From: Bacteroidales bacterium | GTDB lineage: Bacteria > Bacteroidota > Bacteroidia > Bacteroidales > VadinHA17 | Length of the DNA stretch: 64,000 nt | Direction: 5' to 3' | NCBI GenBank assembly: GCA_003142255.1 | Contig: PLLO01000018.1 | Location: forward strand, 193,129 to 257,128 | Part shown: piece after piece, positions 1 to 64,000 of the stretch | How positions within the stretch are numbered: the stretch's first letter is position 1 | How the letters are laid out: every line of letters starts with the position of its first letter | Notes under the pieces: generated by a model | What the model saw: the letters and a program-made list of their open reading frames with translations, nothing else | Told to the model about the DNA's origin: nothing | Databases searched by the model: none | Made by a program: the position numbers and the translations under genes

Positions 1-552
<552 letters not shown>

Positions 553-818
553 CTAGTGTAAAACATCCCTTCAAAAGGGCTGCAAAATTCAACAATTAAT
601 TGTCGATAACAGTTTTTTGAATGCTATATGACTTTTGTAAAGAGCATCAAATTACTTCTTTTGCTCTTTTACTTTGCCAATTTCTGCAAATTAATCTGAT
701 GATTATGTTATTTAAGTTTAATCAAATTAAGGTTTGATATTTCAAACCTCTTATCTGCAAATGCCTGGTTTCCCCATTTTTCTTATATGTACCTTTGACT
801 CCAGTAAACAAAGCATTG

Positions 819-1619
819 ATGAAATTGAATTTTTGCAGTCTTAGCAGTGGAAGTAGCGGAAATTGTTATTACCTGGGTAACGAGTTTCATGGAATTTTGA
901 TCGATGCCGGAATTCCAGCAACTTCCATACGCAAGTTTCTGAAGAATATGGATATCTCCATGCAGACTATTATGGGGGTCCTGATAACACACAATCATAT
1001 AGATCATATCAGAGGATTGGAAGTGCTTACCAGGAAAAACAGTCTTCCCGCATTCACTACCTATAATATTTGGAAAAGCATTCTCACACCACATAAAAAA
1101 ATATCTCGGGATTGTATCCACGAAATTCCTTTGCAGCAAAAATTTCATCTGGCAGGTTTTGATATCGAAGCATTTCCGGTTTGTCATGATGCTCCTGAAA
1201 CTATAGGGTTCCACATTTGTGCCGGCGATAAAAAAATAACAATTGCTACCGACCTTGGACATATTAGCCAAACTGCTGCTCCATATATTAAAGCAGCTAA
1301 CTTGCTCGTTATTGAATCAAATTATGATGAACAGATGTTGGTGAATGGCAAATATCCTCATTTTTTAAAAGCGAGGATACAATCAGATCATGGACATTTA
1401 GGGAATCATCAAACCTCGGCTTTTCTGGCAGATATTATTAGTGACAACCTCAGTAATATCTGTCTTGCCCATCTGAGTAAAAACAATAATACTCCCGAAA
1501 TAGTGCTTCAGACCTTGCAGCAGACTTTCTCAGAGAGGGGCATTATCCTAAACGAACAACAGCGGATATCAATTCTGAAACGTAATATGCCAACTGAGAT
1601 GATAAGATTGATTGAATAG
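819..1619 (+). CDS. MBL-fold metallo-hydrolase
   Basis: ORF 795-1619. The ATG at 819 gives MKLNFCSLSSGSSGNCYYLG. The HNHIDHIRG (HxHxDH) motif is typical of the beta-lactamase fold. Confidence 0.85.
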   Translation: MKLNFCSLSSGSSGNCYYLGNEFHGILIDAGIPATSIRKFLKNMDISMQTIMGVLITHNHIDHIRGLEVLTRKNSLPAFTTYNIWKSILTPHKKISRDCIHEIPLQQKFHLAGFDIEAFPVCHDAPETIGFHICAGDKKITIATDLGHISQTAAPYIKAANLLVIESNYDEQMLVNGKYPHFLKARIQSDHGHLGNHQTSAFLADIISDNLSNICLAHLSKNNNTPEIVLQTLQQTFSERGIILNEQQRISILKRNMPTEMIRLIE

Positions 1620-1620
1620 A

Positions 1621-1694
1621 AAAACCCGCCTTCCACGCCGGTTGGCGGATTCGGCGGGCGAAGCCCTGCTTCGCCAAGGCTACGTAGGGCGAAG
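1621..1694. repeat. GC-rich multi-hairpin intergenic element (copy A)
   Basis: Nested palindromes CCCGCC..GGCGGG, CGCCGGTTGGCG and GCGAAGccctgCTTCGC lie between the MBL stop and attL. Same style as elements at 29983, 33781, 35011 and 51901. Confidence 0.5.
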
Positions 1695-1717
1695 GTGGAG
1701 ATTAAGGGAGTCGAACC
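1695..1717. repeat. attL: 23-bp direct repeat identical to the 3' end of tRNA-Ala
   Basis: GTGGAGATTAAGGGAGTCGAACC at 1695-1717 is identical to 28940-28962. Confidence 0.85.
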
Positions 1718-1837
1718 ATAACTCTCTATGGCAGACCCCATAAAGATTATTGATTTGTAATGATCAAAAGGTAACCGAACAGTTCACCGGGGAATAGGTC
1801 TTCTCATATAAAAAATAGTTTTTTCTTTAAAAAAGAT

Positions 1838-1865
1838 GTAAAAACCACTTACCCATCTTACCCGA
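1838..1865. repeat. Island-end inverted repeat (left copy), candidate integrase arm site
   Basis: GTAAAAACCACTTACCCATCTTACCCGA is the reverse complement of 28679-28706 (27/28). More GGTAAG/CTTACC units lie at 1897-1941. Confidence 0.7.
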
Positions 1866-2029
1866 ACTTCTAAACCTATTAATAATAAAGATGATGGTAA
1901 GGGTAAGATTCATTTTAAACATTTTACCTTATCTTACCCTGATTTGGAAAGCTGTCAATTAATATTCATATATGAGCATATCAATTCATTTCAACCTATT
2001 AAGCAACAAAAAATCGAAGAGGAGGTTTT

Positions 2030-2091
2030 GTCAAGGGCGATGATACCATATATTTATATACCAAAATATCATCGCTCTGTATACCCTTGAC
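2030..2091. other. Long imperfect hairpin in the non-coding left arm of the island
   Basis: GTCAAGGGCGATGATA (2030-2045) pairs with TATCATCG (2067-2074) and CCCTTGAC (2084-2091). Confidence 0.4.
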
Positions 2092-2478
2092 AAAAACGGA
2101 ACGGAGATTACATTTGCTTAAAAAAGTTGAAAATATTAAGTCTCTAACCTGAAATTCAAGATTTTCTCCCTTTTAAAATTTCAGCTGTGTACTGCAAAAA
2201 CGGGGCTTCTTGATTACATTCAGCCATTAAGTTTAAAATTTGCATACATAGCTAAACAAAGAGGAATTCGAACCGTTTCTTCAATATTCTGATAATGTAA
2301 TAATTACAAGATCCTGATTTTGCCTGTACACCGAATGGTACACCGGGTACACAAATCATGCAAAGAACTTCAATTGCCACAAATGTAATCATTATTGCAT
2401 TTATTATCTTTAATAGATAAAAAGCTGCTCCGATTTTAATTAATTTAACTGAGGAACGACCTTTTTGTAATATAATAA

Positions 2479-3270
2479 TTATGAGATGCTTGTCCCTATC
2501 TGGAAAATAGGCATATACATTGAAATCAATATCAAAGCCACTATACTACCGACAAAAATAATGAGAACCGGTTCGAGCAAACTATTCATTGATTTAACTT
2601 TAGCTTCAAGTTCTTCTGAATATTGCTTAAATAACTGATCGTAGATAATATCCATTTTGTTAACTTCTTCAGCAACTTTTGTCAGAGCTATCATTTTTTT
2701 ATCAAAGATTGGAAACTCATTCATAGACTCAGAAAGAGAAATCCCTTTTGAAAGAGAGGTTTTTATTTTGTGAAGAGCAAATTCCATAGGGAAGAAATCA
2801 ATCATCTGCTCAATAAGTCCTATCGCATCTAACAGGTGAACCCGGGAACTGATTAACAACCTCATTGTCTGGCAAAATCTGGCTTTATAAGTAAGTTTCA
2901 ATACTGACCCCACAATAGGTATTTTTAGCAAAATAGCAGATGAGTATTTCCTGTACCATTCTTTCTTTCTATTGAAGACAATAAATGCAATAATGATTAC
3001 CGAAAGTACCAGTAAAATGATAATATAATGTGAGAATTTTTCAGATAGATTAATTACAAATTGTGTTATAGGAGGCAGAGTACCTTTAAATCTCAAAAAA
3101 ACATCTTTGAACATCGGCACTATAAAGTTCAGCATGAAAGTTAAGGCTATAATAGTTGTAAAGAGTACCAAGGCCGGATAAGTCAATGCGCCTCTTATCT
3201 GATGTTGCTGTGAAATTCTTTTTTCATAAAAGGTTGAAAGCTCCTGCAGTACTGTTATAATGGTACGATT
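2479..3270 (-). pseudogene. Type II secretion / type IV pilus platform protein GspF/PilC family, 5'-truncated
   Basis: ORF 2479-3186 is a polytopic GspF-like C-terminal domain. The frame stays open up to 3270 (NRTIITVLQELSTFYEKRISQQHQIRGALTYP) and is then closed by a stop. About 150 N-terminal residues are missing. Confidence 0.7.
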
Positions 3271-3434
3271 TTACCGGGAAAGTAATCCGGAACAGGCAGA
3301 AACAAACCTTTAACGGGGTATCGACCACCGTCGACAAGTATTTCGCCTATGATCATGTCGAAAGACTGAAAAGTATCGGATCTAAGATCAATGGAACTGA
3401 CAGCCTGACAATTGCCGCACTTTCTTATAATGAA

Positions 3435-5231
3435 TTGGGTCAGTTATCTCAGAAGAGTCTGCATAAATATGGAAGCTCGTTTCTCCAGCAAATCGATTAC
3501 ACCTATAATATCCGCGGATGGCTGACATCAATAAATGACCCGGACAACCTTGGATCCGATCTCTTTTCGATGAAGTTATTATATGAAAACCCGGGTTCTT
3601 TGACCAATCTTACAAAAGAGAGGCAATTTAACGGAAATATATCAGGCATGATATGGAATCGCAATACCAGCCCTTCTGTAATAGAAAAAAGCGCATACAG
3701 CTTTATATATGATGCCCTGAATAGGATTAGTAACGATTATTACGGAGATGGTTCGACGTTAGCCAATTCCGAAAAATTCCGGGAGTATGATTATTCTTAT
3801 GATCTGAACGGAAATATAATTACTCTTAAACGTAATAATAATTCAGGGACTCAGATAGATAATCTTTCATATACATACCTTTCAGGCGGCTCAAGCAACC
3901 AGCTTGCATTAGTAGGGGATAACACGGCTAATACCTCAGGCTTTAATGACGGTAATACTTCAGGAAATGATTATTTGTACGACAATAATGGGAACCTCAC
4001 CAGAGATCTTAATAAAGGATTCAGTACGATAACATATAATTTCTTAAATTTACCAAATGTACTAACCAAAGGTGCCACGAGTCTGACCTATTACTATGAT
4101 GCAATGGGAACAAAGCTGAAGCAAGCAAAGGTTGAAGGAGAAAATACGACAAGCAGATATTATCTTGACGGATTTGAATATGATAATTCCAAAGCACTCA
4201 GCCTGATCCATATGGAAGAAGGAGTTATTAATAAGGATGTAAGCACATTCCAGTACGAGTATTATATAAAGGATCATCTGGGAAGTACGAGGATATCATT
4301 CACACCTGGCACAAACAATACTGTTACATTAGTACAGTCCACAGATTATTATCCGTTTGGACTCGAATTCAGCCCACAGTATGACAATTCTTCAGGTAAT
4401 AAGTACCTGTATAACGGAAAAGAATTACAGGATGGATTAAGTCTTGATTGGTATGATTACGGAGCCAGGTTCTACGATCCGGGAATAGGCAGGTTCATTA
4501 CCCAGGATCCTAGGGCTGAAGATTATGATTCATGGACCCCATATAATTATTGTGCTGATAATCCAATATTTTTTATGGATCTTGATGGAATGGATTGGTA
4601 TACCAATTGGTTTACAGGAAAGCAGGTTTGGTTTGATGGAAGTGACAAACATTTCTTCTATTCCCATAATGAGGGAGGGTATTATTCATCACCTACTGCT
4701 ACAGTGGTAGATTATTCCTACTCTACACTTCATCAGCAAGCAGTAGACTATGTAAGCGCATTGAGATTTGAACAAACTCTAAATGCTTCTGGGATTCAAA
4801 CAAATAGAACTGATAGTCGTTTTGAAGCATTTGCTTCATGGATATCATTAGGTGCACTACCGGAAATTAAAGGATTATCAGGTTTTCTAAAATTATTTAA
4901 AGGATCTCAAAAAAATGTAGTAAAAAGCGTTGAAGAGCTAATATCTGTAGCGAATACTACAGACAAAGGTGGCTTAACTACCGTTGGCAGAGCACTTCAA
5001 AAACATGGGAGTAGAGCTGGAAGTGTATTTCCAAAAGTTGCTGGTTCTCCAGCTGTTATCAATGCACAAGGAGAAGCAGTTTTACGGGATATAATCACTA
5101 ATCCTAGTGTTTCTACCACTATTAGACATCACGCAAGGCTTGGAGATGTACTGGAATATCGAATCCCTAGCGGACAAGGTGCAAGATTTAGTTCAGATGG
5201 CAAGAAGTTTTTTGGATTTATAGAGCAATGA
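3435..5231 (+). CDS. RHS/YD-repeat protein C-terminal fragment with polymorphic toxin tip (cassette 1); frame open from 3261, no N-terminus
   Basis: YD repeats (YTYNIRGW, YSFIYDALNR, YSYDLNGN, YLYDNNGN). Core end is [38 protein letters not shown], followed by a ~215-aa variable tail. Confidence 0.85.
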   Translation: MGQLSQKSLHKYGSSFLQQIDYTYNIRGWLTSINDPDNLGSDLFSMKLLYENPGSLTNLTKERQFNGNISGMIWNRNTSPSVIEKSAYSFIYDALNRISNDYYGDGSTLANSEKFREYDYSYDLNGNIITLKRNNNSGTQIDNLSYTYLSGGSSNQLALVGDNTANTSGFNDGNTSGNDYLYDNNGNLTRDLNKGFSTITYNFLNLPNVLTKGATSLTYYYDAMGTKLKQAKVEGENTTSRYYLDGFEYDNSKALSLIHMEEGVINKDVSTFQYEYYIKDHLGSTRISFTPGTNNTVTLVQSTDYYPFGLEFSPQYDNSSGNKYLYNGKELQDGLSLDWYDYGARFYDPGIGRFITQDPRAEDYDSWTPYNYCADNPIFFMDLDGMDWYTNWFTGKQVWFDGSDKHFFYSHNEGGYYSSPTATVVDYSYSTLHQQAVDYVSALRFEQTLNASGIQTNRTDSRFEAFASWISLGALPEIKGLSGFLKLFKGSQKNVVKSVEELISVANTTDKGGLTTVGRALQKHGSRAGSVFPKVAGSPAVINAQGEAVLRDIITNPSVSTTIRHHARLGDVLEYRIPSGQGARFSSDGKKFFGFIEQ

Positions 5232-5440
5232 ATAAAATGAAAGTTGAAATTACAAGCGTTCCAGATAGAGAAAATCTTGTCGCTGAAATTTGGTTTGATG
5301 AAAATTTAATTGCGGAAGTCTATCAAGAGAATGAGGTTTTAAATGTAGAATTTTATATATCGCCTGGGATGGCCCTTCCTTTTGAAGAATTCCAAGAGGC
5401 ATTAAAAATTGCAAAAGACAAATTAGCTAAAGACTGTTAG
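5228..5440 (+). CDS. Putative immunity protein for cassette 1 (cytoplasmic, 70 aa)
   Basis: ATGA start/stop overlap with the toxin. Small acidic protein with no signal peptide. Confidence 0.6.
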   Translation: MNKMKVEITSVPDRENLVAEIWFDENLIAEVYQENEVLNVEFYISPGMALPFEEFQEALKIAKDKLAKDC

Positions 5441-5515
5441 CTTACCTGTTAACTTTTACTCAAATTGTAAACTAATTCGTGATAATACAACAGGAAGAAG
5501 CTAATTGTTACGACG

Positions 5516-5531
5516 CCGGGTTTTAGTTATT
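5516..5531. repeat. Cassette 3'-boundary block CCGGGTTTTAGTTATT (half hairpin)
   Basis: Matches the right arm of the terminator hairpins that follow the other immunity genes. Confidence 0.5.
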
Positions 5532-5749
5532 ATAGAGTATAAACCTGCCTGGCGTTAAAATCCCTGATCAGTGCCGTTCATACTTCCAGTATCCAATACT
5601 TCACATAGAGCCAGAAAACGCCAAACAGACAAGTTATATGCTGGAAGATGCAATTTCCAGGTGAATCTCATCCGATTTGTTATAAAAAACTGCTATTTTC
5701 ATGCTTAAATTGAGCATTTAAAAGCGATCCTGATACTTTAACACATCAA

Positions 5750-5763
5750 AAAGTTCTTTGAAA
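5750..5763 (+). repeat. Junction 14-mer AAAGTTCTTTGAAA (cassette 2)
   Basis: Exact copy, 54 nt upstream of GTATGATTACGG. Confidence 0.8.
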
Positions 5764-5865
5764 ACACTTCTTTTAAATTAATAAGCAACTGTAAATCTGG
5801 TCTTAGAGATCAATTAGTATGATTACGGTGCAAGATTCTACGATCCGCAAATAGGCAGATGGCAT

Positions 5866-6651
5866 GTGATGGATCAAATGGCAGAAGTTTATTCAAATAT
5901 AACTCCATATGCTTACTGTGCAAACAATCCAATTAGACTTATTGATATTGATGGGAGGTATTTTGATGATGAAAATGAGAAGACTGCACAGCATAACGAA
6001 AGAAGATTAATTAACAAACAACATAGGCTAGCGAATAGAGCCATTAAGATGGCAGCGAAAGGAAAAGATACTGGGGATATTGAAGCTCGTCAGGATGAGT
6101 TAGATAAGTCTTTAAATAATATTAGCAATATGCGAGCTAATGAAAACACAGAATTTAGGTATGCTAGTGTTAATTCTAAAGAAGCACGGCTTTATAATGT
6201 GGAAGGACCTACAACACAATATACTGCTAAGAATGAAAATGGAGATGCTGTTGTTACAATGTTTACCGAAAATAATATGGGTAGCGTGTTGCATGAAGGG
6301 AGACACGGAGGAGATTATGCAACAGGCACTTTAAGAATTAACACCTCTGGTGGATACGGTGTTTCTCACGAAGTTAGTGCTTACAGAGCTCAATATTCTT
6401 GGAATGGTTCTTTGCAGTATAAGCCTGCTGATTATCTTTCCAATAATCCAATATTAGGGTCTGCTTTTGATAAATTGGGTGAAGGAATAATTCCAACAAT
6501 TTCAGTTGTAGACATTAATTCAATTACTCCAGGTCTTGTAAATAATATAGGGACGTCTGTAATGTATAATAAAGGGAATACATCTATTAAAGCATGGATG
6601 CCACTATACCCGCCAAATGGCATAAAAAAAGAAATATGGGACAATCATTAA
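5866..6651 (+). CDS. Orphan RHS C-terminal toxin module, cassette 2, HExxH motif
   Basis: Frame opens at 5818 directly after a TAG: [32 protein letters not shown]. The tail contains [10 protein letters not shown]. Confidence 0.75.
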
Positions 6652-6660
6652 TTAAATACT

Positions 6661-7176
6661 ATGGAAAAAATATTTTTTTTTAGCGCTTTTATATTTTTAG
6701 GATCAGCATGCTCCCACCACTTGTTTTTAAGCAATAGAGTATTTGTTAATAGCGATTCAATAAAAGTAAACTCGCTGGAGTTTGTCAATGATAGCATCTG
6801 TATATATAAACAAACGTTTAGGTGCGAGATGCAAAACCCCTTTAGAGAGGTAAAAATAATTTGTAAGTATAAGGCCTTAAAAAATAAGATAATCCTAGAA
6901 AATTTAACTAGTAATCCTGATAGTATAGGAGTTACATGTTTTATAATACCAGAAGGAGAGCTGTTAAGATGCTCGTTAATTAATGAAAAATTATTTGAAA
7001 GAAAAGCGATATTAATTGATGCACACAAAACGTTTACAATGCATGATTTGTATGGATATATTAATAATGTTATTACAGATACTTTATTGTACAAAAGAAA
7101 TGCCATCCTATATAATAAGCTGAATAGATGTCACCCATATACGATGTATGTGCATTCAACCTTTAGAGAAGAGTGA
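6661..7176 (+). CDS. Putative immunity lipoprotein, cassette 2
   Basis: Starts 10 nt after the toxin stop. Lipoprotein-type signal FFFSAFIFLGSAC. Confidence 0.6.
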   Translation: MEKIFFFSAFIFLGSACSHHLFLSNRVFVNSDSIKVNSLEFVNDSICIYKQTFRCEMQNPFREVKIICKYKALKNKIILENLTSNPDSIGVTCFIIPEGELLRCSLINEKLFERKAILIDAHKTFTMHDLYGYINNVITDTLLYKRNAILYNKLNRCHPYTMYVHSTFREE

Positions 7177-7233
7177 TCATTATAACTGCTAAGGATAGTC
7201 ATCAACCATAATATCTTACAAATCATAAAGCAT

Positions 7234-7264
7234 AAAACCCAGTTCACCGCCGGGTTTCGTTTTG
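7234..7264. terminator. Hairpin terminator ending cassette 2
   Basis: AAAACCC..GGGTTTcGTTTT. Confidence 0.55.
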
Positions 7265-7486
7265 AAGAGTATATGCCTGCCTGACATTAAAATCTCTAAT
7301 CATTACCTTTAGTACTTCCAAGATACACTGTTTAAAATCCACATAGAGCCAGTAAATGTCAAATGACTAATTTACATACTTGAAGATGCAATTTTCAGGT
7401 GAATCTCCTCCAATTAATTATAAAAACCCTTATTTTCATGTTTAAATTGAGCATTTAAAAGTGTTTTTACACTTTAGATACCTCAA

Positions 7487-7500
7487 AAAGTTCTTTGAAA
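7487..7500 (+). repeat. Junction 14-mer AAAGTTCTTTGAAA (cassette 3)
   Basis: Exact copy, 54 nt upstream of GTATGATTACGG. Confidence 0.8.
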
Positions 7501-7683
7501 ACCACTCTTTTTATTGTTAAGGAAGTTGGTATTTAGCTACTTGAGATCGATTGGTATGATTACGGCGCAAGGTTTTATGATCCACAAATCGGAAGGTGGC
7601 TGGTACAGGATCCACTTGCAGAATACCGACTTAACCTTTCACCATATAACTATTGTAAGAATAACCCTATTCTTTATATTGAC

Positions 7684-8262
7684 ATGTTTGGTTTGCAGGA
7701 TACTCTGGTACATCCTCCACTTCCTGAAGTAAAAGTTGTAGCATATAGAAATCCCCCAGAACAATCATTTTATAGTTGGATATGGAGTTTGAGTAATAGA
7801 ATTGATTGGTTTTTATTAGGTAATACTTATGAACTTAAAGTAAGAAATGCCACAAATTACGAAAATTGGATGATAAGAAATGTAGATCAGCAGATTCTTG
7901 AAGAAATCGCAAAAGTAAACAGTGCTCATCTAACCGATCCCGCATTGCATAATTATGTTAGATCAAATGAAAGCTACCAAGGAAAAACGGAGGATAAAGA
8001 GATAATTGAGGAGAAAGCTGGCAATAACATAAAATTAATTGAAGATAAAACCGCTATATGGGTTAAGGATGAAGAAATTAAAGAATATGTTATCGTTAAA
8101 CCTGAATATTGTGTAAATGGCGTTTTTGGTCATTCAGATAGTCTTAATCACCTCGTTTGGAGCAAAGTAGGTGATACTATTCGCGAATATATTGTACAAC
8201 CTGGGCACTATGAGTTAGTTTCGTCGAAAGGGGACACTACAAGAGCGAATAAGAAGAAATAG
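7684..8262 (+). CDS. Orphan RHS C-terminal toxin module, cassette 3, unassigned toxin domain
   Basis: Frame is open from 7537 ([38 protein letters not shown]). The first ATG is at 7684. ORF 7514-7732 is the wrong frame. Confidence 0.7.
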
Positions 8263-8293
8263 TTATTATATAAAATTTCAATGCAATGATGCT

Positions 8294-9091
8294 ATGAAAA
8301 AAACATTTTTATTTTTTTTAATACTTCTTTCGATTTTAGGATGTAAGCGACAAAAAATAGTTAATTATTATTATCAAACAGGTAAAATAATGGTATCCAA
8401 AATTTATCCGGATAAAAGGGATACGACAACATATAAGGAACTTAAATTTTTTGACGATGGGATGCTTCTAAGTAGGTATAATTACAGGAACAACCGGCCT
8501 GAAGGCGGATTTGGAGCCTTTACACCAAAAGGTATCATTATTGAACGTGGTACTTATGAAGATGGTAACCTTGCTGGTGTACTTCAAGAGTATGACACTA
8601 CTGGAGTATTAGCCCGTGAGACATACTATATAAATGGTAAAAAAGTAATTTATTCTTATGGTTGGTATTCGGAAAACAAAGAGATTTTCGGTCAAAATAT
8701 TTTTTTATTTAAAAATGATACTGCTATCTATCGAGTTGGCCAAATCTTAAGGGCGGAAAATGGAACTTATATAAAAAAGATGAGTGCTTACTCATTAATA
8801 ATCTCAAAAGATACTATTTTAGAATCCTCTAATTGTTTTGATCTACGAACTTTTTTCCCTGTTTCTTGTAGTAAATATGAGATATCTTTTGGTACTCCTA
8901 ATATTAATCTTGAGTTTAACAAAGTTGATACTAGTTTTACTACTGCAGATTCATTGATAAAGATTTGTAATTATAAATTTCATAAAGGAATGAATCATGT
9001 TTTCTGCAAAGTGGTTGCTTACTCTGTTGATATAGCTGATACAGCTACATTTTTTGCATATAAGGATGTTTTTGTCAAACCAAAGAAATAA
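8294..9091 (+). CDS. Putative immunity lipoprotein, cassette 3, YwqK/MORN-variant-like repeats
   Basis: Signal LILLSILGC. Repeated Y-x-x-G motifs (YYQTGKIM, YEDGNLAG, YYINGKKV) resemble the YwqK antitoxin family. Confidence 0.6.
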   Translation: MKKTFLFFLILLSILGCKRQKIVNYYYQTGKIMVSKIYPDKRDTTTYKELKFFDDGMLLSRYNYRNNRPEGGFGAFTPKGIIIERGTYEDGNLAGVLQEYDTTGVLARETYYINGKKVIYSYGWYSENKEIFGQNIFLFKNDTAIYRVGQILRAENGTYIKKMSAYSLIISKDTILESSNCFDLRTFFPVSCSKYEISFGTPNINLEFNKVDTSFTTADSLIKICNYKFHKGMNHVFCKVVAYSVDIADTATFFAYKDVFVKPKK

Positions 9092-9125
9092 TAGGAATTG
9101 TTGCAACCATTTAACTCAAGATAAA

Positions 9126-9157
9126 CAGAACCTGGTTTACTGCCGGGTTTTTGCTTT
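9126..9157. terminator. Hairpin terminator ending cassette 3
   Basis: AACCTGG..CCGGGTTTTTGCTTTT. Confidence 0.5.
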
Positions 9158-9353
9158 TAATGTAGATTATCTACAGAGGCTGAATATCATATATCATTGT
9201 AATTGAATAGTCATAATCCCCTTTCTGGTCCACTATTTTGATCCTCGCAATGCATTTTTCTTGAATCTTAAAGGGCATACTGATCCAAAAAATCACTATT
9301 TTCACCTTCAGGAACAGCTTTTAAACTAACTTTTCCAACTGTTTCTAAGGTAA

Positions 9354-9367
9354 AAAGTTCTTTGAAA
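9354..9367 (+). repeat. Junction 14-mer AAAGTTCTTTGAAA (cassette 4)
   Basis: Exact copy, 53 nt upstream of GTATGATTACGG. Confidence 0.8.
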
Positions 9368-9438
9368 AAACCATTTGGGACGAATAAGCAACTGTAAATC
9401 TGGTCATAGAGATCAATTAGTATGATTACGGGGCACGG

Positions 9439-10200
9439 ATGTATGACCCACAAATAGGCCGATTTACCACCGTGGATCCACTGGCGGAAAAGTATGAATC
9501 TTGGTCAGTTTATCAATATGTGAGAAATAATCCTATTCTAAGAATTGATCCTAACGGTATGGATGATTATACTATAAATAAAAAGACAGGAGATGTAAAG
9601 TTATTAAAAGAAACAAAAGATAAAACTGACAGAGTCGTTAAAACTTATAGTAGAAAAAGCCGAGAAGGAGAAGTTAAAACAAATAGAAAAGGAGAAGCTA
9701 GAACTGCATTTGGTGGTATAGAGAAAGGTATTCTATCGGGTGTAACTAATTTTCGTACAAATGACAACATAATTGAGGTGGGAGGAGAAGGTCAAGCGTC
9801 CGTTGCAGGAGTAAAATCTTTTACATTACAGCTTTCAGAGTATGTTGGAAATGAAATTAAAGGTTTCTCGTATTCATCTAATGCTTCTGGAAATGTTACC
9901 GATATGGTATTAGGAAAATATATAAATAATGACCTCACGCATTCTTATGGTTCACCTCAAGAATTACGAAATAAATATGGAAATAGTTATTCTACTAATA
10001 ATATTATACAACAATTTCATACTCATCCTAATGGTATATTAGGTGCAACTGAATCTAATCCCGAACTTTCAACAGACGTTGAAAGACTTCAAACTGATAA
10101 GCCGCTTATACCCAATGCAAGTTTTATTATATTGTATAGAGTTATGGGCCAGGTAAAACCAGAAGAATACGATTATACTCATGAATATAGACCAAAATAA
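9439..10200 (+). CDS. Orphan RHS C-terminal toxin module, cassette 4, possible JAB/MPN-like (HxH) domain
   Basis: TAG then [32 protein letters not shown]. The tail has [12 protein letters not shown]. The domain call is weak. Confidence 0.7.
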
Positions 10201-10210
10201 AGGCAAGGAA

Positions 10211-10672
10211 ATGAAGAAATTATTAATTATTTTTATTGTACTCAGTGTTTCAACATGTGGTCTTTATTCTCAGAATAAAACAATTAAAGGAAGGGTAATT
10301 TCTGATCAATTTGATACTTCGTTAGAAGTGTTAATTATGATTAACGACACAGTTGAAGTTGGAAGAACAGATTTAAATGGTTTTTTCCAAATAGATATCC
10401 CTGTTTCTGTGAAAAAAATATTATTTAGGTCTATTGGACTGGATCCAACAATTATAGAGCTTGAAGATAAATGCGATGAAGTGGAAGTTGTAATGATGTT
10501 AGGCAGTACTGATGATTTTATAACTTTCAAGAAGGCAGATAGACTCCGAATGAAAAGATTTATGAAGCTGCCAGAATTACATAAAGAAGCATTTGAGAAA
10601 GGTATATTTAAAACAGATAAAGCTTGTTATAAACAAGAGTTTACGCCTTTTTATACTAAAAAACAAAAGTGA
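10211..10672 (+). CDS. Putative exported immunity protein, cassette 4
   Basis: MKKLLIIFIVLSVSTCGLYSQ signal. KTIKGRVISD..GRTDLNGFFQIDIP resembles a carboxypeptidase-regulatory-like fold. Confidence 0.6.
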   Translation: MKKLLIIFIVLSVSTCGLYSQNKTIKGRVISDQFDTSLEVLIMINDTVEVGRTDLNGFFQIDIPVSVKKILFRSIGLDPTIIELEDKCDEVEVVMMLGSTDDFITFKKADRLRMKRFMKLPELHKEAFEKGIFKTDKACYKQEFTPFYTKKQK

Positions 10673-10678
10673 TATTGT

Positions 10679-10715
10679 TAAAACAAAAGCCTGGCATATG
10701 TCGAGGCTTTTGTTT
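10679..10715. terminator. Hairpin terminator ending cassette 4
   Basis: Perfect 12-bp stem AAACAAAAGCCT..AGGCTTTTGTTT with flanking T/A runs. Confidence 0.7.
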
Positions 10716-10979
10716 TATAACGCAGCAATATTTTTAATTCTGATTTTTTGAATAAAAGCGTCAAGAGTAAAGAGTAAAGAGTACATGATCCTTCTCTACC
10801 GGTACCATCTTCTCGATATCATTTAATCTCTTGAGCATGCCCGGATCTTTAAGCACATTCTCCTGGCCAGTCTCATTTGGTAAGAAAACCTCGGCTATCT
10901 TTGTGAAATTGCTGAAAAACGTCTATTTTCATGCTTAAATCGAATATTTAGAAGCAATTCTGACACTTTAAACACCTCA

Positions 10980-10993
10980 AAAGTTCTTTGAAA
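10980..10993 (+). repeat. Junction 14-mer AAAGTTCTTTGAAA (cassette 5)
   Basis: Exact copy, 54 nt upstream of GTATGATTACGG. Confidence 0.8.
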
Positions 10994-11065
10994 ATGCATT
11001 TTTACGGAGTTAATAACTTGTAAACGAGAAGTGAGTGACCAGACTGGTATGATTACGGGGCTAGG

Positions 11066-11833
11066 ATGTACGACCCCGTGATTGCAAGATGGACAACACC
11101 TGACCCAATGGCTGAAAAAGCCAGAAGATGGAGCCCTTATAATTATACAATGAACAACCCCATGAGATTTATTGATCCAGATGGGATGAAAGTTACCGAA
11201 ACAGAGTTCGCTACAACTTATACTGGAGAAGATGCTGTCAATGAATTTAGAATATTACAGGAACAATATAATTCATCAGCAAGTGATCCTTGGGCGTCCA
11301 AATATTTTACTGTTCATCAAAAAGCTAATGAAAATGGTATTAAGAGAAATGGTGATCCTAAAGATTCGCATGAGAAGCAATTAATGAACCTTGAACTTGA
11401 TGCATTAAATGAAGGAACCGTTTATGCTGACGAAGATCAATTTCAAACTGGTGAGAATTCGTATAGACATGCTATGAGAAATTCGAATCAGACGGTTCAA
11501 CAAGCTATGGAGGAAGCGGATAAATTTGTTCGTAAGCAATTTGCTAAAGCTAAACAATTACTACTACAAGGGGAAACAGTAGAAGCATATAAAGAGTTTT
11601 CAATTGGATTGCATGCATTGCAGGATGCTACATCCCCCACCCATGCTGGATTTCAAATTTGGACAGGACATGAAATTATAGAGCAAAAGATAATTCATGT
11701 TAGCCAAGAATTATTCTATCCTGGTGCAAATAGTAATCTTCAAAAAGTTACGAATCAATATTTAGATTGGTTTCAAAAAAGCACAGAGCCCCTACCTAGT
11801 ACAAACTTATTTAGTGGAATTAATCATGATTAA
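11066..11833 (+). CDS. Orphan RHS C-terminal toxin module, cassette 5, HxxxDxxxPxH motif (zinc phospholipase C / P1 nuclease-like)
   Basis: Frame opens at 11045 after a TGA stop (11039-11041) and a PD dipeptide (11042-11047): [34 protein letters not shown]. The tail [15 protein letters not shown] matches the H-x3-D-x3-P-x-H spacing of Zn-dependent PLC. Confidence 0.7.
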
Positions 11834-11834
11834 T

Positions 11835-12179
11835 ATGAAAACAATAGCATTCCTGTTAATTGTCTACATAGTTTTTTTAATCTCATCATACTATTTTAGA
11901 AATAAAATGATTTATGTAAAATCTAAATGGCTTTATTTATTCATTCTAGCTTATTTAATAGCCATAAACTTTTACTATGAATTATTTAACCAATTAGATG
12001 AATTTCTTACAAATAAGAAAATATACTTGGAATTAGGGCATGCCAATATTTTACTATTATTATTATACTTATTTTCTAATCTTACTGCAATAGCAATTAT
12101 TATTAGTATTTTTTATAAAAGGAGGAAAATATTTTCTGATTCATTTTCGGATACAAATTCAAATCCACCAAGAAGCTAA
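11835..12179 (+). CDS. Putative membrane immunity protein, cassette 5
   Basis: ORF 11814-12179. MKTIAFLLIVYIVFLISS plus at least two more hydrophobic spans. Abuts the toxin stop. Confidence 0.55.
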   Translation: MKTIAFLLIVYIVFLISSYYFRNKMIYVKSKWLYLFILAYLIAINFYYELFNQLDEFLTNKKIYLELGHANILLLLLYLFSNLTAIAIIISIFYKRRKIFSDSFSDTNSNPPRS

Positions 12180-12253
12180 GTGCCAATTATAGCTATTTCT
12201 AAAGGTAAGTTGGAAAATTTTGTTGAAATGTTATAACCATAAAACACCATAAA

Positions 12254-12284
12254 CACGGAAACCGGTTCATCGCCGATTTTCGTG
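12254..12284. terminator. Hairpin terminator ending cassette 5
   Basis: CACGGAAA..TTTTCGTG. Confidence 0.5.
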
Positions 12285-12392
12285 CAACACAGAGTGGCAA
12301 TATTTTAAGCTTTATCTTCTGAATCAGGGCGTCAATGGCAAAGAGAACATGACCCTTCTCTGTTGGTGCCATCTTCTCGATATCATTTAATG

Positions 12393-12710
12393 CTAAATAT
12401 ACCTGGCAGTTTTTTCTTCCCAGATTTTTGGATTACGGTGGGTGCTTATAACTGCCAATACTTCAACAACGTTGGTTTCTTCGTTAATATAGAAATGCAC
12501 CATATATGGGAATTTCTTAATAAGCATACACCGGATATCTTTGTAACGGGTAGCATAAATTTGCGGGTCTTTGCTAAGACTGTTAATTTGTTTTATTGTA
12601 GTCTCAAGAAATCTTTTCCCAAGCTTTGTCAGCGCTTCATTGTACCAGTCAGTAATCCCCTGGATATCTGCGAGTGCTTCCGGATCAATCTTTACTTTAA
12701 ACCTCTTCAT
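12393..12710 (-). CDS. Type II toxin, RelE/ParE family
   Basis: 105 aa. Paired with the upstream small gene by a 1-nt overlap. Typical ParE-like layout (FKVKIDPEALADIQGITDWY..VVEVLAVISTHRNP). Confidence 0.75.
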   Translation of the reverse strand: MKRFKVKIDPEALADIQGITDWYNEALTKLGKRFLETTIKQINSLSKDPQIYATRYKDIRCMLIKKFPYMVHFYINEETNVVEVLAVISTHRNPKIWEEKTARYI

Positions 12711-12943
12711 CAGACTTTCAGCGATTTCTTAGCTTCATCCCAATCCAAAAGTCTTTCCGGGTTCTTTCTTACTTTATCAAAACGGTCCATTACCAGTTTT
12801 TGATGAGCTTCAGGAATGTCAAAAACTTCTTTTTCTTTTTTTAAAGCATAATCAAGCATGCTTTTAATAGCATTAATCAGGTTTACATCATCCACCTGTT
12901 TAAACTGCTTTATTATTATCGCTTTTTGTGTTTGTACGTTCAT
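12710..12943 (-). CDS. Type II antitoxin (addiction-module component)
   Basis: 77 aa, immediately upstream of and overlapping the ParE-like gene. Confidence 0.65.
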   Translation of the reverse strand: MNVQTQKAIIIKQFKQVDDVNLINAIKSMLDYALKKEKEVFDIPEAHQKLVMDRFDKVRKNPERLLDWDEAKKSLKV

Positions 12944-13285
12944 GGCAGTAATATTACCTGGTTAAATAGCAAATATTCTTATCCCTGCAACTTCTCTTAT
13001 AGTTTATCAATCACCATAAAGAATCAATAGTTGCTGGTTTAGGACAAAATTAGTTAATTCTAAGATTATAATAAAATCAAATAAATCTGTAGTGCCTTTT
13101 ACTCGCTTTGTTCTTGAGGCCGCGACACTTTAAAGCATATCTCGGTTCATTGGTTCATTATTATGGCTACCTTCTTTAGTTTTTCTGCTTTGAGATCTTC
13201 TTTAATAGAATTATTGGTCAAAAATTCGCTATTTTCACTCCAGAAAACAGCTTCGGAACTGATTTTCGCTCTGTTTTTAATGTAA

Positions 13286-13299
13286 AAAGTTCTTTGAAA
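13286..13299 (+). repeat. Junction 14-mer AAAGTTCTTTGAAA (cassette 6)
   Basis: Exact copy, 54 nt upstream of GTATGATTACGG. Confidence 0.8.
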
Positions 13300-13398
13300 A
13301 TGTATTTTTACGGAGTTAATAACTTGTAAACCAGAAGTGAGTGACCAGATTGGTATGATTACGGAGCAAGATTTTATGATGCCCAGATTGGATGGTGG

Positions 13399-14136
13399 AT
13401 GACCGTGGATCCGCTGGCTGAAACTTTCAGAAAATGGAGTCCGTATACATATGCTGTTGATAATCCAATCAGGTTTATTGATCCTGATGGCATGGGAGTA
13501 AGTTTAGGTGGAGGGCAATACGGAGGTGATTTGTACACTGGTATAGATGCACAAAATTTGTTTAGAGAATTGCAAACTCAATCTATCTCTAATAATCAGG
13601 ATCAGCAAGATGATAAGAAACAGAAAGAGGATAAACCTAATCCAGATGATCATCCTCTAATGAAAAACGCTGTAGAAATGGGATTAATGGCTAAAGATGC
13701 AATAAATTTTTACAGTGATCTATTAGGAGGACCAGAGGGTAGTACTATTGATAAATTAATATTCTGGACTAAGATATATTTGTATGGTAAAATTTTTAGT
13801 CTCTTCGGTGATGCAGCTTCAACTCAAACTGAGGAAATTGCAAATGAAGAAAAACTCTTTAGACCTGGTGGTAAATTAGTTGGTGAACAAATTGGTGAAA
13901 ACCCTCTAATAAGAACTGTAACAAAAGAAGAGGCAGAAAATATAATAAATAATCTAATAAAATGTGGTGCTAAAGCTGTACCAAAACCAGGTTATGAGGG
14001 AACATGGTATGAATTACCAAGCGGAGGTGGATTCGGCGTAAGAAATTCAGTTTCGGACCTATCAAGAAGTTTAGGGAGTTCAAATGCTATAGATCTAGAT
14101 ATTTTGGGAATACCACTTAAAAACATAAAATTTTAA
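13399..14136 (+). CDS. Orphan RHS C-terminal toxin module, cassette 6, unassigned toxin domain
   Basis: Frame opens at 13345 after a TGA: [35 protein letters not shown]. The tail has no motif I can name. Confidence 0.7.
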
Positions 14137-14435
14137 TGGTAAAATTCGTCGATTTTGAGAAGGAATGCATTGAGCATATGGATATTGATTATATGCCACT
14201 CAATGACATAGTTAGAGCAGTTTCTGGCTTTTATCATCGTCCAACAGAAGATGAGTTTTTAACTGCTTTATCTTACCTCATACGTTTAATTGAAAAACAC
14301 CACCTTAAGGTAATAGAAGGTCCAGAAATGAAGGTTACCGAAAAAAAAATAGAAAATCTTTTAGACTGGATAAAACAAAAATGGTATTTAGGTCAGTATG
14401 ATGATATTAATTATGGCATATGGTTTGAAAAATGA
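14136..14435 (+). CDS. Putative immunity protein, cassette 6 (cytoplasmic, 99 aa)
   Basis: TAATG overlap with the toxin stop. No signal peptide. Confidence 0.6.
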   Translation: MVKFVDFEKECIEHMDIDYMPLNDIVRAVSGFYHRPTEDEFLTALSYLIRLIEKHHLKVIEGPEMKVTEKKIENLLDWIKQKWYLGQYDDINYGIWFEK

Positions 14436-14484
14436 ATTATTAATATAAGTGCATAAGGACTGGCCTATATTTATTTTTAATTAA

Positions 14485-14521
14485 AATAACAAAGCCCGGA
14501 TTGTTCCGGGTTTTGTTATTT
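14485..14521. terminator. Hairpin terminator ending cassette 6
   Basis: AATAACAAAGCCCGGA ttgt TCCGGGTTTTGTTATT. Confidence 0.7.
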
Positions 14522-14557
14522 ATAGAACAGCAATATTTTTGATCTTTGAATACTTTA

Positions 14558-14908
14558 TTATTTCACTTTTCTTAGACTTTTAATCCTTGATGGCCTGCGG
14601 TGACCATGAATAATACCAAGAATTACGATTTCGGAAGGTTTTATTTTATAGATAATGAGCCAACTAAGGCAAACAGCTTTACGGTATATTTTCTTAACAG
14701 TAGGAATTTCTTCACACTCACGGAATGCAAGTGGGCTATTTTCGATACGGTCAAAGGTCTTTAAAATCTCATCACCCACATGGATGGCGTTTAAAGGCTC
14801 GTGCATGATGTAGGCAATATAGCCGGTAATGTTATCTAGGTTCTGTAAAGCGTGTTCGGTTACCCTTAACGTATAAGTTTCTCGAGCTTCTTCTTTTGTT
14901 CTGCCCAT
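14558..14908 (-). CDS. Type II toxin, RelE/ParE family
   Basis: 116 aa, YTLRVTEHALQNLDNITGYI..IVILGIIHGHRRP. Overlaps the upstream small gene. Confidence 0.7.
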   Translation of the reverse strand: MGRTKEEARETYTLRVTEHALQNLDNITGYIAYIMHEPLNAIHVGDEILKTFDRIENSPLAFRECEEIPTVKKIYRKAVCLSWLIIYKIKPSEIVILGIIHGHRRPSRIKSLRKVK

Positions 14909-15117
14909 CTTTGTTTGGCATCAGTTATACTCACAGTCGGGGAGTTTTCGGCATACTTTACCCACTTTCTGAAATCTTCTTCGCTTATAGGGTCGCCAGG
15001 CAAAGAATATGAGGTTAAATCCGATTCTTTCAAAATCCTTATTAAATGCTTATCCTCTAGATTCTGCAAAGCTTTTAAAGAATTGTTTGCTGTAAGTTCT
15101 ATTGTTAGTTTTTGCAT
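14866..15117 (-). CDS. Type II antitoxin partner
   Basis: 83 aa, upstream of and overlapping the ParE-like gene. Confidence 0.6.
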   Translation of the reverse strand: MQKLTIELTANNSLKALQNLEDKHLIRILKESDLTSYSLPGDPISEEDFRKWVKYAENSPTVSITDAKQRWAEQKKKLEKLIR

Positions 15118-15306
15118 TGAGATTAAATTTTAACCCTGGCCAACCTGCCTGTTTTTACAAAGATATACTATCAATATTTATAAACAAAGTACTCAGAGCT
15201 GATTCATTTTAAACTACTGTTAATCAAAAGGTCCGATATCGAAGAACTATCCTTTAAGCCTAATTTGTGTTTTATGTAATTATGAGCCTATTTTTTTATT
15301 AACTAA

Positions 15307-16281
15307 ATGAATGATAAAATGGAAAGCCTACTAATTACGCATGAATTTAGTGACGCCAATTTGGATCAGAAATATTCTAACAGGCATCTTGAATTGCGAT
15401 CAGAAGAATTTATCAGCCATATTCATGGTTATGAACAATGGTTGAGGGTTTTGGGATATGCTGCAAGTACAGTTTATAACTTTCCGGCATATCTCAGGGC
15501 ATTTTTATTCTTTCTGGAGAATAAAAATGTTCTGAAGTTAAGCAAGGTTAAATATAATTATGTTAAACAGTTCTTTGCCTATTTGTCTCAAAAAGTAAGT
15601 GAACAGACAGGAAAGCCACTTTCCCGAAATTATCAACTGAATCACCTGAATGCTTTAAAAAGATTCAGCAGGTATTTGTTGGAGTGTCATGGCATATTTC
15701 TGGACTGCACAGCTACAGTTATTAGAAAAATGGTATCTGAAAGAACATGGTTGACCAAAACACAGATAGAGTCTCTTTATTATTCATGTAACTCTGGTAG
15801 CTCGGGAGTTATGAATAGGGCAATACTATCCGTATATTATGGTCTGGGTCTTCGCAGATCAGAAGGTATTGCTTTGGATATAGATGATATTCAGGTTTCA
15901 AATGGGGTAGTTTATATCAGAAAAGGCAAGAATAGCAAAGAACGATATGTTCCAATGAATGACTCTGTCCAAAGGGACATTGGAAAGTACATCTCTCAGG
16001 TGAGGAAGATACTTTTAAATGGCACAAATCATAAAGAGGACAAGGCATTATTCATATCAGAAAGAGGTCAAAGAATTACAGGTAATGCAGTATATGAAAG
16101 ATTGCAGCACCTTGCCCGTTCTGCGGATATTAGTCTTCCTCTTTCCCTACATTCTCTAAGGCATAGTATTGCAACTCACTTACTCAATGCAGGAATGCGA
16201 CTTGAAAACATAAGTATTTTCCTTGGTCACAGTAGTTTGGAAAGTACTCAAATATACACTCATCTTATCCACCAAAAATGA
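15307..16281 (+). CDS. Tyrosine recombinase, XerC/XerD-like (first of a coupled pair)
   Basis: Catalytic boxes GLRRSE, HSLRHSIATHLL and LGHSSLESTQIYTH. Confidence 0.85.
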   Translation: MNDKMESLLITHEFSDANLDQKYSNRHLELRSEEFISHIHGYEQWLRVLGYAASTVYNFPAYLRAFLFFLENKNVLKLSKVKYNYVKQFFAYLSQKVSEQTGKPLSRNYQLNHLNALKRFSRYLLECHGIFLDCTATVIRKMVSERTWLTKTQIESLYYSCNSGSSGVMNRAILSVYYGLGLRRSEGIALDIDDIQVSNGVVYIRKGKNSKERYVPMNDSVQRDIGKYISQVRKILLNGTNHKEDKALFISERGQRITGNAVYERLQHLARSADISLPLSLHSLRHSIATHLLNAGMRLENISIFLGHSSLESTQIYTHLIHQK

Positions 16282-17216
16282 TAATGGCTATGAAAACCTT
16301 TCACAATTACCTTAAAAATAAGGGATTCGCAGTATCGACCATCACTCAACATGAACGGAATATTTCATTGTTCTTTCCCTGGTTATCTGCTAATTCAATT
16401 GATATTAAGCGATGTAACTATTCTGAACTAGTTCGTTTTATTGATGAATCATTAAGTTCAAATCTCATCTTACAGAAGAAACGAAGTCATATCAACAGAG
16501 TCTTGACTTCGATCACTTATTATTTCGATTACTTATCGGAAAGGAATCCCTCAGTTCTTAATCCTGCAAAAAATATCAGAATCAGGAATAATAATAAGAG
16601 ACTCGTACATGATTTATTGGATTATAACGAGCTTATGACACTCTATAAACGGTATATTCCTGAAACTCCAAGGTATGTCAGGAATCAGGTAATATTCGGC
16701 TTTCTGATCTGTCAGGGCATGACAGTCCGTGAATTACATAATTTAAAGTTAAACGATTTAAATCTTCGTGAAGGATCCATTCTCATTCGAGGAGATAATC
16801 CAAGAGCATTAAGAAAAGGAACAACCTCAAGGAAGTTACCGCTTGAAGCAGTCCAGGTAATTGATCTACTGGAATACCTTAAGAATATCCGTTCAAAGAT
16901 TCTTATCGGTAAATATCTGAAAACATCCGGTAGAAAGCCTAAAAGAGGGAATAGGAAGAGAAGAACGGATCAGGTATTATTAAGCATGAATGGATCCCCT
17001 TATCTTAAAAATAGTCTTCATCACCTGTTTATAGATTTGAAAAGATCAAGTTTACAAATAAGAAGTGCACGACAGCTTCGGCAAAGTCTCATTGCTCATT
17101 GGCTAACACAATTTAACCTGAGGAAGGTTCAATATATGGCCGGGCACAGATATGTCAGTAGTACAGAATGGTATAAATATAATACTCCCGTAAACCTGGG
17201 CCAGGGGTTTAGTTAA
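16278..17216 (+). CDS. Tyrosine recombinase-like protein (second of pair); 3' end lies inside the IS3 terminal repeat
   Basis: ATGA overlap with the first recombinase. Boxes TVRELHNL, ARQLRQSLIAHWL (His replaced by Arg/Gln) and MAGHRYVSSTEWY. The last 12 codons fall within the IS left end. Confidence 0.75.
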   Translation: MIMAMKTFHNYLKNKGFAVSTITQHERNISLFFPWLSANSIDIKRCNYSELVRFIDESLSSNLILQKKRSHINRVLTSITYYFDYLSERNPSVLNPAKNIRIRNNNKRLVHDLLDYNELMTLYKRYIPETPRYVRNQVIFGFLICQGMTVRELHNLKLNDLNLREGSILIRGDNPRALRKGTTSRKLPLEAVQVIDLLEYLKNIRSKILIGKYLKTSGRKPKRGNRKRRTDQVLLSMNGSPYLKNSLHHLFIDLKRSSLQIRSARQLRQSLIAHWLTQFNLRKVQYMAGHRYVSSTEWYKYNTPVNLGQGFS

Positions 17217-17242
17217 AAGAAAGAATTAATTTTACTAAACCT

Positions 17243-17557
17243 ATGACAAAACAATCACGACGCAAATTCAGTGCGGACTTCAAGGCCAAAGTTGCCTTAG
17301 AAGCCATTAAAAATCAGAAGACTCTGGCAGAGCTGAGTCAACAGTTTGAGATAAACTCAGTGACGATATCAAAATGGAAGGCCGAGTTTTTAGAGAACAT
17401 GGCAATAATTTTTGAGAATGGACATGAAAAGAAAGTGAATCAGGACTCTCCAGATCTTGACCAACTTTATGCCCAGATAGGGCAACTCAAGGTAGAGAAT
17501 GACTTTTTAAAAAAAAGTGCCAGGAAACTGGGGATATCCGACAACGTATGGAAATGA
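17243..17557 (+). CDS. IS3-family transposase OrfA (HTH)
   Basis: RRKFSADFKAKVALEAIK..LAELSQQFEI plus a leucine-zipper-like end. Confidence 0.85.
   Translation: MTKQSRRKFSADFKAKVALEAIKNQKTLAELSQQFEINSVTISKWKAEFLENMAIIFENGHEKKVNQDSPDLDQLYAQIGQLKVENDFLKKSARKLGISDNVWK
17509..17517 (+). promoter_or_regulatory. Programmed -1 frameshift slippery site A AAA AAA G
   Basis: A8G run in the orfA/orfB overlap. orfB is in the -1 frame and is open from here. Confidence 0.7.
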
Positions 17558-18375
17558 TCAAATCAGATCATAAAGTATTATCTGTGAGGAAGCAATGTGA
17601 TATTCTTTCTGTACCCAGGAGCTCACTTAATTATCAGCCTATCCCGGAAAAGCCTGAGAATGTAAAGATGATGCATCTGATGGATCGGCATCTTTTGACA
17701 CACCAGACCGAAGGAGTGCTCTCCATGGTAGATATGTTAAAGGATCTGGGGCATCCTGTTGGGCCTAAACGCATCAGGCGTTTGTTCAGGCTTATGGGTC
17801 ATCAAACCATTTATCGTAGGAAGAACCTTACTAAAAACGCGTTAAAAGAGTTTATAAAACCTTATTTGCTGCGTGGTTTAAAGATCACTCATGCCAACCA
17901 GGTATGGTGCACTGATATTACTTACATACCAATGGCCAAAGGGTTTATGTATATGACAGCATTTATTGATGTTTACAGCCGCAAGATCGTTGGCTGGGGA
18001 ATCAGTAACAGTATGAGTAAACAATGGTGTCTGGACGTTTTAAATGATGCAATAGCCAGACATGGCAAACCGGAAATCATAAACTCTGACCAGGGATCAC
18101 AATATACAAGCTTTGCCTGGACAAATTATCTGGAAAAAGAAAACATAATGATATCTATGGATGGCAAGGGCCGGGCTACGGATAATGTGTGGATCGAACG
18201 GTTCTGGAAAAGCCTGAAGTATAATTATATTTACCTTAATCCTTGTGATAATGGTTTAGAACTCTTTGAAGGAGTTCAAAACTACATTGAATATTACAAT
18301 CAAAAAAAACATCAAACCATTAAAAAAACTCCCAATGAATCTTATCATGAATCAATTACCAAAAAAGCAGCCTAA
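17548..18375 (+). CDS. IS3-family transposase OrfB (DDE/rve integrase core)
   Basis: WCTDITYIP, NSDQGSQYTS and ERFWKSLK motifs. Confidence 0.85.
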   Translation: MEMIKSDHKVLSVRKQCDILSVPRSSLNYQPIPEKPENVKMMHLMDRHLLTHQTEGVLSMVDMLKDLGHPVGPKRIRRLFRLMGHQTIYRRKNLTKNALKEFIKPYLLRGLKITHANQVWCTDITYIPMAKGFMYMTAFIDVYSRKIVGWGISNSMSKQWCLDVLNDAIARHGKPEIINSDQGSQYTSFAWTNYLEKENIMISMDGKGRATDNVWIERFWKSLKYNYIYLNPCDNGLELFEGVQNYIEYYNQKKHQTIKKTPNESYHESITKKAA

Positions 18376-18593
18376 ATCAAAAAATGTTTAACTTAACAAA
18401 CGATACCTTTGGTACAGGAAATGGGGAGTATTATAAAAGGAAGTAATCTTGATGAACTTAAAAGAGAAATAAATCTTTTTCACCCATTAAAATAGTCATA
18501 TTGGGAAATATGATCTTTAGAATCTGGAAGTCAAAAAAATCTTCTTATCAACATAAATAATCTTAACTTATATTACCTTTAAAAAAAGAAAAT

Positions 18594-18605
18594 AGTTCTT
18601 TGAAA
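18594..18605 (+). repeat. Junction block AGTTCTTTGAAA (cassette 7, compressed junction)
   Basis: GAAAATAGTTCTTTGAAATAGATTGGTACGATTACGG. The block is only 8 nt from GTACGATTACGG. Confidence 0.75.
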
Positions 18606-18631
18606 TAGATTGGTACGATTACGGCGCAAGG

Positions 18632-19348
18632 ATGTACGATCCACAAATAGGTAGATTTACTACCATTGATCCGTTAGCAGATAAATTCCCTTCGATGACT
18701 ACTTTTCAATATGCAAGTAACAATCCTGTTGTTTGTATTGACCTTGATGGACTTGAAGGATATAAAATAACCACAAAAGAGATACAGACTGGAACAACTA
18801 ATGTAAAATTCACTATAGATATGAAAGTTGTAAATGCCTCTTCAGCTTCTAATAGTGATGTAAGAAGGTGGGCTGAATCTTCTAAAGCACAAATAGAAGC
18901 ATCATTTAGTGGTTTTGATAAAAACACTAACAAAAATTATTCATCTAATGTTAATTTTAATTTTGATGAAAATAGCAAACTGGGTGAAAGCTTTGTATTA
19001 AAATATGTTGACTTAGTTCATGGTACTGATGCTCAAGGGAGACCGGATACAGAGATGGATGGTTATGCTAAAGAAATAGGAAATCCTAATAATAATGAAT
19101 TTCAAGTTCTAATTCCAGGTAAAGCTGCTGCAAATTGGGCTGAAAAGGTAACTGAAGAGGGAGTAGCCGAGACAGCAACACATGAACTAGGTCATGGGCT
19201 TGGATTAAGGCATCAACCTGAAAGTGACCCTAAGAACAATATAAATATAGATGCTTATAATCTTATGTATACTGGTAGATATGGAACAAAAATCACAAAT
19301 GAACAGCTTAAATCTATAGAAGAAATCCTACCTGAAAAAAGGAAGTAA
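18632..19348 (+). CDS. Orphan RHS C-terminal toxin module, cassette 7, zinc metallopeptidase (HExxHxxGxxH)
   Basis: [38 protein letters not shown]. The tail has THELGHGLGLRH. Confidence 0.8.
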   Translation: MYDPQIGRFTTIDPLADKFPSMTTFQYASNNPVVCIDLDGLEGYKITTKEIQTGTTNVKFTIDMKVVNASSASNSDVRRWAESSKAQIEASFSGFDKNTNKNYSSNVNFNFDENSKLGESFVLKYVDLVHGTDAQGRPDTEMDGYAKEIGNPNNNEFQVLIPGKAAANWAEKVTEEGVAETATHELGHGLGLRHQPESDPKNNINIDAYNLMYTGRYGTKITNEQLKSIEEILPEKRK

Positions 19349-19367
19349 GACATTAAAAATCAATCTC

Positions 19368-19817
19368 ATGTATCTACTAAAAGGTTATATATCCACTGGA
19401 TTATTGAAAATAATTACTTTTTTCCTTTTTTTTTCACTGCTAAATTGTGATAGGCAGGAAGATAATAACTACCATGTTAAAATACAATACCTCATTAGTA
19501 TTGATAAAAATAGTATTGATAGGAGATATGGTATAGTGACATTATCTTTTCCTTCTTATTACGATAAAGACACTCTTTTACTGGAAGTGAATAAAAAAAA
19601 GTTTCTGAAAGAAGTTATTAATACAAGTGAAATAACGGGGAGTGCACTTATTGTTGCAATAGATTCGGTTAATAAAGTAAATGAAATTGGCATTAAGATC
19701 AACAATATGAAGAAAGTGTTTTTTAAGTGTAATTGGGAAAATCAACTTTTTATTATAAAGCTTAAAAAAGATAGCTTGTTTATAAATGGAGTAACTTCTT
19801 TTCCTACTCCCCGTTAA
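19368..19817 (+). CDS. Putative immunity lipoprotein, cassette 7
   Basis: Hydrophobic leader ending LLNC, 20 nt after the toxin stop. Confidence 0.55.
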   Translation: MYLLKGYISTGLLKIITFFLFFSLLNCDRQEDNNYHVKIQYLISIDKNSIDRRYGIVTLSFPSYYDKDTLLLEVNKKKFLKEVINTSEITGSALIVAIDSVNKVNEIGIKINNMKKVFFKCNWENQLFIIKLKKDSLFINGVTSFPTPR

Positions 19818-19894
19818 CCAAAGTGCTATTTCTAAGGCAAAATTAGAAAAAAGTGTTGCCCGCCGGGTGTCGGGAAGGCAATATTGCAACAATA

Positions 19895-19935
19895 AAATAA
19901 TACAGAACCCTGGGAGACCGGGGTTTTGTTATTAT
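19895..19935. terminator. Hairpin terminator ending cassette 7
   Basis: AATAATACAGAACCCTGG gaga CCGGGGTTTTGTTATT. Confidence 0.65.
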
Positions 19936-20162
19936 AATGTATAAGTATGCCTGGCGTTAAAATCCTTGATCAGTGCACTTAAAACTTTGAGGATAGACTT
20001 TTTCTCTTCTTCGGGCATGTGATCGAGCTGTTTGAATTGTTTGATCAGCTCGCATCCAAAAGGTCCATTTTAATAAGATTCTACTTAAAACTGTCAGAAA
20101 ATCATTAATTTTAACCTTAGAAACAGTATTTAGAGCTATCAATAAACCTGTTCCCAGGATAC

Positions 20163-20176
20163 AAAGTTCTTTGAAA
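20163..20176 (+). repeat. Junction 14-mer AAAGTTCTTTGAAA (cassette 8)
   Basis: Exact copy, 54 nt upstream of GTACGATTACGG. Confidence 0.8.
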
Positions 20177-20230
20177 AGCTCCTTTAAGAAGGAATAAGAA
20201 TCTATAAATCAACTGAGAAGATCAAATTAG

Positions 20231-20443
20231 TACGATTACGGTGCACGTTTTTACGATCCACAAATAGGTCGTTGGCATAGGTTGGATCCATTAGCAGAAA
20301 AATATAATTCTTTAAGTCCATACAACTATTGTTTTAACAACCCTGTTCTTTTTCTGGATCCAAATGGTGATTCTGTTAGAGTCGCTGAACAATATCGAGA
20401 GAAATACTCAAAGGATTTATTGACTTACAAACGAAAGAAATGA
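20231..20443 (+). pseudogene. Terminal RHS junction stub (cassette 8) with almost no toxin domain
   Basis: TAG then [32 protein letters not shown], followed by only ~24 further codons. No ATG. Confidence 0.6.
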
Positions 20444-20502
20444 AGGATTGGGAAAAATGGAAAATGAAAATGTAGAAACTTCTTGCTTAAACTCTGTAAA
20501 AA

Positions 20503-20709
20503 ATGATGATAAAATCTAAAGGTTCAAGGAAAAATTCTGTTTTGTCGACTAAAGAACCAGAACAGAAAAGAAAGGGTAGTACAAAAAAGCGGAAACTTTA
20601 CCCGGTTCAGGATGAAGGTATTTTACCCATTCCTGATGATTATCCTGAAGGAATTAAATATATACTAAACAGCACAAAAAATCAACTTATCGGGAAAACA
20701 TTACCCTAA
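20503..20709 (+). CDS. Hypothetical small basic protein
   Basis: ORF only, 68 aa, lysine-rich N-terminus. Confidence 0.3.
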   Translation: MMIKSKGSRKNSVLSTKEPEQKRKGSTKKRKLYPVQDEGILPIPDDYPEGIKYILNSTKNQLIGKTLP

Positions 20710-20763
20710 TGTGCGGAGTTTGTTGGAGAAGTGCCATTTTTATGCGTGTTATTGAAGAATTGA

Positions 20764-21051
20764 CTATTCTAAGTCAGCTTCGAAATGAACAATAGCTTTT
20801 TCTAGTTCATTTGCATCTATTGAATTTAGGTAGCCTGCGATGGCTTCCTCAATAATATCCTTAATTTGCTTTCGCTCCCAGTAGGCAATTGCTTTAATTG
20901 TTTTATACGTTTTTCTGCTCAGCAAAAGCGTTGTTCGTTGTATTTTATCATCATTATCCTCCGGCGTTTTGATAAATTCCTCTTTTAACAAATGTGTTTC
21001 GGTAGGGGAGAAGATATCCTGAAAGCTATGGGTAAACTGTTTCTTTGCCAT
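20764..21051 (-). CDS. Small protein downstream of ParA, candidate centromere-binding partner
   Basis: 95 aa, directly downstream of parA with an iteron cluster between them. Function inferred from position only. Confidence 0.45.
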   Translation of the reverse strand: MAKKQFTHSFQDIFSPTETHLLKEEFIKTPEDNDDKIQRTTLLLSRKTYKTIKAIAYWERKQIKDIIEEAIAGYLNSIDANELEKAIVHFEADLE

Positions 21052-21070
21052 TTGTTCATTTTTTTATTTT

Positions 21071-21124
21071 GTATTCTACGTATTACTCAGTAATATGGGT
21101 AATATGAGTAATATTGATAATATC
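21071..21124. repeat. Iteron cluster (GTATTACT palindrome plus tandem GTAATATGn 9-mers)
   Basis: GTATTACTcAGTAATAT followed by GTAATATGG GTAATATGA GTAATATTGA TAATATC. Confidence 0.65.
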
Positions 21125-21142
21125 TGTTATAGAAATAAAATA

Positions 21143-21898
21143 CTACTTCTCAAATCGGTTGAAGAACTCCATACAAAGGTGAGAGTAATCAATCGCACCT
21201 AAAGAATTTTTAGAATATCGAAAGATATCCTGTCCTGATGCAGGGGCTTCAGCTATCGAAATGTTATCTCTGATTTTCGTATCAAAAACAAGATCTGCGA
21301 ACCGGGAATTGGTAAATTCAACCACATCACGACTAAGGACTGTGTTCTTCTTGTACATGGTAATGATTATTCCTCCAATCGAGAGTTCTGGATTTAACCT
21401 CTCTTTGACCTTGTCGATAATCTCCATTAGCTTTGCTAAGCCCTGGCTTGCCAGGTAATGTGCTTGTAGTGGAATCAGTACCTTTTCAGCTGCATTTAGG
21501 GCATTCACAGTCATCAGCCCCAATGAAGGGGGACAATCACAGAAAATGTAATCATAATCATTTTGAGTTTTAAGAAGTAACCTCTTAAGAAGATTTTCTC
21601 TACCAGGTTCCATTGAGAGTTCTAGCTCTGCTCCTGAAAGATTCATATTCGATGGTGCTAACCAGAGGTTGTCGATTATTGGTACTTCCGGGATTGGACA
21701 TTGACCTTTTAACGCATTATACATGCTTGGCTCGGCTTCCTTAATCCCAAAACTATGGGATAAATTACCTTGAGGGTCAAGATCAACCAGAAGCACTCTT
21801 CTTTTCATCAAGGCTAATCCTGCACCAAGATTAACGGTTGTGCTAGTTTTGGCAACACCCCCTTTGTGGTTGCTGATAGCGAAGATTTGTGGTTTCAT
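21143..21898 (-). CDS. parA: ParA/Soj-family partition ATPase
   Basis: Deviant Walker A NHKGGVAKTSTTVNLG, 251 aa. Confidence 0.9.
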   Translation of the reverse strand: MKPQIFAISNHKGGVAKTSTTVNLGAGLALMKRRVLLVDLDPQGNLSHSFGIKEAEPSMYNALKGQCPIPEVPIIDNLWLAPSNMNLSGAELELSMEPGRENLLKRLLLKTQNDYDYIFCDCPPSLGLMTVNALNAAEKVLIPLQAHYLASQGLAKLMEIIDKVKERLNPELSIGGIIITMYKKNTVLSRDVVEFTNSRFADLVFDTKIRDNISIAEAPASGQDIFRYSKNSLGAIDYSHLCMEFFNRFEK

Positions 21899-21911
21899 AG
21901 ATTCATGTTTG

Positions 21912-21973
21912 GGTTATTAATATGATCGGTATTACTGATATGCTTTGTATTATTGATATTATTAGTATTACTT
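21912..21973. repeat. Iteron cluster upstream of parA (GTATTACT/GTATTATT units)
   Basis: GTATTACT at 21929, GTATTATTGATA at 21947 and GTATTACTT at 21965. Same 8-mer family as 21071-21124. Confidence 0.6.
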
Positions 21974-22003
21974 ATTATTCATTGAGCAAAAAAAACTAAT
22001 TTC

Positions 22004-23014
22004 TTAAAGCGAACCTGCGTTTAAAGCAGTTGTTATTACCTTTTTACCAATGTCCAATACAATTTTAGAAGGGTTGTAAGTGTAGTTAATGGCTTTTATA
22101 CAATTTCTGGCTCCTGGTACCTGTCTGAATGCAGCTGAGAGTACTTCCAACGGATCTTTGGATTTAGTTAAGCCTGAAATTACATTGACAACCCTTACTC
22201 CATTCCTATACTCTTTTACCAATGGAACGTCTCTAACCATATTCAAAGCAACATTTTTGGCAGTATTTCTCATTTGGTTTTTCATGGTATGGTAGTGAGA
22301 AAAAGTAAGATGTTGAGACCTCTTATAGTCAAAAGTTGAATCAAAGCTTTTCTCACAGGTTTTTACGAATTTAATCCTGTCAAATCCTATCTGAGCTTCT
22401 TTACCTTTAACCCTGTTTTTGGCATTCCGGGCATTGGCCATAGGACTAAGCTTTATTTTATTAGATAAATCCTTTCGGGATACAATTATGTGAATGTGGG
22501 TTTGTAGACCTTCCTTCCTGTCACCGCATTTATTAAGTCCTTCTCTTACCTCCTCGCAATCCCTTCCATAGTACCGATTGTGCTCAATTTTTCCGAAATA
22601 TAAAATGTTATCCCCTGTTAACCCCCGGTTAAAATTCTTTGCATACTCATTCATTACGACTCTGGAATACTCTTTTAGCGCTTCTTCAAACCGTTTAAGT
22701 TCTCTTGTTGTAAGTTGAGAAATATTTCCAATATTCCTTCCTGAAATGGATCGGCAGATATGTTTTTGTTCTACCGGGCTCGGATTTACCGTTAGCATAT
22801 AAAACTTTGATTCATCCTTGCAAAGCTTCGCACGATTGGAGTCAATAGAATTCTGAACGGTAAAAGCAGAAATATCATGATTATCCTGATTGAAGAACTT
22901 CTGATGATCCAGCACGTCATTCTTTTTAAGGTTCTCCTTCTCTAAATAGTTAACCAGGTCATGACTGCTATTTCTGTTATTATCCTTCTTATCGGAATGT
23001 ATCTTTATGTACAT
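22004..23014 (-). CDS. Mobilization relaxase, Bacteroidota MobB/BtgB-like
   Basis: 336 aa, HTHIHIIVSRKD histidine motif, downstream of and overlapping a BtgA-like gene. Confidence 0.7.
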   Translation of the reverse strand: MYIKIHSDKKDNNRNSSHDLVNYLEKENLKKNDVLDHQKFFNQDNHDISAFTVQNSIDSNRAKLCKDESKFYMLTVNPSPVEQKHICRSISGRNIGNISQLTTRELKRFEEALKEYSRVVMNEYAKNFNRGLTGDNILYFGKIEHNRYYGRDCEEVREGLNKCGDRKEGLQTHIHIIVSRKDLSNKIKLSPMANARNAKNRVKGKEAQIGFDRIKFVKTCEKSFDSTFDYKRSQHLTFSHYHTMKNQMRNTAKNVALNMVRDVPLVKEYRNGVRVVNVISGLTKSKDPLEVLSAAFRQVPGARNCIKAINYTYNPSKIVLDIGKKVITTALNAGSL

Positions 23015-23618
23015 GGGATAACTTTTTTATGTATTCTTTATATTCTCTTATATCGGCCATAGGCAACTCGATCACTGGCATTTTTCTTAGTCCGGTAGAT
23101 TTTTCTTCTGTCTTAGACAGCACATTATCGAAATATTTCAGAGTTGTGCTTTGAATTAGCTCCAGTTTTTCGATTTTATTTTTCAGATCATTTTTCTCAT
23201 CTATAGCATCCTCTATGGTTTTAGAACTTTGGGTGTTTATGAGGTCCTTTTTTTCTTCAGAATTGTCGTTAAGTAACAAGGATTTACTTTTGGTTTGTAT
23301 TCCGATATCTCCTCTCCTGGGAGCTTCATTATCGATATATTCCTTCATCCGGACTATAAGAGTATCCATTTTCCCGAAAGTGGGAAGAATGAAATCCTTC
23401 TCCTGTTTTCGCATGAACGATATTATAGTATCTCTGAATTTATTCAGCTCTTCAGCGACAGTTAAAACCTTTACATCCTGTGGATTTAACCCTGTTTTCT
23501 CGAAGTAATAAACCATTTTTTCTACAAGATCTACCTTGCTCATTTCAAACTTATTAGCAAGTCTATCAATAGATATTTTACTCTTTGGATTTACATTTAA
23601 TGTCTCATATTTTGCCAT
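22989..23618 (-). CDS. BfmA/BtgA-family mobilization (oriT-binding) protein
   Basis: N-terminus MAKYETLNV..ISIDRLANKFEMSKVDLVEKMVYYFEKTGLNP, coiled-coil C-terminus, located upstream of the relaxase. Confidence 0.65.
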   Translation of the reverse strand: MAKYETLNVNPKSKISIDRLANKFEMSKVDLVEKMVYYFEKTGLNPQDVKVLTVAEELNKFRDTIISFMRKQEKDFILPTFGKMDTLIVRMKEYIDNEAPRRGDIGIQTKSKSLLLNDNSEEKKDLINTQSSKTIEDAIDEKNDLKNKIEKLELIQSTTLKYFDNVLSKTEEKSTGLRKMPVIELPMADIREYKEYIKKLSHVHKDTFR

Positions 23619-23738
23619 AAATAGTTATTTTATAGTAATGTTTTTGATTCAAAAGGGCCAATTTTATTGAGGACCGATAAATAAATAGTTATTTAAATAG
23701 TTATTGTTATTTTTCTAATGTTTTTATAATCAGTCACT

Positions 23739-23779
23739 CTTGGGCAAAGCCCCAAGGTCGATTCGGGCTCTGCCCGAAT
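23739..23779. other. Candidate oriT hairpins
   Basis: CTTGGGcaaagcCCCAAG and ATTCGGGCtctGCCCGAAT are adjacent. They lie in the gap between the mobilization and primase genes, preceded by AAATAGTTATT repeats. Confidence 0.4.
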
Positions 23780-23857
23780 CCATCTTGCTTTCCTTTGGAA
23801 ACCTTCCTGTTTTCAAACAACTCAATGAATGATAGGTATTGTTATAAGGTTTTAGCA

Positions 23858-24343
23858 TTAAATATTATTTTTATCTGCCAGGTTATATCCGTAAATCCCT
23901 TTTTGCTTAATGCGCTTATATCCAAGCATTTTTAGAGTCTTACCAATTTGTACGTGATTAATTCTGAATTGGTTGTCTGTTGAGCTATTAATAATTTGCA
24001 TTATTTCAGTTGGTGTCATAAAACCATTCCCAATCGTCCCATTATCAAGGTACTTTTCTAAAAGCTCTCTTTCAATAGTTAAAACTTGAAAATCTTTGTT
24101 TCGTTTTTCATTCTCTCGAATTTCTTCGCCAGTTAAGTGGTAGTTGAATGTTCCGCTTTTGAAAAGGTAGTAAGCCTGAGCATAAACTTTATCGATATCA
24201 ATAGTGGTTTTATAGTCCCAATCAATTGAATCAATCTCAAAACAAAGCCAGCGAACTGATCCTGTCTCATCTGAAAGAAATTCATTTTGATTTGTACTGC
24301 CAATAAAGCTGCATCTGCGGAGTATTATGGTTGCATTTCTTCC
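23858..24343 (-). pseudogene. C-terminal continuation of the primase/VirE-like gene, separated by an in-frame TAG
   Basis: Same frame as 24344-25867. Reads GRNATIILRRCSFIGSTNQNEFLSDETGSVRWLCFEIDSIDWDY..GKTLKMLGYKRIKQKGIYGY. Confidence 0.7.
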
Positions 24344-25867
24344 CTAGGGAAGCCTTTCGTTTATCATTGTTTTACTGAAGTAAGCTTTAAGTGAATTCAG
24401 ATCACTTCGACCCATTAATGCAAGTTCATCCAGATTTATTAATAAGTTTTTTGCTAATAATATTCTTGAATCCTTATCGGTTGATATGTTTTCAGCAATG
24501 TACTTTGATAGTGCAGGGGGACATAAAAATCTACAAAAAGTTGACTTACCTGTATTTTGGTTTTCTCCAATTAATATTAGAGCTTGTTTGTTATAATAAT
24601 CAGACAAAAGTGCACAAGCAACAACTCTTACAATCCATTTCTTAAAGTGATTATTAAATGCTGTCTGGTCCTTTGCTTTGATGTGATTAGCAAGTTTTTC
24701 AATATAATCCATACCATCCCAGGCACTTAGATTCTTGAAGTATTCTTCGAACGGATCATATGAAATGACAAAATCAGATTTGAGTAAAGCATAAAGAGTA
24801 TTAATGCTTAGTGAGAATCCTTTGATGAGTAATTCTACAAACAGTGTATTTTCATTTAGTAGTTTAAATTTGCCCGGATTTTCTTTTAATCTATACTCGA
24901 TTCCAAGGCTGACAGTATTAAAGCGAATCTCATACTTAGCTAGGATATAATCTATAATTCTAGTAATTTGTGATATATGTCCAACTTCTTTGTTCTCTTG
25001 TTTTGTTTGCTTTACGGTAAATCCATGAAGTTTGGCAAAGTGAAAGAAGGTTTTACCTGTAATACCATCACCATTTGATTTAAAGCAAGCTTCTATTTGG
25101 TTCTCTGTGTCGAGATATGAATAACCATGATAAAAAATACTTACACGATGGATATATTCTTTGCTCTCATCTCCAAAAATGCATCTCAAAGAATAGATAA
25201 TTTTGATCCAGTTATTATAATTTTCGGTGATGTCAATACTCTTTTTTTCTATTTCTTCTATTAACCAGATAGCTTCAAGTTGTTGCTGATTGTAATTGTT
25301 TTTTCTTTTCGGATAACTATCTATTCTATCAAAAACTAAAGAATTTGGGTTGAAGCGAAGATCCTGATCAAAACTCATGAACATTAACCTGGTAATGTCC
25401 TTACATGATAAATCAATAACCTGCTTGTATTTTTCCTGAAAATATTTTGCAATTGATTCAGCTTGCAATGCCTGAAGTTTAATGTCAGGAATAATTTTTA
25501 TTGTACCCTTAAGCTTCTCACTGGGAGATAAAAAACATGAATGAATAAGAGGGTCTTTCGATAGTTCTTCTTTTAATTGATAAGCATCAGTAGGTTTAAT
25601 ATCATCAATATCGACTTGTATCAATCCGGAATGGCATAAAACATCTGATGCTTTATGTGAACCATTTGTAGTACAACTAATAGTAGATGCGGGCAACTTA
25701 CGCTTAAGGAAATCCCTTTCTTTCTTGTCAATCGTGGAACGAATTTTAAGTATTTGCTTTGCCCATTTCCCGTTCCTTATGTCATTCAAAAGAATTTCAA
25801 TTGGTATATCCGCTGTCTTTTGTTTTGAAATAACTGAATCGAAGAAAGATACAATATGCTCATCCAT
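24344..25867 (-). CDS. VirE-type DNA primase / P-loop protein of mobile elements (N-terminal 2/3, ends at an in-frame TAG)
   Basis: ORF 24344-25939. Likely start is MDEHIVSFFD at 25867. P-loop GENQNTGKST. Ends ..INERLP then TAG. Confidence 0.75.
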   Translation of the reverse strand: MDEHIVSFFDSVISKQKTADIPIEILLNDIRNGKWAKQILKIRSTIDKKERDFLKRKLPASTISCTTNGSHKASDVLCHSGLIQVDIDDIKPTDAYQLKEELSKDPLIHSCFLSPSEKLKGTIKIIPDIKLQALQAESIAKYFQEKYKQVIDLSCKDITRLMFMSFDQDLRFNPNSLVFDRIDSYPKRKNNYNQQQLEAIWLIEEIEKKSIDITENYNNWIKIIYSLRCIFGDESKEYIHRVSIFYHGYSYLDTENQIEACFKSNGDGITGKTFFHFAKLHGFTVKQTKQENKEVGHISQITRIIDYILAKYEIRFNTVSLGIEYRLKENPGKFKLLNENTLFVELLIKGFSLSINTLYALLKSDFVISYDPFEEYFKNLSAWDGMDYIEKLANHIKAKDQTAFNNHFKKWIVRVVACALLSDYYNKQALILIGENQNTGKSTFCRFLCPPALSKYIAENISTDKDSRILLAKNLLINLDELALMGRSDLNSLKAYFSKTMINERLP

Positions 25868-25868
25868 A

Positions 25869-26141
25869 TTATAAGTTCGATTTATTGGCTTCAAGGATCT
25901 GATCAATATCGGCACTTGAATAATAAATGGTTTTTCCAATTTTTGTGAAAGGGAGTTCTTTGTTGTTCCTTAGCTGCTGCTGTTTCCCTTTAGAAATTCC
26001 AAAAAGATCTTCAATATCTTTAGTCTTGTACCACTTCCTGGAGAATTCAAGAGTTTTACTGCTTATAAGTTGTTCGAACTTATTTTGCAAATTAGTTTCA
26101 AGCAACTTAAAATCGTCTTTGGTCACAAATTCAACATTCAT
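25869..26141 (-). CDS. Helix-turn-helix DNA-binding protein, excisionase-like
   Basis: 90 aa, WYKTKDIEDLFGISKGKQQQLRNNKELPFTKIGKTIYY. Sits between the integrase operon and the primase. Confidence 0.65.
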   Translation of the reverse strand: MNVEFVTKDDFKLLETNLQNKFEQLISSKTLEFSRKWYKTKDIEDLFGISKGKQQQLRNNKELPFTKIGKTIYYSSADIDQILEANKSNL

Positions 26142-26193
26142 AATTGAAATGATTTAAGTTTATTTTGTGTCCGAAAGGTATATTAGAATCGAT

Positions 26194-26227
26194 AAAAAAA
26201 AGCTATCGATGATTGTCGATAGCTTTT
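26194..26227 (-). terminator. Strong hairpin terminator after the int-membrane gene pair
   Basis: AAAGCTATCGA tgattg TCGATAGCTTT with flanking A/T runs. Confidence 0.75.
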
Positions 26228-26269
26228 ATAATAATCAGATATACTGAATTATGTGTTAGAAATGAGGGT

Positions 26270-27313
26270 CTATATTTTTTTTAACAAATTGTTCTTTATA
26301 GATGAAATATTAAGTTCATCTGGTATTTTAGGATTGCCTTTCCCATTATTTTCAAAATAAAAATATAAAATCCCTAATAGTTTAAATTCTTGTACCATGC
26401 TTCCTGCTAGTATAAATCTGTAATTTTCAAATATGTTTTTTATGGTATTTATTCCACAATTATATATTTTATAATCATTAATATCACAACTCCCCCGAAT
26501 CTTTAATGCAAAGCGTATTTTTCTCAATATATCTTCATCGATCATATAATCATTCTCATTCTTTGTTGTTTTAACCGTTCCACTTTTTTTACCTATTAGT
26601 TCTGCAATTGCTTTATGCCAATTACCTATTTCATTATTTGACTTATTATAATCGAAAAATGTATTTTCTAATAAGCAGAAAAATGGGAGATAGCTTTTTG
26701 TAGTTCTTCTTCTGAAAAGATCTTCTAAAAAATTTATTTTTATAACAACTTGTTTGGCAGGTAACTGTTCTATAAGGATTTCTTTTTTAATTATATTATT
26801 TTCTGACGGAATCTCATTTGAAATTTTATTATAAAGAGATTCTTTGGTCTTGTTCATTTCATTATAAGATGTACTCTTAATGCTTAACAGTAGTATTGAA
26901 ACGATAGTAAAAGCAGATACTTGAAATGAAATATAAGTGATTGTTAAGATGTAAGAAATAATGTTCTCTGAGATAAATGTTAATAATGCTACTGTGAGAA
27001 TAGCAAAGGCAAAAAACAATTTTATTGTCAATTTCAACCTTCTAGAACATTTCTCGAACTCTCTCTCATCAAACTTATTAAATATTTCTTGATAAATATT
27101 AAATATTAACTTACTGTCCAAAAAGATAGCTATAAATAGCGGCAGAAAAAACCCTACCTCAATCTTTAAGAGTAATGGAATTTTACTCAGTTGAAGAAAG
27201 TAGATGCAAAAACCTATTAATAACAATGTTAAGCCATTAAGGATTTTGTAATTATTTAACCTAGATTCAATTTGTAATTGAAAAATTTCAATCAGCCTTA
27301 GATTGCTTTTCAT
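26270..27313 (-). CDS. Unknown polytopic membrane protein with soluble C-terminal domain, co-transcribed with the integrase
   Basis: 347 aa with about 4-5 hydrophobic spans in the first 170 aa. Overlaps the integrase 3' end by 26 nt. Very AT-rich. Confidence 0.6.
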   Translation of the reverse strand: MKSNLRLIEIFQLQIESRLNNYKILNGLTLLLIGFCIYFLQLSKIPLLLKIEVGFFLPLFIAIFLDSKLIFNIYQEIFNKFDEREFEKCSRRLKLTIKLFFAFAILTVALLTFISENIISYILTITYISFQVSAFTIVSILLLSIKSTSYNEMNKTKESLYNKISNEIPSENNIIKKEILIEQLPAKQVVIKINFLEDLFRRRTTKSYLPFFCLLENTFFDYNKSNNEIGNWHKAIAELIGKKSGTVKTTKNENDYMIDEDILRKIRFALKIRGSCDINDYKIYNCGINTIKNIFENYRFILAGSMVQEFKLLGILYFYFENNGKGNPKIPDELNISSIKNNLLKKI

Positions 27314-28520
27314 GGATTTTATCTTTAAGTTGTTTCATGTCATTACTAACCTTTTTGTTCAGGACTTTAGCATAAATCTGTGTTGTTCTTATACTCTTAT
27401 GTCCCATCATTTTTGAAACCGATTCAATTGGAACATCTTTATTTAAAGCATAAGTTGCAAACGTGTGCCTGGCTAAGTGAAAGGTTAAGTTTTTCTCTAT
27501 ACCACATAAAGTAGCAATCTCTTTCAAATAGGCGTTCATTTTCTGATTGCTAATTACAGGAAGAAGCTTCCCTTTCTTTTCTGTTGATGGATAATTTTTG
27601 TACTTCTCAATTATTTCGAGTGCTTTAGGCAGTAAAGGGATATTTGATTCTGTCTCTGTTTTTGTTCTTTCTGTCATAACCCATAATTCTCCTTCATCAT
27701 CCTTCTTAATATGGTTTTCAGTTAGTTTTTGAACATCAACATATGCTAGCCCGGTAAAGCAAGAGAAAACAAAAATATCACGCACAAGATCAAGTCTTTG
27801 AATGGCAAATGTTTTATTAATTAGAATATTAAGTTCTTCCTCGGTAAGAAAACCACGTTTTACTTCAATAAATTTTGATGAGTATTTACCAAATGGATCT
27901 TTTATTAGCAAGTCATTCTTAACAGCCTCATTGATAACCCTTCTAAACATCTTTATGTATTTTAATGTTGAGTTGTGGTTACAACTTTTTTCAGTCTTTA
28001 AATAATGTTCAAAATCAGTTATGAATTGATATTGCAATTCAATTAGTTCAATATCAGATTTATTGTATTTGAACTTTAAGAAGCTGGTAATATGATTAAG
28101 TGTTGTTTCATATCTTTTCAGAGTTGCCGGTGCATACTCTTTTTCTAAAAGTTCTTTTACTTTCTCGTTATGCTGCTTAAATACCTCAGAAAGTGTTTTT
28201 CTTTCCCCAACCTGCTTATTAAAGTATTGTTTAAGCATCGCGGCCGTTACATATTGATACCTTTCTTCAAGTTGCAGGTAGGTTTTCCATGCCTTGTTTC
28301 TATAAGTCTCAATAGTAGTGTTAATAGTATCAGCATCAGGTTTATTCCCTTTTATTGCGCCTGCATTATTCCACCGGGCCGATTCAATCCACTGCCTGGT
28401 ACTTATCTCGACATGTTTTCCGTTAATGGTAATACGCATATAAACAGGAACCTTTCCATGTTTATTCAGTTTTTCGTTCCTGATGAAAAACAAAACGGAA
28501 TATGTATTATAATTTTTCAT
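27288..28520 (-). CDS. Site-specific tyrosine integrase (Bacteroidota phage-integrase type)
   Basis: 410 aa, HLARHTFATYAL and MGHKSIRTTQIYAKV. Adjacent to the tRNA att site. Confidence 0.9.
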   Translation of the reverse strand: MKNYNTYSVLFFIRNEKLNKHGKVPVYMRITINGKHVEISTRQWIESARWNNAGAIKGNKPDADTINTTIETYRNKAWKTYLQLEERYQYVTAAMLKQYFNKQVGERKTLSEVFKQHNEKVKELLEKEYAPATLKRYETTLNHITSFLKFKYNKSDIELIELQYQFITDFEHYLKTEKSCNHNSTLKYIKMFRRVINEAVKNDLLIKDPFGKYSSKFIEVKRGFLTEEELNILINKTFAIQRLDLVRDIFVFSCFTGLAYVDVQKLTENHIKKDDEGELWVMTERTKTETESNIPLLPKALEIIEKYKNYPSTEKKGKLLPVISNQKMNAYLKEIATLCGIEKNLTFHLARHTFATYALNKDVPIESVSKMMGHKSIRTTQIYAKVLNKKVSNDMKQLKDKIHEKQSKAD

Positions 28521-28678
28521 TCTATAATTTTATATCATTTTCTTCTATCCAAAACCTTCTTACCCATATTATGGCATTGATATTTAATTAACTATATGAG
28601 TTCGGGGTAAGATAGGGTAACTTTTAAAAAAATCAAGTTACCCTATTCAAACCCGCTGTATATGGTGTTTATAGCATT

Positions 28679-28706
28679 TCGGGTAAGATGGGTAAGTGAT
28701 TTTTAC
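28679..28706. repeat. Island-end inverted repeat (right copy)
   Basis: TCGGGTAAGATGGGTAAGTGATTTTTAC is the reverse complement of 1838-1865 (27/28). GGGTAAGATAGGGTAAC lies nearby at 28607. Confidence 0.7.
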
Positions 28707-28880
28707 GCCTATAGGAAACATATTTTTTTCATTATTTTGTAATACTATTATTCACAACAATCATATTTACAATGCTATATTGTACAATTCGGTTACCTGT
28801 TTTCATTTTTACTTATGAGGTAACCGATCAGGCGAATATAAACTAACATTATTTGATATAAAATGAATTCAAAGATAAAT

Positions 28881-28916
28881 AAAAAACCTCAATGGATCAA
28901 CACATTGAGGTTTTTT
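28881..28916. terminator. Bidirectional hairpin next to attR
   Basis: AAAAAACCTCAATG gatcaaca CATTGAGGTTTTTT. Confidence 0.6.
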
Positions 28917-28939
28917 GAAATAGAATGTTTTTCTATTCA

Positions 28940-28962
28940 GTGGAGATTAAGGGAGTCGAACC
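28940..28962. repeat. attR: 23-bp direct repeat inside the tRNA-Ala 3' end
   Basis: Identical to 1695-1717. Confidence 0.85.
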
Positions 28963-29014
28963 CTTGTCTTGTGACTGCGAGTCACATACTCTAACCAACT
29001 GAGCTAAATCCCCC
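28941..29014 (-). tRNA. tRNA-Ala: tRNA-Ala (anticodon CGC)
   Basis: Reverse complement is GGGGGATTTAGCTCAGTTGGTTAGAGTATGTGACTCGCAGTCACAAGACAAGGGTTCGACTCCCTTAATCTCCA. It folds as a cloverleaf with anticodon loop CTCGCAG and a G3:U70 pair. CCA is not encoded. Confidence 0.9.
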
Positions 29015-29026
29015 TGATGAACTGTC

Positions 29027-29034
29027 CAAATGTA
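29027..29034 (-). promoter_or_regulatory. -7 box TACATTTG for tRNA-Ala
   Basis: Matches the Bacteroidota TAnnTTTG consensus, 13 nt upstream of the tRNA 5' end. Confidence 0.55.
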
Positions 29035-29229
29035 AGGGGAAATTTATAATAATAAAACATTTTGAAAATGGCATTGGTTATTACTTTGCTATAATGTTTC
29101 TAATGCAATGTTTTTTTTGTTTTCAGACCTAAGCCCGCTTACAAGGCGGAGGAATGGGAAAATGTGACTTACCCTATAGTATTATTGCCTTTTGGCATAA
29201 AAGAAGTATCCATGAAGTATTTGCCAGGA

Positions 29230-29346
29230 TCAGCAGGATCGATAAATATTCTTGATTTTGACTGATTTGACCACACTCCCCAGGGCTATTATTAGAAACA
29301 GGGCTCCGGCAAGTGCTACGATTAAAACGACTATTTTCAGTTTCAT
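29230..29346 (-). CDS. Possible small membrane peptide (38 aa)
   Basis: MKLKIVVLIVALAGALFLIIALGSVVKSVKIKNIYRSC. ORF only. Confidence 0.25.
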   Translation of the reverse strand: MKLKIVVLIVALAGALFLIIALGSVVKSVKIKNIYRSC

Positions 29347-29596
29347 GGCATTTGTTTTTTGGTTAGTCGGGTTTCTTACAACCAAGTTAAGAAAATTTCT
29401 ATAAAAATTCTGTTCCTGTTATTAATTGATATTGCCGGTTGGTGAATCTGACCGTTATTCCCAATAGACACTATTACCCACTCCATCCAAAGTCCTTTTC
29501 CAATTTTATTTTTTGTAGTATCTTTGAATTCATCAACGCAGGTTATTTCATTAATCGCATCTGAATTTCCATCTCAATAACAATAAATATTTTAAC

Positions 29597-29980
29597 ATGC
29601 CAAGAGTATTTAAAGCCACCGAAATAGAGAAAGAGGATAAAGAGATAAAACGCGATTACCTCGATCGACATATGCCTCATATCTTCTGTCCCGACGAAGT
29701 GAAGAGAGGCGAAAAATTCGCAGTCAAAATTGTGATGGGTGAAGAGTACACGCATCCCGACGAAGCAGAACACTTCATAAGCGTCCTGCAGCTCTGGAAC
29801 CGCGAGACTCTTCTTGCAGAAACACGATATACTGCCGGCGTATTCGGGAACATGCCCTCGCATGCAGAGGTCGACTTTTATATCGTTGCACCTGAGGTAT
29901 CAATGAACCTTTCGGCCATGGCTGTCTGCACAAAACATGGACTCTGGCAGAGCGAAGACAAGGCTGTAAAAGTCATATGA
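29597..29980 (+). CDS. Superoxide reductase-like protein (class II SORL/desulfoferrodoxin-fold)
   Basis: 127 aa. His ligand region HPDEAEHF and C-terminal CTKHGLW motif. Confidence 0.75.
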   Translation: MPRVFKATEIEKEDKEIKRDYLDRHMPHIFCPDEVKRGEKFAVKIVMGEEYTHPDEAEHFISVLQLWNRETLLAETRYTAGVFGNMPSHAEVDFYIVAPEVSMNLSAMAVCTKHGLWQSEDKAVKVI

Positions 29981-29982
29981 AA

Positions 29983-30074
29983 CGGCGACCGGCAACCGGC
30001 GACCGGCGAAAAAAAAGATGATTATTCTGTCGAAAAACAGCCGATAACCAGTAACCGGTAGCCGGTTACCGATA
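29983..30074. repeat. GC-rich repeat/hairpin element (copy B)
   Basis: CGGCGACCGGCAA CCGGCGACCGGCGAA near-tandem, then the palindrome GTAACCGGtagCCGGTTAC. Confidence 0.5.
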
Positions 30075-30109
30075 ATTATTATCTTTGCAAGCCGCTTATA
30101 TCATAGAAT

Positions 30110-30973
30110 ATGGCAAAAAACGAAAAGAAAATAAATAACTGGCGCGATAAATACAGATTTACTGTAGTTAACGACACCACCTTCGAAGAGGTCTGGAGGA
30201 TCAAGCTGACGCAATACAATGCTTTCCTTCTGAGCACCTTTCTCTTACTCTTCATTATTGGAGCAACGACATGCATTATAGCATTCACTAACCTCAGGAA
30301 TTTCATCCCGGGTTATCCCGACGTTACCATGAGGCGCAATATACTTATGAGCGCTATCAGGCTCGATTCGCTCGACCGTGAACTGGCACTCAGGGATAAA
30401 TATTTTGCTAACCTGAATGCCATAATTGCCGGGAGGGAACCGGCAGGCTCATATTCAGCCCAGGATACCTCCGGAAATTACAGGGCGATAAAATTCAAGA
30501 GCATTCCTGAAGACTCAGCCCTCAGGGCTCAGGTTGAGAGCTCGGAAAGATATAACCTGACACTCGGTCCGACTTCCCAGGAAGCTGTTACCAGCCTTGC
30601 GAGCCTTCATTTTTTTCCTCCGGTAAAGGGTGTCATCTCAGGCCATTTTGATATCCGCTCAAAGCATTTTGGTACCGATATAGTTACCAGGCCAAATTCA
30701 CCAGTATCGGCTGCGCTCGATGGAACGGTCATTTTTACCGGGTGGACCATGGAGACCGGGTTTGTCATCGAGGTGCAGCACCAAAACAATATCGTCTCGG
30801 TTTACAAGCATAACGAAAGCCTTCTGAAAGAGACCGGCGATCTTGTTCGCGCAGGAGAGCCAATTTCAATTGTTGGCAGCACCGGCGAATTATACACGTC
30901 AGGTCCACATCTCCATTTTGAGATTTGGTACAAGGGGAGTCCTCTTGATCCTGAAGAACATATCCTATTTTAA
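30110..30973 (+). CDS. M23/LytM-family metallopeptidase
   Basis: N-terminal TM segment and C-terminal GSTGELYTSGPHLHFEIW. Confidence 0.85.
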   Translation: MAKNEKKINNWRDKYRFTVVNDTTFEEVWRIKLTQYNAFLLSTFLLLFIIGATTCIIAFTNLRNFIPGYPDVTMRRNILMSAIRLDSLDRELALRDKYFANLNAIIAGREPAGSYSAQDTSGNYRAIKFKSIPEDSALRAQVESSERYNLTLGPTSQEAVTSLASLHFFPPVKGVISGHFDIRSKHFGTDIVTRPNSPVSAALDGTVIFTGWTMETGFVIEVQHQNNIVSVYKHNESLLKETGDLVRAGEPISIVGSTGELYTSGPHLHFEIWYKGSPLDPEEHILF

Positions 30974-30987
30974 TCACGGCACCCGGT

Positions 30988-32157
30988 ATGCCTCAGAAAA
31001 TTGCACTGTTGGGATCCACTGGGTCGATAGGTACCCAGGCACTTGATGTCATTTCAAGATACCCCGATAAATTCAAGGTTGATCTGCTGACGGGCTGCAA
31101 TAATATTGAACTGCTCACCATGCAGGCAAAAAAATTTCTTCCCGATTCTGTCGTGATCTGCAATAAAGAGCACTATAAGCAGCTTCAGGATAACCTGTGG
31201 GGCACTAAGATTAAAGTTTTTGCCGGGGGAAAGGAGATAGAACAGGTTGTTGCATCATCGGATGCCGATCTGGTACTTGCAGCTATCGTGGGTTATTCGG
31301 GACTAAGACCCACCATTGCAGCTATTAATGCCGGGAAAAGAATCGCCCTTGCCAATAAGGAGACACTGGTTGTCGCTGGTGAAATAATAACAGATCTTGC
31401 TGCCAGATCAGGCAGTGTCATAATACCTGTCGATTCTGAACATTCGGCTATTTTCCAGTGCCTTTCCGGCGAAGCCAGGGATTCGGTCGAAAAGATCACA
31501 CTAACCGCATCAGGCGGACCGTTTCTTAAACTCTCCGCTGAAAAGCTTCAGCATGTTAGACCGGGCGACGCTCTCAAGCACCCGAACTGGAATATGGGAG
31601 ATAAGGTAACTGTTGATTCTGCATCCATGATGAACAAGGGACTCGAGGTGATCGAGGCAAAATGGCTTTTCGGACTTGATCCGGAGCAAATAAAAGTCAT
31701 CATTCATCCACAGTCCATAATCCACTCGTTCGTTCATTTTAAAGATGGTTCAGTGAAGGCACAGCTTGGAATTCCTGACATGAGGGTACCCATACTTTAT
31801 GCCATGAGCTATCCTTCAAGGTTCCAGTCCGATCTTCCGAGGCTCGAATTCAAGGATCATAACAACCTGACATTTGAGGAACCAGACAATAATAGATTCA
31901 GAAACTTGTCCCTTGCTTTCATGGCATTAGAAAAAGGAGGCAATATGCCGTGCATTCTGAATGCTGCAAACGAAGTGGCAGTAAACGCTTTTCTTAAAGG
32001 GATAGTCGGATTTATGCAAATGCCCGAAATCGTTGAACATACACTCGAAAATTGCAAATTCAAAGCCTCTCCCGATCTTGAATCTCTTGAGGAGTCGGAC
32101 AGGGATGCCCGGATTATTGCTCAAAACTACATTGATAAACTACAACGCATTATATGA
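30988..32157 (+). CDS. dxr: 1-deoxy-D-xylulose-5-phosphate reductoisomerase
   Basis: LLGSTGSIGTQALDV, LANKETLV, HPNWNMG, 389 aa. Confidence 0.95.
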   Translation: MPQKIALLGSTGSIGTQALDVISRYPDKFKVDLLTGCNNIELLTMQAKKFLPDSVVICNKEHYKQLQDNLWGTKIKVFAGGKEIEQVVASSDADLVLAAIVGYSGLRPTIAAINAGKRIALANKETLVVAGEIITDLAARSGSVIIPVDSEHSAIFQCLSGEARDSVEKITLTASGGPFLKLSAEKLQHVRPGDALKHPNWNMGDKVTVDSASMMNKGLEVIEAKWLFGLDPEQIKVIIHPQSIIHSFVHFKDGSVKAQLGIPDMRVPILYAMSYPSRFQSDLPRLEFKDHNNLTFEEPDNNRFRNLSLAFMALEKGGNMPCILNAANEVAVNAFLKGIVGFMQMPEIVEHTLENCKFKASPDLESLEESDRDARIIAQNYIDKLQRII

Positions 32158-33491
32158 CAGTACTTGTAAGAATACTTCAGCTTCTCCTGAGCCTTTCGAT
32201 CCTTGTGATAATTCATGAGCTTGGCCATTTCAGCTTTGCAAAGATCTTCAAGACCAGGGTTGAAAAGTTCTACCTCTTTTTTGATGCATGGTTTTCGCTT
32301 TTTAAATTCAAGAAAGGGGATACTGAATACGGTATCGGCTGGATCCCTCTCGGCGGATATGTGAAAATAGCAGGAATGATCGACGAATCGATGGACGTGG
32401 AGCAGATGAAACAGCCGCCGCAGCCATGGGAATTCAGATCAAAGAAGACCTGGCAGAGGCTTCTTATCATGACCGGTGGAGTACTTTTCAATTTCATTCT
32501 GGCACTGCTTATTTATGTTGCCGTGCTTTTTACATGGGGGGAGACTTACCTGCCCACAGCCAATTTAAAATATGGTATTGTTACCGACTCGATTGGACAT
32601 GCCATGGGACTTAGGAACGGTGATATGATCCTTTCCATTGACAATCAGAAGATCGAGAAATTCAACGAGATCAGGACCGATATCATACTGAATAACCGTA
32701 AATCGATCCAGGTGGAGCGCGAAGGTCAGGAACTCAATATTCCAATAACTGAAGATGTCATACCATTAATGCTTAAGGGAAAATTCCTGATAGAACCAAG
32801 GAGGCCATTCAGTCCTTATGTGATTTCATTTATCGATAAGGATACGCCGGCAAAGGCAGCAGGAGTCCTGACAGGTGATGAGATTAAAGGGATCAACGAT
32901 TCATCATTCGTATACTTTGATGATTTCCAGGGTTTCCTGGCTTCCCACAAGGAGCGTTCCATTACTCTTAATATATTACGGAACGGCCAGCCGATTAAAC
33001 TGGCTGTCGCGCTCAATGCAGCCGGTAAGCTGGGAGTAGCGGATTCACATACATATGGCGAGATTTTTGAACTTAAGACAATCAAATACAATGTATTGCA
33101 GTCAATACCGGCAGGAATAAGCACAGGATTCAAGGCAATCGGCGATTATCTTAAACAATTCAAACTCATATTCTCAAAACATACAAAGGGTTATGAATCC
33201 CTTGGCGGTTTCATTACCATTGGAAGCATCTTCCCTCCGGTATGGGACTGGCAGGTATTCTGGAGCCTCACTGCATTCCTTTCGATAATTCTTGGCGTGA
33301 TGAATATTCTGCCAATACCAGCACTCGATGGCGGCCATGTCATGTTTCTCCTGTTTGAAGTGATCACAGGCCGTAAACCAAGCGATAAATTCATGGAATA
33401 TGCGCAGATCGTCGGCATGGCAATCATACTTATTTTGTTGTTATATGCCAACGGGAACGATGTAGTGAAACTTTTAAAGAAATACTTTTAA
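32154..33491 (+). CDS. rseP: RIP metalloprotease RseP (site-2 protease)
   Basis: HELGHF, PDZ-like middle region, NILPIPALDGGH. Overlaps the dxr stop. Confidence 0.9.
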   Translation: MTVLVRILQLLLSLSILVIIHELGHFSFAKIFKTRVEKFYLFFDAWFSLFKFKKGDTEYGIGWIPLGGYVKIAGMIDESMDVEQMKQPPQPWEFRSKKTWQRLLIMTGGVLFNFILALLIYVAVLFTWGETYLPTANLKYGIVTDSIGHAMGLRNGDMILSIDNQKIEKFNEIRTDIILNNRKSIQVEREGQELNIPITEDVIPLMLKGKFLIEPRRPFSPYVISFIDKDTPAKAAGVLTGDEIKGINDSSFVYFDDFQGFLASHKERSITLNILRNGQPIKLAVALNAAGKLGVADSHTYGEIFELKTIKYNVLQSIPAGISTGFKAIGDYLKQFKLIFSKHTKGYESLGGFITIGSIFPPVWDWQVFWSLTAFLSIILGVMNILPIPALDGGHVMFLLFEVITGRKPSDKFMEYAQIVGMAIILILLLYANGNDVVKLLKKYF

Positions 33492-33554
33492 TCTATTGCG
33501 GCTTGATAATGGCCAAACTATTTATAAATTTGCATAAACTTTAATTTTACTGCG

Positions 33555-33728
33555 ATGGGAAATATTGGAATGACCGAGATAATACTGATTCTGCTTGTAG
33601 TTGTGCTTTTATTCGGAGGGCGCAAGATTCCTGAACTTATGAAAGGTCTGGGACAGGGAATGAAGGAGTTTAAAAAAGCTCAGCAGTATGACCCCAATGA
33701 AGACAAGGAAAAGAGCAAGTTTCAATAG
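33555..33728 (+). CDS. tatA: Twin-arginine translocase subunit TatA/E
   Basis: 57-aa ORF below the track cutoff: [42 protein letters not shown]. Confidence 0.8.
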
Positions 33729-33745
33729 GATATTGATTGAAAATC

Positions 33746-33772
33746 AAGCCTGCACCTGATGCAGGCTTTTTT
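33746..33772 (+). terminator. Rho-independent terminator after tatA
   Basis: AAGCCTGCA cctga TGCAGGCTT TTTT. Confidence 0.8.
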
Positions 33773-33780
33773 ATAGTATG

Positions 33781-33876
33781 CCCCCCATCCCCCCTGAAGG
33801 GAGGCTAATCCACAATTATCAGAAGAAATTATCATTATGTCAGCGAGTTAGACCCCCTTATAGGGGGAAGGGGGCT
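33781..33876. repeat. GC-rich hairpin element (copy C)
   Basis: CCCCCCTGAAGGGAGGCTAATCCA .. AT-rich core .. CCCCCTTATAGGGGGAAGGGGGC. The left block resembles 51934-51960. Confidence 0.55.
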
Positions 33877-33877
33877 T

Positions 33878-34963
33878 TTACACCGGTTCATATTTCTGAT
33901 TACGTCTTACAGGAATGAATCCTGCTTCACTGATTACCGACTGAAGCTCACCTGCGGTGAACCTGTTGTTTGAACCCGCAGCACTAACAACATTTTCCTC
34001 AATCATTATTGAACCAAGGTCGTTGGCCCCGGCATGAAGCGAAAGCATCCCGGTCTCCCTCCCGACTGTAAGTATTGATGCCTGGATGTTCCTGATATTA
34101 TTCAGCATGATCCGGCTGATGGCGATCATCCTTAAGTAACCCAGAGGAGTATAGCTGCTTTTTATGCCGAATTTTTCCCTTAAAAGAGTTCCTTCATCCT
34201 GGAAAGGCCATGGGATAAAGGTTATGAAACCATATTTATCACTCTCTTTTTCAGCCTGCAGATCCCTGAGCCTGATGAGGTGACTGATCCTTTCGCTTAT
34301 TGTTTCAATATGGCCATACATCATTGTGGCAGATGTCGGTAGATTAAGCCTGTGAGCCTGCCTCATTACCTCTATCCATTCATCGGATGTTGCTTTTGCC
34401 GGTGATACTATTTTTCTTACCCTGTCCGAAAGTATCTCTGCTCCGGCGCCGGGAAGAGAATCGAGACCAGCCTCAACCAGCTTTGAGAGGACATCATGGA
34501 TACCTGATTTATCCTTTTTTGCGAGGAAGACAATCTCCGGCGGCCCTAATGCATGAAGCTTAAGAGTTGGGTAGAGCTCCTTCAGCTTCATGAAAAGATC
34601 GGTATAGAAGCTTAGCCCCAGATCCGGGTTCATTCCTCCCTGGAGAAGGATCTGGTTGCCGCCGAGGGAATAAAGCTCATCTATCTTTTTTCTGTAATCT
34701 TCAATAGTGGTGACATAAGCATCAGGAGAACCTTTTTTCCTGCAGAAGTTGCAAAAGCTGCACTGGGAAAAGCAGATGTTGGTTATATTCACATTCCTGT
34801 CGATGATCCAGCCGACATTCTTGCCGGGAACGTGTATCTGCCTCAGCCTGTCAGCAACATACATCAATTCCTCAACCGGGGCTTCATTATAAATCGCCGT
34901 TCCCTCTTCGAGGCTTAGCGGCTGAAGACTTAAAGCCTTGTCATATAATTCATCAAATACCAT
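33878..34963 (-). CDS. Radical SAM enzyme, CofH/MqnC/MqnE family (futalosine-route menaquinone type)
   Basis: NITNICFSQCSFCNFC cluster, 361 aa, family-typical layout. The exact member is not resolved. Confidence 0.7.
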   Translation of the reverse strand: MVFDELYDKALSLQPLSLEEGTAIYNEAPVEELMYVADRLRQIHVPGKNVGWIIDRNVNITNICFSQCSFCNFCRKKGSPDAYVTTIEDYRKKIDELYSLGGNQILLQGGMNPDLGLSFYTDLFMKLKELYPTLKLHALGPPEIVFLAKKDKSGIHDVLSKLVEAGLDSLPGAGAEILSDRVRKIVSPAKATSDEWIEVMRQAHRLNLPTSATMMYGHIETISERISHLIRLRDLQAEKESDKYGFITFIPWPFQDEGTLLREKFGIKSSYTPLGYLRMIAISRIMLNNIRNIQASILTVGRETGMLSLHAGANDLGSIMIEENVVSAAGSNNRFTAGELQSVISEAGFIPVRRNQKYEPV

Positions 34964-35010
34964 AACCTGGAATCATCTCCTATTAACCACCAAGGACACT
35001 TGTTCGAATT

Positions 35011-35074
35011 ACCCCCTTCCCGTCCTTCCCCCACGGGGGAAGGAGTATGTTCTATCTTTTCCCCCTTGGGGGAA
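35011..35074. repeat. GC-rich hairpin element (copy D)
   Basis: CCTTCCCCCacgGGGGAAGG and TTCCCCCttGGGGGAA. Confidence 0.55.
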
Positions 35075-35204
35075 ATAAGAAAGAGGGTAAATTTTTCATA
35101 TCAACTTTTCGACCCTGTTGTAGCTCTGCAAAGGTAACGGTTTGAAAACTAAACAATCAATAATTTGATTAACTTTACAACCTTTCAAAATCTTAATTAA
35201 AATT

Positions 35205-36659
35205 ATGAAGCCTGAATTAATCAAAATATCACAAATAACTCCTGATCAATCAGTTATATGCATTCTTGGGAAGGATGAAATTCCTGAATTCCTGCGGCTA
35301 AGCAAATCAGAGAAGGAGTATGCCCTGAAGCAGCTAAAGGCCAAGGAGGATCATGTTTTCATCAATTCCTATTTTAAGTGTACTTACCTGGTCAGAATTA
35401 AAGAAGGCGTGCCCGGTTTCAAGGCAAAAGAGGAGCTGCGTAAAGCAGCTTCAAAGCTGAAAAAGCTCATCAAGGCAAATAATCACAATGAACTTGTAAT
35501 AGCATCTTCGAATGCATTCAAAGGTGCAATCGAAGATTTTGCCGAGGGGCTTGTCCTTGGCTTTTATCAGTTTGATAAATACAAACCGGCTGATAAGGAT
35601 GGGGAAAAGAACAAGTACCCATCAAAGCTTCTTTTATATGGCGATGCCGGAAAAGCAGAAATCAAATGGCTTACAGATCTCACCGATGCGGTTTATTTTG
35701 TACGCGATCTAATCAACGAGCCTGTAAATCACCTTAACGCCCCGGCACTTGCCAGGGAGGTTGAGAAGATCGGCAAGGCAGGAGGATTCACGGTTGAAGT
35801 CCTGACCAAAGGCAAGATAGAAGCTCTCAAAATGGGCGGTCTTCTTGCCGTCAACAAGGGAAGCGTTGATCCGCCGGTATTCTGCATACTTGAATGGAAG
35901 CCTGCAAAGTGTCTAAACAAGCAGCCTGTAGTTCTTGTCGGCAAGGGGATTGTTTATGACACTGGAGGTCTAAATATCAAAACCGGCGATTACATGGCCA
36001 ATATGAAAGGCGACATGGCAGGAGCAGCAACAGTGGCAGGTGTTCTTTACACAGCTGCCATGAATAATATTCCTCTTCACCTTATCGCGCTGATCCCGTC
36101 CACAGATAACCGTCCCGGTGGAAATGCATACGCTGAGGGTGACATTATTACAATGTACAACAAGATGACCGTCGAGATTGGAAACACTGATGCCGAAGGA
36201 AGGCTTATCCTTGCCGATGCAATCAGTTACGCTTCAAAATACAAACCGGAACTGATAATAGATATAGCCACGCTTACAGGATCAGCCGCCAATACGTTCG
36301 CCAACCAGGCAATTGCAATGATGACGAATGCCGACAGAAAATATATTAAGCTGCTTGAAGAATCCGGACAGGAGGTATATGAAAGAGTGGCCGAGCTTCC
36401 ATTATGGGAAGAGTATGGAGAGATGATCAAGTCGGACGTTGCCGACGTCAGGAATGTTGGCGGGAGAGAGGCAGGAGCTATCGCAGCCGGGAAGTTCCTG
36501 GAGAAATTCACCAGCTACCCGCTCATTCATCTTGACATTGCCGGAACGGGATCGCTTAAAAAGAATGATTTTTACCGGATGAAGGACGGACCAGGATCCG
36601 GATTAAGGCTTCTGGCCACGTTCTTAAGGAAGCTTGCCGTGGATTATAAAAAACTGTAG
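35205..36659 (+). CDS. pepA: Leucyl aminopeptidase (M17)
   Basis: VGKGIVYDTGGLNIK and NTDAEGRL motifs. Confidence 0.9.
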   Translation: MKPELIKISQITPDQSVICILGKDEIPEFLRLSKSEKEYALKQLKAKEDHVFINSYFKCTYLVRIKEGVPGFKAKEELRKAASKLKKLIKANNHNELVIASSNAFKGAIEDFAEGLVLGFYQFDKYKPADKDGEKNKYPSKLLLYGDAGKAEIKWLTDLTDAVYFVRDLINEPVNHLNAPALAREVEKIGKAGGFTVEVLTKGKIEALKMGGLLAVNKGSVDPPVFCILEWKPAKCLNKQPVVLVGKGIVYDTGGLNIKTGDYMANMKGDMAGAATVAGVLYTAAMNNIPLHLIALIPSTDNRPGGNAYAEGDIITMYNKMTVEIGNTDAEGRLILADAISYASKYKPELIIDIATLTGSAANTFANQAIAMMTNADRKYIKLLEESGQEVYERVAELPLWEEYGEMIKSDVADVRNVGGREAGAIAAGKFLEKFTSYPLIHLDIAGTGSLKKNDFYRMKDGPGSGLRLLATFLRKLAVDYKKL

Positions 36660-36667
36660 AAGAGATT

Positions 36668-37774
36668 ATGGATCAAAAAATTATAATTGCCGGAATATCA
36701 CAAGGTGATATTAACGGAATAGGATATGAGGTCATTATTAAAACCCTGATGGATGGCATGATCAATGATCTCTGCATCCCCGTGGTTTACGGATCGCCGA
36801 AGGTAGCAGCATATCACCGGAAAGCCCTGAACATCACTAATTTCAGCTTTAATAATATACGAAGCGCCGATGAGGCAAATCCGAGAAAGGCAAATATGAT
36901 AAACTGCCTCGATGACAATATCAGGGTAGAGCTTGGAAAATCGACGCCGCAGGGGGGAGAGGCTGCTTTCATTTCCCTGGAAAAAGCCGTTGATGACCTT
37001 AAGAGCGGGAAAATAGATGTTCTTGTAACTGCACCGATAGACAAGAAAAATATCCAGTCGGAGAATTTTCATTTTAACGGGCACACTGAATATCTGAAGG
37101 CTAAAGCAGGCGCTGATGAAGTGCTTATGTTCATGATAAGCGAAAACATGCGTATAGGAATTGCCACTGGCCACTGTCCGTTAAAAGAAGTATCTGGACA
37201 GATCACGGTGCCATCGCTCCTCAGCAAGATAAGGTTGATGAACCATTCTCTCATTCTTGATTTTGCGATCCGCAAGCCAAAGATCGCAGTGCTTGGGCTG
37301 AACCCGCATGCAGGCGATAATTCACTGCTCGGAAATGAAGAGGCCGATATAATTATTCCTGCTATCAACCAGGCCGAAAAGGAAGGAATACTGGTTTTCG
37401 GACCATTCCCTGCCGACGGTTTCTTCGGTGCAGGATCGTTTTCCAAATTTGACGGTATACTGGCAATGTATCATGACCAGGGACTTGCTCCTTTCAAGGC
37501 TCTCTCCTTTGATTCAGGAGTAAATTTCACTGCAGGGCTTCCCTTTATCAGGACCTCCCCTGTGCATGGAACAGCATTCGCGATCGCAGGAAAGGGAGAG
37601 GCCTCTGAAAATTCGTTCAGACAGGCGCTTTTTCTTGCATGCAGTATTTTCAGGAACAGGAAGATGTATGAAGAGATATCAAAAAACCCTCTTAAGCACC
37701 AGGATATAGAAACACACTCTGACAAGGTCGATGAACTGCCGCCGGATATTTATAACCATGAACAGCCGTTATGA
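36668..37774 (+). CDS. pdxA: 4-hydroxythreonine-4-phosphate dehydrogenase
   Basis: GDINGIGYEV, GHTEYL and HGTAF motifs, 368 aa. Confidence 0.85.
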   Translation: MDQKIIIAGISQGDINGIGYEVIIKTLMDGMINDLCIPVVYGSPKVAAYHRKALNITNFSFNNIRSADEANPRKANMINCLDDNIRVELGKSTPQGGEAAFISLEKAVDDLKSGKIDVLVTAPIDKKNIQSENFHFNGHTEYLKAKAGADEVLMFMISENMRIGIATGHCPLKEVSGQITVPSLLSKIRLMNHSLILDFAIRKPKIAVLGLNPHAGDNSLLGNEEADIIIPAINQAEKEGILVFGPFPADGFFGAGSFSKFDGILAMYHDQGLAPFKALSFDSGVNFTAGLPFIRTSPVHGTAFAIAGKGEASENSFRQALFLACSIFRNRKMYEEISKNPLKHQDIETHSDKVDELPPDIYNHEQPL

Positions 37775-38352
37775 TCGATTATATTAAAGGAACCATTACA
37801 CAGATAACTCCTGCCTTCATTATAATCGAAACAGGAGGTGTAGGATATTTCATAAATATTTCCCTTACAACCTTTTCAAAGCTTGAAGGCAAAAGCGAGC
37901 TAAAGATGCTTGTCCATGAGGTTATTAGGGAGGATGCCCATCAGCTATACGGTTTCGCCGATCAGGAGGAACGTGATATTTTCAGGCTCCTTATATCAGT
38001 TTCGGGTGTTGGTGCAAGCACTGCAAGGATGATGCTCTCATCCCTTTCCCCGGCTGAAATCGAAAAGTCTATTATAGGGTCTGATGCGGATCTTTTAAAG
38101 AGTGTAAAAGGCATCGGTTTAAAAACTGCCCAGAGGATAATCGTTGACCTCAGGGACAAGATAGGCAAACAAGCCGGAAGCGGTGAAATATTTGCATTTG
38201 CAGACAATACAAGGCGCGATGAGGCGTTATCTGCATTAGTTATGCTTGGGTTTGCCAAAGGCGCTGTCTCAAAAGTACTTGATAAGATTGTGAGAGAAGA
38301 AAAAAACCTGACTGTCGAGGAAATAATTAAGAGAGCGCTGAAGAACTTGTAA
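37771..38352 (+). CDS. ruvA: Holliday junction branch migration protein RuvA
   Basis: MIDYIKG start, SVSGVGASTARMML and VKGIGLKTAQRI HhH motifs. Confidence 0.9.
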   Translation: MIDYIKGTITQITPAFIIIETGGVGYFINISLTTFSKLEGKSELKMLVHEVIREDAHQLYGFADQEERDIFRLLISVSGVGASTARMMLSSLSPAEIEKSIIGSDADLLKSVKGIGLKTAQRIIVDLRDKIGKQAGSGEIFAFADNTRRDEALSALVMLGFAKGAVSKVLDKIVREEKNLTVEEIIKRALKNL

Positions 38353-38370
38353 AAAGGAATATAAGCCGGA

Positions 38371-41300
38371 TTGGGATCAGGGAAATCATATCGGAATCTT
38401 CTGGTATTTTTATCTCTTGCACTTTGCGCAGCTTTTATCTTAAGGTCAGCGGATGCGAGCGGTCAGGTAGCTGTGCGTGGTTCTGCCGCTGAAGATACAA
38501 CCAGGAAATCAGTTCTTAAATTGCAGGATGTCTCCGGAAATCCCTGGCAGTCGTCCTCCAATTCTCCTCTCTTCCTCGATAACCCTTCAAATATAAAGTC
38601 GACTGTAATTTACAACGCCGACAAGAATGAATATGTTATTTATCAGAAGGTAGGATCATTCGATTACAGGACTCCGGTTCACATGAGCCCGGCAGAATTC
38701 CGTAAATACGAATATGAGAAGTCGATGCGCGATTACTGGGAATCGAGGATCTCCGGTAAGCAATCCGGCTTCAAGTCGACACTCATTCCTCAGATAGAGA
38801 TTGGCGGTGCTGCATTTGATAAGGTATTCGGAAGCAATACAATAAATATTATCCCCCAGGGGTCAGCCGAACTGATCTTCGGCATTAACATTTCGCATAC
38901 CGAGAACCCAACTCTCTCGGAGAAGCTCAAGACCATCCCGACATTCGACTTTAAGGAGAAGATTCAGATGAACGTAACCGGAACCATCGGTGACAAGGTT
39001 CAGCTGGGCGTCAATTACAACACCGACGCCATGTTCGACTTTGAGAACAGGACAAAGCTGCAATATGCCGGCAAGGAGGATGAGATACTTAAAAAGGTTG
39101 AAGCAGGCGATGTCACCCTTCCTCTTACGGGAACCCTGATAACGGGAAGTTACTCTCTTTTCGGTTTGAAGACAGAGATGCAGTTTGGCAAACTAACGGT
39201 AACAAGCATCATGTCGCAGCAGAAAGGCGAATCGTCGACCATTGAGGCCAAAGGGGGAGCGCAGCAGACACAATTTGAGATAAATGTGGATGCCTATGAG
39301 GCAAACCGACATTTCTTTCTTTCGCAGTATTTCAGGGACATTTATGATGATGCACTGAAGAACCTGCCGGTGGTAAGCTCGGGCATTAACATTGAGAGGA
39401 TCGAAGTCTGGGTCACGAACAAAACAAACCGCTTTGAGGAAGGAAGCAACAGGAACATTATCGCATTGATGGACCTTGCAGAGAATTCGAGCCATATCTA
39501 CAACAAATTGCCGGCATTTCAGGCAGCTGCAGGCAAACCTGCATATCCGGATAATGGCGCCAACAATATGTATGATCAGCTGACATCAACATATTCCTCA
39601 ATACGTGATGTGGACCAGATAACCAGCATTTTTGATCCGATATCATCATCATTCCAGATAGGCCGTGATTATGAAAAGATCGAGAATGCAAGAAAGCTGG
39701 CTGACAGGGAATATACTGTCAATACCCAGCTGGGGTATATCTCCCTAAACAGTGCCCTTAATAATGATGAGGTCCTTGCAGTTGCTTTTGAATATACTCT
39801 TAACGGACAGGTTTATAAAGTGGGTGAATTTTCAACTGACGGCATCGCTTCTCCCAAGACTCTCATTCTCAAACTGCTTAAAGGCACAACCTTGACACCC
39901 AAGCTTTTTACCTGGAAGCTTATGATGAAGAATATATATTCACTTGGCTCGGGGAAACTCGAAACAAAGGATTTTCAGCTGAATATTCTTTATCAGGATG
40001 ACAAGACCGGCAACTCAATAAACTACCTGCCTGAAGGGAAGCTTCAAAAAGAAATACTCCTTCAGGTGCTGGGCCTTGATAATCTGAATTCCCAGAACGA
40101 CCGGCAACCGGATGGTTACTTTGACTTTATTGATGGTGTGACGGTTATGATTGATAAGGGGAAGATAGTATTCCCTGAAATCGAGCCTTTCGGCAGTTAC
40201 CTGAAGGCGAAGATCAACGATCCCATCATTGCACAGAAATATGTTTTCCAGGAGCTGTACGATTCGACTCAAACGGTGGCTCAGCAGATGGCTGAGAAAG
40301 ACAAATTCAAGCTCACAGGGCAATATTCCTCCGAATACGGAACCGAAATAAGGCTAAATGCTACAAACATTCCGCAGGGGTCCGTAACGGTAACTGCAGG
40401 AGGGGTGCCGCTTACAGAAAATACCGACTACACGGTCGACTATAACCTTGGAACAGTTACAATAATCAATGCTGCCCTTATTGAATCGCAGACCCCGATA
40501 AAAGTGTCACTTGAGAACAACCAGTTTTTCGGGTTCCAGACAAAGACACTTGTGGGGACTCATCTCGATTACCGGCTTTCTGATAATTTCGATATCGGAG
40601 GCACAATACTTCATCTTACAGAAAGACCATATACCCAGAAAGTGAATTATGGCGAAGAGCCTATTTCCAACACTATCTGGGGCTTAAACACATCGTATAA
40701 GACCCAATCCCAGGCGCTTACAAATATTATTGACAAGCTTCCCTTTCTAAATACCAAAACTCCTTCAACATTATCGTTCTTCGGCGAGTTTGCCGACCTT
40801 GTTCCCGGGCATTCTAAGGCAATATCCAGTGCAGGGAACTCATATATCGACGATTTTGAATCAGCCGAGATCCCTCTCGACATGAAATCATTCAATGCAT
40901 GGACCCTGGCCAGTATTCCGCAGGGACAGGATCAGTTCTTCCCCGAGTCCAAGCTTAACAATAACCTCGCCAGCGGATTCAACAGGGCTAAAATTGCCTG
41001 GTATGTAATTGATCCGCTATTCCTTCGCAACGGATCCACTACGCCGACATATATAAAGGAACATCCCCAGGAGCAGTCAAGCCATTTCGTAAGAGAGATT
41101 TATGAGACTGAACTGTGGCCTTACAAGGAGAGCGCAAGCGGAATTCCCACAACAATAACTGTACTCAACGTTGCATATTACCCTAATGAAAGAGGGCCCT
41201 ATAACTTTGATACAAACCCGGGTCCATGGTCGAAGGGTCTCACTTCCGATGGCAAGCTTAATGACCCGGAGTCGAGATGGGGAGGAATCATGAGAGAAGT

Positions 41301-44300
41301 TCTGACGAGCGATTTTGAAACAGCTAACGTTCAGTATATACAGTTCTGGCTGATGGATCCCTTCGTTGAAAATCCGACTGGTGCAGGAGGAGATCTTTAC
41401 ATTGACCTTGGAAATATCTCTGAAGATATCCTTCGTGATTCAAGGAAAAGCTTTGAAAACGGGCTACCCTCAACTGCTACTCCTATAAACGTCGATACAA
41501 CAGTATGGGGGAGGGTTCCAAACGTTCAGTCCGTTGTAAATGCCTTTGATAATTCATCGGAATCGAGACAGTACCAGGATATCGGGCTTGACGGCCTGAG
41601 TGATTCCGATGAGAAGACATTTTTTTCAGATTATCTTCAGAAATCAATGCTGGTAACCTCTGCTGCTGCTTACCAGAAAATTCTTAATGATCCGTCGGGT
41701 GATGATTTTCACTATTCGAGAGGTACCGATTATGATGATCAGAATCTCGGGATCCTCGACAGGTACAAGAACTATAATGGCGTCGACGGCAACTCACCCA
41801 CATCGGCTATGTCTAAGGAGTCATATCCGACATCGGGAACCACCCTCCCTGATATGGAAGACATAAACCGCGACAATACCCTCAACGAAACTGAAAGCTA
41901 TTTTCAGTACAGGATAAGCCTGAGGCCTGAAGATCTGCAAGTCGGGAAAAATAATATTGTCGACGAGGTTGAATATCAGCCTGACCTGGAATACAATAAA
42001 ACGAAGGTTAAATGGTTCCAGTTCAAGGTTCCGATAGCTGAGTACCAGAAGGCTGTGGGGAACATCAGCGATTTTAAATCGATCCGTTTCATGAGAATGT
42101 TCCTCCGTAATTTCAGCGAGCCTGTGCACATGCGTTTTGCAAAGCTCGATCTCGTGAGGGCAGAATGGCGGAAATACAACCTTTCATTTATGGAAGGCGG
42201 AGAAAGAATTACGGTTCCCGAACCAACCGATGGCACATTTGAGATAAGTTCAGTAAGCATCGAGGAAAATTCGGGCAAGGTGCCTGTGAATTATGTTTTG
42301 CCTCCCGGATTCGACAGGGTTACAGATCCCACCAACCCTCAGCTCAGGCAGCTTAATGAACAGTCTATGGTATTGAAAGTGCAGGACCTTGAAGACGGTG
42401 ATGCACGCGTTGCATTCAAGAATGTAAACCTCGACATAAGGGAATATCGCCGTCTCAGGATGGAAGTTCATGCAGAAGCCGTTCCGGGTCATACACTGCG
42501 TGATAATGAACTGACCGCATTCATAAGGTTAGGTTCCGATTACAGGAGCAATTTCTATGAATATGAAATACCATTAAAGCTTACTGCCCCGGGTCATTAC
42601 AGCGATAAAACTGACGAGTCGAGGGCTTTAGTCTGGCCATCCGATAACAGCTTTAACATTGACCTGTCGGAATTGCAGGCTGCAAAGAGTGAACGAAACC
42701 GGCAAATGGATGAACCAGGCTCTTCTCTCAGCCTTTCGGATGTATTTGTTTATGTAAAGGATGGTCACAGGATATCTGTCTCAGGGAATCCCAATCTTAG
42801 CGATGTGAAGGTACTCATGATTGGCGTAAGGAACCCGATCAAGACCAGGAGTCCGTCGACCGATGATGGTTATACAAAATGGGGCGAGGTGTGGGTCAAT
42901 GAACTGCGCCTTAGTGATTTTGTCGAAAATGGCGGATGGGCAGCCAATGCTCACCTGCAGGCCCGGCTTGCCGATCTTGGAACCATAGATATGGTGGGCC
43001 AGAAAAGCACTCCGGGGTGGGGAACTATTGACAGCAAGGTAAATGAAAGGAGCAAGGAGGACATTTCAAAGTATGATCTCTCTTCAACCATAGAACTCGG
43101 AAAGTTCTTCCCTGAAAAAGTACAGGTCAGGCTTCCTGTTTATGTCGGTTATTCAGGAACAAGGATCAAGCCGGAGTATAATCCCCTCGATCCTGATATT
43201 AAACTTTCAGATGCTGAAGCTGCGGCAAAGAACAAGGCCGAAAGAGATTCAATAAAGTCACTGACCGAGGAGCATGCCCTGAGGAAAACAATTACGGTAA
43301 GTAACGCCGGAATCGGCAAACGGGGAACAAAACCTCATGCATGGGATATAGCCAACTTAAGCGCCAACTATACATATAATGAGGTTTCCAGCAGCAATAT
43401 CAAGACCGAGATCAACCTCGAGAAGAATTACAAAGGAGGACTCAACTATGATTTCCAGGGCCAGCCTGCAAACATCATGCCTTTCAAGAATTTCAGGTTC
43501 CTTAACGGGAAGCTGTTTAGTATCATCAAGGATTTCAATTTTTATGTCTTTCCCAAGAGCCTGACATTCAGAACAGACCTGACCAGGTACTATAACGAGA
43601 TAAAGACCAGGAATATTGATAACCCATACCTCCTGATTACACCGACTTTCAGGAAAGATTTTGAGTGGAGCAGGTTATATGATTTCAAATATGACGTCAC
43701 GCGTCTGCTTAAAGTCGATTTTACAGCGACTAATCTTGCGAGGATTGATGAACCCGGAGGAGGGGTGGACAAGAAGAGATACGCCAGTGAGTACCAGATA
43801 TGGCGCGATTCAGTTTTGACAAACCTGAAGAACTTCGGAAGGACGACTTCCTACAATCATGTAATAAATGTAACTTATACACTTCCTCTCAATAAGCTTC
43901 CGCTTCTCTCATGGCTAAACTCCAACCTGCGGTATGGATCGGATTATACCTGGCTTGCAGGGCCGCTCTATCCTGACAGCCTTAATATACACATAGGTAA
44001 TTCAATTAAGAACCATAGTGAGCTTACCTTTACTGCAATGGGAAACCTGGCAGCGATCTATGCAAAATCGAAATTTCTGAAGAAGGTTGAGAATGACACC
44101 AGGCCTGAGGCCAAGCAAAAGTTAAAAGCTCAGTTCAAGACAGTTACATTTACAAAGGGCAATCAGAACTTTAAGACTAACGCTGTAAAGGGTATAATTC
44201 ATAATCTCGGAACAAAGGATGTTAAGGTACGTGTTCAGAAGAAGAACGGCGAAGAGCTGAAAGGGAAGGTTGATATAGTGAATGATAATCGTGTCAACTT

Positions 44301-45807
44301 CACCGCTGCCGAAAATGCCGACGGGGCAGAGGTGACAATCGAAGGAAAGGTGCAACTTAAGCAAAATCCCTTTATACTTACAGGAGAGTACCTTGTGCGG
44401 GCATTGATGGGAATAAGGTCCATTTCACTGAGTGTTACCAACTCAGATGGAATGTACCTTCCGGGTTACATGCCGGGGACAAAATACCTCGGAATGTCAA
44501 GTTATAATAATGTACTTGCGCCCGGATGGCCATTTATCCTCGGGTATGACGATTCTAAATTCTTTGACAGGGCAATGAAGAACGGGTGGATCTCCACAGA
44601 TACACTTCTGAACACTCCTGCAGTGTCGAGCAGAAGGAGGGATATATCGCTGCGCAGCATGATCGAACCATTTCCCGGGCTGAAAATAGATATGAATGCA
44701 GAAAGGCGATTCGTTGAAAATATCAGTTCATATTATATTGCCGATGCGAACGGCAATTTCCCTGACAGCACAAGAAACAGAATGGTAAACGGGTCGTTTT
44801 CGATGTCAATTATTTCATGGGGGACTGCATTTGAAAAGATCTCAAAAAGCAATAATTATGTGTCTCCCACTTTCGAGGCTTTCAAGAGGGACCTGGTAAT
44901 TATATCCGAACGAAGAGCGGCACAGAGGGCAAGTATAGATCCGGGTTATAGCCCTGACATAGATCCTGCTACCGGCAATCTGATTGTCGGACCATACAAG
45001 AATGGGTACGGGCAAACCTCAAGGGAAGTGATGGTGCCGGCATTTATTGCTGCATATACAAAGGGTGATCCCTATAAAGTGACCCTTGAGACGTTTCCCT
45101 CGGCAATGAAAATGATGCCGAACTGGAGGATCACTTTTGACGGTCTCTCAAAATTTGAATTTGTGCAGCAGGTTTTTCGTTCAATAAACCTGTCGCATCA
45201 GTACAGGAGTACTTACCAGATTGGCAACTACACCACAAACCTCGAATATTTCACCGATGCTGATGGTCTTACCAGCGCCAGGGACCTTCAGGACAATTTC
45301 ATCCAGCAGTACGAGATAAACACAGTAACGATAACCGAGCAGTTCAGCCCTCTTATCAATGTGGATATGAACTGGAAGAACAGCATGACGACCAGGTTTG
45401 AATGGAAGAAGTCGCGGACGATATCCCTCAACATGTCGAGCAACCAGATAGCTGATGCGCGTACAAATGAGCTTGTAATAGGAGCAGGCTACAGGTTCGA
45501 CAATGTTCAGATAATCGTCAAGACAGGAGGTGGGCAAAAAGCATTCAAGAGCGATCTTAACCTGCGGCTTGACCTCTCGGTCCGCGACAATAAGACTCTG
45601 GCCAGGAAGCTTGTCGAGGATGTAAACCAGCCGGTCGTAGGGTCAAAAGTATTTTCTGCAGGGCTTACTGCCGACTATATTCTGAGCGACAGGTTCAATC
45701 TTCAGATATTTGCAGATCATACCATGAATAACCCGTTTGTAGCTACGACTTTTCCTACTTCCAACACCGATTTCGGGTTCAGCCTCAAGTTTACACTGGT
45801 CCAGTAA
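38371..45807 (+). CDS. sprA: T9SS translocon / gliding-motility protein SprA
   Basis: 2478 aa with a signal peptide and a giant beta-barrel-type sequence ending FGFSLKFTLVQ. Size and composition fit Bacteroidota SprA. TTG start. Confidence 0.85.
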   Translation: MGSGKSYRNLLVFLSLALCAAFILRSADASGQVAVRGSAAEDTTRKSVLKLQDVSGNPWQSSSNSPLFLDNPSNIKSTVIYNADKNEYVIYQKVGSFDYRTPVHMSPAEFRKYEYEKSMRDYWESRISGKQSGFKSTLIPQIEIGGAAFDKVFGSNTINIIPQGSAELIFGINISHTENPTLSEKLKTIPTFDFKEKIQMNVTGTIGDKVQLGVNYNTDAMFDFENRTKLQYAGKEDEILKKVEAGDVTLPLTGTLITGSYSLFGLKTEMQFGKLTVTSIMSQQKGESSTIEAKGGAQQTQFEINVDAYEANRHFFLSQYFRDIYDDALKNLPVVSSGINIERIEVWVTNKTNRFEEGSNRNIIALMDLAENSSHIYNKLPAFQAAAGKPAYPDNGANNMYDQLTSTYSSIRDVDQITSIFDPISSSFQIGRDYEKIENARKLADREYTVNTQLGYISLNSALNNDEVLAVAFEYTLNGQVYKVGEFSTDGIASPKTLILKLLKGTTLTPKLFTWKLMMKNIYSLGSGKLETKDFQLNILYQDDKTGNSINYLPEGKLQKEILLQVLGLDNLNSQNDRQPDGYFDFIDGVTVMIDKGKIVFPEIEPFGSYLKAKINDPIIAQKYVFQELYDSTQTVAQQMAEKDKFKLTGQYSSEYGTEIRLNATNIPQGSVTVTAGGVPLTENTDYTVDYNLGTVTIINAALIESQTPIKVSLENNQFFGFQTKTLVGTHLDYRLSDNFDIGGTILHLTERPYTQKVNYGEEPISNTIWGLNTSYKTQSQALTNIIDKLPFLNTKTPSTLSFFGEFADLVPGHSKAISSAGNSYIDDFESAEIPLDMKSFNAWTLASIPQGQDQFFPESKLNNNLASGFNRAKIAWYVIDPLFLRNGSTTPTYIKEHPQEQSSHFVREIYETELWPYKESASGIPTTITVLNVAYYPNERGPYNFDTNPGPWSKGLTSDGKLNDPESRWGGIMREVLTSDFETANVQYIQFWLMDPFVENPTGAGGDLYIDLGNISEDILRDSRKSFENGLPSTATPINVDTTVWGRVPNVQSVVNAFDNSSESRQYQDIGLDGLSDSDEKTFFSDYLQKSMLVTSAAAYQKILNDPSGDDFHYSRGTDYDDQNLGILDRYKNYNGVDGNSPTSAMSKESYPTSGTTLPDMEDINRDNTLNETESYFQYRISLRPEDLQVGKNNIVDEVEYQPDLEYNKTKVKWFQFKVPIAEYQKAVGNISDFKSIRFMRMFLRNFSEPVHMRFAKLDLVRAEWRKYNLSFMEGGERITVPEPTDGTFEISSVSIEENSGKVPVNYVLPPGFDRVTDPTNPQLRQLNEQSMVLKVQDLEDGDARVAFKNVNLDIREYRRLRMEVHAEAVPGHTLRDNELTAFIRLGSDYRSNFYEYEIPLKLTAPGHYSDKTDESRALVWPSDNSFNIDLSELQAAKSERNRQMDEPGSSLSLSDVFVYVKDGHRISVSGNPNLSDVKVLMIGVRNPIKTRSPSTDDGYTKWGEVWVNELRLSDFVENGGWAANAHLQARLADLGTIDMVGQKSTPGWGTIDSKVNERSKEDISKYDLSSTIELGKFFPEKVQVRLPVYVGYSGTRIKPEYNPLDPDIKLSDAEAAAKNKAERDSIKSLTEEHALRKTITVSNAGIGKRGTKPHAWDIANLSANYTYNEVSSSNIKTEINLEKNYKGGLNYDFQGQPANIMPFKNFRFLNGKLFSIIKDFNFYVFPKSLTFRTDLTRYYNEIKTRNIDNPYLLITPTFRKDFEWSRLYDFKYDVTRLLKVDFTATNLARIDEPGGGVDKKRYASEYQIWRDSVLTNLKNFGRTTSYNHVINVTYTLPLNKLPLLSWLNSNLRYGSDYTWLAGPLYPDSLNIHIGNSIKNHSELTFTAMGNLAAIYAKSKFLKKVENDTRPEAKQKLKAQFKTVTFTKGNQNFKTNAVKGIIHNLGTKDVKVRVQKKNGEELKGKVDIVNDNRVNFTAAENADGAEVTIEGKVQLKQNPFILTGEYLVRALMGIRSISLSVTNSDGMYLPGYMPGTKYLGMSSYNNVLAPGWPFILGYDDSKFFDRAMKNGWISTDTLLNTPAVSSRRRDISLRSMIEPFPGLKIDMNAERRFVENISSYYIADANGNFPDSTRNRMVNGSFSMSIISWGTAFEKISKSNNYVSPTFEAFKRDLVIISERRAAQRASIDPGYSPDIDPATGNLIVGPYKNGYGQTSREVMVPAFIAAYTKGDPYKVTLETFPSAMKMMPNWRITFDGLSKFEFVQQVFRSINLSHQYRSTYQIGNYTTNLEYFTDADGLTSARDLQDNFIQQYEINTVTITEQFSPLINVDMNWKNSMTTRFEWKKSRTISLNMSSNQIADARTNELVIGAGYRFDNVQIIVKTGGGQKAFKSDLNLRLDLSVRDNKTLARKLVEDVNQPVVGSKVFSAGLTADYILSDRFNLQIFADHTMNNPFVATTFPTSNTDFGFSLKFTLVQ

Positions 45808-45844
45808 ACTATTTTTTCTTCTCTCTTCTTTTTTACGTTTTTTT

Positions 45845-45860
45845 CAGAAAACGTTTGAAA
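45845..45860. promoter_or_regulatory. Operator-like site CAGAAAACGTTTGAAA (site 1)
   Basis: 17/18 identical to 56844-56861. Core AAACGTTT palindrome. Confidence 0.45.
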
Positions 45861-45899
45861 CAAAGTTACACTTGTTTTTTCCCTCATAACAATACGAAT

Positions 45900-45931
45900 C
45901 TGCGTGAAAATAAATGACATACGCAGTTTTT
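45900..45931 (+). terminator. Possible terminator after sprA
   Basis: CTGCGT (15-nt loop) ACGCAG TTTTT. Confidence 0.45.
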
Positions 45932-45949
45932 ATTGACAATCATTTTCTA

Positions 45950-45957
45950 TATTTTTG
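45950..45957 (+). promoter_or_regulatory. -7 box TATTTTTG upstream of the MFS transporter operon
   Basis: Matches TAnnTTTG, 40 nt upstream of the ATG at 45997. Confidence 0.5.
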
Positions 45958-45996
45958 GGTAGCTTTCCAGTGATTTTTTAGAAATACCTGAATTCA

Positions 45997-47523
45997 ATGA
46001 AAAGACCAAAACCAAAGCTTACCTTCTGGCAGATATGGAATATGAGTTTCGGATTCCTGGGGATCCAGTTTGGATTTGCACTTCAGAATGCAAATGTCAG
46101 CAGGATTTTTGAAACGCTCGGTGCAAAAGTTGAAAGCATTCCCATCTTGTGGATTGCTGCTCCCGTCACAGGCCTTATCATGCAGCCGATAATCGGACAC
46201 ATGAGCGATAACACCTGGAACAGGCTCGGACGAAGACGCCCCTACTTCCTGACAGGAGCAATACTGGCTTCTTGTGCTCTCCTCATTATGCCCAATTCTC
46301 CTGTGCTCTGGGTTGCTGCAGGAATGCTTTGGATCATGGATGCTTCCATTAATATTTCAATGGAACCGTTCAGGGCATTCGTCGGCGACATGCTTCCGGC
46401 TGACCAGCGGACAGCAGGTTTTGCAACACAAAGCTTTTTTATCGGAACGGGAGCAGTCATAGCTTCTCTTCTGCCATATATCCTCACTAATTGGTTCAAG
46501 GTTCCAAATACTGCGCCGGCAGGCGAAATTCCTCTTTCAGTAAAGCTATCATTTTACATCGGGGGCATCGTTTTTATATCTGCTGTTCTCTATACAATAA
46601 TAAGAACGAAGGAATATTCTCCTGAAGAGCTTCGTGATTTTTCGGAAGAAGAGATTAAAGTTGAAAGGGAAGATCTTAATTCAGTTGAATCACTTGGAAG
46701 CAAGGCTTTCTTCGTAAGGGGAATCTGGTGGGTAATTGCAGGTGCGGCCATAAGCTTCCTTATCTGGCATTTTTCACTCGAGAAAGAATTGTATATCCTT
46801 TCTGTTGGCGTGGCAGGATTCGGAATTATACAGATGATTACCGGAGGTCTTATTGCTGGCGGCAAAACAACCAATGGCGTTGTTATTGTCCTGCGCGATC
46901 TTATAATGATGCCCAAAACTATGGGGCAGCTGGCAATTGTACAATTCTTTTCATGGTTCGCCCTTTTCTCAATGTGGATTTATACTACATCGGCTGTCAC
47001 CAGCCATATTTACGGTACCAAGGATCCGACAAGCGAGCTTTATAACCAGGGCGCAAACTGGGTAGGTGTGCTCTTTGCCGTTTATAATGGCTTCGCAGCT
47101 ATCGTTGCTTTCCTTCTTCCCGTTCTTGCAAAACTGACAAACAGGAGGATTACCCATGCCATAAGCCTTGTTGCCGGAGGACTGGGATTGATTTCAATAA
47201 TACTTTTTAAAACACCTCATATGCTCATCATTTCGATGGTGGGAATAGGGCTCGCCTGGGCAAGCATATTATCAATGCCATATGCGATTCTTACGGGCTC
47301 CCTTCCTGCAAACAAGATGGGGACGTATATGGGGATATTCAACTTTTTCATTGTGATACCCCAGATATTGGCTGCAAGCATCCTTGGATTTTTTGTAAAG
47401 AGCCTTTTCCATGGCGAAAGCATTTACGCCCTGGTAACCGGGGGAATTTCGATGTTCATAGCAGCCCTGCTGGTTCTTGTGCTGGTTAAGGATGCCGATG
47501 AAGTAAAAAAACTAAAAAGCTGA
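45997..47523 (+). CDS. MFS sugar transporter (SLC45/GPH-like, likely maltose/maltodextrin)
   Basis: 12-TM profile and RLGRRRPY loop motif. First gene of the pgmB-GH65-GH13 operon. Confidence 0.8.
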   Translation: MKRPKPKLTFWQIWNMSFGFLGIQFGFALQNANVSRIFETLGAKVESIPILWIAAPVTGLIMQPIIGHMSDNTWNRLGRRRPYFLTGAILASCALLIMPNSPVLWVAAGMLWIMDASINISMEPFRAFVGDMLPADQRTAGFATQSFFIGTGAVIASLLPYILTNWFKVPNTAPAGEIPLSVKLSFYIGGIVFISAVLYTIIRTKEYSPEELRDFSEEEIKVEREDLNSVESLGSKAFFVRGIWWVIAGAAISFLIWHFSLEKELYILSVGVAGFGIIQMITGGLIAGGKTTNGVVIVLRDLIMMPKTMGQLAIVQFFSWFALFSMWIYTTSAVTSHIYGTKDPTSELYNQGANWVGVLFAVYNGFAAIVAFLLPVLAKLTNRRITHAISLVAGGLGLISIILFKTPHMLIISMVGIGLAWASILSMPYAILTGSLPANKMGTYMGIFNFFIVIPQILAASILGFFVKSLFHGESIYALVTGGISMFIAALLVLVLVKDADEVKKLKS

Positions 47524-48188
47524 TGCATACACAGGCGTGCATTTTTGATCTCGACGGTGTAATCGTTGATACTGCCAAATATCATTACCTGGCATGGAAA
47601 CGGCTTGCCGATCAGCTGAAAATTGATTTTACAGAGAAGGATAATGAAAGGCTGAAGGGCGTAAGCAGGATAGCCTCTCTTAACATAATTCTGGAGATTG
47701 GGAATATGCATCCCGACGACAGGACGAAGGAAAAGTATGCTGCCCTGAAAAATGAATGGTATGTCGATTATATAAAAAGGATGACGCCGGATGAAATACT
47801 TCCCGGAAGCATCGAATTCATAAATGAGCTGCGGGAGGCCGGTATTAAAGTAGGATTGGGGTCGGCAAGCCGAAACACACCATTGATCCTGAAGCGCGTT
47901 GGCATGAGAAATTTATTTGATGCCGTGGCCGATGGTAACGTGGTACATAAGGCCAAGCCTGATCCGGAAGTATTTTTAACAGCTGCAAAAATGTTGAATA
48001 CTGATCCCCGGTTCTGCGTTGTTTTTGAGGATGCCGTTGCAGGTGTCGAAGCCGCCCTGAATGCCGGGATGATATGCGTGGGGATAGGTTCCGGGAAAAT
48101 ACTTACAAAGGCTCATTTCGTAGTTCCGGGACTTGCAATGATGAATATTGAAAAACTGAAGGAAATTGAAAGAAAAGCAAGAATATGA
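47523..48188 (+). CDS. pgmB: Beta-phosphoglucomutase (HAD)
   Basis: IFDLDGVIVDT motif, 221 aa, upstream of GH65. Confidence 0.85.
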   Translation: MHTQACIFDLDGVIVDTAKYHYLAWKRLADQLKIDFTEKDNERLKGVSRIASLNIILEIGNMHPDDRTKEKYAALKNEWYVDYIKRMTPDEILPGSIEFINELREAGIKVGLGSASRNTPLILKRVGMRNLFDAVADGNVVHKAKPDPEVFLTAAKMLNTDPRFCVVFEDAVAGVEAALNAGMICVGIGSGKILTKAHFVVPGLAMMNIEKLKEIERKARI

Positions 48189-50500
48189 ACAATTGCTATA
48201 AACTGGATGAGTGGCAAATAATCGAGGAGGGATTTCACCCCGACAGGAACAGGGAATCTGAAAGCATCTTTTCGATTGGGAACGGCTATATGGGCCAGCG
48301 GGCCAACTTTGAGGAGCAATATTCAGGCGACTCCCTCCAGGGAACCTATGTCGCCGGGGTCTATTATCCTGATAAAACCCGGGTCGGATGGTGGAAGAAT
48401 GGATACCCGGAATATTTTGCAAAAGTTCTGAATGCTCCAAAATGGATTGGAATAGATATCTCTGTGAATGGCCAGCCCGTCGACCTTGCCACTGCAAGGA
48501 TCATATCCTTCAAAAGAACTCTCAGCATGAAGGAGGGCTTCCTTGACAGGAGCTTCAAAATAGCACTTCCAAAAAATAAAACACTCGAATTCTACACACG
48601 AAGGTTCCTCAGTATGTCGGAACCCGACCTTGGAATTGTCAGGTATTCTGTTAAATCCGTGGACTTTGACGGGCCCATCGAGTTTAATTCCTACATTGAT
48701 TCCGATGTCAGGAATGAAGATGCGAACTACGGGAAGAAATTCTGGACTGAGGTAGAAAGGGATTCATCCGCAGGTACCGGGATCATCATATCGAGGACAA
48801 TGAAAACGGACTTCCATGTCGCAACCGGGATGTCCTGCAACCTTACCAGGAACGGGAAGGCTGTTACAGTAAAACCTTCGATAACCAATCGCGAAAAATA
48901 TGTTGCCAGCACATATCGCACCGAGATAAATCCAGGCGACGAACTGATAATGTTCAAGTATGTCTCCGTACTCTCTTCGCTGAATAATGAGAAGGATGCA
49001 CTGATGAGCGATGTCAAAAAACGGCTGGGAGAAGCCGCTGCCATGGGATTCGACAAACTCTTTGCCGACCACAGGGCGGAATGGAGAAAGATATGGGCTT
49101 ATTCAGATGTTGTGATAGAAGGCGACCTTGCCGCCCAGCAGGCAATAAGATTCAATATATTCCAGCTTAACCAGACCTATACGGGAAAGGATGAAAGACT
49201 CAATATCGGACCAAAAGGATTTACCGGTGAAAAATACGGTGGAAGCACCTACTGGGATACCGAAGCCTTTGCTCTTCCATTCTTCCTGAAAACAGCAGAT
49301 CAGAAAGTGGCCAGGAACCTGCTCCTTTACAGGTATAAGCATCTGGGTGCCAGCATTAAAAACGCTCAGAAACTTGGATTCAGGAACGGAGCCGCCCTAT
49401 ACCCCATGGTAACAATGAATGGCGAGGAGTGCCATAATGAGTGGGAGATAACTTTTGAAGAGATACACCGGAACGGCGCAATTGCCTATGCTATCTATAA
49501 TTATATAAGGTATACGGGAGATATCGATTATATGGTCGATTACGGACTGGAGGTGCTGATAGGCATTTCGAGGTTCTGGAACCAGCGAGCCACCTGGTCC
49601 GATTATAGGAAGAAATACGTGATACTCGGTGTCACGGGCCCCAACGAGTATGAGAACAATGTCTGCAATAACTGGTACACAAATACACTTGCTGTATGGA
49701 CATTATCATATACGCTGAGCTGTCTCGAACAGCTTAAGATAGATAACCCTCCGCGATTTAATGAGATTGCCGCTAAAACGGGCCTGGATTTTGAGAAGGA
49801 GACAGCAGAATGGCAGAAGGTCATTGGCAAAATGTATCTTCCTTTCGACAGCGACCGCAAAGTATTTCTTCAGCAGGATGGATTCCTCGATAAGGAGCTC
49901 ATGCCTGCCGATAAGATTCCGGCTGAAGAGCGTCCCATTAACCAGCACTGGTCGTGGGACAGGATACTCCGCTCGTGTTTCCTTAAACAGGCTGATGTAC
50001 TGCAGGGGCTCTATCTCTTTGAAGATAAATTCGACCTTGAAACAATTAAAAGGAATTTCAATTTCTATGAACCGATGACAGTTCATGAATCATCATTATC
50101 GGCCTGCATTCATTCGATCATAGCCTCACGCATCGGGAATACTGCCAAAGCATATGAGCTATACCTGAGGACTGCGCGCCTTGACCTTGATGATTACAAC
50201 AATGAAGTCGGAGATGGCCTTCATATAACCAGCATGGCTGGAACCTGGCTCGCAATTGTCGAAGGGTTCGGAGGCATGCGTATACTCGACAGCAAGGTGA
50301 AGATACACCCGATGATACCGGATCTGTGGAAATCATATTCTTTCCATGCCAGGTTCAGGGGCATCCTCTTCGAAGTAAAAGTGACCCATAAGGAGATTAC
50401 CGTCCGGAATATATCAGATAAGACATTGCAGATAATGGTATATTCAAAGAATTACCGCATACCTGCTTCCGGCAAAGAAAACATACCGATAGAAAAATAA
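48185..50500 (+). CDS. GH65 maltose/kojibiose-type phosphorylase
   Basis: 771 aa. VTGPNEYENNV and GEKYGGSTYWDTE regions are typical of GH65. Confidence 0.85.
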   Translation: MNNCYKLDEWQIIEEGFHPDRNRESESIFSIGNGYMGQRANFEEQYSGDSLQGTYVAGVYYPDKTRVGWWKNGYPEYFAKVLNAPKWIGIDISVNGQPVDLATARIISFKRTLSMKEGFLDRSFKIALPKNKTLEFYTRRFLSMSEPDLGIVRYSVKSVDFDGPIEFNSYIDSDVRNEDANYGKKFWTEVERDSSAGTGIIISRTMKTDFHVATGMSCNLTRNGKAVTVKPSITNREKYVASTYRTEINPGDELIMFKYVSVLSSLNNEKDALMSDVKKRLGEAAAMGFDKLFADHRAEWRKIWAYSDVVIEGDLAAQQAIRFNIFQLNQTYTGKDERLNIGPKGFTGEKYGGSTYWDTEAFALPFFLKTADQKVARNLLLYRYKHLGASIKNAQKLGFRNGAALYPMVTMNGEECHNEWEITFEEIHRNGAIAYAIYNYIRYTGDIDYMVDYGLEVLIGISRFWNQRATWSDYRKKYVILGVTGPNEYENNVCNNWYTNTLAVWTLSYTLSCLEQLKIDNPPRFNEIAAKTGLDFEKETAEWQKVIGKMYLPFDSDRKVFLQQDGFLDKELMPADKIPAEERPINQHWSWDRILRSCFLKQADVLQGLYLFEDKFDLETIKRNFNFYEPMTVHESSLSACIHSIIASRIGNTAKAYELYLRTARLDLDDYNNEVGDGLHITSMAGTWLAIVEGFGGMRILDSKVKIHPMIPDLWKSYSFHARFRGILFEVKVTHKEITVRNISDKTLQIMVYSKNYRIPASGKENIPIEK

Positions 50501-50519
50501 TAAACTCAACCCTGAAACC

Positions 50520-51899
50520 ATGGAAAAACTGCCCGTTAGTCTTTTAACCCTGTTCCTGGCTGTAACGATCTTAATAGCAGGATGCACTCTCTTCGGTAAA
50601 AAGAAGGAGATCAAGCCTCTCATATCGGAGGTCGTCCATCCCGAATGGTCAAAAAACATCGTAATGTACGAGGTGAATGTAAGGCAATATACTCCTGAGG
50701 GAACATTAAAGGCATTTGAGGAGCATCTGCCCAGGCTGAAAGCACTCGGCGTCGATGTATTATGGTTCATGCCTACCTTCCCGATAGGCATAGTCAACAG
50801 AAAGGGTGAGCTGGGGAGTTATTATTCAGTGAGGAATTTCATGGATGTAAACCCCGAATTCGGAACGATCGATGATTTCAAGGAAGTTATGGATAAGGCG
50901 CACGATCTTGGAATGCACGTAATGCTCGACTGGGTGCCAAATCATACTTCATGGGATAACCCTCTTGCTGTCGAGCATCCTGATTATTACATGAAGGATT
51001 CAACCGGCAAGTTCACTCCTCCTATCGGGACTGACTGGACGGATGTTATCCAGCTCGACTGGTCGAAGAAAGGACTTCAGGATTATATGATCAGTGCAAT
51101 GTCGTTCTGGGTCAGGATGGGTGTTGACGGCTTCCGGGTCGATCATCCGCATAACACTCCGAAAGAGTTCTGGGAAAGGGCGAGAACAGAACTTAATACG
51201 ATTAAGCCTGTCCTTATGCTGGCTGAGATAGAAGAACCATATAATTACCTCGAAAAAGGATTCGACATGAATTATGCATGGGAGCTTCATCATCTGATGA
51301 ACAGCGTGGCCCAGGGTAAAGACAGCGCAAATGCCGTTGCAAAATATTTTAAAAAAGAATGGGCTAAATATCCCAACAATGCATATCGCCTGCAATTCCT
51401 TACCAACCACGACGAAAACTCATGGGCAGGAACGATAGACTCACTTATTGGAGATGCACAGCGAATGGCTGCAACGATGATCTTTACCGATCAGGCTGTT
51501 CCTCTTATCTACAGTGGACAGGAGGATTGCCTTAATAAGAAACTGAAATTCTTTGTCAGGGATCCTATTCAATGGGATAGTTGTGATCTTACTGGCTTCT
51601 ATCAGAGTCTGATCAGGCTGAAGAAGGGGAATGAAGCTCTCTGGAACGGCGATTTCGGGGGCCCGATGGTTAAAATCAAGACAAACAGGGATAATAAAGT
51701 GTTCGCATATTTCAGGGAAAAGGGTGGAAACAGGGTCATTATCTTTCTTAACCTAACGAAAAAAAGCGTTTCATTTCAACCTGATCTTAAAGGCCTTGAA
51801 GGAGAATACACAGAATATTTCACTGGTGAAAAAGCAGCCCTTCCATTAAGTGTAAACCTTACACTTAATCCCTGGGGATATAAAGTGTTTATAAAATAG
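50520..51899 (+). CDS. GH13 alpha-amylase-family lipoprotein
   Basis: Leader ILIAGC. GH13 regions DWVPNH, GVDGFRVDH, MLAEIEE and FLTNHDEN. Confidence 0.85.
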   Translation: MEKLPVSLLTLFLAVTILIAGCTLFGKKKEIKPLISEVVHPEWSKNIVMYEVNVRQYTPEGTLKAFEEHLPRLKALGVDVLWFMPTFPIGIVNRKGELGSYYSVRNFMDVNPEFGTIDDFKEVMDKAHDLGMHVMLDWVPNHTSWDNPLAVEHPDYYMKDSTGKFTPPIGTDWTDVIQLDWSKKGLQDYMISAMSFWVRMGVDGFRVDHPHNTPKEFWERARTELNTIKPVLMLAEIEEPYNYLEKGFDMNYAWELHHLMNSVAQGKDSANAVAKYFKKEWAKYPNNAYRLQFLTNHDENSWAGTIDSLIGDAQRMAATMIFTDQAVPLIYSGQEDCLNKKLKFFVRDPIQWDSCDLTGFYQSLIRLKKGNEALWNGDFGGPMVKIKTNRDNKVFAYFREKGGNRVIIFLNLTKKSVSFQPDLKGLEGEYTEYFTGEKAALPLSVNLTLNPWGYKVFIK

Positions 51900-51900
51900 A

Positions 51901-52037
51901 GGCCCCCGGCAATCCGCCAGCCGGCGGATTGCCTGCCCCCTAAAGGGGGCTTAATCCAATTTTTGTTGGCAAATTGCTAATATGCTCCATATTAGCCCCC
52001 CCCCTTTAGGGGGGTTGGGGGGCAGGTAAAAGGGGGG
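51901..52037. repeat. GC-rich hairpin element (copy E)
   Basis: CAATCCGCCagccGGCGGATTG, GCCCCCtaaaGGGGGC TTAATCCA .. CCCCCCtttaGGGGGG TTGGGGGGC. Confidence 0.55.
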
Positions 52038-52070
52038 AGAATGAACAAATGCAGATTAAAATCTTAAACA

Positions 52071-53960
52071 ATGAAATCAATCAAGTTTTTTTTATTCTTT
52101 TCTGCGTTAGTCCTGCTAACAGCTAGCTGCAAACTAAAGTCTGAAAACAAGGTCCTTGCATCGGTTCCCAAATGGTCAAAAGAAGCCATCTGGTACCAGA
52201 TCTTTGTAGAGCGGTTCCGGAACGGCGATACAACCAACGATCCGACACCTGCCGATATGAAAGGATCATATCCCGGCCAGCTGCCTTCAAACTGGAAGAT
52301 CACTCCTTGGGGTCACGACTGGTATTCCCATGAACCATGGCTCGATAGTATTAAAGCCAATAATTTCCATTCGAAAATACAAGCTCGCAGATATGGAGGC
52401 GATCTGCAGGGCGTTCTCGATAAGCTCGATTACATAAGCGCTCTCGGTATTAATACAATATATTTTAACCCCCTGAATGATTCTCCTTCGCTTCATAAAT
52501 ATGATGCACGGAATTATGCGCATATCGACCGCAATTTCGGTCCCGATCCAAAAGGAGATGTGGCGATCATGAATTCCGAGAATCCTGCGGATCCTTCGAC
52601 ATGGAAATGGACTGCTGCTGACAAGCTTTTTCTGAAAGTTATTGAGGAGTGCCATAAAAGAGGCATAAGAGTAATTATGGATTACTCCTGGAATCATACC
52701 GGGCGCTATTTCTGGGCTCTTAACGATATAAGGAAAAACGGGAAAAACTCTCCCTATGCCGACTGGTACACTATTAATCAGTATGACGATCCTGCCACCC
52801 CTGCCGATGAACTAAGCTACCAGGGATGGGGCGGGAATAATCCATGGATGCCCGTATTTAAAAAAGACATTATACCTCCCGAAGATAAGGTGATGCCCTT
52901 TGAAGGCAACTTCCACTCTGAAACATTGAAGCAGCATATTTTTAATGTTTCAAAGCGATGGCTCGATCCGAACAGGGACGGGAATTCTTCCGACGGTGTC
53001 GACGGCTTCAGACTTGACGTCGCAGGCGAGATACCGATGGGTTTCTGGCGTGAATACCGGAAGGTTGTAAGATCAGTGAACCCCGAGGCTTATCTCGTTG
53101 GAGAAATCTGGTGGCTTGAGTGGCCCGACAAGCTTCTTGATCCGGCAGTATATCTTGCCGGCGACCAGTTTGATGCAATAATGAATTACAGGTGGTACAG
53201 GGTGGCAAGAGGATTTTTCGGCCAGGCAGAGCCGATCCTGACGCCGACAGGTTTTGTAAGCGAGATAAAAAGAATTGACAAAGGGATAAACGAAAGCAAC
53301 CTTGATGGAATGATGAATGTTGCAGCCACACATGATTCGCCGAGGCTTTCAACTTCACTCTATAATAAGACGATGGATAAATACAATGCGAAACCATCGG
53401 ATAATCCGGATTATAAGATCAATAAACCCGACGAGCTTACCAGGAGGGAGCAGATCCTTCTCCTTGTCCACCAGTTTACATTTATAGGTGCCCCGCATAT
53501 CTGGAATGGCGATGAGGTTGGCATGTGGGGCGCTGATGATCCGGATTGCCGCAAACCTGTAGTATGGAGCGACATTACCTATGAAGATGAGAAGGCAGCA
53601 TATGATCCGTCAAAAACCCGTCCTGTCGATAAAGTTAGTCCGGATACAGCCCTTCTTACAATTTACAAAAGACTTACCCGGATGCGAAGGGATAATCCAG
53701 TTCTTTCTTACGGTGAGCTGAATTTCACTGTTGCCGACGATCAGAAAATGATTCTTGCTTACACCCGGACTCTGGGAAAAGAAGAGATTGTTGCTCTGTT
53801 CAACAGGTCAGGCAAAGAAGAATCTCTCTTTGTACCTGTGCAAAACAAAGGAACCTTCACCGATATACTTTCACCGGGCCACGAATCATTTAAATCAGTG
53901 GATGAAGGTCTCGAGATAAAAATAAAGCCTTTATCAGCGATGGTTCTCAGGAAAAACTGA
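52071..53960 (+). CDS. GH13 alpha-amylase / neopullulanase-type lipoprotein
   Basis: Leader LLTASC. Regions DYSWNH, VDGFRLDVAGE, LVGEIWW and AATHDSPR. Confidence 0.85.
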   Translation: MKSIKFFLFFSALVLLTASCKLKSENKVLASVPKWSKEAIWYQIFVERFRNGDTTNDPTPADMKGSYPGQLPSNWKITPWGHDWYSHEPWLDSIKANNFHSKIQARRYGGDLQGVLDKLDYISALGINTIYFNPLNDSPSLHKYDARNYAHIDRNFGPDPKGDVAIMNSENPADPSTWKWTAADKLFLKVIEECHKRGIRVIMDYSWNHTGRYFWALNDIRKNGKNSPYADWYTINQYDDPATPADELSYQGWGGNNPWMPVFKKDIIPPEDKVMPFEGNFHSETLKQHIFNVSKRWLDPNRDGNSSDGVDGFRLDVAGEIPMGFWREYRKVVRSVNPEAYLVGEIWWLEWPDKLLDPAVYLAGDQFDAIMNYRWYRVARGFFGQAEPILTPTGFVSEIKRIDKGINESNLDGMMNVAATHDSPRLSTSLYNKTMDKYNAKPSDNPDYKINKPDELTRREQILLLVHQFTFIGAPHIWNGDEVGMWGADDPDCRKPVVWSDITYEDEKAAYDPSKTRPVDKVSPDTALLTIYKRLTRMRRDNPVLSYGELNFTVADDQKMILAYTRTLGKEEIVALFNRSGKEESLFVPVQNKGTFTDILSPGHESFKSVDEGLEIKIKPLSAMVLRKN

Positions 53961-53961
53961 A

Positions 53962-56754
53962 TTATTTCCTTATTACCTTAATAGTCTGCATCCTCAGCGG
54001 GGTTCTTACACTCACCAGATAAATTCCACTTCCGGCATCGGAGCCATTTTCCGTTTTCCCATCCCAGGTTACTATCTGCCTGCCATCAGGAATGTTTCCG
54101 GATCTCATCTGCCTTATTACCCTTCCGGAGATGTCAAAAACTGTAAGTGTAACAGGAACCGGGATTACATTATTAATTTCAAAGCTGACGGGTCCTGATG
54201 ACGGGTTCGGGTATGCTGTAACAAACTCTTCATATGCCGGGAGATAATTATCCTCAATTGCAAGTGTAAGCTTTGGAGAACCTAGTTTCTCGGTTGAATA
54301 GAGCTTGAATTCCCCGGGCTTAAGGGTTATATTGGCGTTGACATTTGTCACGTTGATCGAATCTTCAGTAAAATACTCAAACCATTTTCCGGTCTGCTGG
54401 AAGGCCGGGACTATTGTCGTTTCGCTTACCCCAAAGTTACCAAGGATATTTATGCTGGTACCGGATCCGGTCAACTGAAGGCGTTTTGTCGTCGAGGATA
54501 GAGACCATGAATAATTTGTAGTGCTGAAGACCGGAAGGTTCTTTCTGAAGTTATTGAGCAGCCTGTAAAAAAGGTACAGAGAATGGCGGTCAGTATCAGA
54601 AAAATATTCCCATTTTATTGGTTTGTTGCTTACCCTTCCTCCATCATCAATTGAGATATCATAGCCAAGTTCACCAAACTGCCAGATCATTTTCGGCCCC
54701 GGGATTGTAAGGAAGAAAAGTGCGTCGAGTGCCATTCTCTTCAGTGCGATCTTCTGGTTCCGGGTATTGTAATCACCGGTTGAGGAGCCAAAGGTAATAG
54801 TCTTGTACATCACTCTTTCCTCGTCGTGGCTCTCCATGTAAGAAACAATTCCCGGAACGCTCCATCCTCTTCCAAGCCATGAGGCACTGGTGAGATCGGA
54901 GGGATATCCCATGGCCGCTTCCGTATAGTTATAATTATTGTTTCCCCAAACCATCATACCATAGTTGGCAAGCTCCTGCTCTTCAGCATCAGCGGTAAAA
55001 TGTTCCAGAATGACATAAGCAGAAGGCTTCACGCTCCAAATCTTATCGGCCATTCTTTTCAGGATTGCAATTCTCGAGGCATCATAGGCAGAACCATCGC
55101 CTGGTGTATTAGTAAATCCCTTGGAGAAATCGAAACGAAAACCGTCAACATTATATTCGGTGAGCCAGTAGGCATTTATCCTGTCGACAAGCTCCTGGGT
55201 GGATGTGCTTTCGTGGTTAAAGTCGGCGCCCCACTTATAAACAGGATTGGGAGAACTGGCATTGAACCATGGGTTCGGGAGCTTCATAAAGATCTGGTCG
55301 GTTCCGTAATAATCGAGATAAAGCCGGACAAACGGGGACTGGCCGAAGCAGTGGTTGAGAACAATATCCATTATTACTGCAATGCCTCGGGCATGACAGC
55401 TGTCAACAAATGCCTTCATGTCGTTCTTCGGACCGTAATACTTGTCAGGTGCAAAATAGAATGACGGGTTATAGCCCCAGCTCAGGTTTCCCTCGAATTC
55501 GCAGACCGGCATTAATTCTATTGCATTCACGCCAAGATTATCAAGGTAGGAAAGAGTGTCTATTAGAGTTTTAAAATCGTGATTTGCCAGAAAATCGCGG
55601 ATAAGAAGCTCGTAGATCACAAGCTTCGATTTTGCGGGAGGTGTGTAGCCTGTCGTCGTCCAGGAGTAAGGCACCTGCGAAGTCTGAAGAACCGAAACCA
55701 TTTCAGTAGTTTTATCAAGCGGATACGCAATTAGCCCGGGATATGTTGCAGAGCTTATATATGAATCATTCCATGGATCAAGAACCTTGTCGGCATAAGG
55801 ATCGGCTATGTACAATGAGGAGTCGACAATATACTGGAACCTGTACTCTTTGCCGGATGTAAGACCGGTCAGTTCAAGCCAGTACCTTTCGCCATCGGGA
55901 GTTCTTTTCATGTATCCTTTTTCGCAGGCGGTCCAGTTAGTGAAATCGCCCGTGACAAATACGTAATTTTTATATGGAGCATGCAGCACTAGCGTGGCTG
56001 AGGTGCTGCTTGTATAGTTAATCCCGTCTTTAAGCCCGGCAGGCAGCGCTTCTGTAACAACGGGCTTCCTGACATAAAAGAAAAATGAATCAGCAGCAAA
56101 AGAAGGAAGTGACCAGGAGACCGACTTGACCCAGAACTCGCCATACTGGCTTGCAGTGATGGTATCAGTAATAAGATCATTGGTCTTGCCCTTTTTTATC
56201 CATTTATTATTTATATACAATGATACTGAATCGGCATTTGTTGCAGCTGCTTTAACCGGTATCGTTGCATTCAGATTGACAATAAGGGAATTTTTTTCTG
56301 GAAGGATAAATGAAGTATTTAAGCTCAGTGTGTAAACATTGATAAAAATATCGGGACTTGTCTGTTTTGTAGCATCGGAGCTACGGAAAACGATGCAAAT
56401 CCTTGAGGCAGTATCTGTTGCTGCCAGTTTATAATAAGTCCTGATGTCAGTAGAGATGTCGAGTCTATAAAGGTGATTACCAAGGGAAGTCAATTTAGGC
56501 TCAGTTAGATTATCTGCCCAAGCGGTACCTATTACATATTTCCAGTCGCCAAGTTTGGTTGTAACGCCTGTGTGGGCATAAACATCGCCGGTATAATTCT
56601 TAAAAGAGGCATATGATTCCACGAGCGATGTATTGAAATAGATCTTTAAAGGTTTTCCGTTCACAGGAAGTGCGGGATCGGTATAGACCATCTGCGCTCC
56701 GAGGCAGGTGACCTGGAGGGCTAGTATTAATATGGCAAAAAGGCGTTTTAACAT
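53962..56754 (-). CDS. Large secreted GH13 amylase/pullulanase-type enzyme with T9SS C-terminal sorting domain
   Basis: 930 aa with a signal peptide. NVDGFRFDFSKG and YMESHDEERV. The C-terminus (SGIYLVSVRT..IKVIRK) is typical of a type A T9SS tail. Confidence 0.85.
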   Translation of the reverse strand: MLKRLFAILILALQVTCLGAQMVYTDPALPVNGKPLKIYFNTSLVESYASFKNYTGDVYAHTGVTTKLGDWKYVIGTAWADNLTEPKLTSLGNHLYRLDISTDIRTYYKLAATDTASRICIVFRSSDATKQTSPDIFINVYTLSLNTSFILPEKNSLIVNLNATIPVKAAATNADSVSLYINNKWIKKGKTNDLITDTITASQYGEFWVKSVSWSLPSFAADSFFFYVRKPVVTEALPAGLKDGINYTSSTSATLVLHAPYKNYVFVTGDFTNWTACEKGYMKRTPDGERYWLELTGLTSGKEYRFQYIVDSSLYIADPYADKVLDPWNDSYISSATYPGLIAYPLDKTTEMVSVLQTSQVPYSWTTTGYTPPAKSKLVIYELLIRDFLANHDFKTLIDTLSYLDNLGVNAIELMPVCEFEGNLSWGYNPSFYFAPDKYYGPKNDMKAFVDSCHARGIAVIMDIVLNHCFGQSPFVRLYLDYYGTDQIFMKLPNPWFNASSPNPVYKWGADFNHESTSTQELVDRINAYWLTEYNVDGFRFDFSKGFTNTPGDGSAYDASRIAILKRMADKIWSVKPSAYVILEHFTADAEEQELANYGMMVWGNNNYNYTEAAMGYPSDLTSASWLGRGWSVPGIVSYMESHDEERVMYKTITFGSSTGDYNTRNQKIALKRMALDALFFLTIPGPKMIWQFGELGYDISIDDGGRVSNKPIKWEYFSDTDRHSLYLFYRLLNNFRKNLPVFSTTNYSWSLSSTTKRLQLTGSGTSINILGNFGVSETTIVPAFQQTGKWFEYFTEDSINVTNVNANITLKPGEFKLYSTEKLGSPKLTLAIEDNYLPAYEEFVTAYPNPSSGPVSFEINNVIPVPVTLTVFDISGRVIRQMRSGNIPDGRQIVTWDGKTENGSDAGSGIYLVSVRTPLRMQTIKVIRK

Positions 56755-56843
56755 CTCTGTATCAATTATTATATAAGCAAGAGGTAAAGTTAGAAAAAAC
56801 GTGCGAAAAACACTAATTTACAGCGTAATAGAGAATAATCCTT

Positions 56844-56861
56844 TCAGCAAACGTTTGAAAA
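56844..56861. promoter_or_regulatory. Operator-like site TCAGCAAACGTTTGAAAA (site 2)
   Basis: Perfect CAAACGTTTG palindrome, ~90 nt upstream of the minus-strand GH13 start. Confidence 0.5.
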
Positions 56862-56862
56862 A

Positions 56863-58035
56863 TTAGATTCCCCATTGATGGAAATTGTACTGATCCGACA
56901 TAAACCTGATTCCTTTGAGGCTGTTTCCTTCAAAATCGAAGAAGGTGTTGCATTCCCATGACGACCCCGTTCCCCAGAGATCTTTCATCTGGGAGGTAAT
57001 CCATTCGGGTTCCCATGTAAATATTCCTATTCCTCCGCCATCGATGACCTCCTGGGTAAGTGCATGCATGTATTTGTACTGGCCTGCCTCGGTGGCAGGG
57101 TAACCGGAAACAAGAGCAGATTCAACAATGAAGTTATTGTAATTATCGTTCCAACCTGTTGTCCACGGGTAGACTGTTTCCATTATCATTACGTCCTTTT
57201 TGAATGTAGTCCTTAGATCGGAAATAAAATTGCTGACAGTCGTAAGGGCAGTTGTCGACCACATATAATAATAGGAGATACCGATAATATCATAATCTGT
57301 CAACCCCTCATCGGCAAGACCGTTGAACCATATCCGGACGTTTTCGGGCTGAGCTACGTGGATTATTATCTTAGGGTTTATATTGCCTGTGGCTCCTGCT
57401 GTCCTGATTGCCCTTATTGCAGAGTTCAGAAGAATTATCATATTTTTCTCATTGTTGTGCCAACGGTCTCCGTAAGGCAGGAGTAGACCAGGATTAATTT
57501 CATTTCCAACCTGCACAAATTCAGGCATTAAACCTGCAGATCCTAGCTTCTGAAGTGTTCTGAAGGTATAATTGTAAATGCTGTCTTTGAGAAGTGAAAG
57601 AGTGGGCGATGTCCATTCTGAAGGAATTTCCTGCTTTGAGGTTCCGGCCCATGTGTCGGAATAATGAAAGTCGAGGCAGACCTGCATACCAGCAGCTTTC
57701 GCTTTTCCGATCCCTTTTTTCACATCGTCGAAATCGTTATACATTTGAACGCCATCGGCTCCATAAATCTCCTTAGTCCAGACCGGATTATAGAAGAGCC
57801 TGAATCTGATGACATTTGCGCCGTACTTTCTGAATATCACATAAGGATCTGTCACATTGCCGGAATCCTTAAAGACTCCTCCATGGTCGAGGATCTGGTT
57901 GGCATATGAGAGGTCGGCACCCATGACAAATGTGCTGGCCGGATATGTAACACGGATATCAACAGGCGGATCAGCCGGCTTTTTGCATGAGACCAGCGAT
58001 AGCATCAGGACCAGGATGAAATATAGCCGCTTCAT
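56863..58035 (-). CDS. GH53 endo-beta-1,4-galactanase-like
   Basis: GADLSY, DFHYSDTWA and VQVGNEINPG motifs. Lipoprotein leader LVSC. Confidence 0.8.
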   Translation of the reverse strand: MKRLYFILVLMLSLVSCKKPADPPVDIRVTYPASTFVMGADLSYANQILDHGGVFKDSGNVTDPYVIFRKYGANVIRFRLFYNPVWTKEIYGADGVQMYNDFDDVKKGIGKAKAAGMQVCLDFHYSDTWAGTSKQEIPSEWTSPTLSLLKDSIYNYTFRTLQKLGSAGLMPEFVQVGNEINPGLLLPYGDRWHNNEKNMIILLNSAIRAIRTAGATGNINPKIIIHVAQPENVRIWFNGLADEGLTDYDIIGISYYYMWSTTALTTVSNFISDLRTTFKKDVMIMETVYPWTTGWNDNYNNFIVESALVSGYPATEAGQYKYMHALTQEVIDGGGIGIFTWEPEWITSQMKDLWGTGSSWECNTFFDFEGNSLKGIRFMSDQYNFHQWGI

Positions 58036-58061
58036 TTCCTTGTTTCCGATAATTCAGTGTC

Positions 58062-58069
58062 CAAAGGTA
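58062..58069 (-). promoter_or_regulatory. -7 box TACCTTTG upstream of GH53
   Basis: Matches TAnnTTTG, ~27 nt upstream of the ATG at 58035. Confidence 0.45.
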
Positions 58070-58149
58070 CGAAGTTAATAAATACGGATGAATGAAAAAG
58101 GTCACTGCAGAATCTGCAGTGACCTTTTAAATAATTCAGTACAAGGAAT

Positions 58150-59208
58150 TTAATTCTTTACAACAGTATAGGTGTAAGCCTGTGGATTTCCGGTCGGGTT
58201 CAGGTTCAGGGTAACGGTATAGGTACCTGCTGCACTTGTTACGATATTTGCACCGCCATCATCGAGCCTGCCGTCAGCGCCGTTATCACCAAAATTGAGT
58301 GACCAGCCTGCATTTGCTCTGAATTTCCATTCGACAGCTGCAGTTGTTATGAAGGAACCTTCCCAGTTTCCGGTTACAGCGTTGTACGTCAACGTTGCAT
58401 AATCGGTTCCCCAGCTATTACCTACGAATCCGCCGATTATACCCCATGTTGTTGCAAGAGTGCTCCAGGTCATATTCGTGAGATCGACATTAACCCTGTA
58501 ATAGCCTGCTGAAGGTACCCACATATTCTGCTCGCCGGTAACCTCCAGATGATTAGTACCAGTCCAGTCATCACCCATATCATTATTCCATGAGCCCTGG
58601 GTAGGAATGATCTTATATTGCAGGTTACCACCCGTACCCGTGAAATTGACATAGAGTTCATATTTCAGGCCGGAAAGACTTCTGTTCATTGCCGGAGCTG
58701 TACCGGCATTCCAGCCGTTGAATGCACCGACCAGGTAAATGAAGTCCTTGGCAGTGTAAGGAGTGATATTCATGGTGATCTTATCGGAGAAAACCGTATC
58801 GGCATTTGAGTTGGGAATGGTGCCCATTATCCTCATGTCAATTGAGTTGACAACCTCCATGTTTGCCTCAAGTGCAACAAGTTTTGAGTCGAATTCCGAA
58901 TACTTGAGAGTATCGGTCAGAGCGTTAACGCTGGCAACGTTCACCAATGGGTTGAAATTGGTTCCTGCTTTTGCGATCTGGATGGTATAGAGTACTCCGA
59001 GCGGCATGCCAAAATCAGCGGCGCTCCATGTGAATGCTACTTTCTTGTCGGCATCAGGTTTTGTCAGTACAAGACTTGATCCGGCAGCAGGGACAGAGAT
59101 TGCAGGTACCCCCGGTGTGGATAATACAACTGGTCCTTTCTCCTGGTCCAGGCAGCTGATTATAGTAAAGAGCCCGGTAATTAATAATATAAAGCTTATC
59201 TTTTTCAT
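58150..59208 (-). CDS. SusE/SusF-family outer-membrane lipoprotein
   Basis: Leader TIISC, located downstream of SusD, with starch-binding-module-like repeats. Confidence 0.7.
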   Translation of the reverse strand: MKKISFILLITGLFTIISCLDQEKGPVVLSTPGVPAISVPAAGSSLVLTKPDADKKVAFTWSAADFGMPLGVLYTIQIAKAGTNFNPLVNVASVNALTDTLKYSEFDSKLVALEANMEVVNSIDMRIMGTIPNSNADTVFSDKITMNITPYTAKDFIYLVGAFNGWNAGTAPAMNRSLSGLKYELYVNFTGTGGNLQYKIIPTQGSWNNDMGDDWTGTNHLEVTGEQNMWVPSAGYYRVNVDLTNMTWSTLATTWGIIGGFVGNSWGTDYATLTYNAVTGNWEGSFITTAAVEWKFRANAGWSLNFGDNGADGRLDDGGANIVTSAAGTYTVTLNLNPTGNPQAYTYTVVKN

Positions 59209-59234
59209 TTCAGATAGTATTTAAAATTTTAAGA

Positions 59235-60836
59235 TTAATACCCCAAATTCTGAGTAAGATTCGGATTGGCATTGATATCTGTCGACGGAATCGGGAAAAG
59301 GTCCATGTGATAGTCATCGAGGCTTTTGCCAGCAGCTACAGCGCCTTTCCATGGCCACAAATAAGTTGATTTACTGAAGCTTTGGAACCTTATCAGGTCT
59401 GTTCTCCTGTGGCACTCCCATAAAAATTCACGGGCATTCTCGTCAAGGAGGAACTGAAGTGTAATATCGCCGTATGCTGCCAGATCGCCGGAAGTGTTTC
59501 CATAAGCCCTCTCTCTTATCAGGTTTACATAGGTAAGTGCATCAGTTTGTGAACCTCCTGTACCGCCTCTTACAACTGCTTCGGCATACATCAGGTATGC
59601 ATCTGCAAGACGGAATACCGGGAAGTCAGTATCAGTATAGGTCAGGTCAGATCCATTTGCACCTGTAGATGTCTTATTGGTCCATTTCGTTATGGCATAT
59701 CCGTCAGTAAAAGAAAAGACATCAACTATAGCTTTATTCTGTCCGCTTGTATAGAACATTGCTCTTTTATCCGTAGCACCCGTTATATCAGAGAATTTAT
59801 CAACGTATGCACTGGTAACTCTAAGCCCTGCCCATTGGCCTTTGAGACCAAAATCACCAGGAATCATGCTCCCGCCGACTTCTGCATTAATAAGATAGGT
59901 AGTTCCTCCATATGTTTGAGTATGAATTCCGTCGAAGTTTATCGGGAAGATGATCTCGTTGGAGGTGTTGTTATCAGCCTTGAACACATTGGCATAATTT
60001 GTTGTGAGAGAATATTTATTGGCAGCAATCACCTTCTTCATATAAGTGATGCAATCTGTGTACCTGTCAGTTCCTGTGTATACTTTTGCATTCAGGTAGA
60101 GTTTGCCAAGGAGCATCCATGCTGCAGCCTGGTCGGCTCTGCCGTAAACTGACTTTGGAGTCAGAAGAGAACCGTCGATAGCTTTAAGTTCGCTTTCAAT
60201 GTAGGTAAACAGGTTGGCACGTGTTATCTGCTGCGGAGGGGTTGAACCAACCTCGCTGTTCTCGTCAACGAAAGGAACATTGCCAAACAAGTCAATTGCG
60301 TGCCAGTAGCTGAGAGCTCTCAGAAATCTTGCTTCAGCTCTGTAAGTCTGAACTGCAGTTTTGTCAGCACCTGTAATGCCTCTTGAGTCTATCTTGGCAT
60401 CTGATGATTCCCTGATGAACTCATTGCATAATGAGATCTGGTAATAGAGCCTGTTATACATTGCACCAATAAACTCGCCGGATGGTGTCCAGTTCTGTTC
60501 GTGGTAGTTTCTCAGCGTACCGTCGTTCCAGGCTATTACAGCCTCATCAGTGGGAAGCTCCTGTGCATTGAAATACTGTCTGAGGTACTGTGAAAATCCC
60601 TCGTCAATACCGCTGATATCAGGATCCCCTGCCGGACCTTGCTGTCCGGAGACTGCAAGCCCTGCATAACATTTTGCCAGTACTCCGTAATAAGCATTTG
60701 CATCCTTATAAACATTGGCAGATGTGATAACCTTAGGATCGATAGGAACAGTATTCAAATCTTTGACGCATGAAGTGAATGCCAACAGCATCACAACAAT
60801 GGAAGCGGATAAGATTTTTAAATGTTTTTTATTCAT
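59235..60836 (-). CDS. susD: SusD/RagB-family nutrient-binding lipoprotein
   Basis: Leader AFTSC, 533 aa, immediately downstream of SusC. Confidence 0.9.
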   Translation of the reverse strand: MNKKHLKILSASIVVMLLAFTSCVKDLNTVPIDPKVITSANVYKDANAYYGVLAKCYAGLAVSGQQGPAGDPDISGIDEGFSQYLRQYFNAQELPTDEAVIAWNDGTLRNYHEQNWTPSGEFIGAMYNRLYYQISLCNEFIRESSDAKIDSRGITGADKTAVQTYRAEARFLRALSYWHAIDLFGNVPFVDENSEVGSTPPQQITRANLFTYIESELKAIDGSLLTPKSVYGRADQAAAWMLLGKLYLNAKVYTGTDRYTDCITYMKKVIAANKYSLTTNYANVFKADNNTSNEIIFPINFDGIHTQTYGGTTYLINAEVGGSMIPGDFGLKGQWAGLRVTSAYVDKFSDITGATDKRAMFYTSGQNKAIVDVFSFTDGYAITKWTNKTSTGANGSDLTYTDTDFPVFRLADAYLMYAEAVVRGGTGGSQTDALTYVNLIRERAYGNTSGDLAAYGDITLQFLLDENAREFLWECHRRTDLIRFQSFSKSTYLWPWKGAVAAGKSLDDYHMDLFPIPSTDINANPNLTQNLGY

Positions 60837-60854
60837 GATTTCAGATTTTAAAAA

Positions 60855-63842
60855 TTAAAATTCCACATTTACGCCAAGCATAAATGTTCTTGGACGCGGA
60901 TATATGTTGTTGTCGATTCCGCCGTAGATCTCAGGATCAAGACCAGTGTACCTTGTGATGGTAAACAGATTCTGGACGGATCCGTAGATTCTCATATTGC
61001 TCTTTTCGTTAAAGAGTTTCCTGACATTATAACCAAGTGTCATGTTGTCCATTTTAAAGAACGAACCATCCTCAAGGTAATAATCTGACCAGTACTGCGG
61101 ATTGGCAAAATTGGTCTTGAGAACGCTCCTGTTGAGGTTGGCGAGGAATCCTACAGACCTGTATATCTCGCTGTATGATCCGTAATTGGACGACATGTTG
61201 TTGTAAACAAGGTTACCAAGGCTTAATCTTCCGCTAAAGCTGAAATCGAGGTTTTTATATCTGAGGGTGGAAGAAATCCCTGCAAGCACCTTTGCATCGG
61301 GGCTGCCTGCTCTGTATTTGTCGAGGTCGCTGAATTTGCCATCGCCATTTCTGTCAACATAAAGGCCTTCGATAGGTTTTCCGTCTGCATCATAAACCTG
61401 CTCGTATACATAAAAAGAGCGGGAAGCGTAGCCAACGCTGTTAATCTCTATATAGTTACCAACGCCGCCGGCAATACCACCGGTTACAACACCTCTATAA
61501 CTCGGGTCGTTAGAAGAGGTAAGCTTGGTGATCTCATTATGGTTGAATGTGGCATTTAAACCAATTGTCCAGTCAATATCTTGTTTTTGGATTGCCCTGT
61601 AATTGAGTGAGAATTCCACGCCTTTATTGACCATGTTCCCGATGTTTGTAATGATCTGATTTGTAAGGTTTGTACCGGCTGCAGGAGGAATTATATTGAT
61701 CATGTCCTTCGTGGGTCGGTCATAAACGTCAATAGTACCAGTGATTTTGTTATTCAGGAAGCCGAAATCAAGACCTACGTTATATGTAGTTGTCTGTTCC
61801 CATTTAATATTTTTATCATAGCCAGCAGGGCGGATTGTTGTGATAAATGTGTTGCCAAACTGGTACTGGGCCGTCGATTGTCCGTATGCGTAGATCGGCA
61901 GGTAAGGATAGTCAACGAGTGTCGTGGCTGTACCTGATATAATATCCTGTTGACCCGTAATACCATATCCGAGACGAAGTTTCAATACGCTGACAGCAGA
62001 AGCATTTTTAAGGAAGCCTTCCTGTTTCATGTCCCAGGCAAATGCCAGCGACGGAAACATACCCCATTTGTTGCCTGTAGCAAAACGCGATGAACCATCA
62101 GCACGGAAAGTTGCGGTCAGCATATACTTTTCTGCCAGAACATAATTGACCCTTCCGAAGAAAGATACGAGGTAATCTTCGGTGGCTGAATGAAGAGGGT
62201 TATAGATATTGTGTGTACCCGCAACATTGGAGGAATAAGTGGAGTCATTCCTGTAAAAATATTGCCATTCATAACCTGCAGTTGCATCTATTCTGCTGTT
62301 TATCGAAGGAAGATCTTTTTTGTAATTCAGGTAAAAATCAAGAAGCTCATTCTTTAAATGCTGATCATAATAAGATTTAGTACCACCGCCGTTAGCAGCG
62401 TCAAAAGACCAGGCAGCAATTTCCGGCACATCTACATGACCGACACTTTTTGAAAAATCGCCTCCAAGGTTGAGGGTTGCTTTCAGTTCAGGAATAAAAG
62501 GAACTTTATAATCGAGCTGAACATTTCCAAGGACCCTGTTGACACCAGATTTGTCATTTCTCTGATAAAGCTGTGAAACAGGGTTGCTTGTAGCTATTGT
62601 TACCGGCAATCCTCCGGGTGTTTGTTCCCATGTCCAGTAGCCTCCGTACAAGTCCGATCCGGAGTATACAGGTTTTGTAGGATCAAATGCCATTGCAGAA
62701 CCAATTGCACCCCAGTTGGCAAACCGGTTGTTGATATGCATGAATTTGGAGTTGATGGTGACAGTAAGGCTGTTATTGAAAAATGAAGGATTTACGTTCA
62801 ATGAGCCAGTCACCCTGTCAAGTCCTGATGTCTTGAGAAGACCACTCTGGTCAGTAAAACCAACGGAAGCACGGAAAGGAATTGTCTTGAAGCTCCCGGA
62901 GAAGCTCAGGTTATGATCGTTGGAAATTGCAGTCTGATAAACTTTGTCCTGCCAGTTTGTGTTATCAAAAGTCAGAAGTTTGCCAGCAGCTGATGCTGCT
63001 CCATATTTATTTATTACAGCCTTGATGAACTCCTGAGTATTGAGAACATCTATCTGACCGGTCTTGGTTCCAAAAGAGACTGATCCGTCGTAGGTGACTT
63101 TCAGTGCTTTGTTCAGGAGCCCTTTCTTGGTGGTTATAAGGATAACCCCGTTGGAAGCCCTGGAACCATAGATGGCAGTTGCAGAGGCATCTTTCAGAAC
63201 TGTGAATGATTCGATATCATTCGAGTTAAGAAGGTTAAGAGCATTTGGCATACCCGATACGCTTCTGTTATCTATCGGAACGCCATCGATTACTATAAGC
63301 GGATCGTTGCTGGCTGACATTGAAGAACCACCCCTTATCCTGATTGTAGTTGCTGCTGAAGGATCACCACCTGCACTTACAACGGTAACCCCCGGAATCT
63401 TACCTGTGATAAGAGCCTGGGGAGATGAAACTGATCCTTTATTGAATTCGCGTTCGGAAACAGCGGATATGGAGCCTGTAACATCTTTCTTAGCTACAGT
63501 ACCATAACCGATTACCACTACTTCATTAAGATTCAGGGCGCCAATAGCGAGCGAAACATTAAATGAAGTACGGTTGTTCACAGGGATCTCCTGTGTAGTG
63601 TAACCAACATAAGAAACTATCAGAGTGGCCGAAGTCGAAACTGTCAGAGCAAAATTCCCTGATCCGTCTGTCAGTGTCCCGTTTGAAGTTCCCTTTTCCT
63701 GGATGGTAACACCAATCAAAGCGGAACCATCTGCTGCATCCGTCACTTTACCTGTAATTCTGGTCCCCTGGGCATTAATAGCCCCGGCAAGAAGAATTCC
63801 AAGAAAAAGCAGGGAGAGCATCGATAAAAGTCGTTTTTTCAT
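60855..63842 (-). CDS. susC: SusC/RagA-family TonB-dependent outer-membrane transporter
   Basis: Carboxypeptidase-regulatory-like N-domain (ITGKVTDAADGSALIGVTI), plug GSRASNGVILITTKKG, terminal F, 995 aa. Confidence 0.95.
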   Translation of the reverse strand: MKKRLLSMLSLLFLGILLAGAINAQGTRITGKVTDAADGSALIGVTIQEKGTSNGTLTDGSGNFALTVSTSATLIVSYVGYTTQEIPVNNRTSFNVSLAIGALNLNEVVVIGYGTVAKKDVTGSISAVSEREFNKGSVSSPQALITGKIPGVTVVSAGGDPSAATTIRIRGGSSMSASNDPLIVIDGVPIDNRSVSGMPNALNLLNSNDIESFTVLKDASATAIYGSRASNGVILITTKKGLLNKALKVTYDGSVSFGTKTGQIDVLNTQEFIKAVINKYGAASAAGKLLTFDNTNWQDKVYQTAISNDHNLSFSGSFKTIPFRASVGFTDQSGLLKTSGLDRVTGSLNVNPSFFNNSLTVTINSKFMHINNRFANWGAIGSAMAFDPTKPVYSGSDLYGGYWTWEQTPGGLPVTIATSNPVSQLYQRNDKSGVNRVLGNVQLDYKVPFIPELKATLNLGGDFSKSVGHVDVPEIAAWSFDAANGGGTKSYYDQHLKNELLDFYLNYKKDLPSINSRIDATAGYEWQYFYRNDSTYSSNVAGTHNIYNPLHSATEDYLVSFFGRVNYVLAEKYMLTATFRADGSSRFATGNKWGMFPSLAFAWDMKQEGFLKNASAVSVLKLRLGYGITGQQDIISGTATTLVDYPYLPIYAYGQSTAQYQFGNTFITTIRPAGYDKNIKWEQTTTYNVGLDFGFLNNKITGTIDVYDRPTKDMINIIPPAAGTNLTNQIITNIGNMVNKGVEFSLNYRAIQKQDIDWTIGLNATFNHNEITKLTSSNDPSYRGVVTGGIAGGVGNYIEINSVGYASRSFYVYEQVYDADGKPIEGLYVDRNGDGKFSDLDKYRAGSPDAKVLAGISSTLRYKNLDFSFSGRLSLGNLVYNNMSSNYGSYSEIYRSVGFLANLNRSVLKTNFANPQYWSDYYLEDGSFFKMDNMTLGYNVRKLFNEKSNMRIYGSVQNLFTITRYTGLDPEIYGGIDNNIYPRPRTFMLGVNVEF

Positions 63843-63917
63843 TGGATGTCTGGTTTAAGATTACAATAGTTAGAATTTTAAAATATATATAATTTATTTC
63901 TCTGGGTTAAAGAAAAA

Positions 63918-63925
63918 CAAATGTA
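63918..63925 (-). promoter_or_regulatory. -7 box TACATTTG upstream of susC
   Basis: Matches TAnnTTTG, ~76 nt upstream of the susC ATG. Confidence 0.5.
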
Positions 63926-63990
63926 AGAAGATAAAACAAATTACTCACAATTGAATCCATTAATTTTCAAGCAATTAACATACCTTACCG

Positions 63991-64000
63991 CAAACGTTTG
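63991..64000. promoter_or_regulatory. Operator-like palindrome CAAACGTTTG (site 3, at window edge)
   Basis: Perfect 10-bp palindrome ~150 nt upstream of susC. Confidence 0.45.

Follow-up and report, generated by a model that had tools for sequence, protein, structure and literature searches.

Among the closest known counterparts of the locus studied here are NBU1 and NBU2, two integrative mobilizable elements (IMEs) of Bacteroides that insert at the 3' ends of tRNA-Leu and tRNA-Ser genes, respectively; mobilization of NBU1 is carried out by a single Mob protein. The canonical IME carries a site-specific integrase with flanking att sites and its own relaxase, lacks a complete T4SS and coupling-protein genes, excises as a circle and is mobilized by a helper; secondary insertion sites are known for the NBU elements (PMC5704250). 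A pattern of decayed or tandem remnants has been reported for islands at the tmRNA gene ssrA (PMC4383910, PMC3146451). The definition of an rAID-1 cluster asks for a XerD-like recombinase at the 5' end whose identity to that of B. fragilis 9343 exceeds 44%, followed by two or more co-directional genes, with a GC content of 41% or less (10.1101/471110).

The stretch of DNA analysed in this study (the window; 64,000 nucleotides) comes from an uncultured peat Bacteroidales bacterium and contains a 27-kb island at the 3' end of a tRNA-Ala gene. To our knowledge, the mobile elements of such bacteria are poorly described, and the locus provides a cleanly delimited and comparatively validated mobilizable island in one of these lineages. 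It is an ordinary kind of element apart from the insertion of its close relatives at tmRNA genes.

Boundaries, att sites and recombination genes

The island spans 1718-28939, between two copies of a 23-mer at 1695-1717 and 28940-28962, and is very probably an NBU-like IME that a site-specific recombination event placed at the 3' end of tRNA-Ala(CGC); the element measures 27,222 bp, to which one copy of the 23-bp core is added. ARAGORN places the tRNA-Ala(cgc) gene at 28940-29013 on the minus strand, and the proximal 23-mer is its final 23 nt, comprising two T-stem bases, the T-loop, the 3' strands of the T-stem and acceptor stem, A73 and C74. The distal copy is the displaced tRNA-Ala 3' end, with the native downstream flank of the tRNA and its terminator to the left. 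Even with up to three mismatches allowed, the 23-mer occurs exactly twice in the window. A pair of chance or dispersed repeats in a low-GC region without any discrete insertion would have nothing to recommend it beyond the short length of the 23-mer. Shuffled sequence gave 0 matches, and at the genus level two copies are found only here while 10 other genomes have one copy each, so this is no dispersed repeat. Precise empty sites rule such a pair out and leave it virtually no probability: in the congener G009 and in three metagenome contigs (L093-L095) the order is MBL-fold gene, terminator, tRNA-Ala, the left flank meets the tRNA exactly at the repeat, and in G009 both copies collapse to one and the same copy. 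It should be noted that these sources are relatives whose flanks are only 86-91% identical, and the search found no empty site of the same species.

The island has a GC content of 0.338, against 0.445 in the right flank, 0.391 in the short left flank, where the contrast is weaker, and a genome mean of 0.417; it is the lowest of 658 27-kb windows of the genome. A sequence-only reading of the locus had proposed that attL and attR bound a mobilizable island integrated at a tRNA gene, with an AT-rich interior and an integrase starting about 420 bp inside the tRNA-proximal end, and had named the empty site, the circular attP junction and windowed GC as checks. The proposal was borne out, including the repeat at the 3' end of an intact tRNA-Ala, and with the empty site it withstood the refuting condition that the reading had set itself.

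Both ends carry arm-type repeats. The distal (P') arm (1718-1940) contains a 19-mer at 1848-1866 and ATCTTACCC at 1855, 1901 (minus strand) and 1931; the integrase-proximal (P) arm (28521-28939) contains the same 19-mer at 28678-28696 on the minus strand and ATCTTACCC at 28605 and 28681. The 19-mer occurs at these two places only, and all five copies of ATCTTACCC lie within about 340 bp of the island ends (0.6 expected by chance). In a related element (G023:C389), P' arm, core and P arm are joined in a P'-core-P junction of attP or tandem type, and the arm preceding its core is 74-82% identical to the P' arm of the island. The shared repeats and this junction tie both ends to one attP type. 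The P arm also holds a terminator hairpin (28881-28916) that now ends the tRNA gene.

The tyrosine integrase (27288-28520, minus strand; Arm-DNA-bind_5, SAM_5 and catalytic domains) starts 420 bp from the tRNA end and reads away from the adjoining tRNA 3' end, the arrangement of Bacteroidota tyrosine integrases at tRNA and tmRNA genes. It has the HxxR, H and Y motifs, and the whole family shares its alanine at the position that aligns with Arg-I. Relatives of the integrase lie 270-400 bp from tRNA or tmRNA 3' ends; across the 29 loci scanned, with relatives 38-74% identical, a tRNA or tmRNA gene ends about 250-420 bp before the integrase start in 20. The integrase stop is overlapped by the gene for a 347-aa predicted membrane protein (26270-27313, minus strand), which has no Pfam or NCBIfam match and is conserved at 77% in the related element of G047. 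An HTH_17 protein (25869-26141, minus strand; PF12728, E 1e-9, with a weak match to TIGR01764 'excise') is a candidate excisionase, that is, a recombination directionality factor, and its pairing with the integrase is found again in distant relatives. The roles given to the integrase binding sites, the oriT and the excisionase follow from position and family. The integrase would bind the ATCTTACCC-type repeats of both arms through its N-terminal domain, and it exchanges strands inside the 23-bp core; because the element supplies both a replacement for the tRNA end and a terminator, the tRNA is kept intact. In excision, the HTH_17 protein would join the integrase and serve as directionality factor.

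Mobilization backbone, cargo and present state

All backbone genes (integrase, membrane protein, HTH_17 protein, primase-helicase, BtgA/MobB pair, ParA and partner) are on the minus strand, and the families guessed in the earlier reading were recovered by domain matches to the integrase, HTH_17, primase with VapE, BfmA/BtgA, MobB and ParA. The relaxase (22004-23014) belongs to the MobB family (DUF5712; NF041495 at 239 bits against a cut-off of 200 bits; PF18976, E 2e-79) and shares 30-40% identity with plasmid-borne MobB genes adjoining BfmA/BtgA genes. The accessory protein beside it (22989-23618) is of the BfmA/BtgA family (NF041200, E 2.5e-16, above cut-off). Upstream of btgA, a G+C-rich 16-bp inverted repeat (23753-23768/23772-23787) within 23740-23810 is a candidate oriT, and G020 has a counterpart of 23772-23810 (39 bp, 87% conserved) next to a mob module that is itself divergent; we infer that this hairpin functions as the oriT. 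No match to conjugative-transfer or mating-pore families was found among the island ORFs scanned (backbone genes plus 21 cargo ORFs), as the earlier reading had stated, and none to complete T4SS or coupling-protein genes. The absence of mating-pore genes, alongside an integrase with flanking 23-bp repeats and precise empty sites and a relaxase pair above cut-offs with a candidate oriT hairpin, makes this very probably an NBU-like IME. For transfer, the BtgA-like protein and MobB would act on the oriT, and coupling protein and mating pore would be borrowed from a co-resident conjugative element.

A ParA-type partition ATPase (21143-21898; PF13614, E 2e-53, and CbiA) is accompanied by a small protein (20764-21051) that is a candidate centromere-binding partner placed by position; its match to PrgO is weak (E 0.0017) and does not reach the cut-off. 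The primase-helicase (23858-25939; BT4734-like N-terminal domain, PriCT_2, VapE-like) has an in-frame TAG at 24344-24346. The ParA pair, the primase-helicase and two ParE toxin-antitoxin pairs may stabilise the element. ParA with a partner and a VapE-type primase-helicase are typical of plasmids and phage-inducible islands, and plasmids are where this type of mob pair otherwise occurs, which could suggest an integrated plasmid or phage satellite with free replicon life or helper-phage packaging as its main route. This is highly improbable, since capsid, terminase and packaging genes were absent among the ORFs scanned, a relaxase and accessory pair is present, and the integrase with its tRNA-end architecture fits IMEs (PMC5704250).

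Plus-strand cargo makes up about 19 kb of the 27-kb island and consists mainly of an orphan array of Rhs toxin tips and immunity genes. At its left lies a remnant of a GspF/PilC-type gene (2479-3270, minus strand), 5'-truncated to the C-terminal half (Pfam T2SSF and NCBIfam GspF/PilC matched from about position 165 to the end); a second such fragment is at C11:342045-342275. A 5'-truncated Rhs gene follows (3435-5231, plus strand), encoding YD repeats, the Rhs-associated core (TIGR03696, residues 305-386) and a C-terminal tip. Seven further orphan Rhs-core/toxin-tip cassettes with candidate immunity genes downstream (5800-20443, plus strand) were found by genome tblastn with the Rhs fragment and from ORF translations; their core remnants start at 5803, 7540, 9406, 11042, 13348, 18599 and 20231, and the array has few Pfam matches. 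Within it are a ParE-family toxin and antitoxin pair (12393-12943, minus strand; PF05016, PF09720), a second ParE-family toxin with a small upstream ORF (14558-15117, minus strand; PF05016), an overlapping pair of XerC/D-like tyrosine recombinases (15307-17216, plus strand; PF00589, E 6e-42 and 3.5e-12) and the sole genome copy of an IS3-family insertion sequence (17243-18375, plus strand; orfA HTH_Tnp_1, orfB rve). The array has reached a host in whose genome neither a full-length Rhs gene nor a T6SS sheath gene was found. Arrays of this orphan Rhs-tip and immunity type are known mainly from gut Bacteroidales, and the island indicates that mobilizable elements also carry them in communities of soil and peat.

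The opposite strands of backbone and cargo and the recombinase pair inside the array allow a tentative two-step history, in which a roughly 8-kb ssrA-type IME backbone later gained the 17-kb array, maybe built or captured by its own XerC/D-like pair in an rAID-1-like manner. A soil-metagenome strain roughly 97% identical shares 1678-3266 and diverges exactly at the GspF/Rhs fusion point, and in G079 the backbone is missing and the P arm runs straight into the parA-partner region, a sign of modular reshuffling. rAID-1 clusters are described as arrays of low GC that are associated with recombinases and have integron-like repeats between their genes (10.1101/471110). Against this possible history, the rAID-1 definition places its recombinase, above the identity limit, at the 5' end and here the recombinases are mid-array; in addition, the island has no internal copies of the att core or arms, and is therefore not a tandem of two tRNA-targeting elements.

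Over the 4.1 kb of 17896-21999 the island and G020, which belongs to another species, are 99% identical, while the flanks of the closest relative are only 84-91% identical, and this sequence likeness points to recent transfer. Together with full-length integrase, HTH, relaxase, BtgA and ParA genes with intact motifs, and perfect arms and cores at both ends, it could argue that the IME is fully active and excises and transfers today, with helpers from neighbouring cells and a primase stop that is an assembly error or irrelevant. However, the TGG-to-TAG change falls on a codon that is Trp in the uninterrupted genes of G071 and G050, although, as a single base in a metagenome-derived assembly, it may be a sequencing error or minority allele. 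No TraG, TraM, TraG-D_C or coupling-protein genes were found across the whole 98%-complete genome, and NBU1 excision reportedly needs a large extra region besides integrase and directionality factor (review PMC5704250). The predicted attP, the circular junction, was absent from the metagenome contig collection; the sequencing runs covered were contigs too, and contigs cannot reveal rare excision products. Full activity is unlikely. What the genome holds today is probably an impaired and stranded copy, given the primase TAG, the IS3 insertion, the truncated GspF and Rhs genes and a genome without conjugation genes.

Relatives at ssrA and a proposed change of target

The usual site of this lineage is normally the tmRNA gene. 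In seven congeners (G170, G147, G079, G156, G148, G050 and G018) an arm 87-93% identical to the P arm adjoins the tmRNA 3' end, and in G047, whose integrase is 94% identical, it adjoins a truncated tmRNA end. The tRNA-Ala junction was found in 1 of 212 genus genomes, the present one (G000). The two core types have 19 of their 23 positions in common: tmRNA is a mimic of tRNA-Ala, so that the last 23 nt of tRNA-Ala(CGC) resemble the tmRNA end, and both sites have the T-loop block and the CTCCAC end. Both core copies of the island are fully of the tRNA-Ala type.

On balance, we favour the reading that the locus is a snapshot of integrase target switching, in which an IME lineage at home in ssrA was retargeted to tRNA-Ala(CGC) through tmRNA mimicry, with the attP core rewritten at all four differing positions and with an integrase 94% and arms about 90% identical to those of ssrA residents. 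The direction, from ssrA to tRNA-Ala, would follow from genome counts alone, seven to eight against one. Near-identical elements at ssrA and tRNA-Ala offer two natural attB sites differing at 4 of 23 positions with integrases 94% identical, a simple experimental system for how tyrosine integrases change target genes.

New here are the ssrA relatives, the P'-core-P junction of G023, the probably impaired and stranded copy and the 99% identical 4.1-kb stretch. The sequence-only reading was right about the island, and it missed the tmRNA home site, the in-frame primase stop and the extent of the plus-strand cargo.

Comparison with known elements

The array resembles the rAID-1 clusters of gut Bacteroidales as a low-GC (0.343), co-directional set of orphan immunity genes and toxin fragments with XerD-like recombinases on mobile DNA (10.1101/471110). 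It differs in that the recombinase pair is mid-array rather than 5', and in that every cassette retains an Rhs-core toxin tip and the host is a peat bacterium in which no T6SS sheath gene was found.

Like the ssrA islands of the Islander and TIGER catalogues and of Dehalococcoides, close relatives of the island occupy the 3' end of ssrA, where they are often reduced to remnants that are decayed or arranged in tandem. In contrast, the present copy is at a true tRNA-Ala gene, and its family has a tyrosine integrase where the Dehalococcoides islands use a serine recombinase.

The mob genes have the same pair and order as the BfmA/BtgA-MobB modules of Bacteroidota plasmids (pBFTM10 type), with both NCBIfam models above cut-off and relatives in 131 plasmid records. 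However, identity is only 30-40%, and the module here is chromosomal and within an integrase-bearing island.

NBU1 and NBU2 are alike in having a tyrosine integrase beside a tRNA 3' end, a short duplicated core, their own relaxase and oriT (here a candidate) and a primase gene, and an element of this kind without a mating pore needs a conjugative helper. This likeness is one of organisation. The target here is tRNA-Ala(CGC), with ssrA in relatives, and a two-protein BtgA/MobB module takes the place of the single protein of NBU1. The island also has a ParA partition pair, and in place of resistance genes it carries the array of Rhs tips and immunity genes.

Island boundaries and the empty site

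The sequence-only reading took this region to be a mobilizable island integrated at a tRNA gene with reconstructable attL and attR, and both the observation and the interpretation were confirmed by precise empty sites, core repeats and the families of the backbone genes. The 23-mer GTGGAGATTAAGGGAGTCGAACC occurs in the whole window in only two copies, at 1695-1717 and 28940-28962, with up to 3 mismatches allowed and no match expected by chance. The sole tRNA found by ARAGORN in the window is a minus-strand tRNA-Ala(cgc) at 28940-29013, and the second 23-mer copy is, as had been read, the 3' end of this intact gene: its final 23 nt, which cover two T-stem bases, the T-loop, the T-stem 3' strand, the acceptor 3' strand, A73 and C74. 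Eleven of the 212 genomes of the genus carry the exact 23-mer, which is single-copy in all but G000, the genome holding the window. The start of the integrase ORF (27288-28520, minus strand) lies 420 bp from the end of the tRNA, in agreement with the earlier estimate. The interior (1718-28939) is also more AT-rich than both flanks, with a GC of 0.338 compared to 0.445 in the right flank, 0.391 in the short left flank and 0.417 in the whole genome, and it ranks lowest in GC among 658 27-kb windows of the genome. In the native flank left of the core (1647-1694) there is a 17-nt direct repeat (1647-1663 and 1678-1694) ending in GGGCGAAG; congener G009 carries one unit of it, which indicates a local duplication beside attB in the window.

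The empty site predicted to join ~1694 to the tRNA was searched for in relatives and in metagenome contigs, and it was present in both. In G009, whose homologue of the left-flank MBL-fold hydrolase gene (795-1619) is 91% identical, that gene is followed by a terminator, GGGCGAAG and then directly the 23-mer running into an intact tRNA-Ala(cgc). Three metagenome contigs (L093-L095) with flanks 86-89% identical show the same join. Because of these empty sites, the insertion can be defined as exactly 1718-28939 plus one core copy. It should be noted that the recovered empty sites are those of relatives with 86-91% identical flanks, and an empty site of the same species was not found. Another congener, G006, has an interval of similar size bounded by the MBL gene and a tRNA-Ala gene; it was rejected as a coincidence, as the tRNA, a tRNA-Ala(GGC), is oriented the other way and the GC of the interval is normal. 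Beyond the tRNA, on its 5' side, an indel is evident: ~9 kb separates the 5' side of tRNA-Ala from the homologue of the right-flank gene (29597 onward) in G009 (L076, contig C27, ~2381-11437), whereas the gap in the window is ~0.5 kb. At the otherwise empty site of L093 (380-890), a ~450-bp insert, perhaps a very small remnant or else a duplication, lies between two copies of a 62-bp unit made of part of the core and native flank (window 1650-1717).

The public runs holding the left junction were peat and soil metagenomes, compared as contigs with window 1-6000. The left junction was confirmed in two contigs (X11, 1463-1735; X17, 1678-1749). In the contigs aligned to window 1-6000 there were no loose ends that could be interpreted as an empty site or as specific to a circle, and the predicted attP junction of the island had 0 matches in metagenome contigs. 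Contigs of an independent soil metagenome, ~97% identical, span the left junction, with divergence from 3266 on, and therefore an island variant with other cargo exists at the same site.

Paired arms and the usual target site

The two ends of the island belong together. The 19-mer CTTACCCATCTTACCCGAA is found solely at 1848-1866 (plus strand), within the distal arm (1718-1940), and at 28678-28696 (minus strand), within the integrase-proximal arm (28521-28939). All 5 copies of ATCTTACCC in the 64 kb fall within ~340 bp of the island ends, where 0.6 copies were expected; these are likely arm-type integrase sites, and the integrase carries an Arm-DNA-bind_5 domain. In congener G023 (contig C389), one core copy links a homologue of the distal arm (82%) to a homologue of the integrase-proximal arm (89%). 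This is an attP-type junction that stems from a circle or from a tandem array, and a tandem array is favoured because the contig also carries a second arm-core unit, with an AbiE-like pair between the units. The small cassette between these units (L088, 2365-3643) is without an integrase and, from its translations, appears to encode a nucleotidyltransferase resembling AbiEii together with a partner resembling AbiEi. Two elements in tandem within the island itself were also considered and rejected, as neither an att core nor an arm copy turned up in a search of the interior.

The usual site of the island's family within the genus is ssrA, the tmRNA gene. The conserved integrase-proximal arm is present in 9 of the 212 genomes, a count that leaves out G047, which had no arm-pattern match and was found through a DNA search. 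In seven of the nine (G170, G147, G079, G156, G148, G050 and G018) the arm begins right after the final tmRNA base, in G023 the core at the attP-type junction is of the tmRNA type, and only in G000 does the arm follow tRNA-Ala. The closest full relative, G047, has an integrase that is 94% identical and split into two frames, and its arm is fused to the tmRNA end at a junction (L029, 9560-9620) without 46 bp, namely the last 16 nt of the tmRNA gene and 30 nt of arm; decay or errors in the long-read assembly could account for both the loss and the split. A complete comparator element was not found among the congener copies, which are cut by contig ends or decayed. The more divergent relatives of the integrase, at 38-74% identity, are located directly downstream of many different tRNA genes or tmRNA.

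The tmRNA core, GGTTCGACTCCC-GCCAG/CGCAG-CTCCAC, and the tRNA-Ala core, GGTTCGACTCCC-TTAAT-CTCCAC, match at 19 of 23 positions when the GCCAG type is compared, a similarity to be expected given the tRNA-Ala-like domain of tmRNA. The tmRNA gene of G000 itself (C7:568598-568989) is unoccupied. Both core copies in the window are entirely of the tRNA-Ala type, and therefore the integrating attP must already have borne a tRNA-Ala core. Rewriting of the attP core from the tmRNA type is not accounted for by a single crossover. An element of an ssrA family located in tRNA-Ala is a modestly interesting twist. Elsewhere in the genus (G113, contig C8; L074, 5416-6182), there is an intact tmRNA gene with its native flanks, and 164 bp downstream of it lies the integrase-proximal (P) arm with a partial core copy; this arrangement suggests a displaced secondary site or a tandem-array remnant.

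State of the island copy and signs of recent transfer

The primase-helicase gene has an in-frame TAG at 24344-24346, with the open frame running on for 161 codons beyond; in G071 and G050 the homologous codon is Trp and the primase genes are uninterrupted. In the distal 1.7 kb, a GspF/PilC gene and an Rhs gene, each truncated at its 5' end, are fused head-to-head, and the cargo contains an IS3 element. The GspF 3' fragment and downstream DNA (2258-2695) have an 83% identical second copy in G000 (C11:342045-342492) that is likewise just a 76-codon stub, and no intact GspF/PilC relative was found. The ssrA-resident relatives are frequently decayed: everything that lies between the arm and the parA partner is missing in G079, and the integrase is reduced to stubs in G018 and G170. 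In G020, a different species, 4.1 kb are 99% identical to 17896-21999, which indicates transfer later than the divergence of these species.

Backbone, cargo and known elements

The family matches bore out the proposed backbone, all on the minus strand: the tyrosine integrase, a 347-aa membrane protein without a family match (77% conserved in the G047 element), an HTH_17 protein that is a candidate excisionase, a primase-helicase with BT4734-like N-terminal, PriCT_2 and VapE-like domains, a protein of the BfmA/BtgA family, a relaxase of the MobB family (score 239 bits, cut-off 200 bits), and ParA with a 95-aa partner. The integrase retains its HxxR, H and Y motifs. An Ala that it has at the Arg-I alignment position (TGLAY) was rejected as a defect, being conserved across the whole family. 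A second integrase of this family, 44% identical, is found at C16:156094-157293 of G000. The absence of conjugative transfer genes was upheld as well, as Bacteroidota TraG, TraM and coupling-protein C-terminal domain models had no match in the scanned island ORFs or in the rest of the 98%-complete genome. The relaxase shares 30-40% identity with plasmid MobB genes that adjoin BfmA/BtgA genes in 131 Bacteroidota plasmid records. The best candidate for oriT is an inverted repeat rich in G+C at 23753-23787, upstream of btgA.

The cargo (1718-20700), of interest in its own right, comprises one truncated Rhs gene and then seven more Rhs-core/toxin-tip remnants, each followed by small genes, together with two toxin pairs of the ParE type and two XerC/D-like recombinases that overlap each other. 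Neither a full-length Rhs gene nor a T6SS sheath gene was found in the genome, and therefore the tips are without an evident delivery partner. Immunity is the plausible selected function of the array. The array resembles the rAID-1 clusters that occur in gut Bacteroidales (10.1101/471110). The architecture of the island as a whole is that of a canonical integrative mobilizable element (IME) such as NBU1 or NBU2 (PMC5704250), and the island is an NBU-like IME, a well-known kind of element.

Follow-up and report, generated by a model that had tools for sequence, protein, structure and literature searches.

We report that an invariant sequence block, AAAGTTCTTTGAAA, is present at the junctions between toxin cassettes in the window, i.e., the whole 64-kb stretch of Bacteroidales DNA that was analysed, and that, as judged from breakpoints between related junctions, it marks the precise boundary at which Rhs toxin-immunity cassettes are cut and rejoined. 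We favour, with modest confidence, a role of the block as the site that a tandem pair of Xer-like tyrosine recombinases would recognise and at which they would cross over; this system would stack toxin cassettes in an integron- or rAID-like manner. The first-pass annotation had offered a cassette promoter element, a regulator site or a recombinase site as candidate roles, and the last is preferred because of the breakpoints at the block, the universal linkage to the tandem recombinase pair and the dif-like compact arrangement after recB. Rhs and CDI toxin swapping is usually attributed to homologous recombination. Our data bear on how orphan toxin/immunity arrays are assembled. The DNA motif is short and can be mutated, the YDYG codons offer a second point of exchange and the recombinase pair is defined, so that this question becomes directly testable.

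The toxin-cassette array and its junction block

The array is co-oriented, lies next to the recombinases and carries a short invariant sequence at each cassette boundary; the recombinase pair itself is located inside the array, and co-oriented gene pairs are present downstream of recB. The GC content of the array is 33-34% vs 39.8% for the window. Its features are as follows.

3435..5231, plus strand: Rhs gene truncated at the 5' end (598 aa) and carrying a C-terminal toxin of its own; TIGR03696 Rhs_assc_core, 57.5 bits (cut-off 32.5)
4451-4462, plus strand: core-end motif of the truncated Rhs gene, GTATGATTACGG (YDYG); upstream block absent
5750..5763, plus strand: block copy J1, followed by the spacer (5764-5816, 53 nt) and the YDYG motif (5817-5828)
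5866-7176, plus strand: orphan toxin/immunity after J1
7487..7500, plus strand: block copy J2, then the YDYG motif (7554-7565)
9354..9367, plus strand: block copy J3, then the YDYG motif (9420-9431)
start at 9439: orphan toxin after J3, beginning with the Met of ARMYDP
10980..10993, plus strand: block copy J4, then the YDYG motif (11047-11058)
12393..12943, minus strand: ParE/antitoxin pair inside the cassette preceding J5
13286..13299, plus strand: block copy J5, then the YDYG motif (13353-13364)
14558-15117: second ParE/antitoxin pair
15307..16281, plus strand: recA-type Xer-like tyrosine recombinase, first of the tandem pair
16278..18495, plus strand: recB-type Xer-like tyrosine recombinase, interrupted by an IS3-family insertion (17178-18435); the final 18-19 codons are at 18436-18495
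18594..18624, plus strand: compact junction J6, i.e., AGTTCTTTGAAA, 7 nt and GTACGATTACGG, approximately 100 nt after the recB stop
20163..20176, plus strand: block copy J7, the last junction of the array, then the YDYG motif (20230-20241)

The block is exact at 5750, 7487, 9354, 10980, 13286 and 20163, on the plus strand and at junctions only; approximately 0.01 chance matches are expected in the window and none of 100 shuffles gave six. The 12-mer AGTTCTTTGAAA is additionally present at 18594, the seventh junction, and in a scan of the 64 kb allowing ≤3 mismatches the matches with 0-1 mismatch are these seven junctions alone. The invariant block that the first-pass annotation placed at the toxin-cassette junctions is thereby confirmed as real. 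Moreover, GTAYGATTACGG, which corresponds to the YDYG codons at the Rhs core end, is located at 4451 (intact core), 5817, 7554, 9420, 11047, 13353, 18613 and 20230. The spacer between the block and GTAYGATTACGG is 53, 53, 52, 53, 53 and 53 nt in six junctions, in agreement with the 53-54 nt noted earlier, and just 7 nt at the 18594 junction.

Around the invariant block the junction flanks in the window are 52-78% identical, and the spacers are of the types {J1,J3}, {J4,J5}, J2 and J7, with the J4/J5 similarity starting 1 nt before the block (10979/13285). No inverted or second block copy was detected within the cassettes in the window scan. The block is absent at the equivalent offset in the intact Rhs core, which bears out the earlier view that it is not simply conserved RHS coding sequence. 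In the window the similarity of the orphans to the intact core begins only at GATTGG/TGG-TAYGATTACGG; in contrast, core sequence is kept upstream in Maribacter L078 (128 nt) and Aureibacter (57 nt). An orphan array of the homologous-recombination type was rejected since the window orphans have no core sequence upstream of this motif.

Conservation, breakpoints and the recombination-site reading

Genome loci (77 in total) from Bacteroidales, Prolixibacteraceae, Mucilaginibacter, Pedobacter and other taxa were chosen by recombinase homology alone, blind to the block, and a tandem recA-recB Xer-like tyrosine recombinase pair is kept in 77/77. Across Bacteroidota this conserved type of gene pair adjoins Rhs C-terminal cassettes, which form head-to-tail units behind the Rhs core end with the order YDYG, toxin, immunity, (TA or primase), (recombinases), left flank, block and spacer. 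Among these loci 24 of the 33 distinct orphan YDYG sites have GTTCTTT 68-72 nt upstream of TAY, and one further orphan site has it at 26 nt, vs none of the 15 intact Rhs YDYG sites. The GTTCTTT columns are invariant and the neighbouring columns are not in 28 distinct junctions from many taxa, and the same holds for an alignment of 43 junctions with variable flanks. This per-column comparison, which had been proposed as a check, together with the exact block between diverging flanks in the window, upholds the suggestion of selection on the block. The proposed TTCnnnGAA mini-palindrome is present in the window block but is not general, as Sphingobacteriia have GTTCTTTATAG. The distance of approximately 60-70 nt between the block and the crossover is kept also where the target is different (YYPFG in Maribacter L078; also L034 and L062), and in L082 (at 15026) and L006 the block is found at the array end with no cassette behind it.

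Breakpoints were compared in a set of 56 distinct junctions, which combines those of the window with others taken from metagenomes. In 18 pairs (at least 5 independent) the 60-200 nt to the left are identical and the divergence starts 1-4 nt after the block, while in 5 pairs, a count that excludes a 1-nt-offset artefact, identity extends across the spacer and is lost 1-2 nt 5' of the block. In another 8 pairs (at least 6 independent) identity reaches the end of GTATGATTACGG and is lost after it; no pair among the 56 junctions has a breakpoint within the spacer. At each of the two motifs the shared sequence is <21 nt long and hence too short for de Bruijn assembly chimeras. In metagenome contigs the left flank of J5 is found unchanged beside other spacers, and the J5 spacer unchanged beside other left flanks. 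The copies of one element in one MAG share 99.7% identity as far as ...GTTGGTACGATTACGG and differ beyond it.

In the window, L120 and L125, recB is followed by a compact site with the structure ATTACCTTTA-N12/13-AGTTCTTTGAAA-N7/8-TAYGATTACGG; thus directly after recB the block is 7-8 nt from TAYGATTACGG in the window and two close relatives. Judged from this layout, J6 would represent the right end of the recombinase module itself, arranged like a dif site. In L005/L007 the block-arm spacing is 14-15 nt and, like that of the six junctions with 52-53 nt, exceeds the 6-8 bp centre of an Xer/dif core.

On the recombination-site reading, the block would act in cis as an arm for recognition and as a point of exchange, within an attachment region found at the boundary of each orphan Rhs toxin-immunity cassette. 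One recombinase would act on the block arm and the other on the YDYG arm, the arms being 7-8 bp apart (dif-core-like) at the right end of the module and 52-53 bp apart in non-autonomous cassettes. Exchange at YDYG would insert an incoming cassette in frame after the Rhs core, or after any junction, and push the older toxin downstream, and exchange at the block would reshuffle or excise cassettes within the array and leave the coding sequence untouched.

Some observations count against this reading. First, the six junctions with 52-53 nt spacers have no recognisable partner arm 6-8 bp from the block, and therefore the block forms no canonical Xer core there. Second, the two breakpoints fall on the only long stretches of identity, so rare short-homology recombination could mimic the pattern if the block is otherwise kept constant. 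Third, the motif stays the same even though the accompanying recombinases share only 37-54% identity with recA of the window, which could equally indicate a conserved host factor.

More tentatively, and with doubt and belief close to balanced, these junctions might represent a widespread, undescribed two-recombinase system for toxin-cassette acquisition in Bacteroidota with a putative bipartite site, the GTTCTTT block plus the YDYG motif, in which the block would be the cassette-side site, the attC equivalent. If this is true, polymorphic toxin and orphan-immunity arrays, rAID-like ones among them, would owe their assembly in a main way to site-specific rather than homologous recombination. 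Such arrays and their cassette boundaries can be located in genomes and metagenomes of Bacteroidota by the signature A[AC]GTTCTTT approximately 70 nt upstream of TAYGAYTAYGG, beside tandem Xer-like genes.

Transcriptional, coding and structural readings of the block

The block might instead be an operator, or the first transcribed bases of an outward promoter, at the right end of each unit that keeps the displaced toxin-immunity pair expressed, with breakpoints located there since it is the longest shared stretch. We regard this as unlikely, although it has a selective rationale in that displaced immunity genes still require expression. In the broader family a conserved, promoter-like TAnnTTT(A/G) box is present approximately 12 nt upstream of the block, a point against a recombination site; it is an exact TAnnTTTG in L011, L021, L039 and L032, and in Mucilaginibacter and Pedobacter (Sphingobacteriia) a TTG lies 19 nt further upstream of the box. 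However, in the window clade this box is degenerate and the block invariant: TAnnTTTG is found ≤30 nt upstream in 0/42 clade junctions, and its relaxed form in 4/42. Nor would a promoter need the block-crossover distance that is conserved across different targets, and the block copies at array ends with no following cassette also argue against this role.

The first-pass annotation had also pointed to TTTG in the block, which is the Bacteroidota -33 consensus, as a promoter element; on this reading transcription from a sigma-ABfr-type cassette promoter would start approximately 30 nt downstream. With the criterion of a -33 TTTG followed 19-21 nt on by a -7 TAnnTTTG, the claim is not supported: TTTG is indeed present in the block of the window clade, but a TAnnTTTG/TAnnTTT box 15-25 nt downstream is found in 0/7 window and 0/42 distinct same-clade junctions, and the same scan recovers canonical boxes before the minus-strand ParDE genes as a positive control. 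Moreover, the Sphingobacteriia blocks (GTTCTTTATAG) carry TTTA in place of TTTG with GTTCTTT unchanged, which leaves this reading very improbable. A scan for sigma-70-type promoters and terminators gave no enrichment over shuffles. A LexA/SOS box was likewise rejected, since the block has no match to the Bacteroidetes LexA motifs GGA-N5-TCC and CTAA-N5-TTAG (PMC8565304).

A coding relic, kept by descent from a degraded minus-strand gene or from decayed Rhs ...ARFYD... codons, is an equally remote explanation. Minus-strand translations of several junctions appear protein-like, with the block reading F-Q-R-T-F, and the cassettes contain minus-strand TA genes; yet every junction reading frame has stops and lacks start codons, and a minus-strand ORF through the block was rejected because of its broken frames and missing starts. 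By eye, third codon positions show no excess of substitutions when homologous junctions are compared. AGGTTCTAYGA resembles AAGTTCTTTGA, and a mean of approximately 7.8/13 positions agree between the block consensus and the RFYD codons at +14; a scan with the TAYGATTAYGG consensus gave a weak peak (5/11 positions) approximately 17 nt upstream of the block. However, local alignments of the upstream and downstream sequences are at the shuffle level (mean z 0.3), which led us to reject an origin of the junction by duplication and decay of the YDYGARFYD region, and a neutral relic would not remain invariant in more than 40 diverged junctions.

Finally, a role through folding as RNA or single-stranded DNA, for instance as an attC-like hairpin, a riboswitch or a leader, is scarcely credible: a short stem of 3-4 bp with differing sequences was seen by eye after the block in many non-window lineages, but the window clade has no such stem, RNAalifold predicted zero consensus pairs in 27 junctions, and an Rfam scan of 3-21 kb at E≤1 gave no junction matches.

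Comparison with known systems

A described tandem-recombinase element that targets Rhs was not found in the limited library of literature searched, which gave only rAID-1 and a remark by Zhang et al. 2012 on XerC/D next to polyimmunity loci. The rAID-1 arrays of gut Bacteroidales have a XerD-family tyrosine recombinase (Ross et al. 2019; bioRxiv 10.1101/471110; PMC12247911) and repetitive intergenic motifs that their authors call reminiscent of integrons (bioRxiv 10.1101/471110; PMC12247911). As in rAID-1, a tyrosine recombinase adjoins a co-oriented, low-GC array of interbacterial-conflict genes, and the array, at 33-34% GC and with co-oriented pairs downstream of recB, agrees with the rAID-1 criterion of at least two co-oriented downstream genes with GC ≤41%. 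Its repeated motif is a candidate counterpart of the intergenic MEME motif published for rAID-1. Unlike rAID-1, which is defined by a XerD-like recombinase at least 44% identical to BF9343_RS08045 at the 5' end of the array and whose cassettes are immunity genes alone, the present array has two tandem recombinases inside it, its cassettes are toxin C-termini with immunity genes (and TA pairs), and it is attached to the Rhs core end.

With integrons the array shares a tyrosine recombinase, cassettes stacked head to tail at a platform site (here Rhs YDYG) that differs from the cassette-borne site, and a short invariant sequence at each cassette boundary in an otherwise variable junction. It differs in having two exchange points per junction, insertion in frame into coding sequence, and junctions with no attC-like fold. 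Moreover, GTTCTTT does not fit the attC core GTTRRRY (inverse core RYYYAAC), and in contrast to attC inverted block copies are absent within the cassettes. The recombinases are also far below the integron-integrase model (TIGR02249; recA 101 and recB 24 bits vs a cut-off of 265), and an IntI-type integrase was rejected on these scores; the NF011946 score is 59 vs a cut-off of 435.

Paired Xer-like simple tyrosine recombinases are common to Xer/dif systems (dif, cer/psi and the pdif modules of Acinetobacter plasmids) and the array, the J6-type compact site has two dissimilar arms of approximately 11 bp that are 7-8 bp apart in a dif-like layout, and TA pairs travel as modules as in Xer-dependent pdif modules. 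However, in most junctions here the arms are 52-60 bp apart and the modules are in direct, not alternating, orientation. Neither recombinase reaches the cut-offs of the XerC/XerD equivalog models TIGR02224 and TIGR02225 (recA 168 and recB approximately 82 bits; cut-offs 335 and 330), and XerC/XerD orthologues were rejected accordingly.

In enterobacterial Rhs/CdiA orphan arrays, e.g. in Salmonella, the orphans retain core homology and are swapped by homologous recombination (PMC3967940). The displaced toxin C-terminus/immunity pairs lie downstream of the main rhs and start at the core-end motif in both cases, but here only a motif of approximately 12-20 nt is shared with the core, a non-coding block and spacer precede each orphan, and dedicated recombinases are present.

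The window's own array looks frozen, as it carries the IS3 insertion in recB and is identical in approximately 30 samples with no rearrangement seen, which counts against the recombination-site reading; every context returned by an exact-protein look-up of its cassettes is this same array and gives no boundary information. A tblastn search of plasmids with recA gave a single distant match, to Aureibacter pAT2 (annotated example). The uninterrupted, IS-free recombinase pair is present in related contigs of the L120 type, and L120 and the window share 95% identity over the recombinase module while the flanking cassettes differ.

The block and its array

An exact search of the window recovered the 14-mer block AAAGTTCTTTGAAA at 5750, 7487, 9354, 10980, 13286 and 20163, throughout on the + strand, with a chance expectation of ≈0.01 matches, and a seventh copy (18594) was recovered with the 12-mer AGTTCTTTGAAA. 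Each of the six 14-mers is followed 52-53 nt later by GTAYGATTACGG, which at 18594 comes only 7 nt later. When up to three mismatches were tolerated, these seven junctions (J1 to J7, J6 being the compact one at 18594) were the sole matches with 0-1 mismatch in 64 kb. GTAYGATTACGG is also present at 4451 within the intact Rhs reading frame, and GTATGATTACGG codes for YDYG of the Rhs core-end motif (YDYG motif). In an alignment of the seven junctions and the intact core the block is constant and its flanks are 52-78% identical, while nothing like the block is present at the equivalent offset of the core. The copies and spacing described in the first-pass annotation are thus reproduced as written by the exact positions and the alignment, as is its statement that the intact core lacks the block at that offset. 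The genes concerned are as follows.

3435-5231, Rhs fragment ORF (598 aa) matching the Rhs repeat-associated core model TIGR03696
12393-12943 (-), ParE/antitoxin pair inside a cassette
14558-15117 (-), second ParE/antitoxin pair inside a cassette
15307-16281, recA, first gene of a tandem pair of Xer-like tyrosine recombinases, overlapping recB
from 16278, tail 18436-18495, recB, the second Xer-like tyrosine recombinase, split by an IS3-family element
17178-18435, the IS3-family element in recB (ORFs 17243-17557 and 17548-18375)

Downstream of the Rhs fragment there are seven orphan units, every one beginning at the YDYG motif and comprising a distinct C-terminal domain and a small following gene; the GC content of the array is 33-34% vs 39.8% for the window. 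The IS3 insertion point is 18 codons ahead of the recB stop, and the interrupted gene retains the catalytic-Tyr region with a replaced C-terminus; an IS-free module, 95-98% identical to that of the window, is present in metagenome contig L120. About 30 public samples carry the array in unchanged form, and the insertion in recB may be the reason.

Canonical Bacteroidota TAnnTTTG boxes lie upstream of the two ParE/antitoxin pairs (13052(-) and 15165(-)), and RelB-like or AbiEii pairs occupy the position of these pairs in the related loci L087 and L082. J1, J2 and J7 contain degraded protein-like minus-strand remnants (…RDFNARQxYTL*), perhaps defunct copies of ParE/antitoxin-type genes. The main Rhs ORF adjoins a minus-strand gene for a GspF-like membrane protein (region 2479-5231), and because it abuts this gene it lacks the N-terminal part for delivery; the locus as a whole may today serve as an immunity/orphan store and not as a toxin launcher. 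Right behind the last junction, 20764-26200 (-) carries ParA, DUF5712, a VapE-like primase and an HTH_17 excisionase-like gene, with an integrase beyond. This gene set is typical of a Bacteroidota integrative/mobilizable element, which may have truncated cassette 7.

Two points of exchange

A metagenome scan for the block, the spacer (the DNA between block and YDYG motif) and the YDYG motif gave 39 contigs (184 kb), several of which carry recombinase pairs 72-98% identical to that of the window. The 14-mer is present 58 times in these contigs, always at a junction, as it is in the window. We compared 56 distinct junctions pairwise, anchored on both motifs. In 18 pairs (at least 5 independent) the left sides agree fully over 60-200 nt, and divergence sets in 1-4 nt past the block. 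Five pairs (after discarding one artefact with a 1-nt offset) have the entire spacer in common, and their identity is lost 1-2 nt 5' of the block; in eight (at least 6 independent) identity extends through GTATGATTACGG and stops directly behind it. No breaks inside the spacer were found in these comparisons. Assembler k-mers are longer than the sequence shared at either motif, so the breakpoints are not assembly chimeras. Exchange at the YDYG motif alone cannot give the class with the same left side and different spacers, which makes the block a real exchange point in addition to that motif.

For example, the J5 left flank is unchanged in L106 and L121 beside another spacer, the J5 spacer is unchanged in L113 and L116 beside an unrelated left flank, and a single junction, present in L107, L117 and L129, leads into a different toxin in each of them. 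Within one MAG, three copies of an element are 99.7% identical through ...GTTGGTACGATTACGG and different directly after. The window and L120 share the recombinase module (TA pair, recA, recB and J6) at 95% identity, with different cassettes on both sides. The units are modular and bounded by the block and the YDYG motif, both of which are sites of recent, precise exchange, and the block forms part of the right end both of the unit that bears the recombinases and of each non-autonomous cassette.

The block in genomes with the recombinase pair

We picked 77 genome loci solely from an alignment of recombinase homologues (36-54% identical to the window recA), and the tandem recA-recB arrangement is kept in all of them. 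The taxa include Bacteroidales, Prolixibacteraceae, Draconibacterium, Mucilaginibacter, Pedobacter and an Ignavibacteriaceae-labelled MAG, among others. About half of the loci have the YDYG-coding motif twice on one strand, the copy ~4.6 kb upstream ending a long Rhs ORF and the orphan copy lying 2-4 kb downstream. GTTCTTT is present within 100 nt upstream of 25 of 33 distinct orphan-type sites (at 68-72 nt in 24 of these) and of none of 15 intact sites. Two alignments, of 28 and of 43 distinct junctions, show A[AC]GTTCTTT matching the coding motif in conservation, with lower conservation in adjacent columns, which bears out the earlier suggestion of selection on the block. The feature and the selection on it are genuine, and the motif extends across the family, in linkage with the recombinase pair.

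Ahead of the recombinases there is usually a CHC2/Toprim primase-like or AAA-like gene. In many of the 77 loci complete units stand two or three times in tandem at intervals of 7-9 kb (L010, L020/L022, L021, L042, L043, L053, L079 and others), which points to more than one insertion at a single Rhs site. An annotated example is the Aureibacter tunicatorum plasmid pAT2 (NZ_AP025307.1, 160217-179026), where an intact RHS gene is followed by two identical 8169-bp tandem units containing an RHS C-terminus, immunity gene, HTH regulator, CHC2 primase, small ORF and the two recombinases. The identity of the pAT2 copies starts at GTATGGATTTAACGG (YGFNGKE), 57 nt upstream of YDYG, with ACCTTTGAGGAG ~10 nt upstream of this start in the second copy; the GTTCTTT block is absent from the pAT2 units. 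The L082 array (recombinases 79% identical to those of the window) is placed between housekeeping genes and bounded on the left by TATGATCTACGG (6835-6846), beside a remnant of ~30 Rhs codons, and on the right by block-68 nt-TATGATTACGA (~15094-15104), which would fit movement of the whole array as one unit.

Recombination site or promoter

Directly after recB the window, L120 and L125 read ATTACCTTTA-N12/13-AGTTCTTTGAAA-N7/8-TAYGATTACGG. Sites of the dif type for a heteromeric Xer pair likewise have two dissimilar arms of ~11 bp around a variable centre of 7-8 bp, a layout seen here only at compact junctions; in more distant relatives the arms are 10-24 nt apart. Measured from the block A to TAY, the window clade has 66-67 nt in its non-autonomous cassettes and the broad family 70-72 nt. 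Spacing of ~60-70 nt holds for boundaries at another Rhs motif as well: in Maribacter L078 orphan/intact identity starts at CTATCCCTTCGG (YYPFG), with ACGTTCTTATGAAAA ~70 nt upstream, and L034 and L062 resemble it. A fixed distance to the crossover over different targets is more in line with a nucleoprotein architecture for recombination than with a promoter.

The main rival reading makes the block part of an outward-facing promoter or an operator. A TAnnTTT(A/G) box, possibly a -7 element, lies ~12 nt upstream of the block in the broad family (in Sphingobacteriia with TTG 19 nt further up) and would put the block at ~+5 of the transcript; in the window clade, however, this box is degenerate and the block invariant. 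The proposal that the block TTTG is a -33 element was not borne out: TAnnTTTG or TAnnTTT was absent 15-25 nt downstream of the block in 7 of 7 window and 42 of 42 clade junctions, and this missing box rules out a standard Bacteroidota promoter of that kind. The same scan detects canonical boxes ahead of both minus-strand ParDE operons. No Rfam family or consensus RNA fold was found at the junctions, and the block did not match Bacteroidetes LexA motifs. On the minus strand the frame through the block (FQRTF...) is interrupted in every junction, and a decayed duplicate of the YDYGARFYD region has no statistical support. Among the roles first proposed (promoter element, regulator site or recombinase site), the recombinase site is best supported, by the breakpoints and the recombinase linkage, and the promoter is not supported.

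We lean slightly towards the following mechanism as a whole. The two dissimilar arms would be recognised by the two Xer-like proteins, and a circular unit would integrate in frame by YDYG exchange behind the Rhs core or any junction, pushing the previous toxin-immunity pair downstream and giving core-YDYG-new toxin-immunity-...-left flank-block-spacer-YDYG-old toxin. Exchange at the block would excise or reshuffle cassettes with the coding sequence untouched. Where the block is 52-60 bp from the YDYG arm, without a partner arm beside it, it might serve as an accessory binding site, for which the extra IntI sites of attI and the third FRT repeat are parallels; alternatively, one-strand exchange might be resolved by the host.

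The A-R-F-Y-D codons (NAGGTTCTAYGAY) occupy +14 to +26 counted from the TAY of every YDYG motif (window 4465-4477, for instance) and agree with the block (AAGTTCTTTGAA) at ~8-10 of 13 positions, either by chance or as a second copy of the recognition sequence in the target; the RFYD codons AGGTTCTAYGA are similar to the block. Met replaces Phe in ...GAR(M/F)YDP... at window 9439, 11066 and 18632 and in the L009, L010, L014, L016, L018 and L021 orphans, so that the orphan toxin fragment gains an in-frame ATG; the excess in orphans (11 of ~42 vs 2 of ~17 intact genes) is not significant.

In the literature searched, with incomplete coverage, we found no description of an Rhs-targeting tandem-recombinase element. 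XerC/D genes beside polyimmunity loci were remarked by Zhang et al. 2012. Of the systems described so far, the rAID-1 arrays of gut Bacteroidales come closest. They combine a recombinase of the XerD family with co-oriented arrays of low GC and with repeated intergenic motifs 'reminiscent of integrons', and their biogenesis is given as unknown in the published description. The present system differs in its tandem recombinase pair, toxin domains among the cassettes, attachment of the array to the Rhs core end and two mapped exchange points; compared with integrons, it fails the integrase-model and attC-fold tests. We would place the window system among the integron-like or rAID-like cassette systems.

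Follow-up and report, generated by a model that had tools for sequence, protein, structure and literature searches.

A pair of tyrosine recombinase genes in a Bacteroidales RHS array belongs to a family of two-recombinase, probably mobile modules

Tip gain and orphan arrays in polymorphic toxin loci are mainly explained by horizontal transfer and homologous recombination. The models of Rhs C-terminal displacement and of orphan Rhs/CdiA-CT modules reportedly rely on these two processes, with no dedicated recombinase. The Aux3 cluster of the Vibrio cholerae T6SS reportedly resembles a prophage and has a single integrase together with a directionality factor. Aux3 has been described as a mobile genetic element whose movement depends on site-specific recombination (Santoriello et al. 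2020, PMC7721734). In Bacteroidales, recombinase-associated acquired interbacterial defence clusters (rAID-1) have been described (Ross et al., bioRxiv 10.1101/471110; follow-up, 10.1101/2025.05.03.651265); one mark by which they are recognized is an XerD-like recombinase at the 5′ end that shares 44% or more identity with BF9343_RS08045.

The window analysed here (64,000 nt of contig PLLO01000018.1 from a Bacteroidales bacterium) contains two adjacent tyrosine recombinase genes, rec1 and rec2, embedded in a co-oriented, low-GC array of RHS tips. The low-GC array is shared with rAID-1, but the rAID-1 architecture of a single recombinase followed by at least two co-oriented low-GC orphan immunity genes is not found. 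The gene pair is part of a large Bacteroidota family of two-recombinase mobile modules, which occurs almost only inside RHS-tip arrays. The family is apparently undescribed so far; a literature search returned nothing combining 'XerD-like' with 'Rhs' and no description of a recombinase pair in RHS arrays. It is likely that rec1 and rec2 together form the recombination core of a mobile element specific to RHS arrays in Bacteroidota, of which the window holds a reduced and disabled copy.

The RHS array and the module in the window

The RHS gene of the window (3435..5231, + strand; 598 aa) is 5′-truncated and matches TIGR03696, the RHS repeat-associated core domain (E 1.5e-15; 57.5 bits, cut-off 32.5). 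Together with repeated core-end segments followed by variable tips, this match identifies the locus as an RHS array. The conserved core-end segment, WYDYGAR...DP, is referred to as the head. Eight heads are present, all on the + strand: the first (4452) lies with its tip within the RHS gene, five more precede the recombinases (5818, 7555, 9421, 11048 and 13354) and two follow them (18614 and 20231). These positions agree with the six upstream and two downstream cassettes of like direction counted in the initial annotation. Seven of the eight heads have no adjoining recombinase. The module, at about 14508-18606, stands in place of an ordinary inter-cassette separator and comprises a ParE toxin-antitoxin pair, rec1 and rec2, without a primase.

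On its left, the module borders a cassette (13354..14521, + strand) made up of head 13354, a tip ORF (13399-14136), a putative immunity ORF (14136-14435) and a terminator-like hairpin (14484-14521). A different cassette occupies this place in related strains. The left end of the module, TTTTGTTATTTATAGAACAGC... (14508..14557, + strand), starts in or right after the hairpin, and it is here that 96% identity with the related contigs L018 and L019 begins. Sequence resembling the left end is also found in ordinary separators and in L014, and L024 lacks 42 nt of it. On the minus strand follow a ParE-family toxin gene (14558-14908; PF05016, E 6.6e-10) and, overlapping it, a putative antitoxin gene (14866-15117; 83 aa). 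This pair is colinear with rec1/rec2 in L008, L018, L019 and L024, and its position is taken by AbiEii, Fic/HTH or HTH genes in other clades.

At the right end of the module lies the motif AGTTCTTTGAAA (18594..18605, + strand), directly after which synteny with four related contigs breaks. The downstream cassette (18614..19817, + strand) consists of head 18614, a tip ORF with weak metallopeptidase matches (18632-19348) and a putative immunity ORF (19368-19817). Six more exact copies of AGTTCTTTGAAA are present on the + strand within 5752..20176 (5752, 7489, 9356, 10982, 13288 and 20165). They precede heads 5818, 7555, 9421, 11048, 13354 and 20231 by 65-66 nt, as against 20 nt at the right end of the module. 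TGGTAYGATTACGG and AGTTCTTTGAAA are candidate sequences for recombinase binding. The motif AAAAAGTTCTTTGAAAAC could be a relic of the RHS codons N-K-Y-L-Y-N, which its DNA resembles; its other reading frame, its spacing (65-66 versus 48 nt) and the stops between motif and head speak against this origin, and it could equally be a promoter element. An inverted motif copy upstream of rec1 (15236-15250 versus 18592-18606) was considered as a second site; it is unconserved in L001 and L005 and is probably due to chance. The integrase at 27288-28520, which had been taken for the island's own, belongs to a separate element beside tRNA-Ala.

Ordinary separators were also considered as decayed modules, a reading that found no support. 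Searches with tblastn across the window gave no relics of rec1 or rec2 elsewhere, the separators included, and a separator profile did not match the 3′ end of rec2. With an nhmmer profile of 13 separators, only the left ends of two modules were matched, over the hairpin and TTATAGA... (E 4e-05 and 1e-04).

The gene rec1 (15307..16281, + strand) encodes an XerD-like tyrosine recombinase of 324 aa. As read, the rec2 ORF (16278-17216; 312 aa) runs in the same direction and shares an ATGA overlap with rec1, as had been described. The conserved rec2 N-terminus aligns at the third in-frame ATG (16290), which is probably the conserved start. A start at the ATGA overlap is thus possible, but it is not conserved; among relatives the two genes are separated by gaps of 2-8 nt or overlap by 8-50 nt.

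Only codons 1-300 of the rec2 ORF (16278..17177, + strand) belong to the divergent recombinase, which is interrupted by an IS3-family insertion sequence (17178..18435, + strand). The element consists of IRL (17178-17214), orfA (17243-17557), orfB (17548-18375) and IRR (18399-18435). Its assignment is supported by the orfA/orfB score (transposase model NF033516, 227.4 bits, cut-off 160), the terminal inverted repeats (37 nt, 70%) and a 3-bp target duplication (AAA at 17175-17177 and 18436-18438). The near-identical contigs L018-L024 lack precisely the 17178-18435 stretch. The insertion point is one codon past the catalytic Tyr codon, and it is the IS that encodes YNTPVNLGQGFS, the 12 residues with which the ORF ends as read. 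The displaced native 3′ end, K GSNLDELKREINLFHPLK plus stop, is found at 18436..18495 (+ strand); its tail GSNLDELKREINLFHPLK (18 codons, 18439-18492) matches that of P0121, an uninterrupted relative of 318 aa that is 97% identical. The rec2 end at 17216 given in the initial annotation is therefore an artefact of the overlooked insertion. With the last 18 residues of rec2, which are conserved, exchanged for IS-encoded sequence, and with an RHS gene that is 5′-truncated, the window copy of the module is probably dead.

Active sites and relatives of the recombinase pair

Both proteins pass the gathering score of PF00589 (rec1, E 5.8e-42, 143.8 bits; rec2, E 3.5e-12, 46.9 bits; cut-off 27.1) and are members of the tyrosine recombinase superfamily. 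XerC/XerD are the closest curated families for both. With the XerC/XerD models TIGR02224 and TIGR02225 (cut-offs 335 and 330), rec1 scored 168.6 and 167.5 bits and rec2 scored 83.1 and 81.0 bits. The IntI models (TIGR02249/NF011946; cut-off 265) gave 101.3 bits for rec1 and 23.7 bits for rec2. Thus, neither protein reaches the cut-off of either group of models.

Alignment to XerD (1a0p) placed the catalytic residues of rec1 at R183, K208, H282, R285, H308 and Y317, and all seven catalytic positions are invariant in its relatives (n=113). The canonical boxes noted earlier for rec1 are borne out by this alignment. The full catalytic set (Arg-I, Lys, His-II, Arg-II, His/Trp-III, Tyr) is present in rec1 but not in rec2. 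Four residues (Arg, Arg, His and Tyr) had been thought to be kept in rec2. Arg268 (Arg-II), His290 (His-III) and Tyr299 are indeed retained, but alignment of rec2 to XerD shows the Arg-I position to be occupied by Thr149 and the His-II position by Arg265; the Arg of TVRE is two residues away from the Arg-I position and is not conserved. The same holds for the family, in which Arg-I and His-II are missing and Arg-II, His-III and Tyr are retained. Of 114 sequences, 109 have T or S at the Arg-I position; among 145 cluster representatives, only 19 have R there. We infer that rec1 is the catalytic subunit and that rec2, whose active site is degenerate, is its obligate partner. The role of rec2 may be architectural, or it may donate only part of an active site, so that perhaps just one strand pair is exchanged.

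A single-protein scan of genome contigs gave three close relatives only, and the family emerged from an alignment-based metagenome scan, in which 80 rec2-family loci were counted. The rec2 family comprises 798 clusters at 50% identity (E up to 1e-30). In 54 of the 57 metagenome loci with room, rec1 lies directly upstream of rec2. All 81 RHS heads in the metagenome loci are co-oriented with the recombinases and none is opposite. Of 25 loci, 22 have a head no more than 3 kb downstream, and with a limit of 5 kb the count is 14 of 14. Among the 26 loci that span 8 kb or more, 24 include a head. Association with RHS was likewise seen in all loci examined earlier, at 45-79% identity. The upstream neighbour of the pair is a primase gene in 23 of 30 loci with room, otherwise a minus-strand toxin-antitoxin pair. 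No relatives were found in viral contigs, and matches in plasmids were only 26-29% identical, in two plasmids. Annotation is also affected by these findings, as 'XerD' calls within RHS arrays are not equivalent to housekeeping Xer genes.

The initial annotation had suggested a cassette-linked heteromeric recombinase, a reading that was to fall if homologues were not enriched next to toxin/immunity arrays or if the pair was always flanked by inverted repeats of its own. The homologous pairs lie almost always in co-oriented RHS-tip arrays, and a repeat search of the window gave no such flanking repeats around rec1/rec2. Both results support the link to cassettes, and the two proteins may well act as a heteromer.

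It had also been suggested that the pair is a remnant of a recombinase-in-trio (RIT) or a Tn554-like element; alternatively, it could be a housekeeping XerC/XerD pair lying in the array by chance. Adjacent tyrosine recombinase genes are indeed a feature of RIT and Tn554, and the nearest curated families are XerC/XerD. RIT elements are recognized by three consecutive tyrosine recombinase genes and flanking inverted repeats; these repeats are absent here, and all related loci (about 90) have two such genes and no third recombinase, the gene upstream being a primase gene or the minus-strand toxin-antitoxin pair. In Tn554, TnpA is accompanied by TnpB, which is much longer, and by TnpC, which is small. 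Judged by architecture only, the pair does not fit this arrangement, with proteins of 324 and 318 aa and no conserved third gene. The scores far below the XerC/XerD cut-off of 335 (168 and 83 bits) and the IntI cut-off, the loss of Arg-I and His-II from rec2 and the strict association with RHS heads likewise make these origins highly improbable.

Tandem modules, circle-closing contigs and junctions

Fuller relatives carry in addition a repressor-like gene and a primase gene, and are stacked in tandem behind full RHS genes. In L014 and L015 whole modules are stacked, with a 7.5-kb repeat of 93% identity that breaks about 10 nt before the head. The same stacking is seen in the genome of the isolate Hufsiella ginkgonis, where a 101-nt direct repeat (97% identity) brackets 13 kb with two modules; one repeat copy lies within the RHS gene and the other before the third tip, an arrangement read as a scar of displacement. 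Three contigs of the fuller relatives (L041, L079 and L100) have exact terminal overlaps that close circles of 8.8-10.8 kb. Closure restores an intact primase ORF in L041 and L079, and each of the three circles contains one head, tip and immunity gene. Such contigs could, however, stem from perfect tandem copies and not from circles that are free.

The modules of the window, L018, L022 and L024 are at least 95% identical, yet they are followed by four different cassettes. In each of them the switch comes immediately behind AGTTCTTTGAAA and no more than 8 nt ahead of the W codon. Upstream cassettes also differ among near-identical modules, with the breakpoint at the hairpin. The cassette is thus not stably linked to the module as simple cargo, and either homologous recombination or a further point of exchange has to be assumed. 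Homologous recombination across the conserved head of about 100 nt could yield similar scars.

The head itself appears to be under constraint at the DNA level, as judged from its codons: Asp is encoded by GAT in 80 of 85 cases at the first Asp versus 52 of 85 at the later one, and Tyr by TAC in 66 of 86 cases at the second Tyr versus 23 of 86 at the later one. Stop codons lie shortly before most orphan heads, so that an in-frame fusion is possible only if the crossover falls within the head or beside it. At the right junction no convincing dyad of an Xer-like 11-6-11 site was seen by eye, and a search for a matched circle and integrated copy for attachment-site mapping gave a best shared identity of about 89%. 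No recombination event, window-type excised circle or empty site was observed.

The modules probably insert and displace toxin/immunity cassettes. A full element of 8.8-10.8 kb comprises a minus-strand HTH gene, a primase gene, rec1, rec2, a few small genes and a single RHS head with toxin tip and immunity gene. Site-specific recombination would integrate the element at the boundary of RHS core and tip, either at the conserved head DNA (TGG TAY GAT TAC GG...) or slightly 5′ of it. The element's own tip would then fuse to the resident RHS core, the former tip and immunity gene would be shifted downstream as an orphan, and repetition of such insertions would make the array grow. In its most specific form the proposal is tentative: small, possibly self-replicating elements would use a heteromeric recombinase with one catalytic and one degenerate subunit to insert at the core/tip boundary, swap the toxin in frame and archive the old toxin and immunity gene downstream.

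The different cassettes behind one fixed junction in four near-identical modules could also be read in terms of a resident integron-like platform. In that case the cassettes would move and not the module: the pair would stay in the array and capture, excise or reshuffle free cassettes of tip and immunity gene, using an attI-like site close behind rec2. The fact that modules of the window-type clade occur singly amid many cassettes, the conserved motif at a fixed distance before every cassette and the analogy with the rAID-1 arrays of Bacteroidales are consistent with such a platform. We nevertheless consider it unlikely. The upstream neighbour is equally variable, and with the motif 65-66 nt or 20 nt before the head a simple motif-by-motif exchange fails to reproduce the junctions. 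Moreover, the larger clade has a full module per cassette, the circles contain recombinase genes and no attC-like element is in evidence.

Alternatively, the pair could belong to a selfish integrative element for which the conserved, multi-copy RHS head is a safe landing site; it would have no role in toxin supply or exchange, and the tips would be passengers of the target. The insertion point is strict relative to the heads with both flanks variable, addiction modules (ParE, AbiEii, Fic) adjoin the pair, and the fuller elements have a primase and a repressor-like gene, all of which would suit an element of this kind. Its probability is nonetheless quite small, since every circle-closing unit has exactly one head, tip and immunity gene, and since the Hufsiella repeat starts within the RHS ORF, so that the tip to which the core is now joined comes from the insert.

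If insertion by RHS-array modules is correct, the RHS 'rearrangement hot spots' in Bacteroidota would be products of programmed site-specific recombination beside homologous recombination. A dedicated, widespread module exactly at tip junctions would offer a testable mechanism for toxin/immunity turnover in Bacteroidota, and would define elements usable for in-frame insertion of a payload into a conserved gene.

Comparison with known systems

Integrons (IntI, attI, attC) resemble the locus in having a tyrosine recombinase beside a one-directional array of promoterless-looking cassettes, with a variable first cassette position. Here, in contrast, the IntI score is below the cut-off, two recombinases are present, no attC is shown, and the cassettes are gene fragments that require fusion to an RHS core. 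Islands at gene 3′ ends, typically of tRNA genes, are likewise tyrosine recombinase elements, whose attachment site duplicates the 3′ segment of the target and leaves it intact; flanking direct repeats (101 nt in Hufsiella) and tandem accretion at one site are common to both. They differ in that the gene targeted here codes for a protein, a toxin, that its 3′ end is not restored but deliberately changed to that of a new toxin, and that two recombinases take the place of one integrase.

Two paralogous Xer-like subunits are also found in the XerC/XerD heterotetramer. In the one-strand exchange of CTX phage integration only one subunit is catalytic, and the junction is resolved by replication. 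The proteins studied here are not housekeeping enzymes, their genes are operon-linked and accompanied by a primase gene in some relatives, and the degenerate subunit is fixed family-wide. The pair would thus be a natural tyrosine recombinase duo in which one partner lacks two catalytic residues throughout the family.

Aux3 is similar in that an effector and immunity pair is carried on an element moved by site-specific recombination, but it reportedly inserts as a whole cluster and not within a toxin gene. The models of Rhs C-terminal displacement (Jackson et al. 2009, PMC2935791) and of orphan Rhs/CdiA-CT modules (Poole et al. 2011, PMC3150448) have in common with our locus that new tips enter at the core end, that old tips and immunity genes are displaced downstream as orphans and that short core-end repeats precede the orphans. 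The difference lies in the dedicated two-recombinase module at the junctions, which appears to travel with the tip.

By architecture, the rAID-1 clusters come close: in the same phylum, an XerD-like tyrosine recombinase adjoins an array of short low-GC genes that all run in one direction and have links to interbacterial toxins, motifs recur between the genes in both, and active gene acquisition is in both a proposal only. They have a single recombinase at the 5′ end of the array and orphan immunity genes, whereas here two recombinases, one with a degenerate active site, lie mid-array among units of head, toxin and immunity gene behind an RHS gene, and fuller relatives add a primase gene and circle closure. 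A dedicated module of this kind would connect RHS arrays with arrays of the rAID type, which are still unexplained.

Recombinase genes within the RHS-tip array

The pair of tyrosine recombinase genes in the window represents a reduced copy, disrupted by an IS, of the two-recombinase modules that form a large RHS-array-specific family; this family appears to be undescribed. The region holding the pair is of low GC (33-36%) and constitutes an RHS orphan-tip array. A 5′-truncated RHS gene (3435-5231, plus strand; 598 aa, TIGR03696) is followed by cassettes, each opening with a head, the conserved core-end segment WYDYGARxYDPxxGRxxxxDP, ahead of the variable toxin part or tip. The heads are located at 4452, 5818, 7555, 9421, 11048, 13354, 18614 and 20231, all on the plus strand, in agreement with the six upstream and two downstream cassettes of the initial annotation.

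The truncated RHS gene abuts a T2SS protein F gene (2479-3435, minus strand), itself truncated (235 aa, PF00482); at the related locus L011, a full-length T2SSF gene is found instead at the far array end. This suggests that a rearrangement or deletion removed the N-terminal part of the window's RHS gene. Three heads (ORF starts at 9439, 11066 and 18632) read ARMYDP, with Met as the variable x of ...GAR-x-YDP, where Phe stands in the others; the Met provides an in-frame ATG for the orphan tip, and the ORFs begin exactly there. In several heads a TAG stop has replaced the W codon. Two of the separators, the stretches between cassettes, share a 61-nt repeat (10767-10827 and 12331-12391, 84%). A separate integrative, mobilisable-looking element (20700-29013) adjoins tRNA-Ala (28940-29013, minus strand) and encodes ParA (21143-21898), a DUF5712 protein (22004-23014), a VapE-like/BT4734-like protein (24344-25939) and an integrase with an arm-binding domain (27288-28520); GC is about 32% up to roughly 29 kb and jumps to 45% there. 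Since no long ORF follows the last head (20231), the RHS array may have been cut by this element.

Both recombinase genes are real. rec1 (15307-16281, plus strand; 324 aa, PF00589 E 5.8e-42) and rec2 as read (16278-17216, plus strand; 312 aa, PF00589 E 3.5e-12) run in the same direction with an ATGA overlap. Linkage of rec1 and rec2 is tight at all loci; the overlap is not conserved, and the conserved rec2 N-terminus aligns with the third in-frame ATG, at 16290. As the two proteins are only about 23% identical, they are old paralogues. The nearest NCBIfam models for both are XerC/XerD (rec1 168 and rec2 83 bits, cut-off 335), and both score under the cut-off of the integron-integrase model. 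Membership of IntI or housekeeping Xer was rejected on these scores, the defining feature being missing.

On alignment of rec1 with E. coli XerD (1a0p), every catalytic position was matched, and R183, K208, H282, R285, H308 and Y317 do not vary among 113 relatives. rec2 had been described as keeping Arg, Arg, His and Tyr. Arg-II (Arg268), His-III (His290) and Tyr299 are indeed retained, but the XerD alignment places Thr149 at Arg-I (GMTVREL in rec2 vs GLRVSEL in XerD) and Arg265 at His-II. Of 114 rec2 relatives, 109 carry T or S at Arg-I, and His-II varies. Among 145 representatives of 50%-identity clusters of the rec2 family, just 19 have R at Arg-I and none has H at His-II, with Arg-II, His-III and Tyr retained in 140-141. 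Judged from these alignments, the Arg-I/His-II departure is a family-wide trait. The catalytic residues and the 3′ end of rec2 had been stated wrongly.

IS3 insertion and boundaries of the module

IS3-family orfA (17243-17557) directly follows rec2, and orfB (17548-18375) overlaps its end (NF033516, 227 bits, cut-off 160). Terminal inverted repeats of 37 nt lie at 17178-17214 and 18399-18435, the left one beginning one codon past the catalytic Tyr codon of rec2. In silico deletion of 17178-18435 and one copy of the AAA duplication gave a rec2 ORF ending ...STEWYKGSNLDELKREINLFHPLK, a tail that is conserved among relatives and present in an uninterrupted 318-aa relative (P0121, 97% identical). 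Over 14508-17177 (L024: 14558-17177), the related loci L018-L024 are 94-97% identical to the window. Their match breaks at 17177 and restarts at 18436 (18426 in L022 and L023), so they are without the IS stretch. Public metagenome contigs also contain the interrupted allele (P0139), ending in the IS-encoded YNTPVNLGQGFS. The residues His315 and Pro316 of the lost tail are nearly invariant family-wide, and the window's copy of rec2 is therefore probably non-functional. The right end of the window's IS3 (18307-18435) has a 76% identical counterpart at L011, a fragment at 8483-8609 (minus strand) within the RHS array, adjoining HTH/Fic genes upstream of the recombinase pair.

Identity of 96% between the window and L018/L019 begins at about 14508, just past a terminator-like hairpin (14484-14521), both halves of which co-vary with the upstream cassette. 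It covers a ParE toxin-antitoxin pair (14558-15117, minus strand) ahead of rec1, then rec1 and rec2, and ends sharply after TAGTTCTTTGAAA at 18606, 8 nt ahead of the W codon of the next head. The modules of the window, L018, L022 and L024 are at least 95% identical and are joined at the same point to four different downstream cassettes; their upstream cassettes likewise differ. The module stands exactly where an ordinary separator of about 300 nt would. Toxin-antitoxin and recombinase pairs are colinear in locus L008 too, and other clades carry AbiEii, Fic/HTH or other minus-strand genes in place of the ParE pair. A second ParE-family toxin gene (12393-12710, minus strand) lies in another separator with no adjoining recombinase.

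The window contains seven copies of the motif AGTTCTTTGAAA, always on the plus strand, against about one expected by chance; none of 100 shuffles attained eight matches (the seven plus a minus-strand match with one mismatch). Six copies are 65-66 nt ahead of heads, and the seventh, at the module, is 20 nt ahead. Of the 87 heads in the combined loci, 44 are preceded by the motif (at most one mismatch) at a distance of up to 150 nt, in 29 cases at -64 to -72, and cross-genome similarity of the cassette 5′ parts begins at the motif. It could be a recombinase-binding element of the right end of modules and separators, or a promoter element for orphans. Because stop codons separate the motif from most orphan heads, a productive in-frame crossover would have to be in or next to the head. 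The first Asp of the head is encoded by GAT in 80/85 cases (52/85 at a later Asp) and the second Tyr by TAC in 66/86 (23/86 at a later Tyr). This skew could be attributed to a constraint on the DNA itself, and is only suggestive since the head sequences are related to each other.

Linkage to RHS arrays and fuller relatives

All related loci retrieved with rec1 or rec2 homologues (L001, L005, L007, L008, L011, L012, L014, L016 and L017; 45-79% identity) share one arrangement, in which the two genes are neighbours and run in the same direction as the RHS heads. A scan for heads covered all of them but L017, where the array was taken from gene calls. An alignment-based scan of metagenome contigs for the rec2 family yielded more than 470 confirmed candidates, of which 80 loci are listed. 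Among these 80, rec1 is directly upstream of rec2 in 54 of the 57 loci with room (a rec1 match is missing or not adjacent in L035, L036 and L077), and all 81 heads are on the recombinase strand, with 0 opposite. Downstream of the pair, 22/25 loci have a head within 3 kb and 14/14 within 5 kb; of the loci of at least 8 kb, 24/26 contain a head. These counts clearly speak against the refuting case set out beforehand, that homologues lack enrichment next to toxin arrays. A full HMMER scan gave 798 rec2-family clusters at 50% identity (E up to 1e-30). No relative was present among 2.9 million viral contigs, and plasmids gave only two weak matches (26-29%).

In most of the more distant loci listed, a primase gene (DnaG zinc-ribbon plus Toprim, or MTBMA_p00010-like) is directly upstream of rec1 (23 of 30 loci with room), with a minus-strand HTH gene ahead of it. 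L014/L015 contain a full RHS gene and then three units of tip, immunity gene, HTH gene (minus strand), primase, rec1, rec2 and small genes. Two of these units share a 7.5-kb repeat (93% identity), whose start lies past the hairpin that follows the immunity gene and whose end is about 10 nt short of the next head. The isolate genome of Hufsiella ginkgonis (L016) has the same tandem arrangement. Here a 101-nt direct repeat (97%), encoding 34 residues, flanks 13 kb with two modules; one copy is within the RHS ORF and the other ahead of the third tip. Such a repeat is the scar expected of a circular element with a copy of the RHS core end that integrates and displaces the old tip. Exact terminal overlaps were found in the contigs L041 (127 nt), L079 (107 nt) and L100 (123 nt), and a 126-nt near-terminal repeat in L093; closing L041 and L079 gave intact primase ORFs of 923 and 984 aa. 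Along with the module, every one of these 8.5-10.8 kb units has a single head, tip and immunity gene; the units could be free circles or, alternatively, perfect tandem copies. The fuller relatives look like integrative elements, of the site-specific kind by which a target gene has its 3′ end rebuilt.

In L091, two neighbouring tandem-array units that otherwise differ both have, about 400 nt past rec2, a copy of a 140-nt direct repeat (1-140 and 9127-9266, 99%). The Hufsiella modules have SymE-like toxin genes ahead of the primase (L016, 7318-7518 and 14049-14255), and ORF6N (KilA-N-like) genes lie downstream of rec2 in several clades (L005 14276-14824, L011 13971-14333, L016 10998-11543); both may be regulatory parts of the element. 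On the 549-kb Bacteroidales contig L005, the array end (18103-18201) consists of a separator and the first part of a head only. Resemblance to window 5748-5846 extends no further, and a large PKD/SprB/CHU_C protein gene starts about 750 nt on (18949); the array end looks like a truncated head.

Proposed mechanism and known systems

In the proposed mechanism, a rec1-rec2 heteromer would join a site at the module's right end and head, by recombination, to the head region of either an RHS gene or an orphan, rec1 being catalytic and rec2 architectural or only partly catalytic. Integration of the circular element would place its own tip behind the RHS core and move the old tip downstream. Blocks could also be excised or reshuffled if any two heads recombined. 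With the degenerate rec2 site, possibly only one strand pair is exchanged and replication resolves the junction, a step on which the primase of full elements may bear. Xer-dependent CTX phage integration and integron attC recombination are precedents for one-strand exchange followed by replication. We infer this mechanism from sequence, yet it is directly open to test. Against its simple form, the linkage between the module and its upstream cassette is not stable. No recombinase adjoins the window's seven other heads, and their separators contain no recombinase relics. Homologous recombination, by which the Rhs C-terminal displacement model reportedly explains orphan tips, may contribute over the conserved head. 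The window's module, without a primase, with an addiction module, hit by IS3 and adjoining a truncated RHS gene, is probably a fossil of the two-recombinase family.

While the link to the cassettes stands, the alternative of a RIT or Tn554-like remnant was dropped, each lacking a defining feature here. A literature search found no account of RHS-tip arrays with a two-recombinase module inside them. XerC/D genes adjoin polyimmunity loci (Zhang et al. 2012), and a 2026 preprint places Xer-dependent systems next to such loci in Xenorhabdus and Photorhabdus. Aux3 of Vibrio cholerae is reported to be a mobile effector module that relocates through site-specific recombination (Santoriello et al. 2020, PMC7721734). 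By its described features, the closest described system is rAID-1, whose mechanism is unproven and in which, in Bacteroidales, one 5′ XerD-like recombinase is combined with orphan immunity genes of the same orientation and with recurrent motifs between genes (Ross et al., bioRxiv 10.1101/471110).
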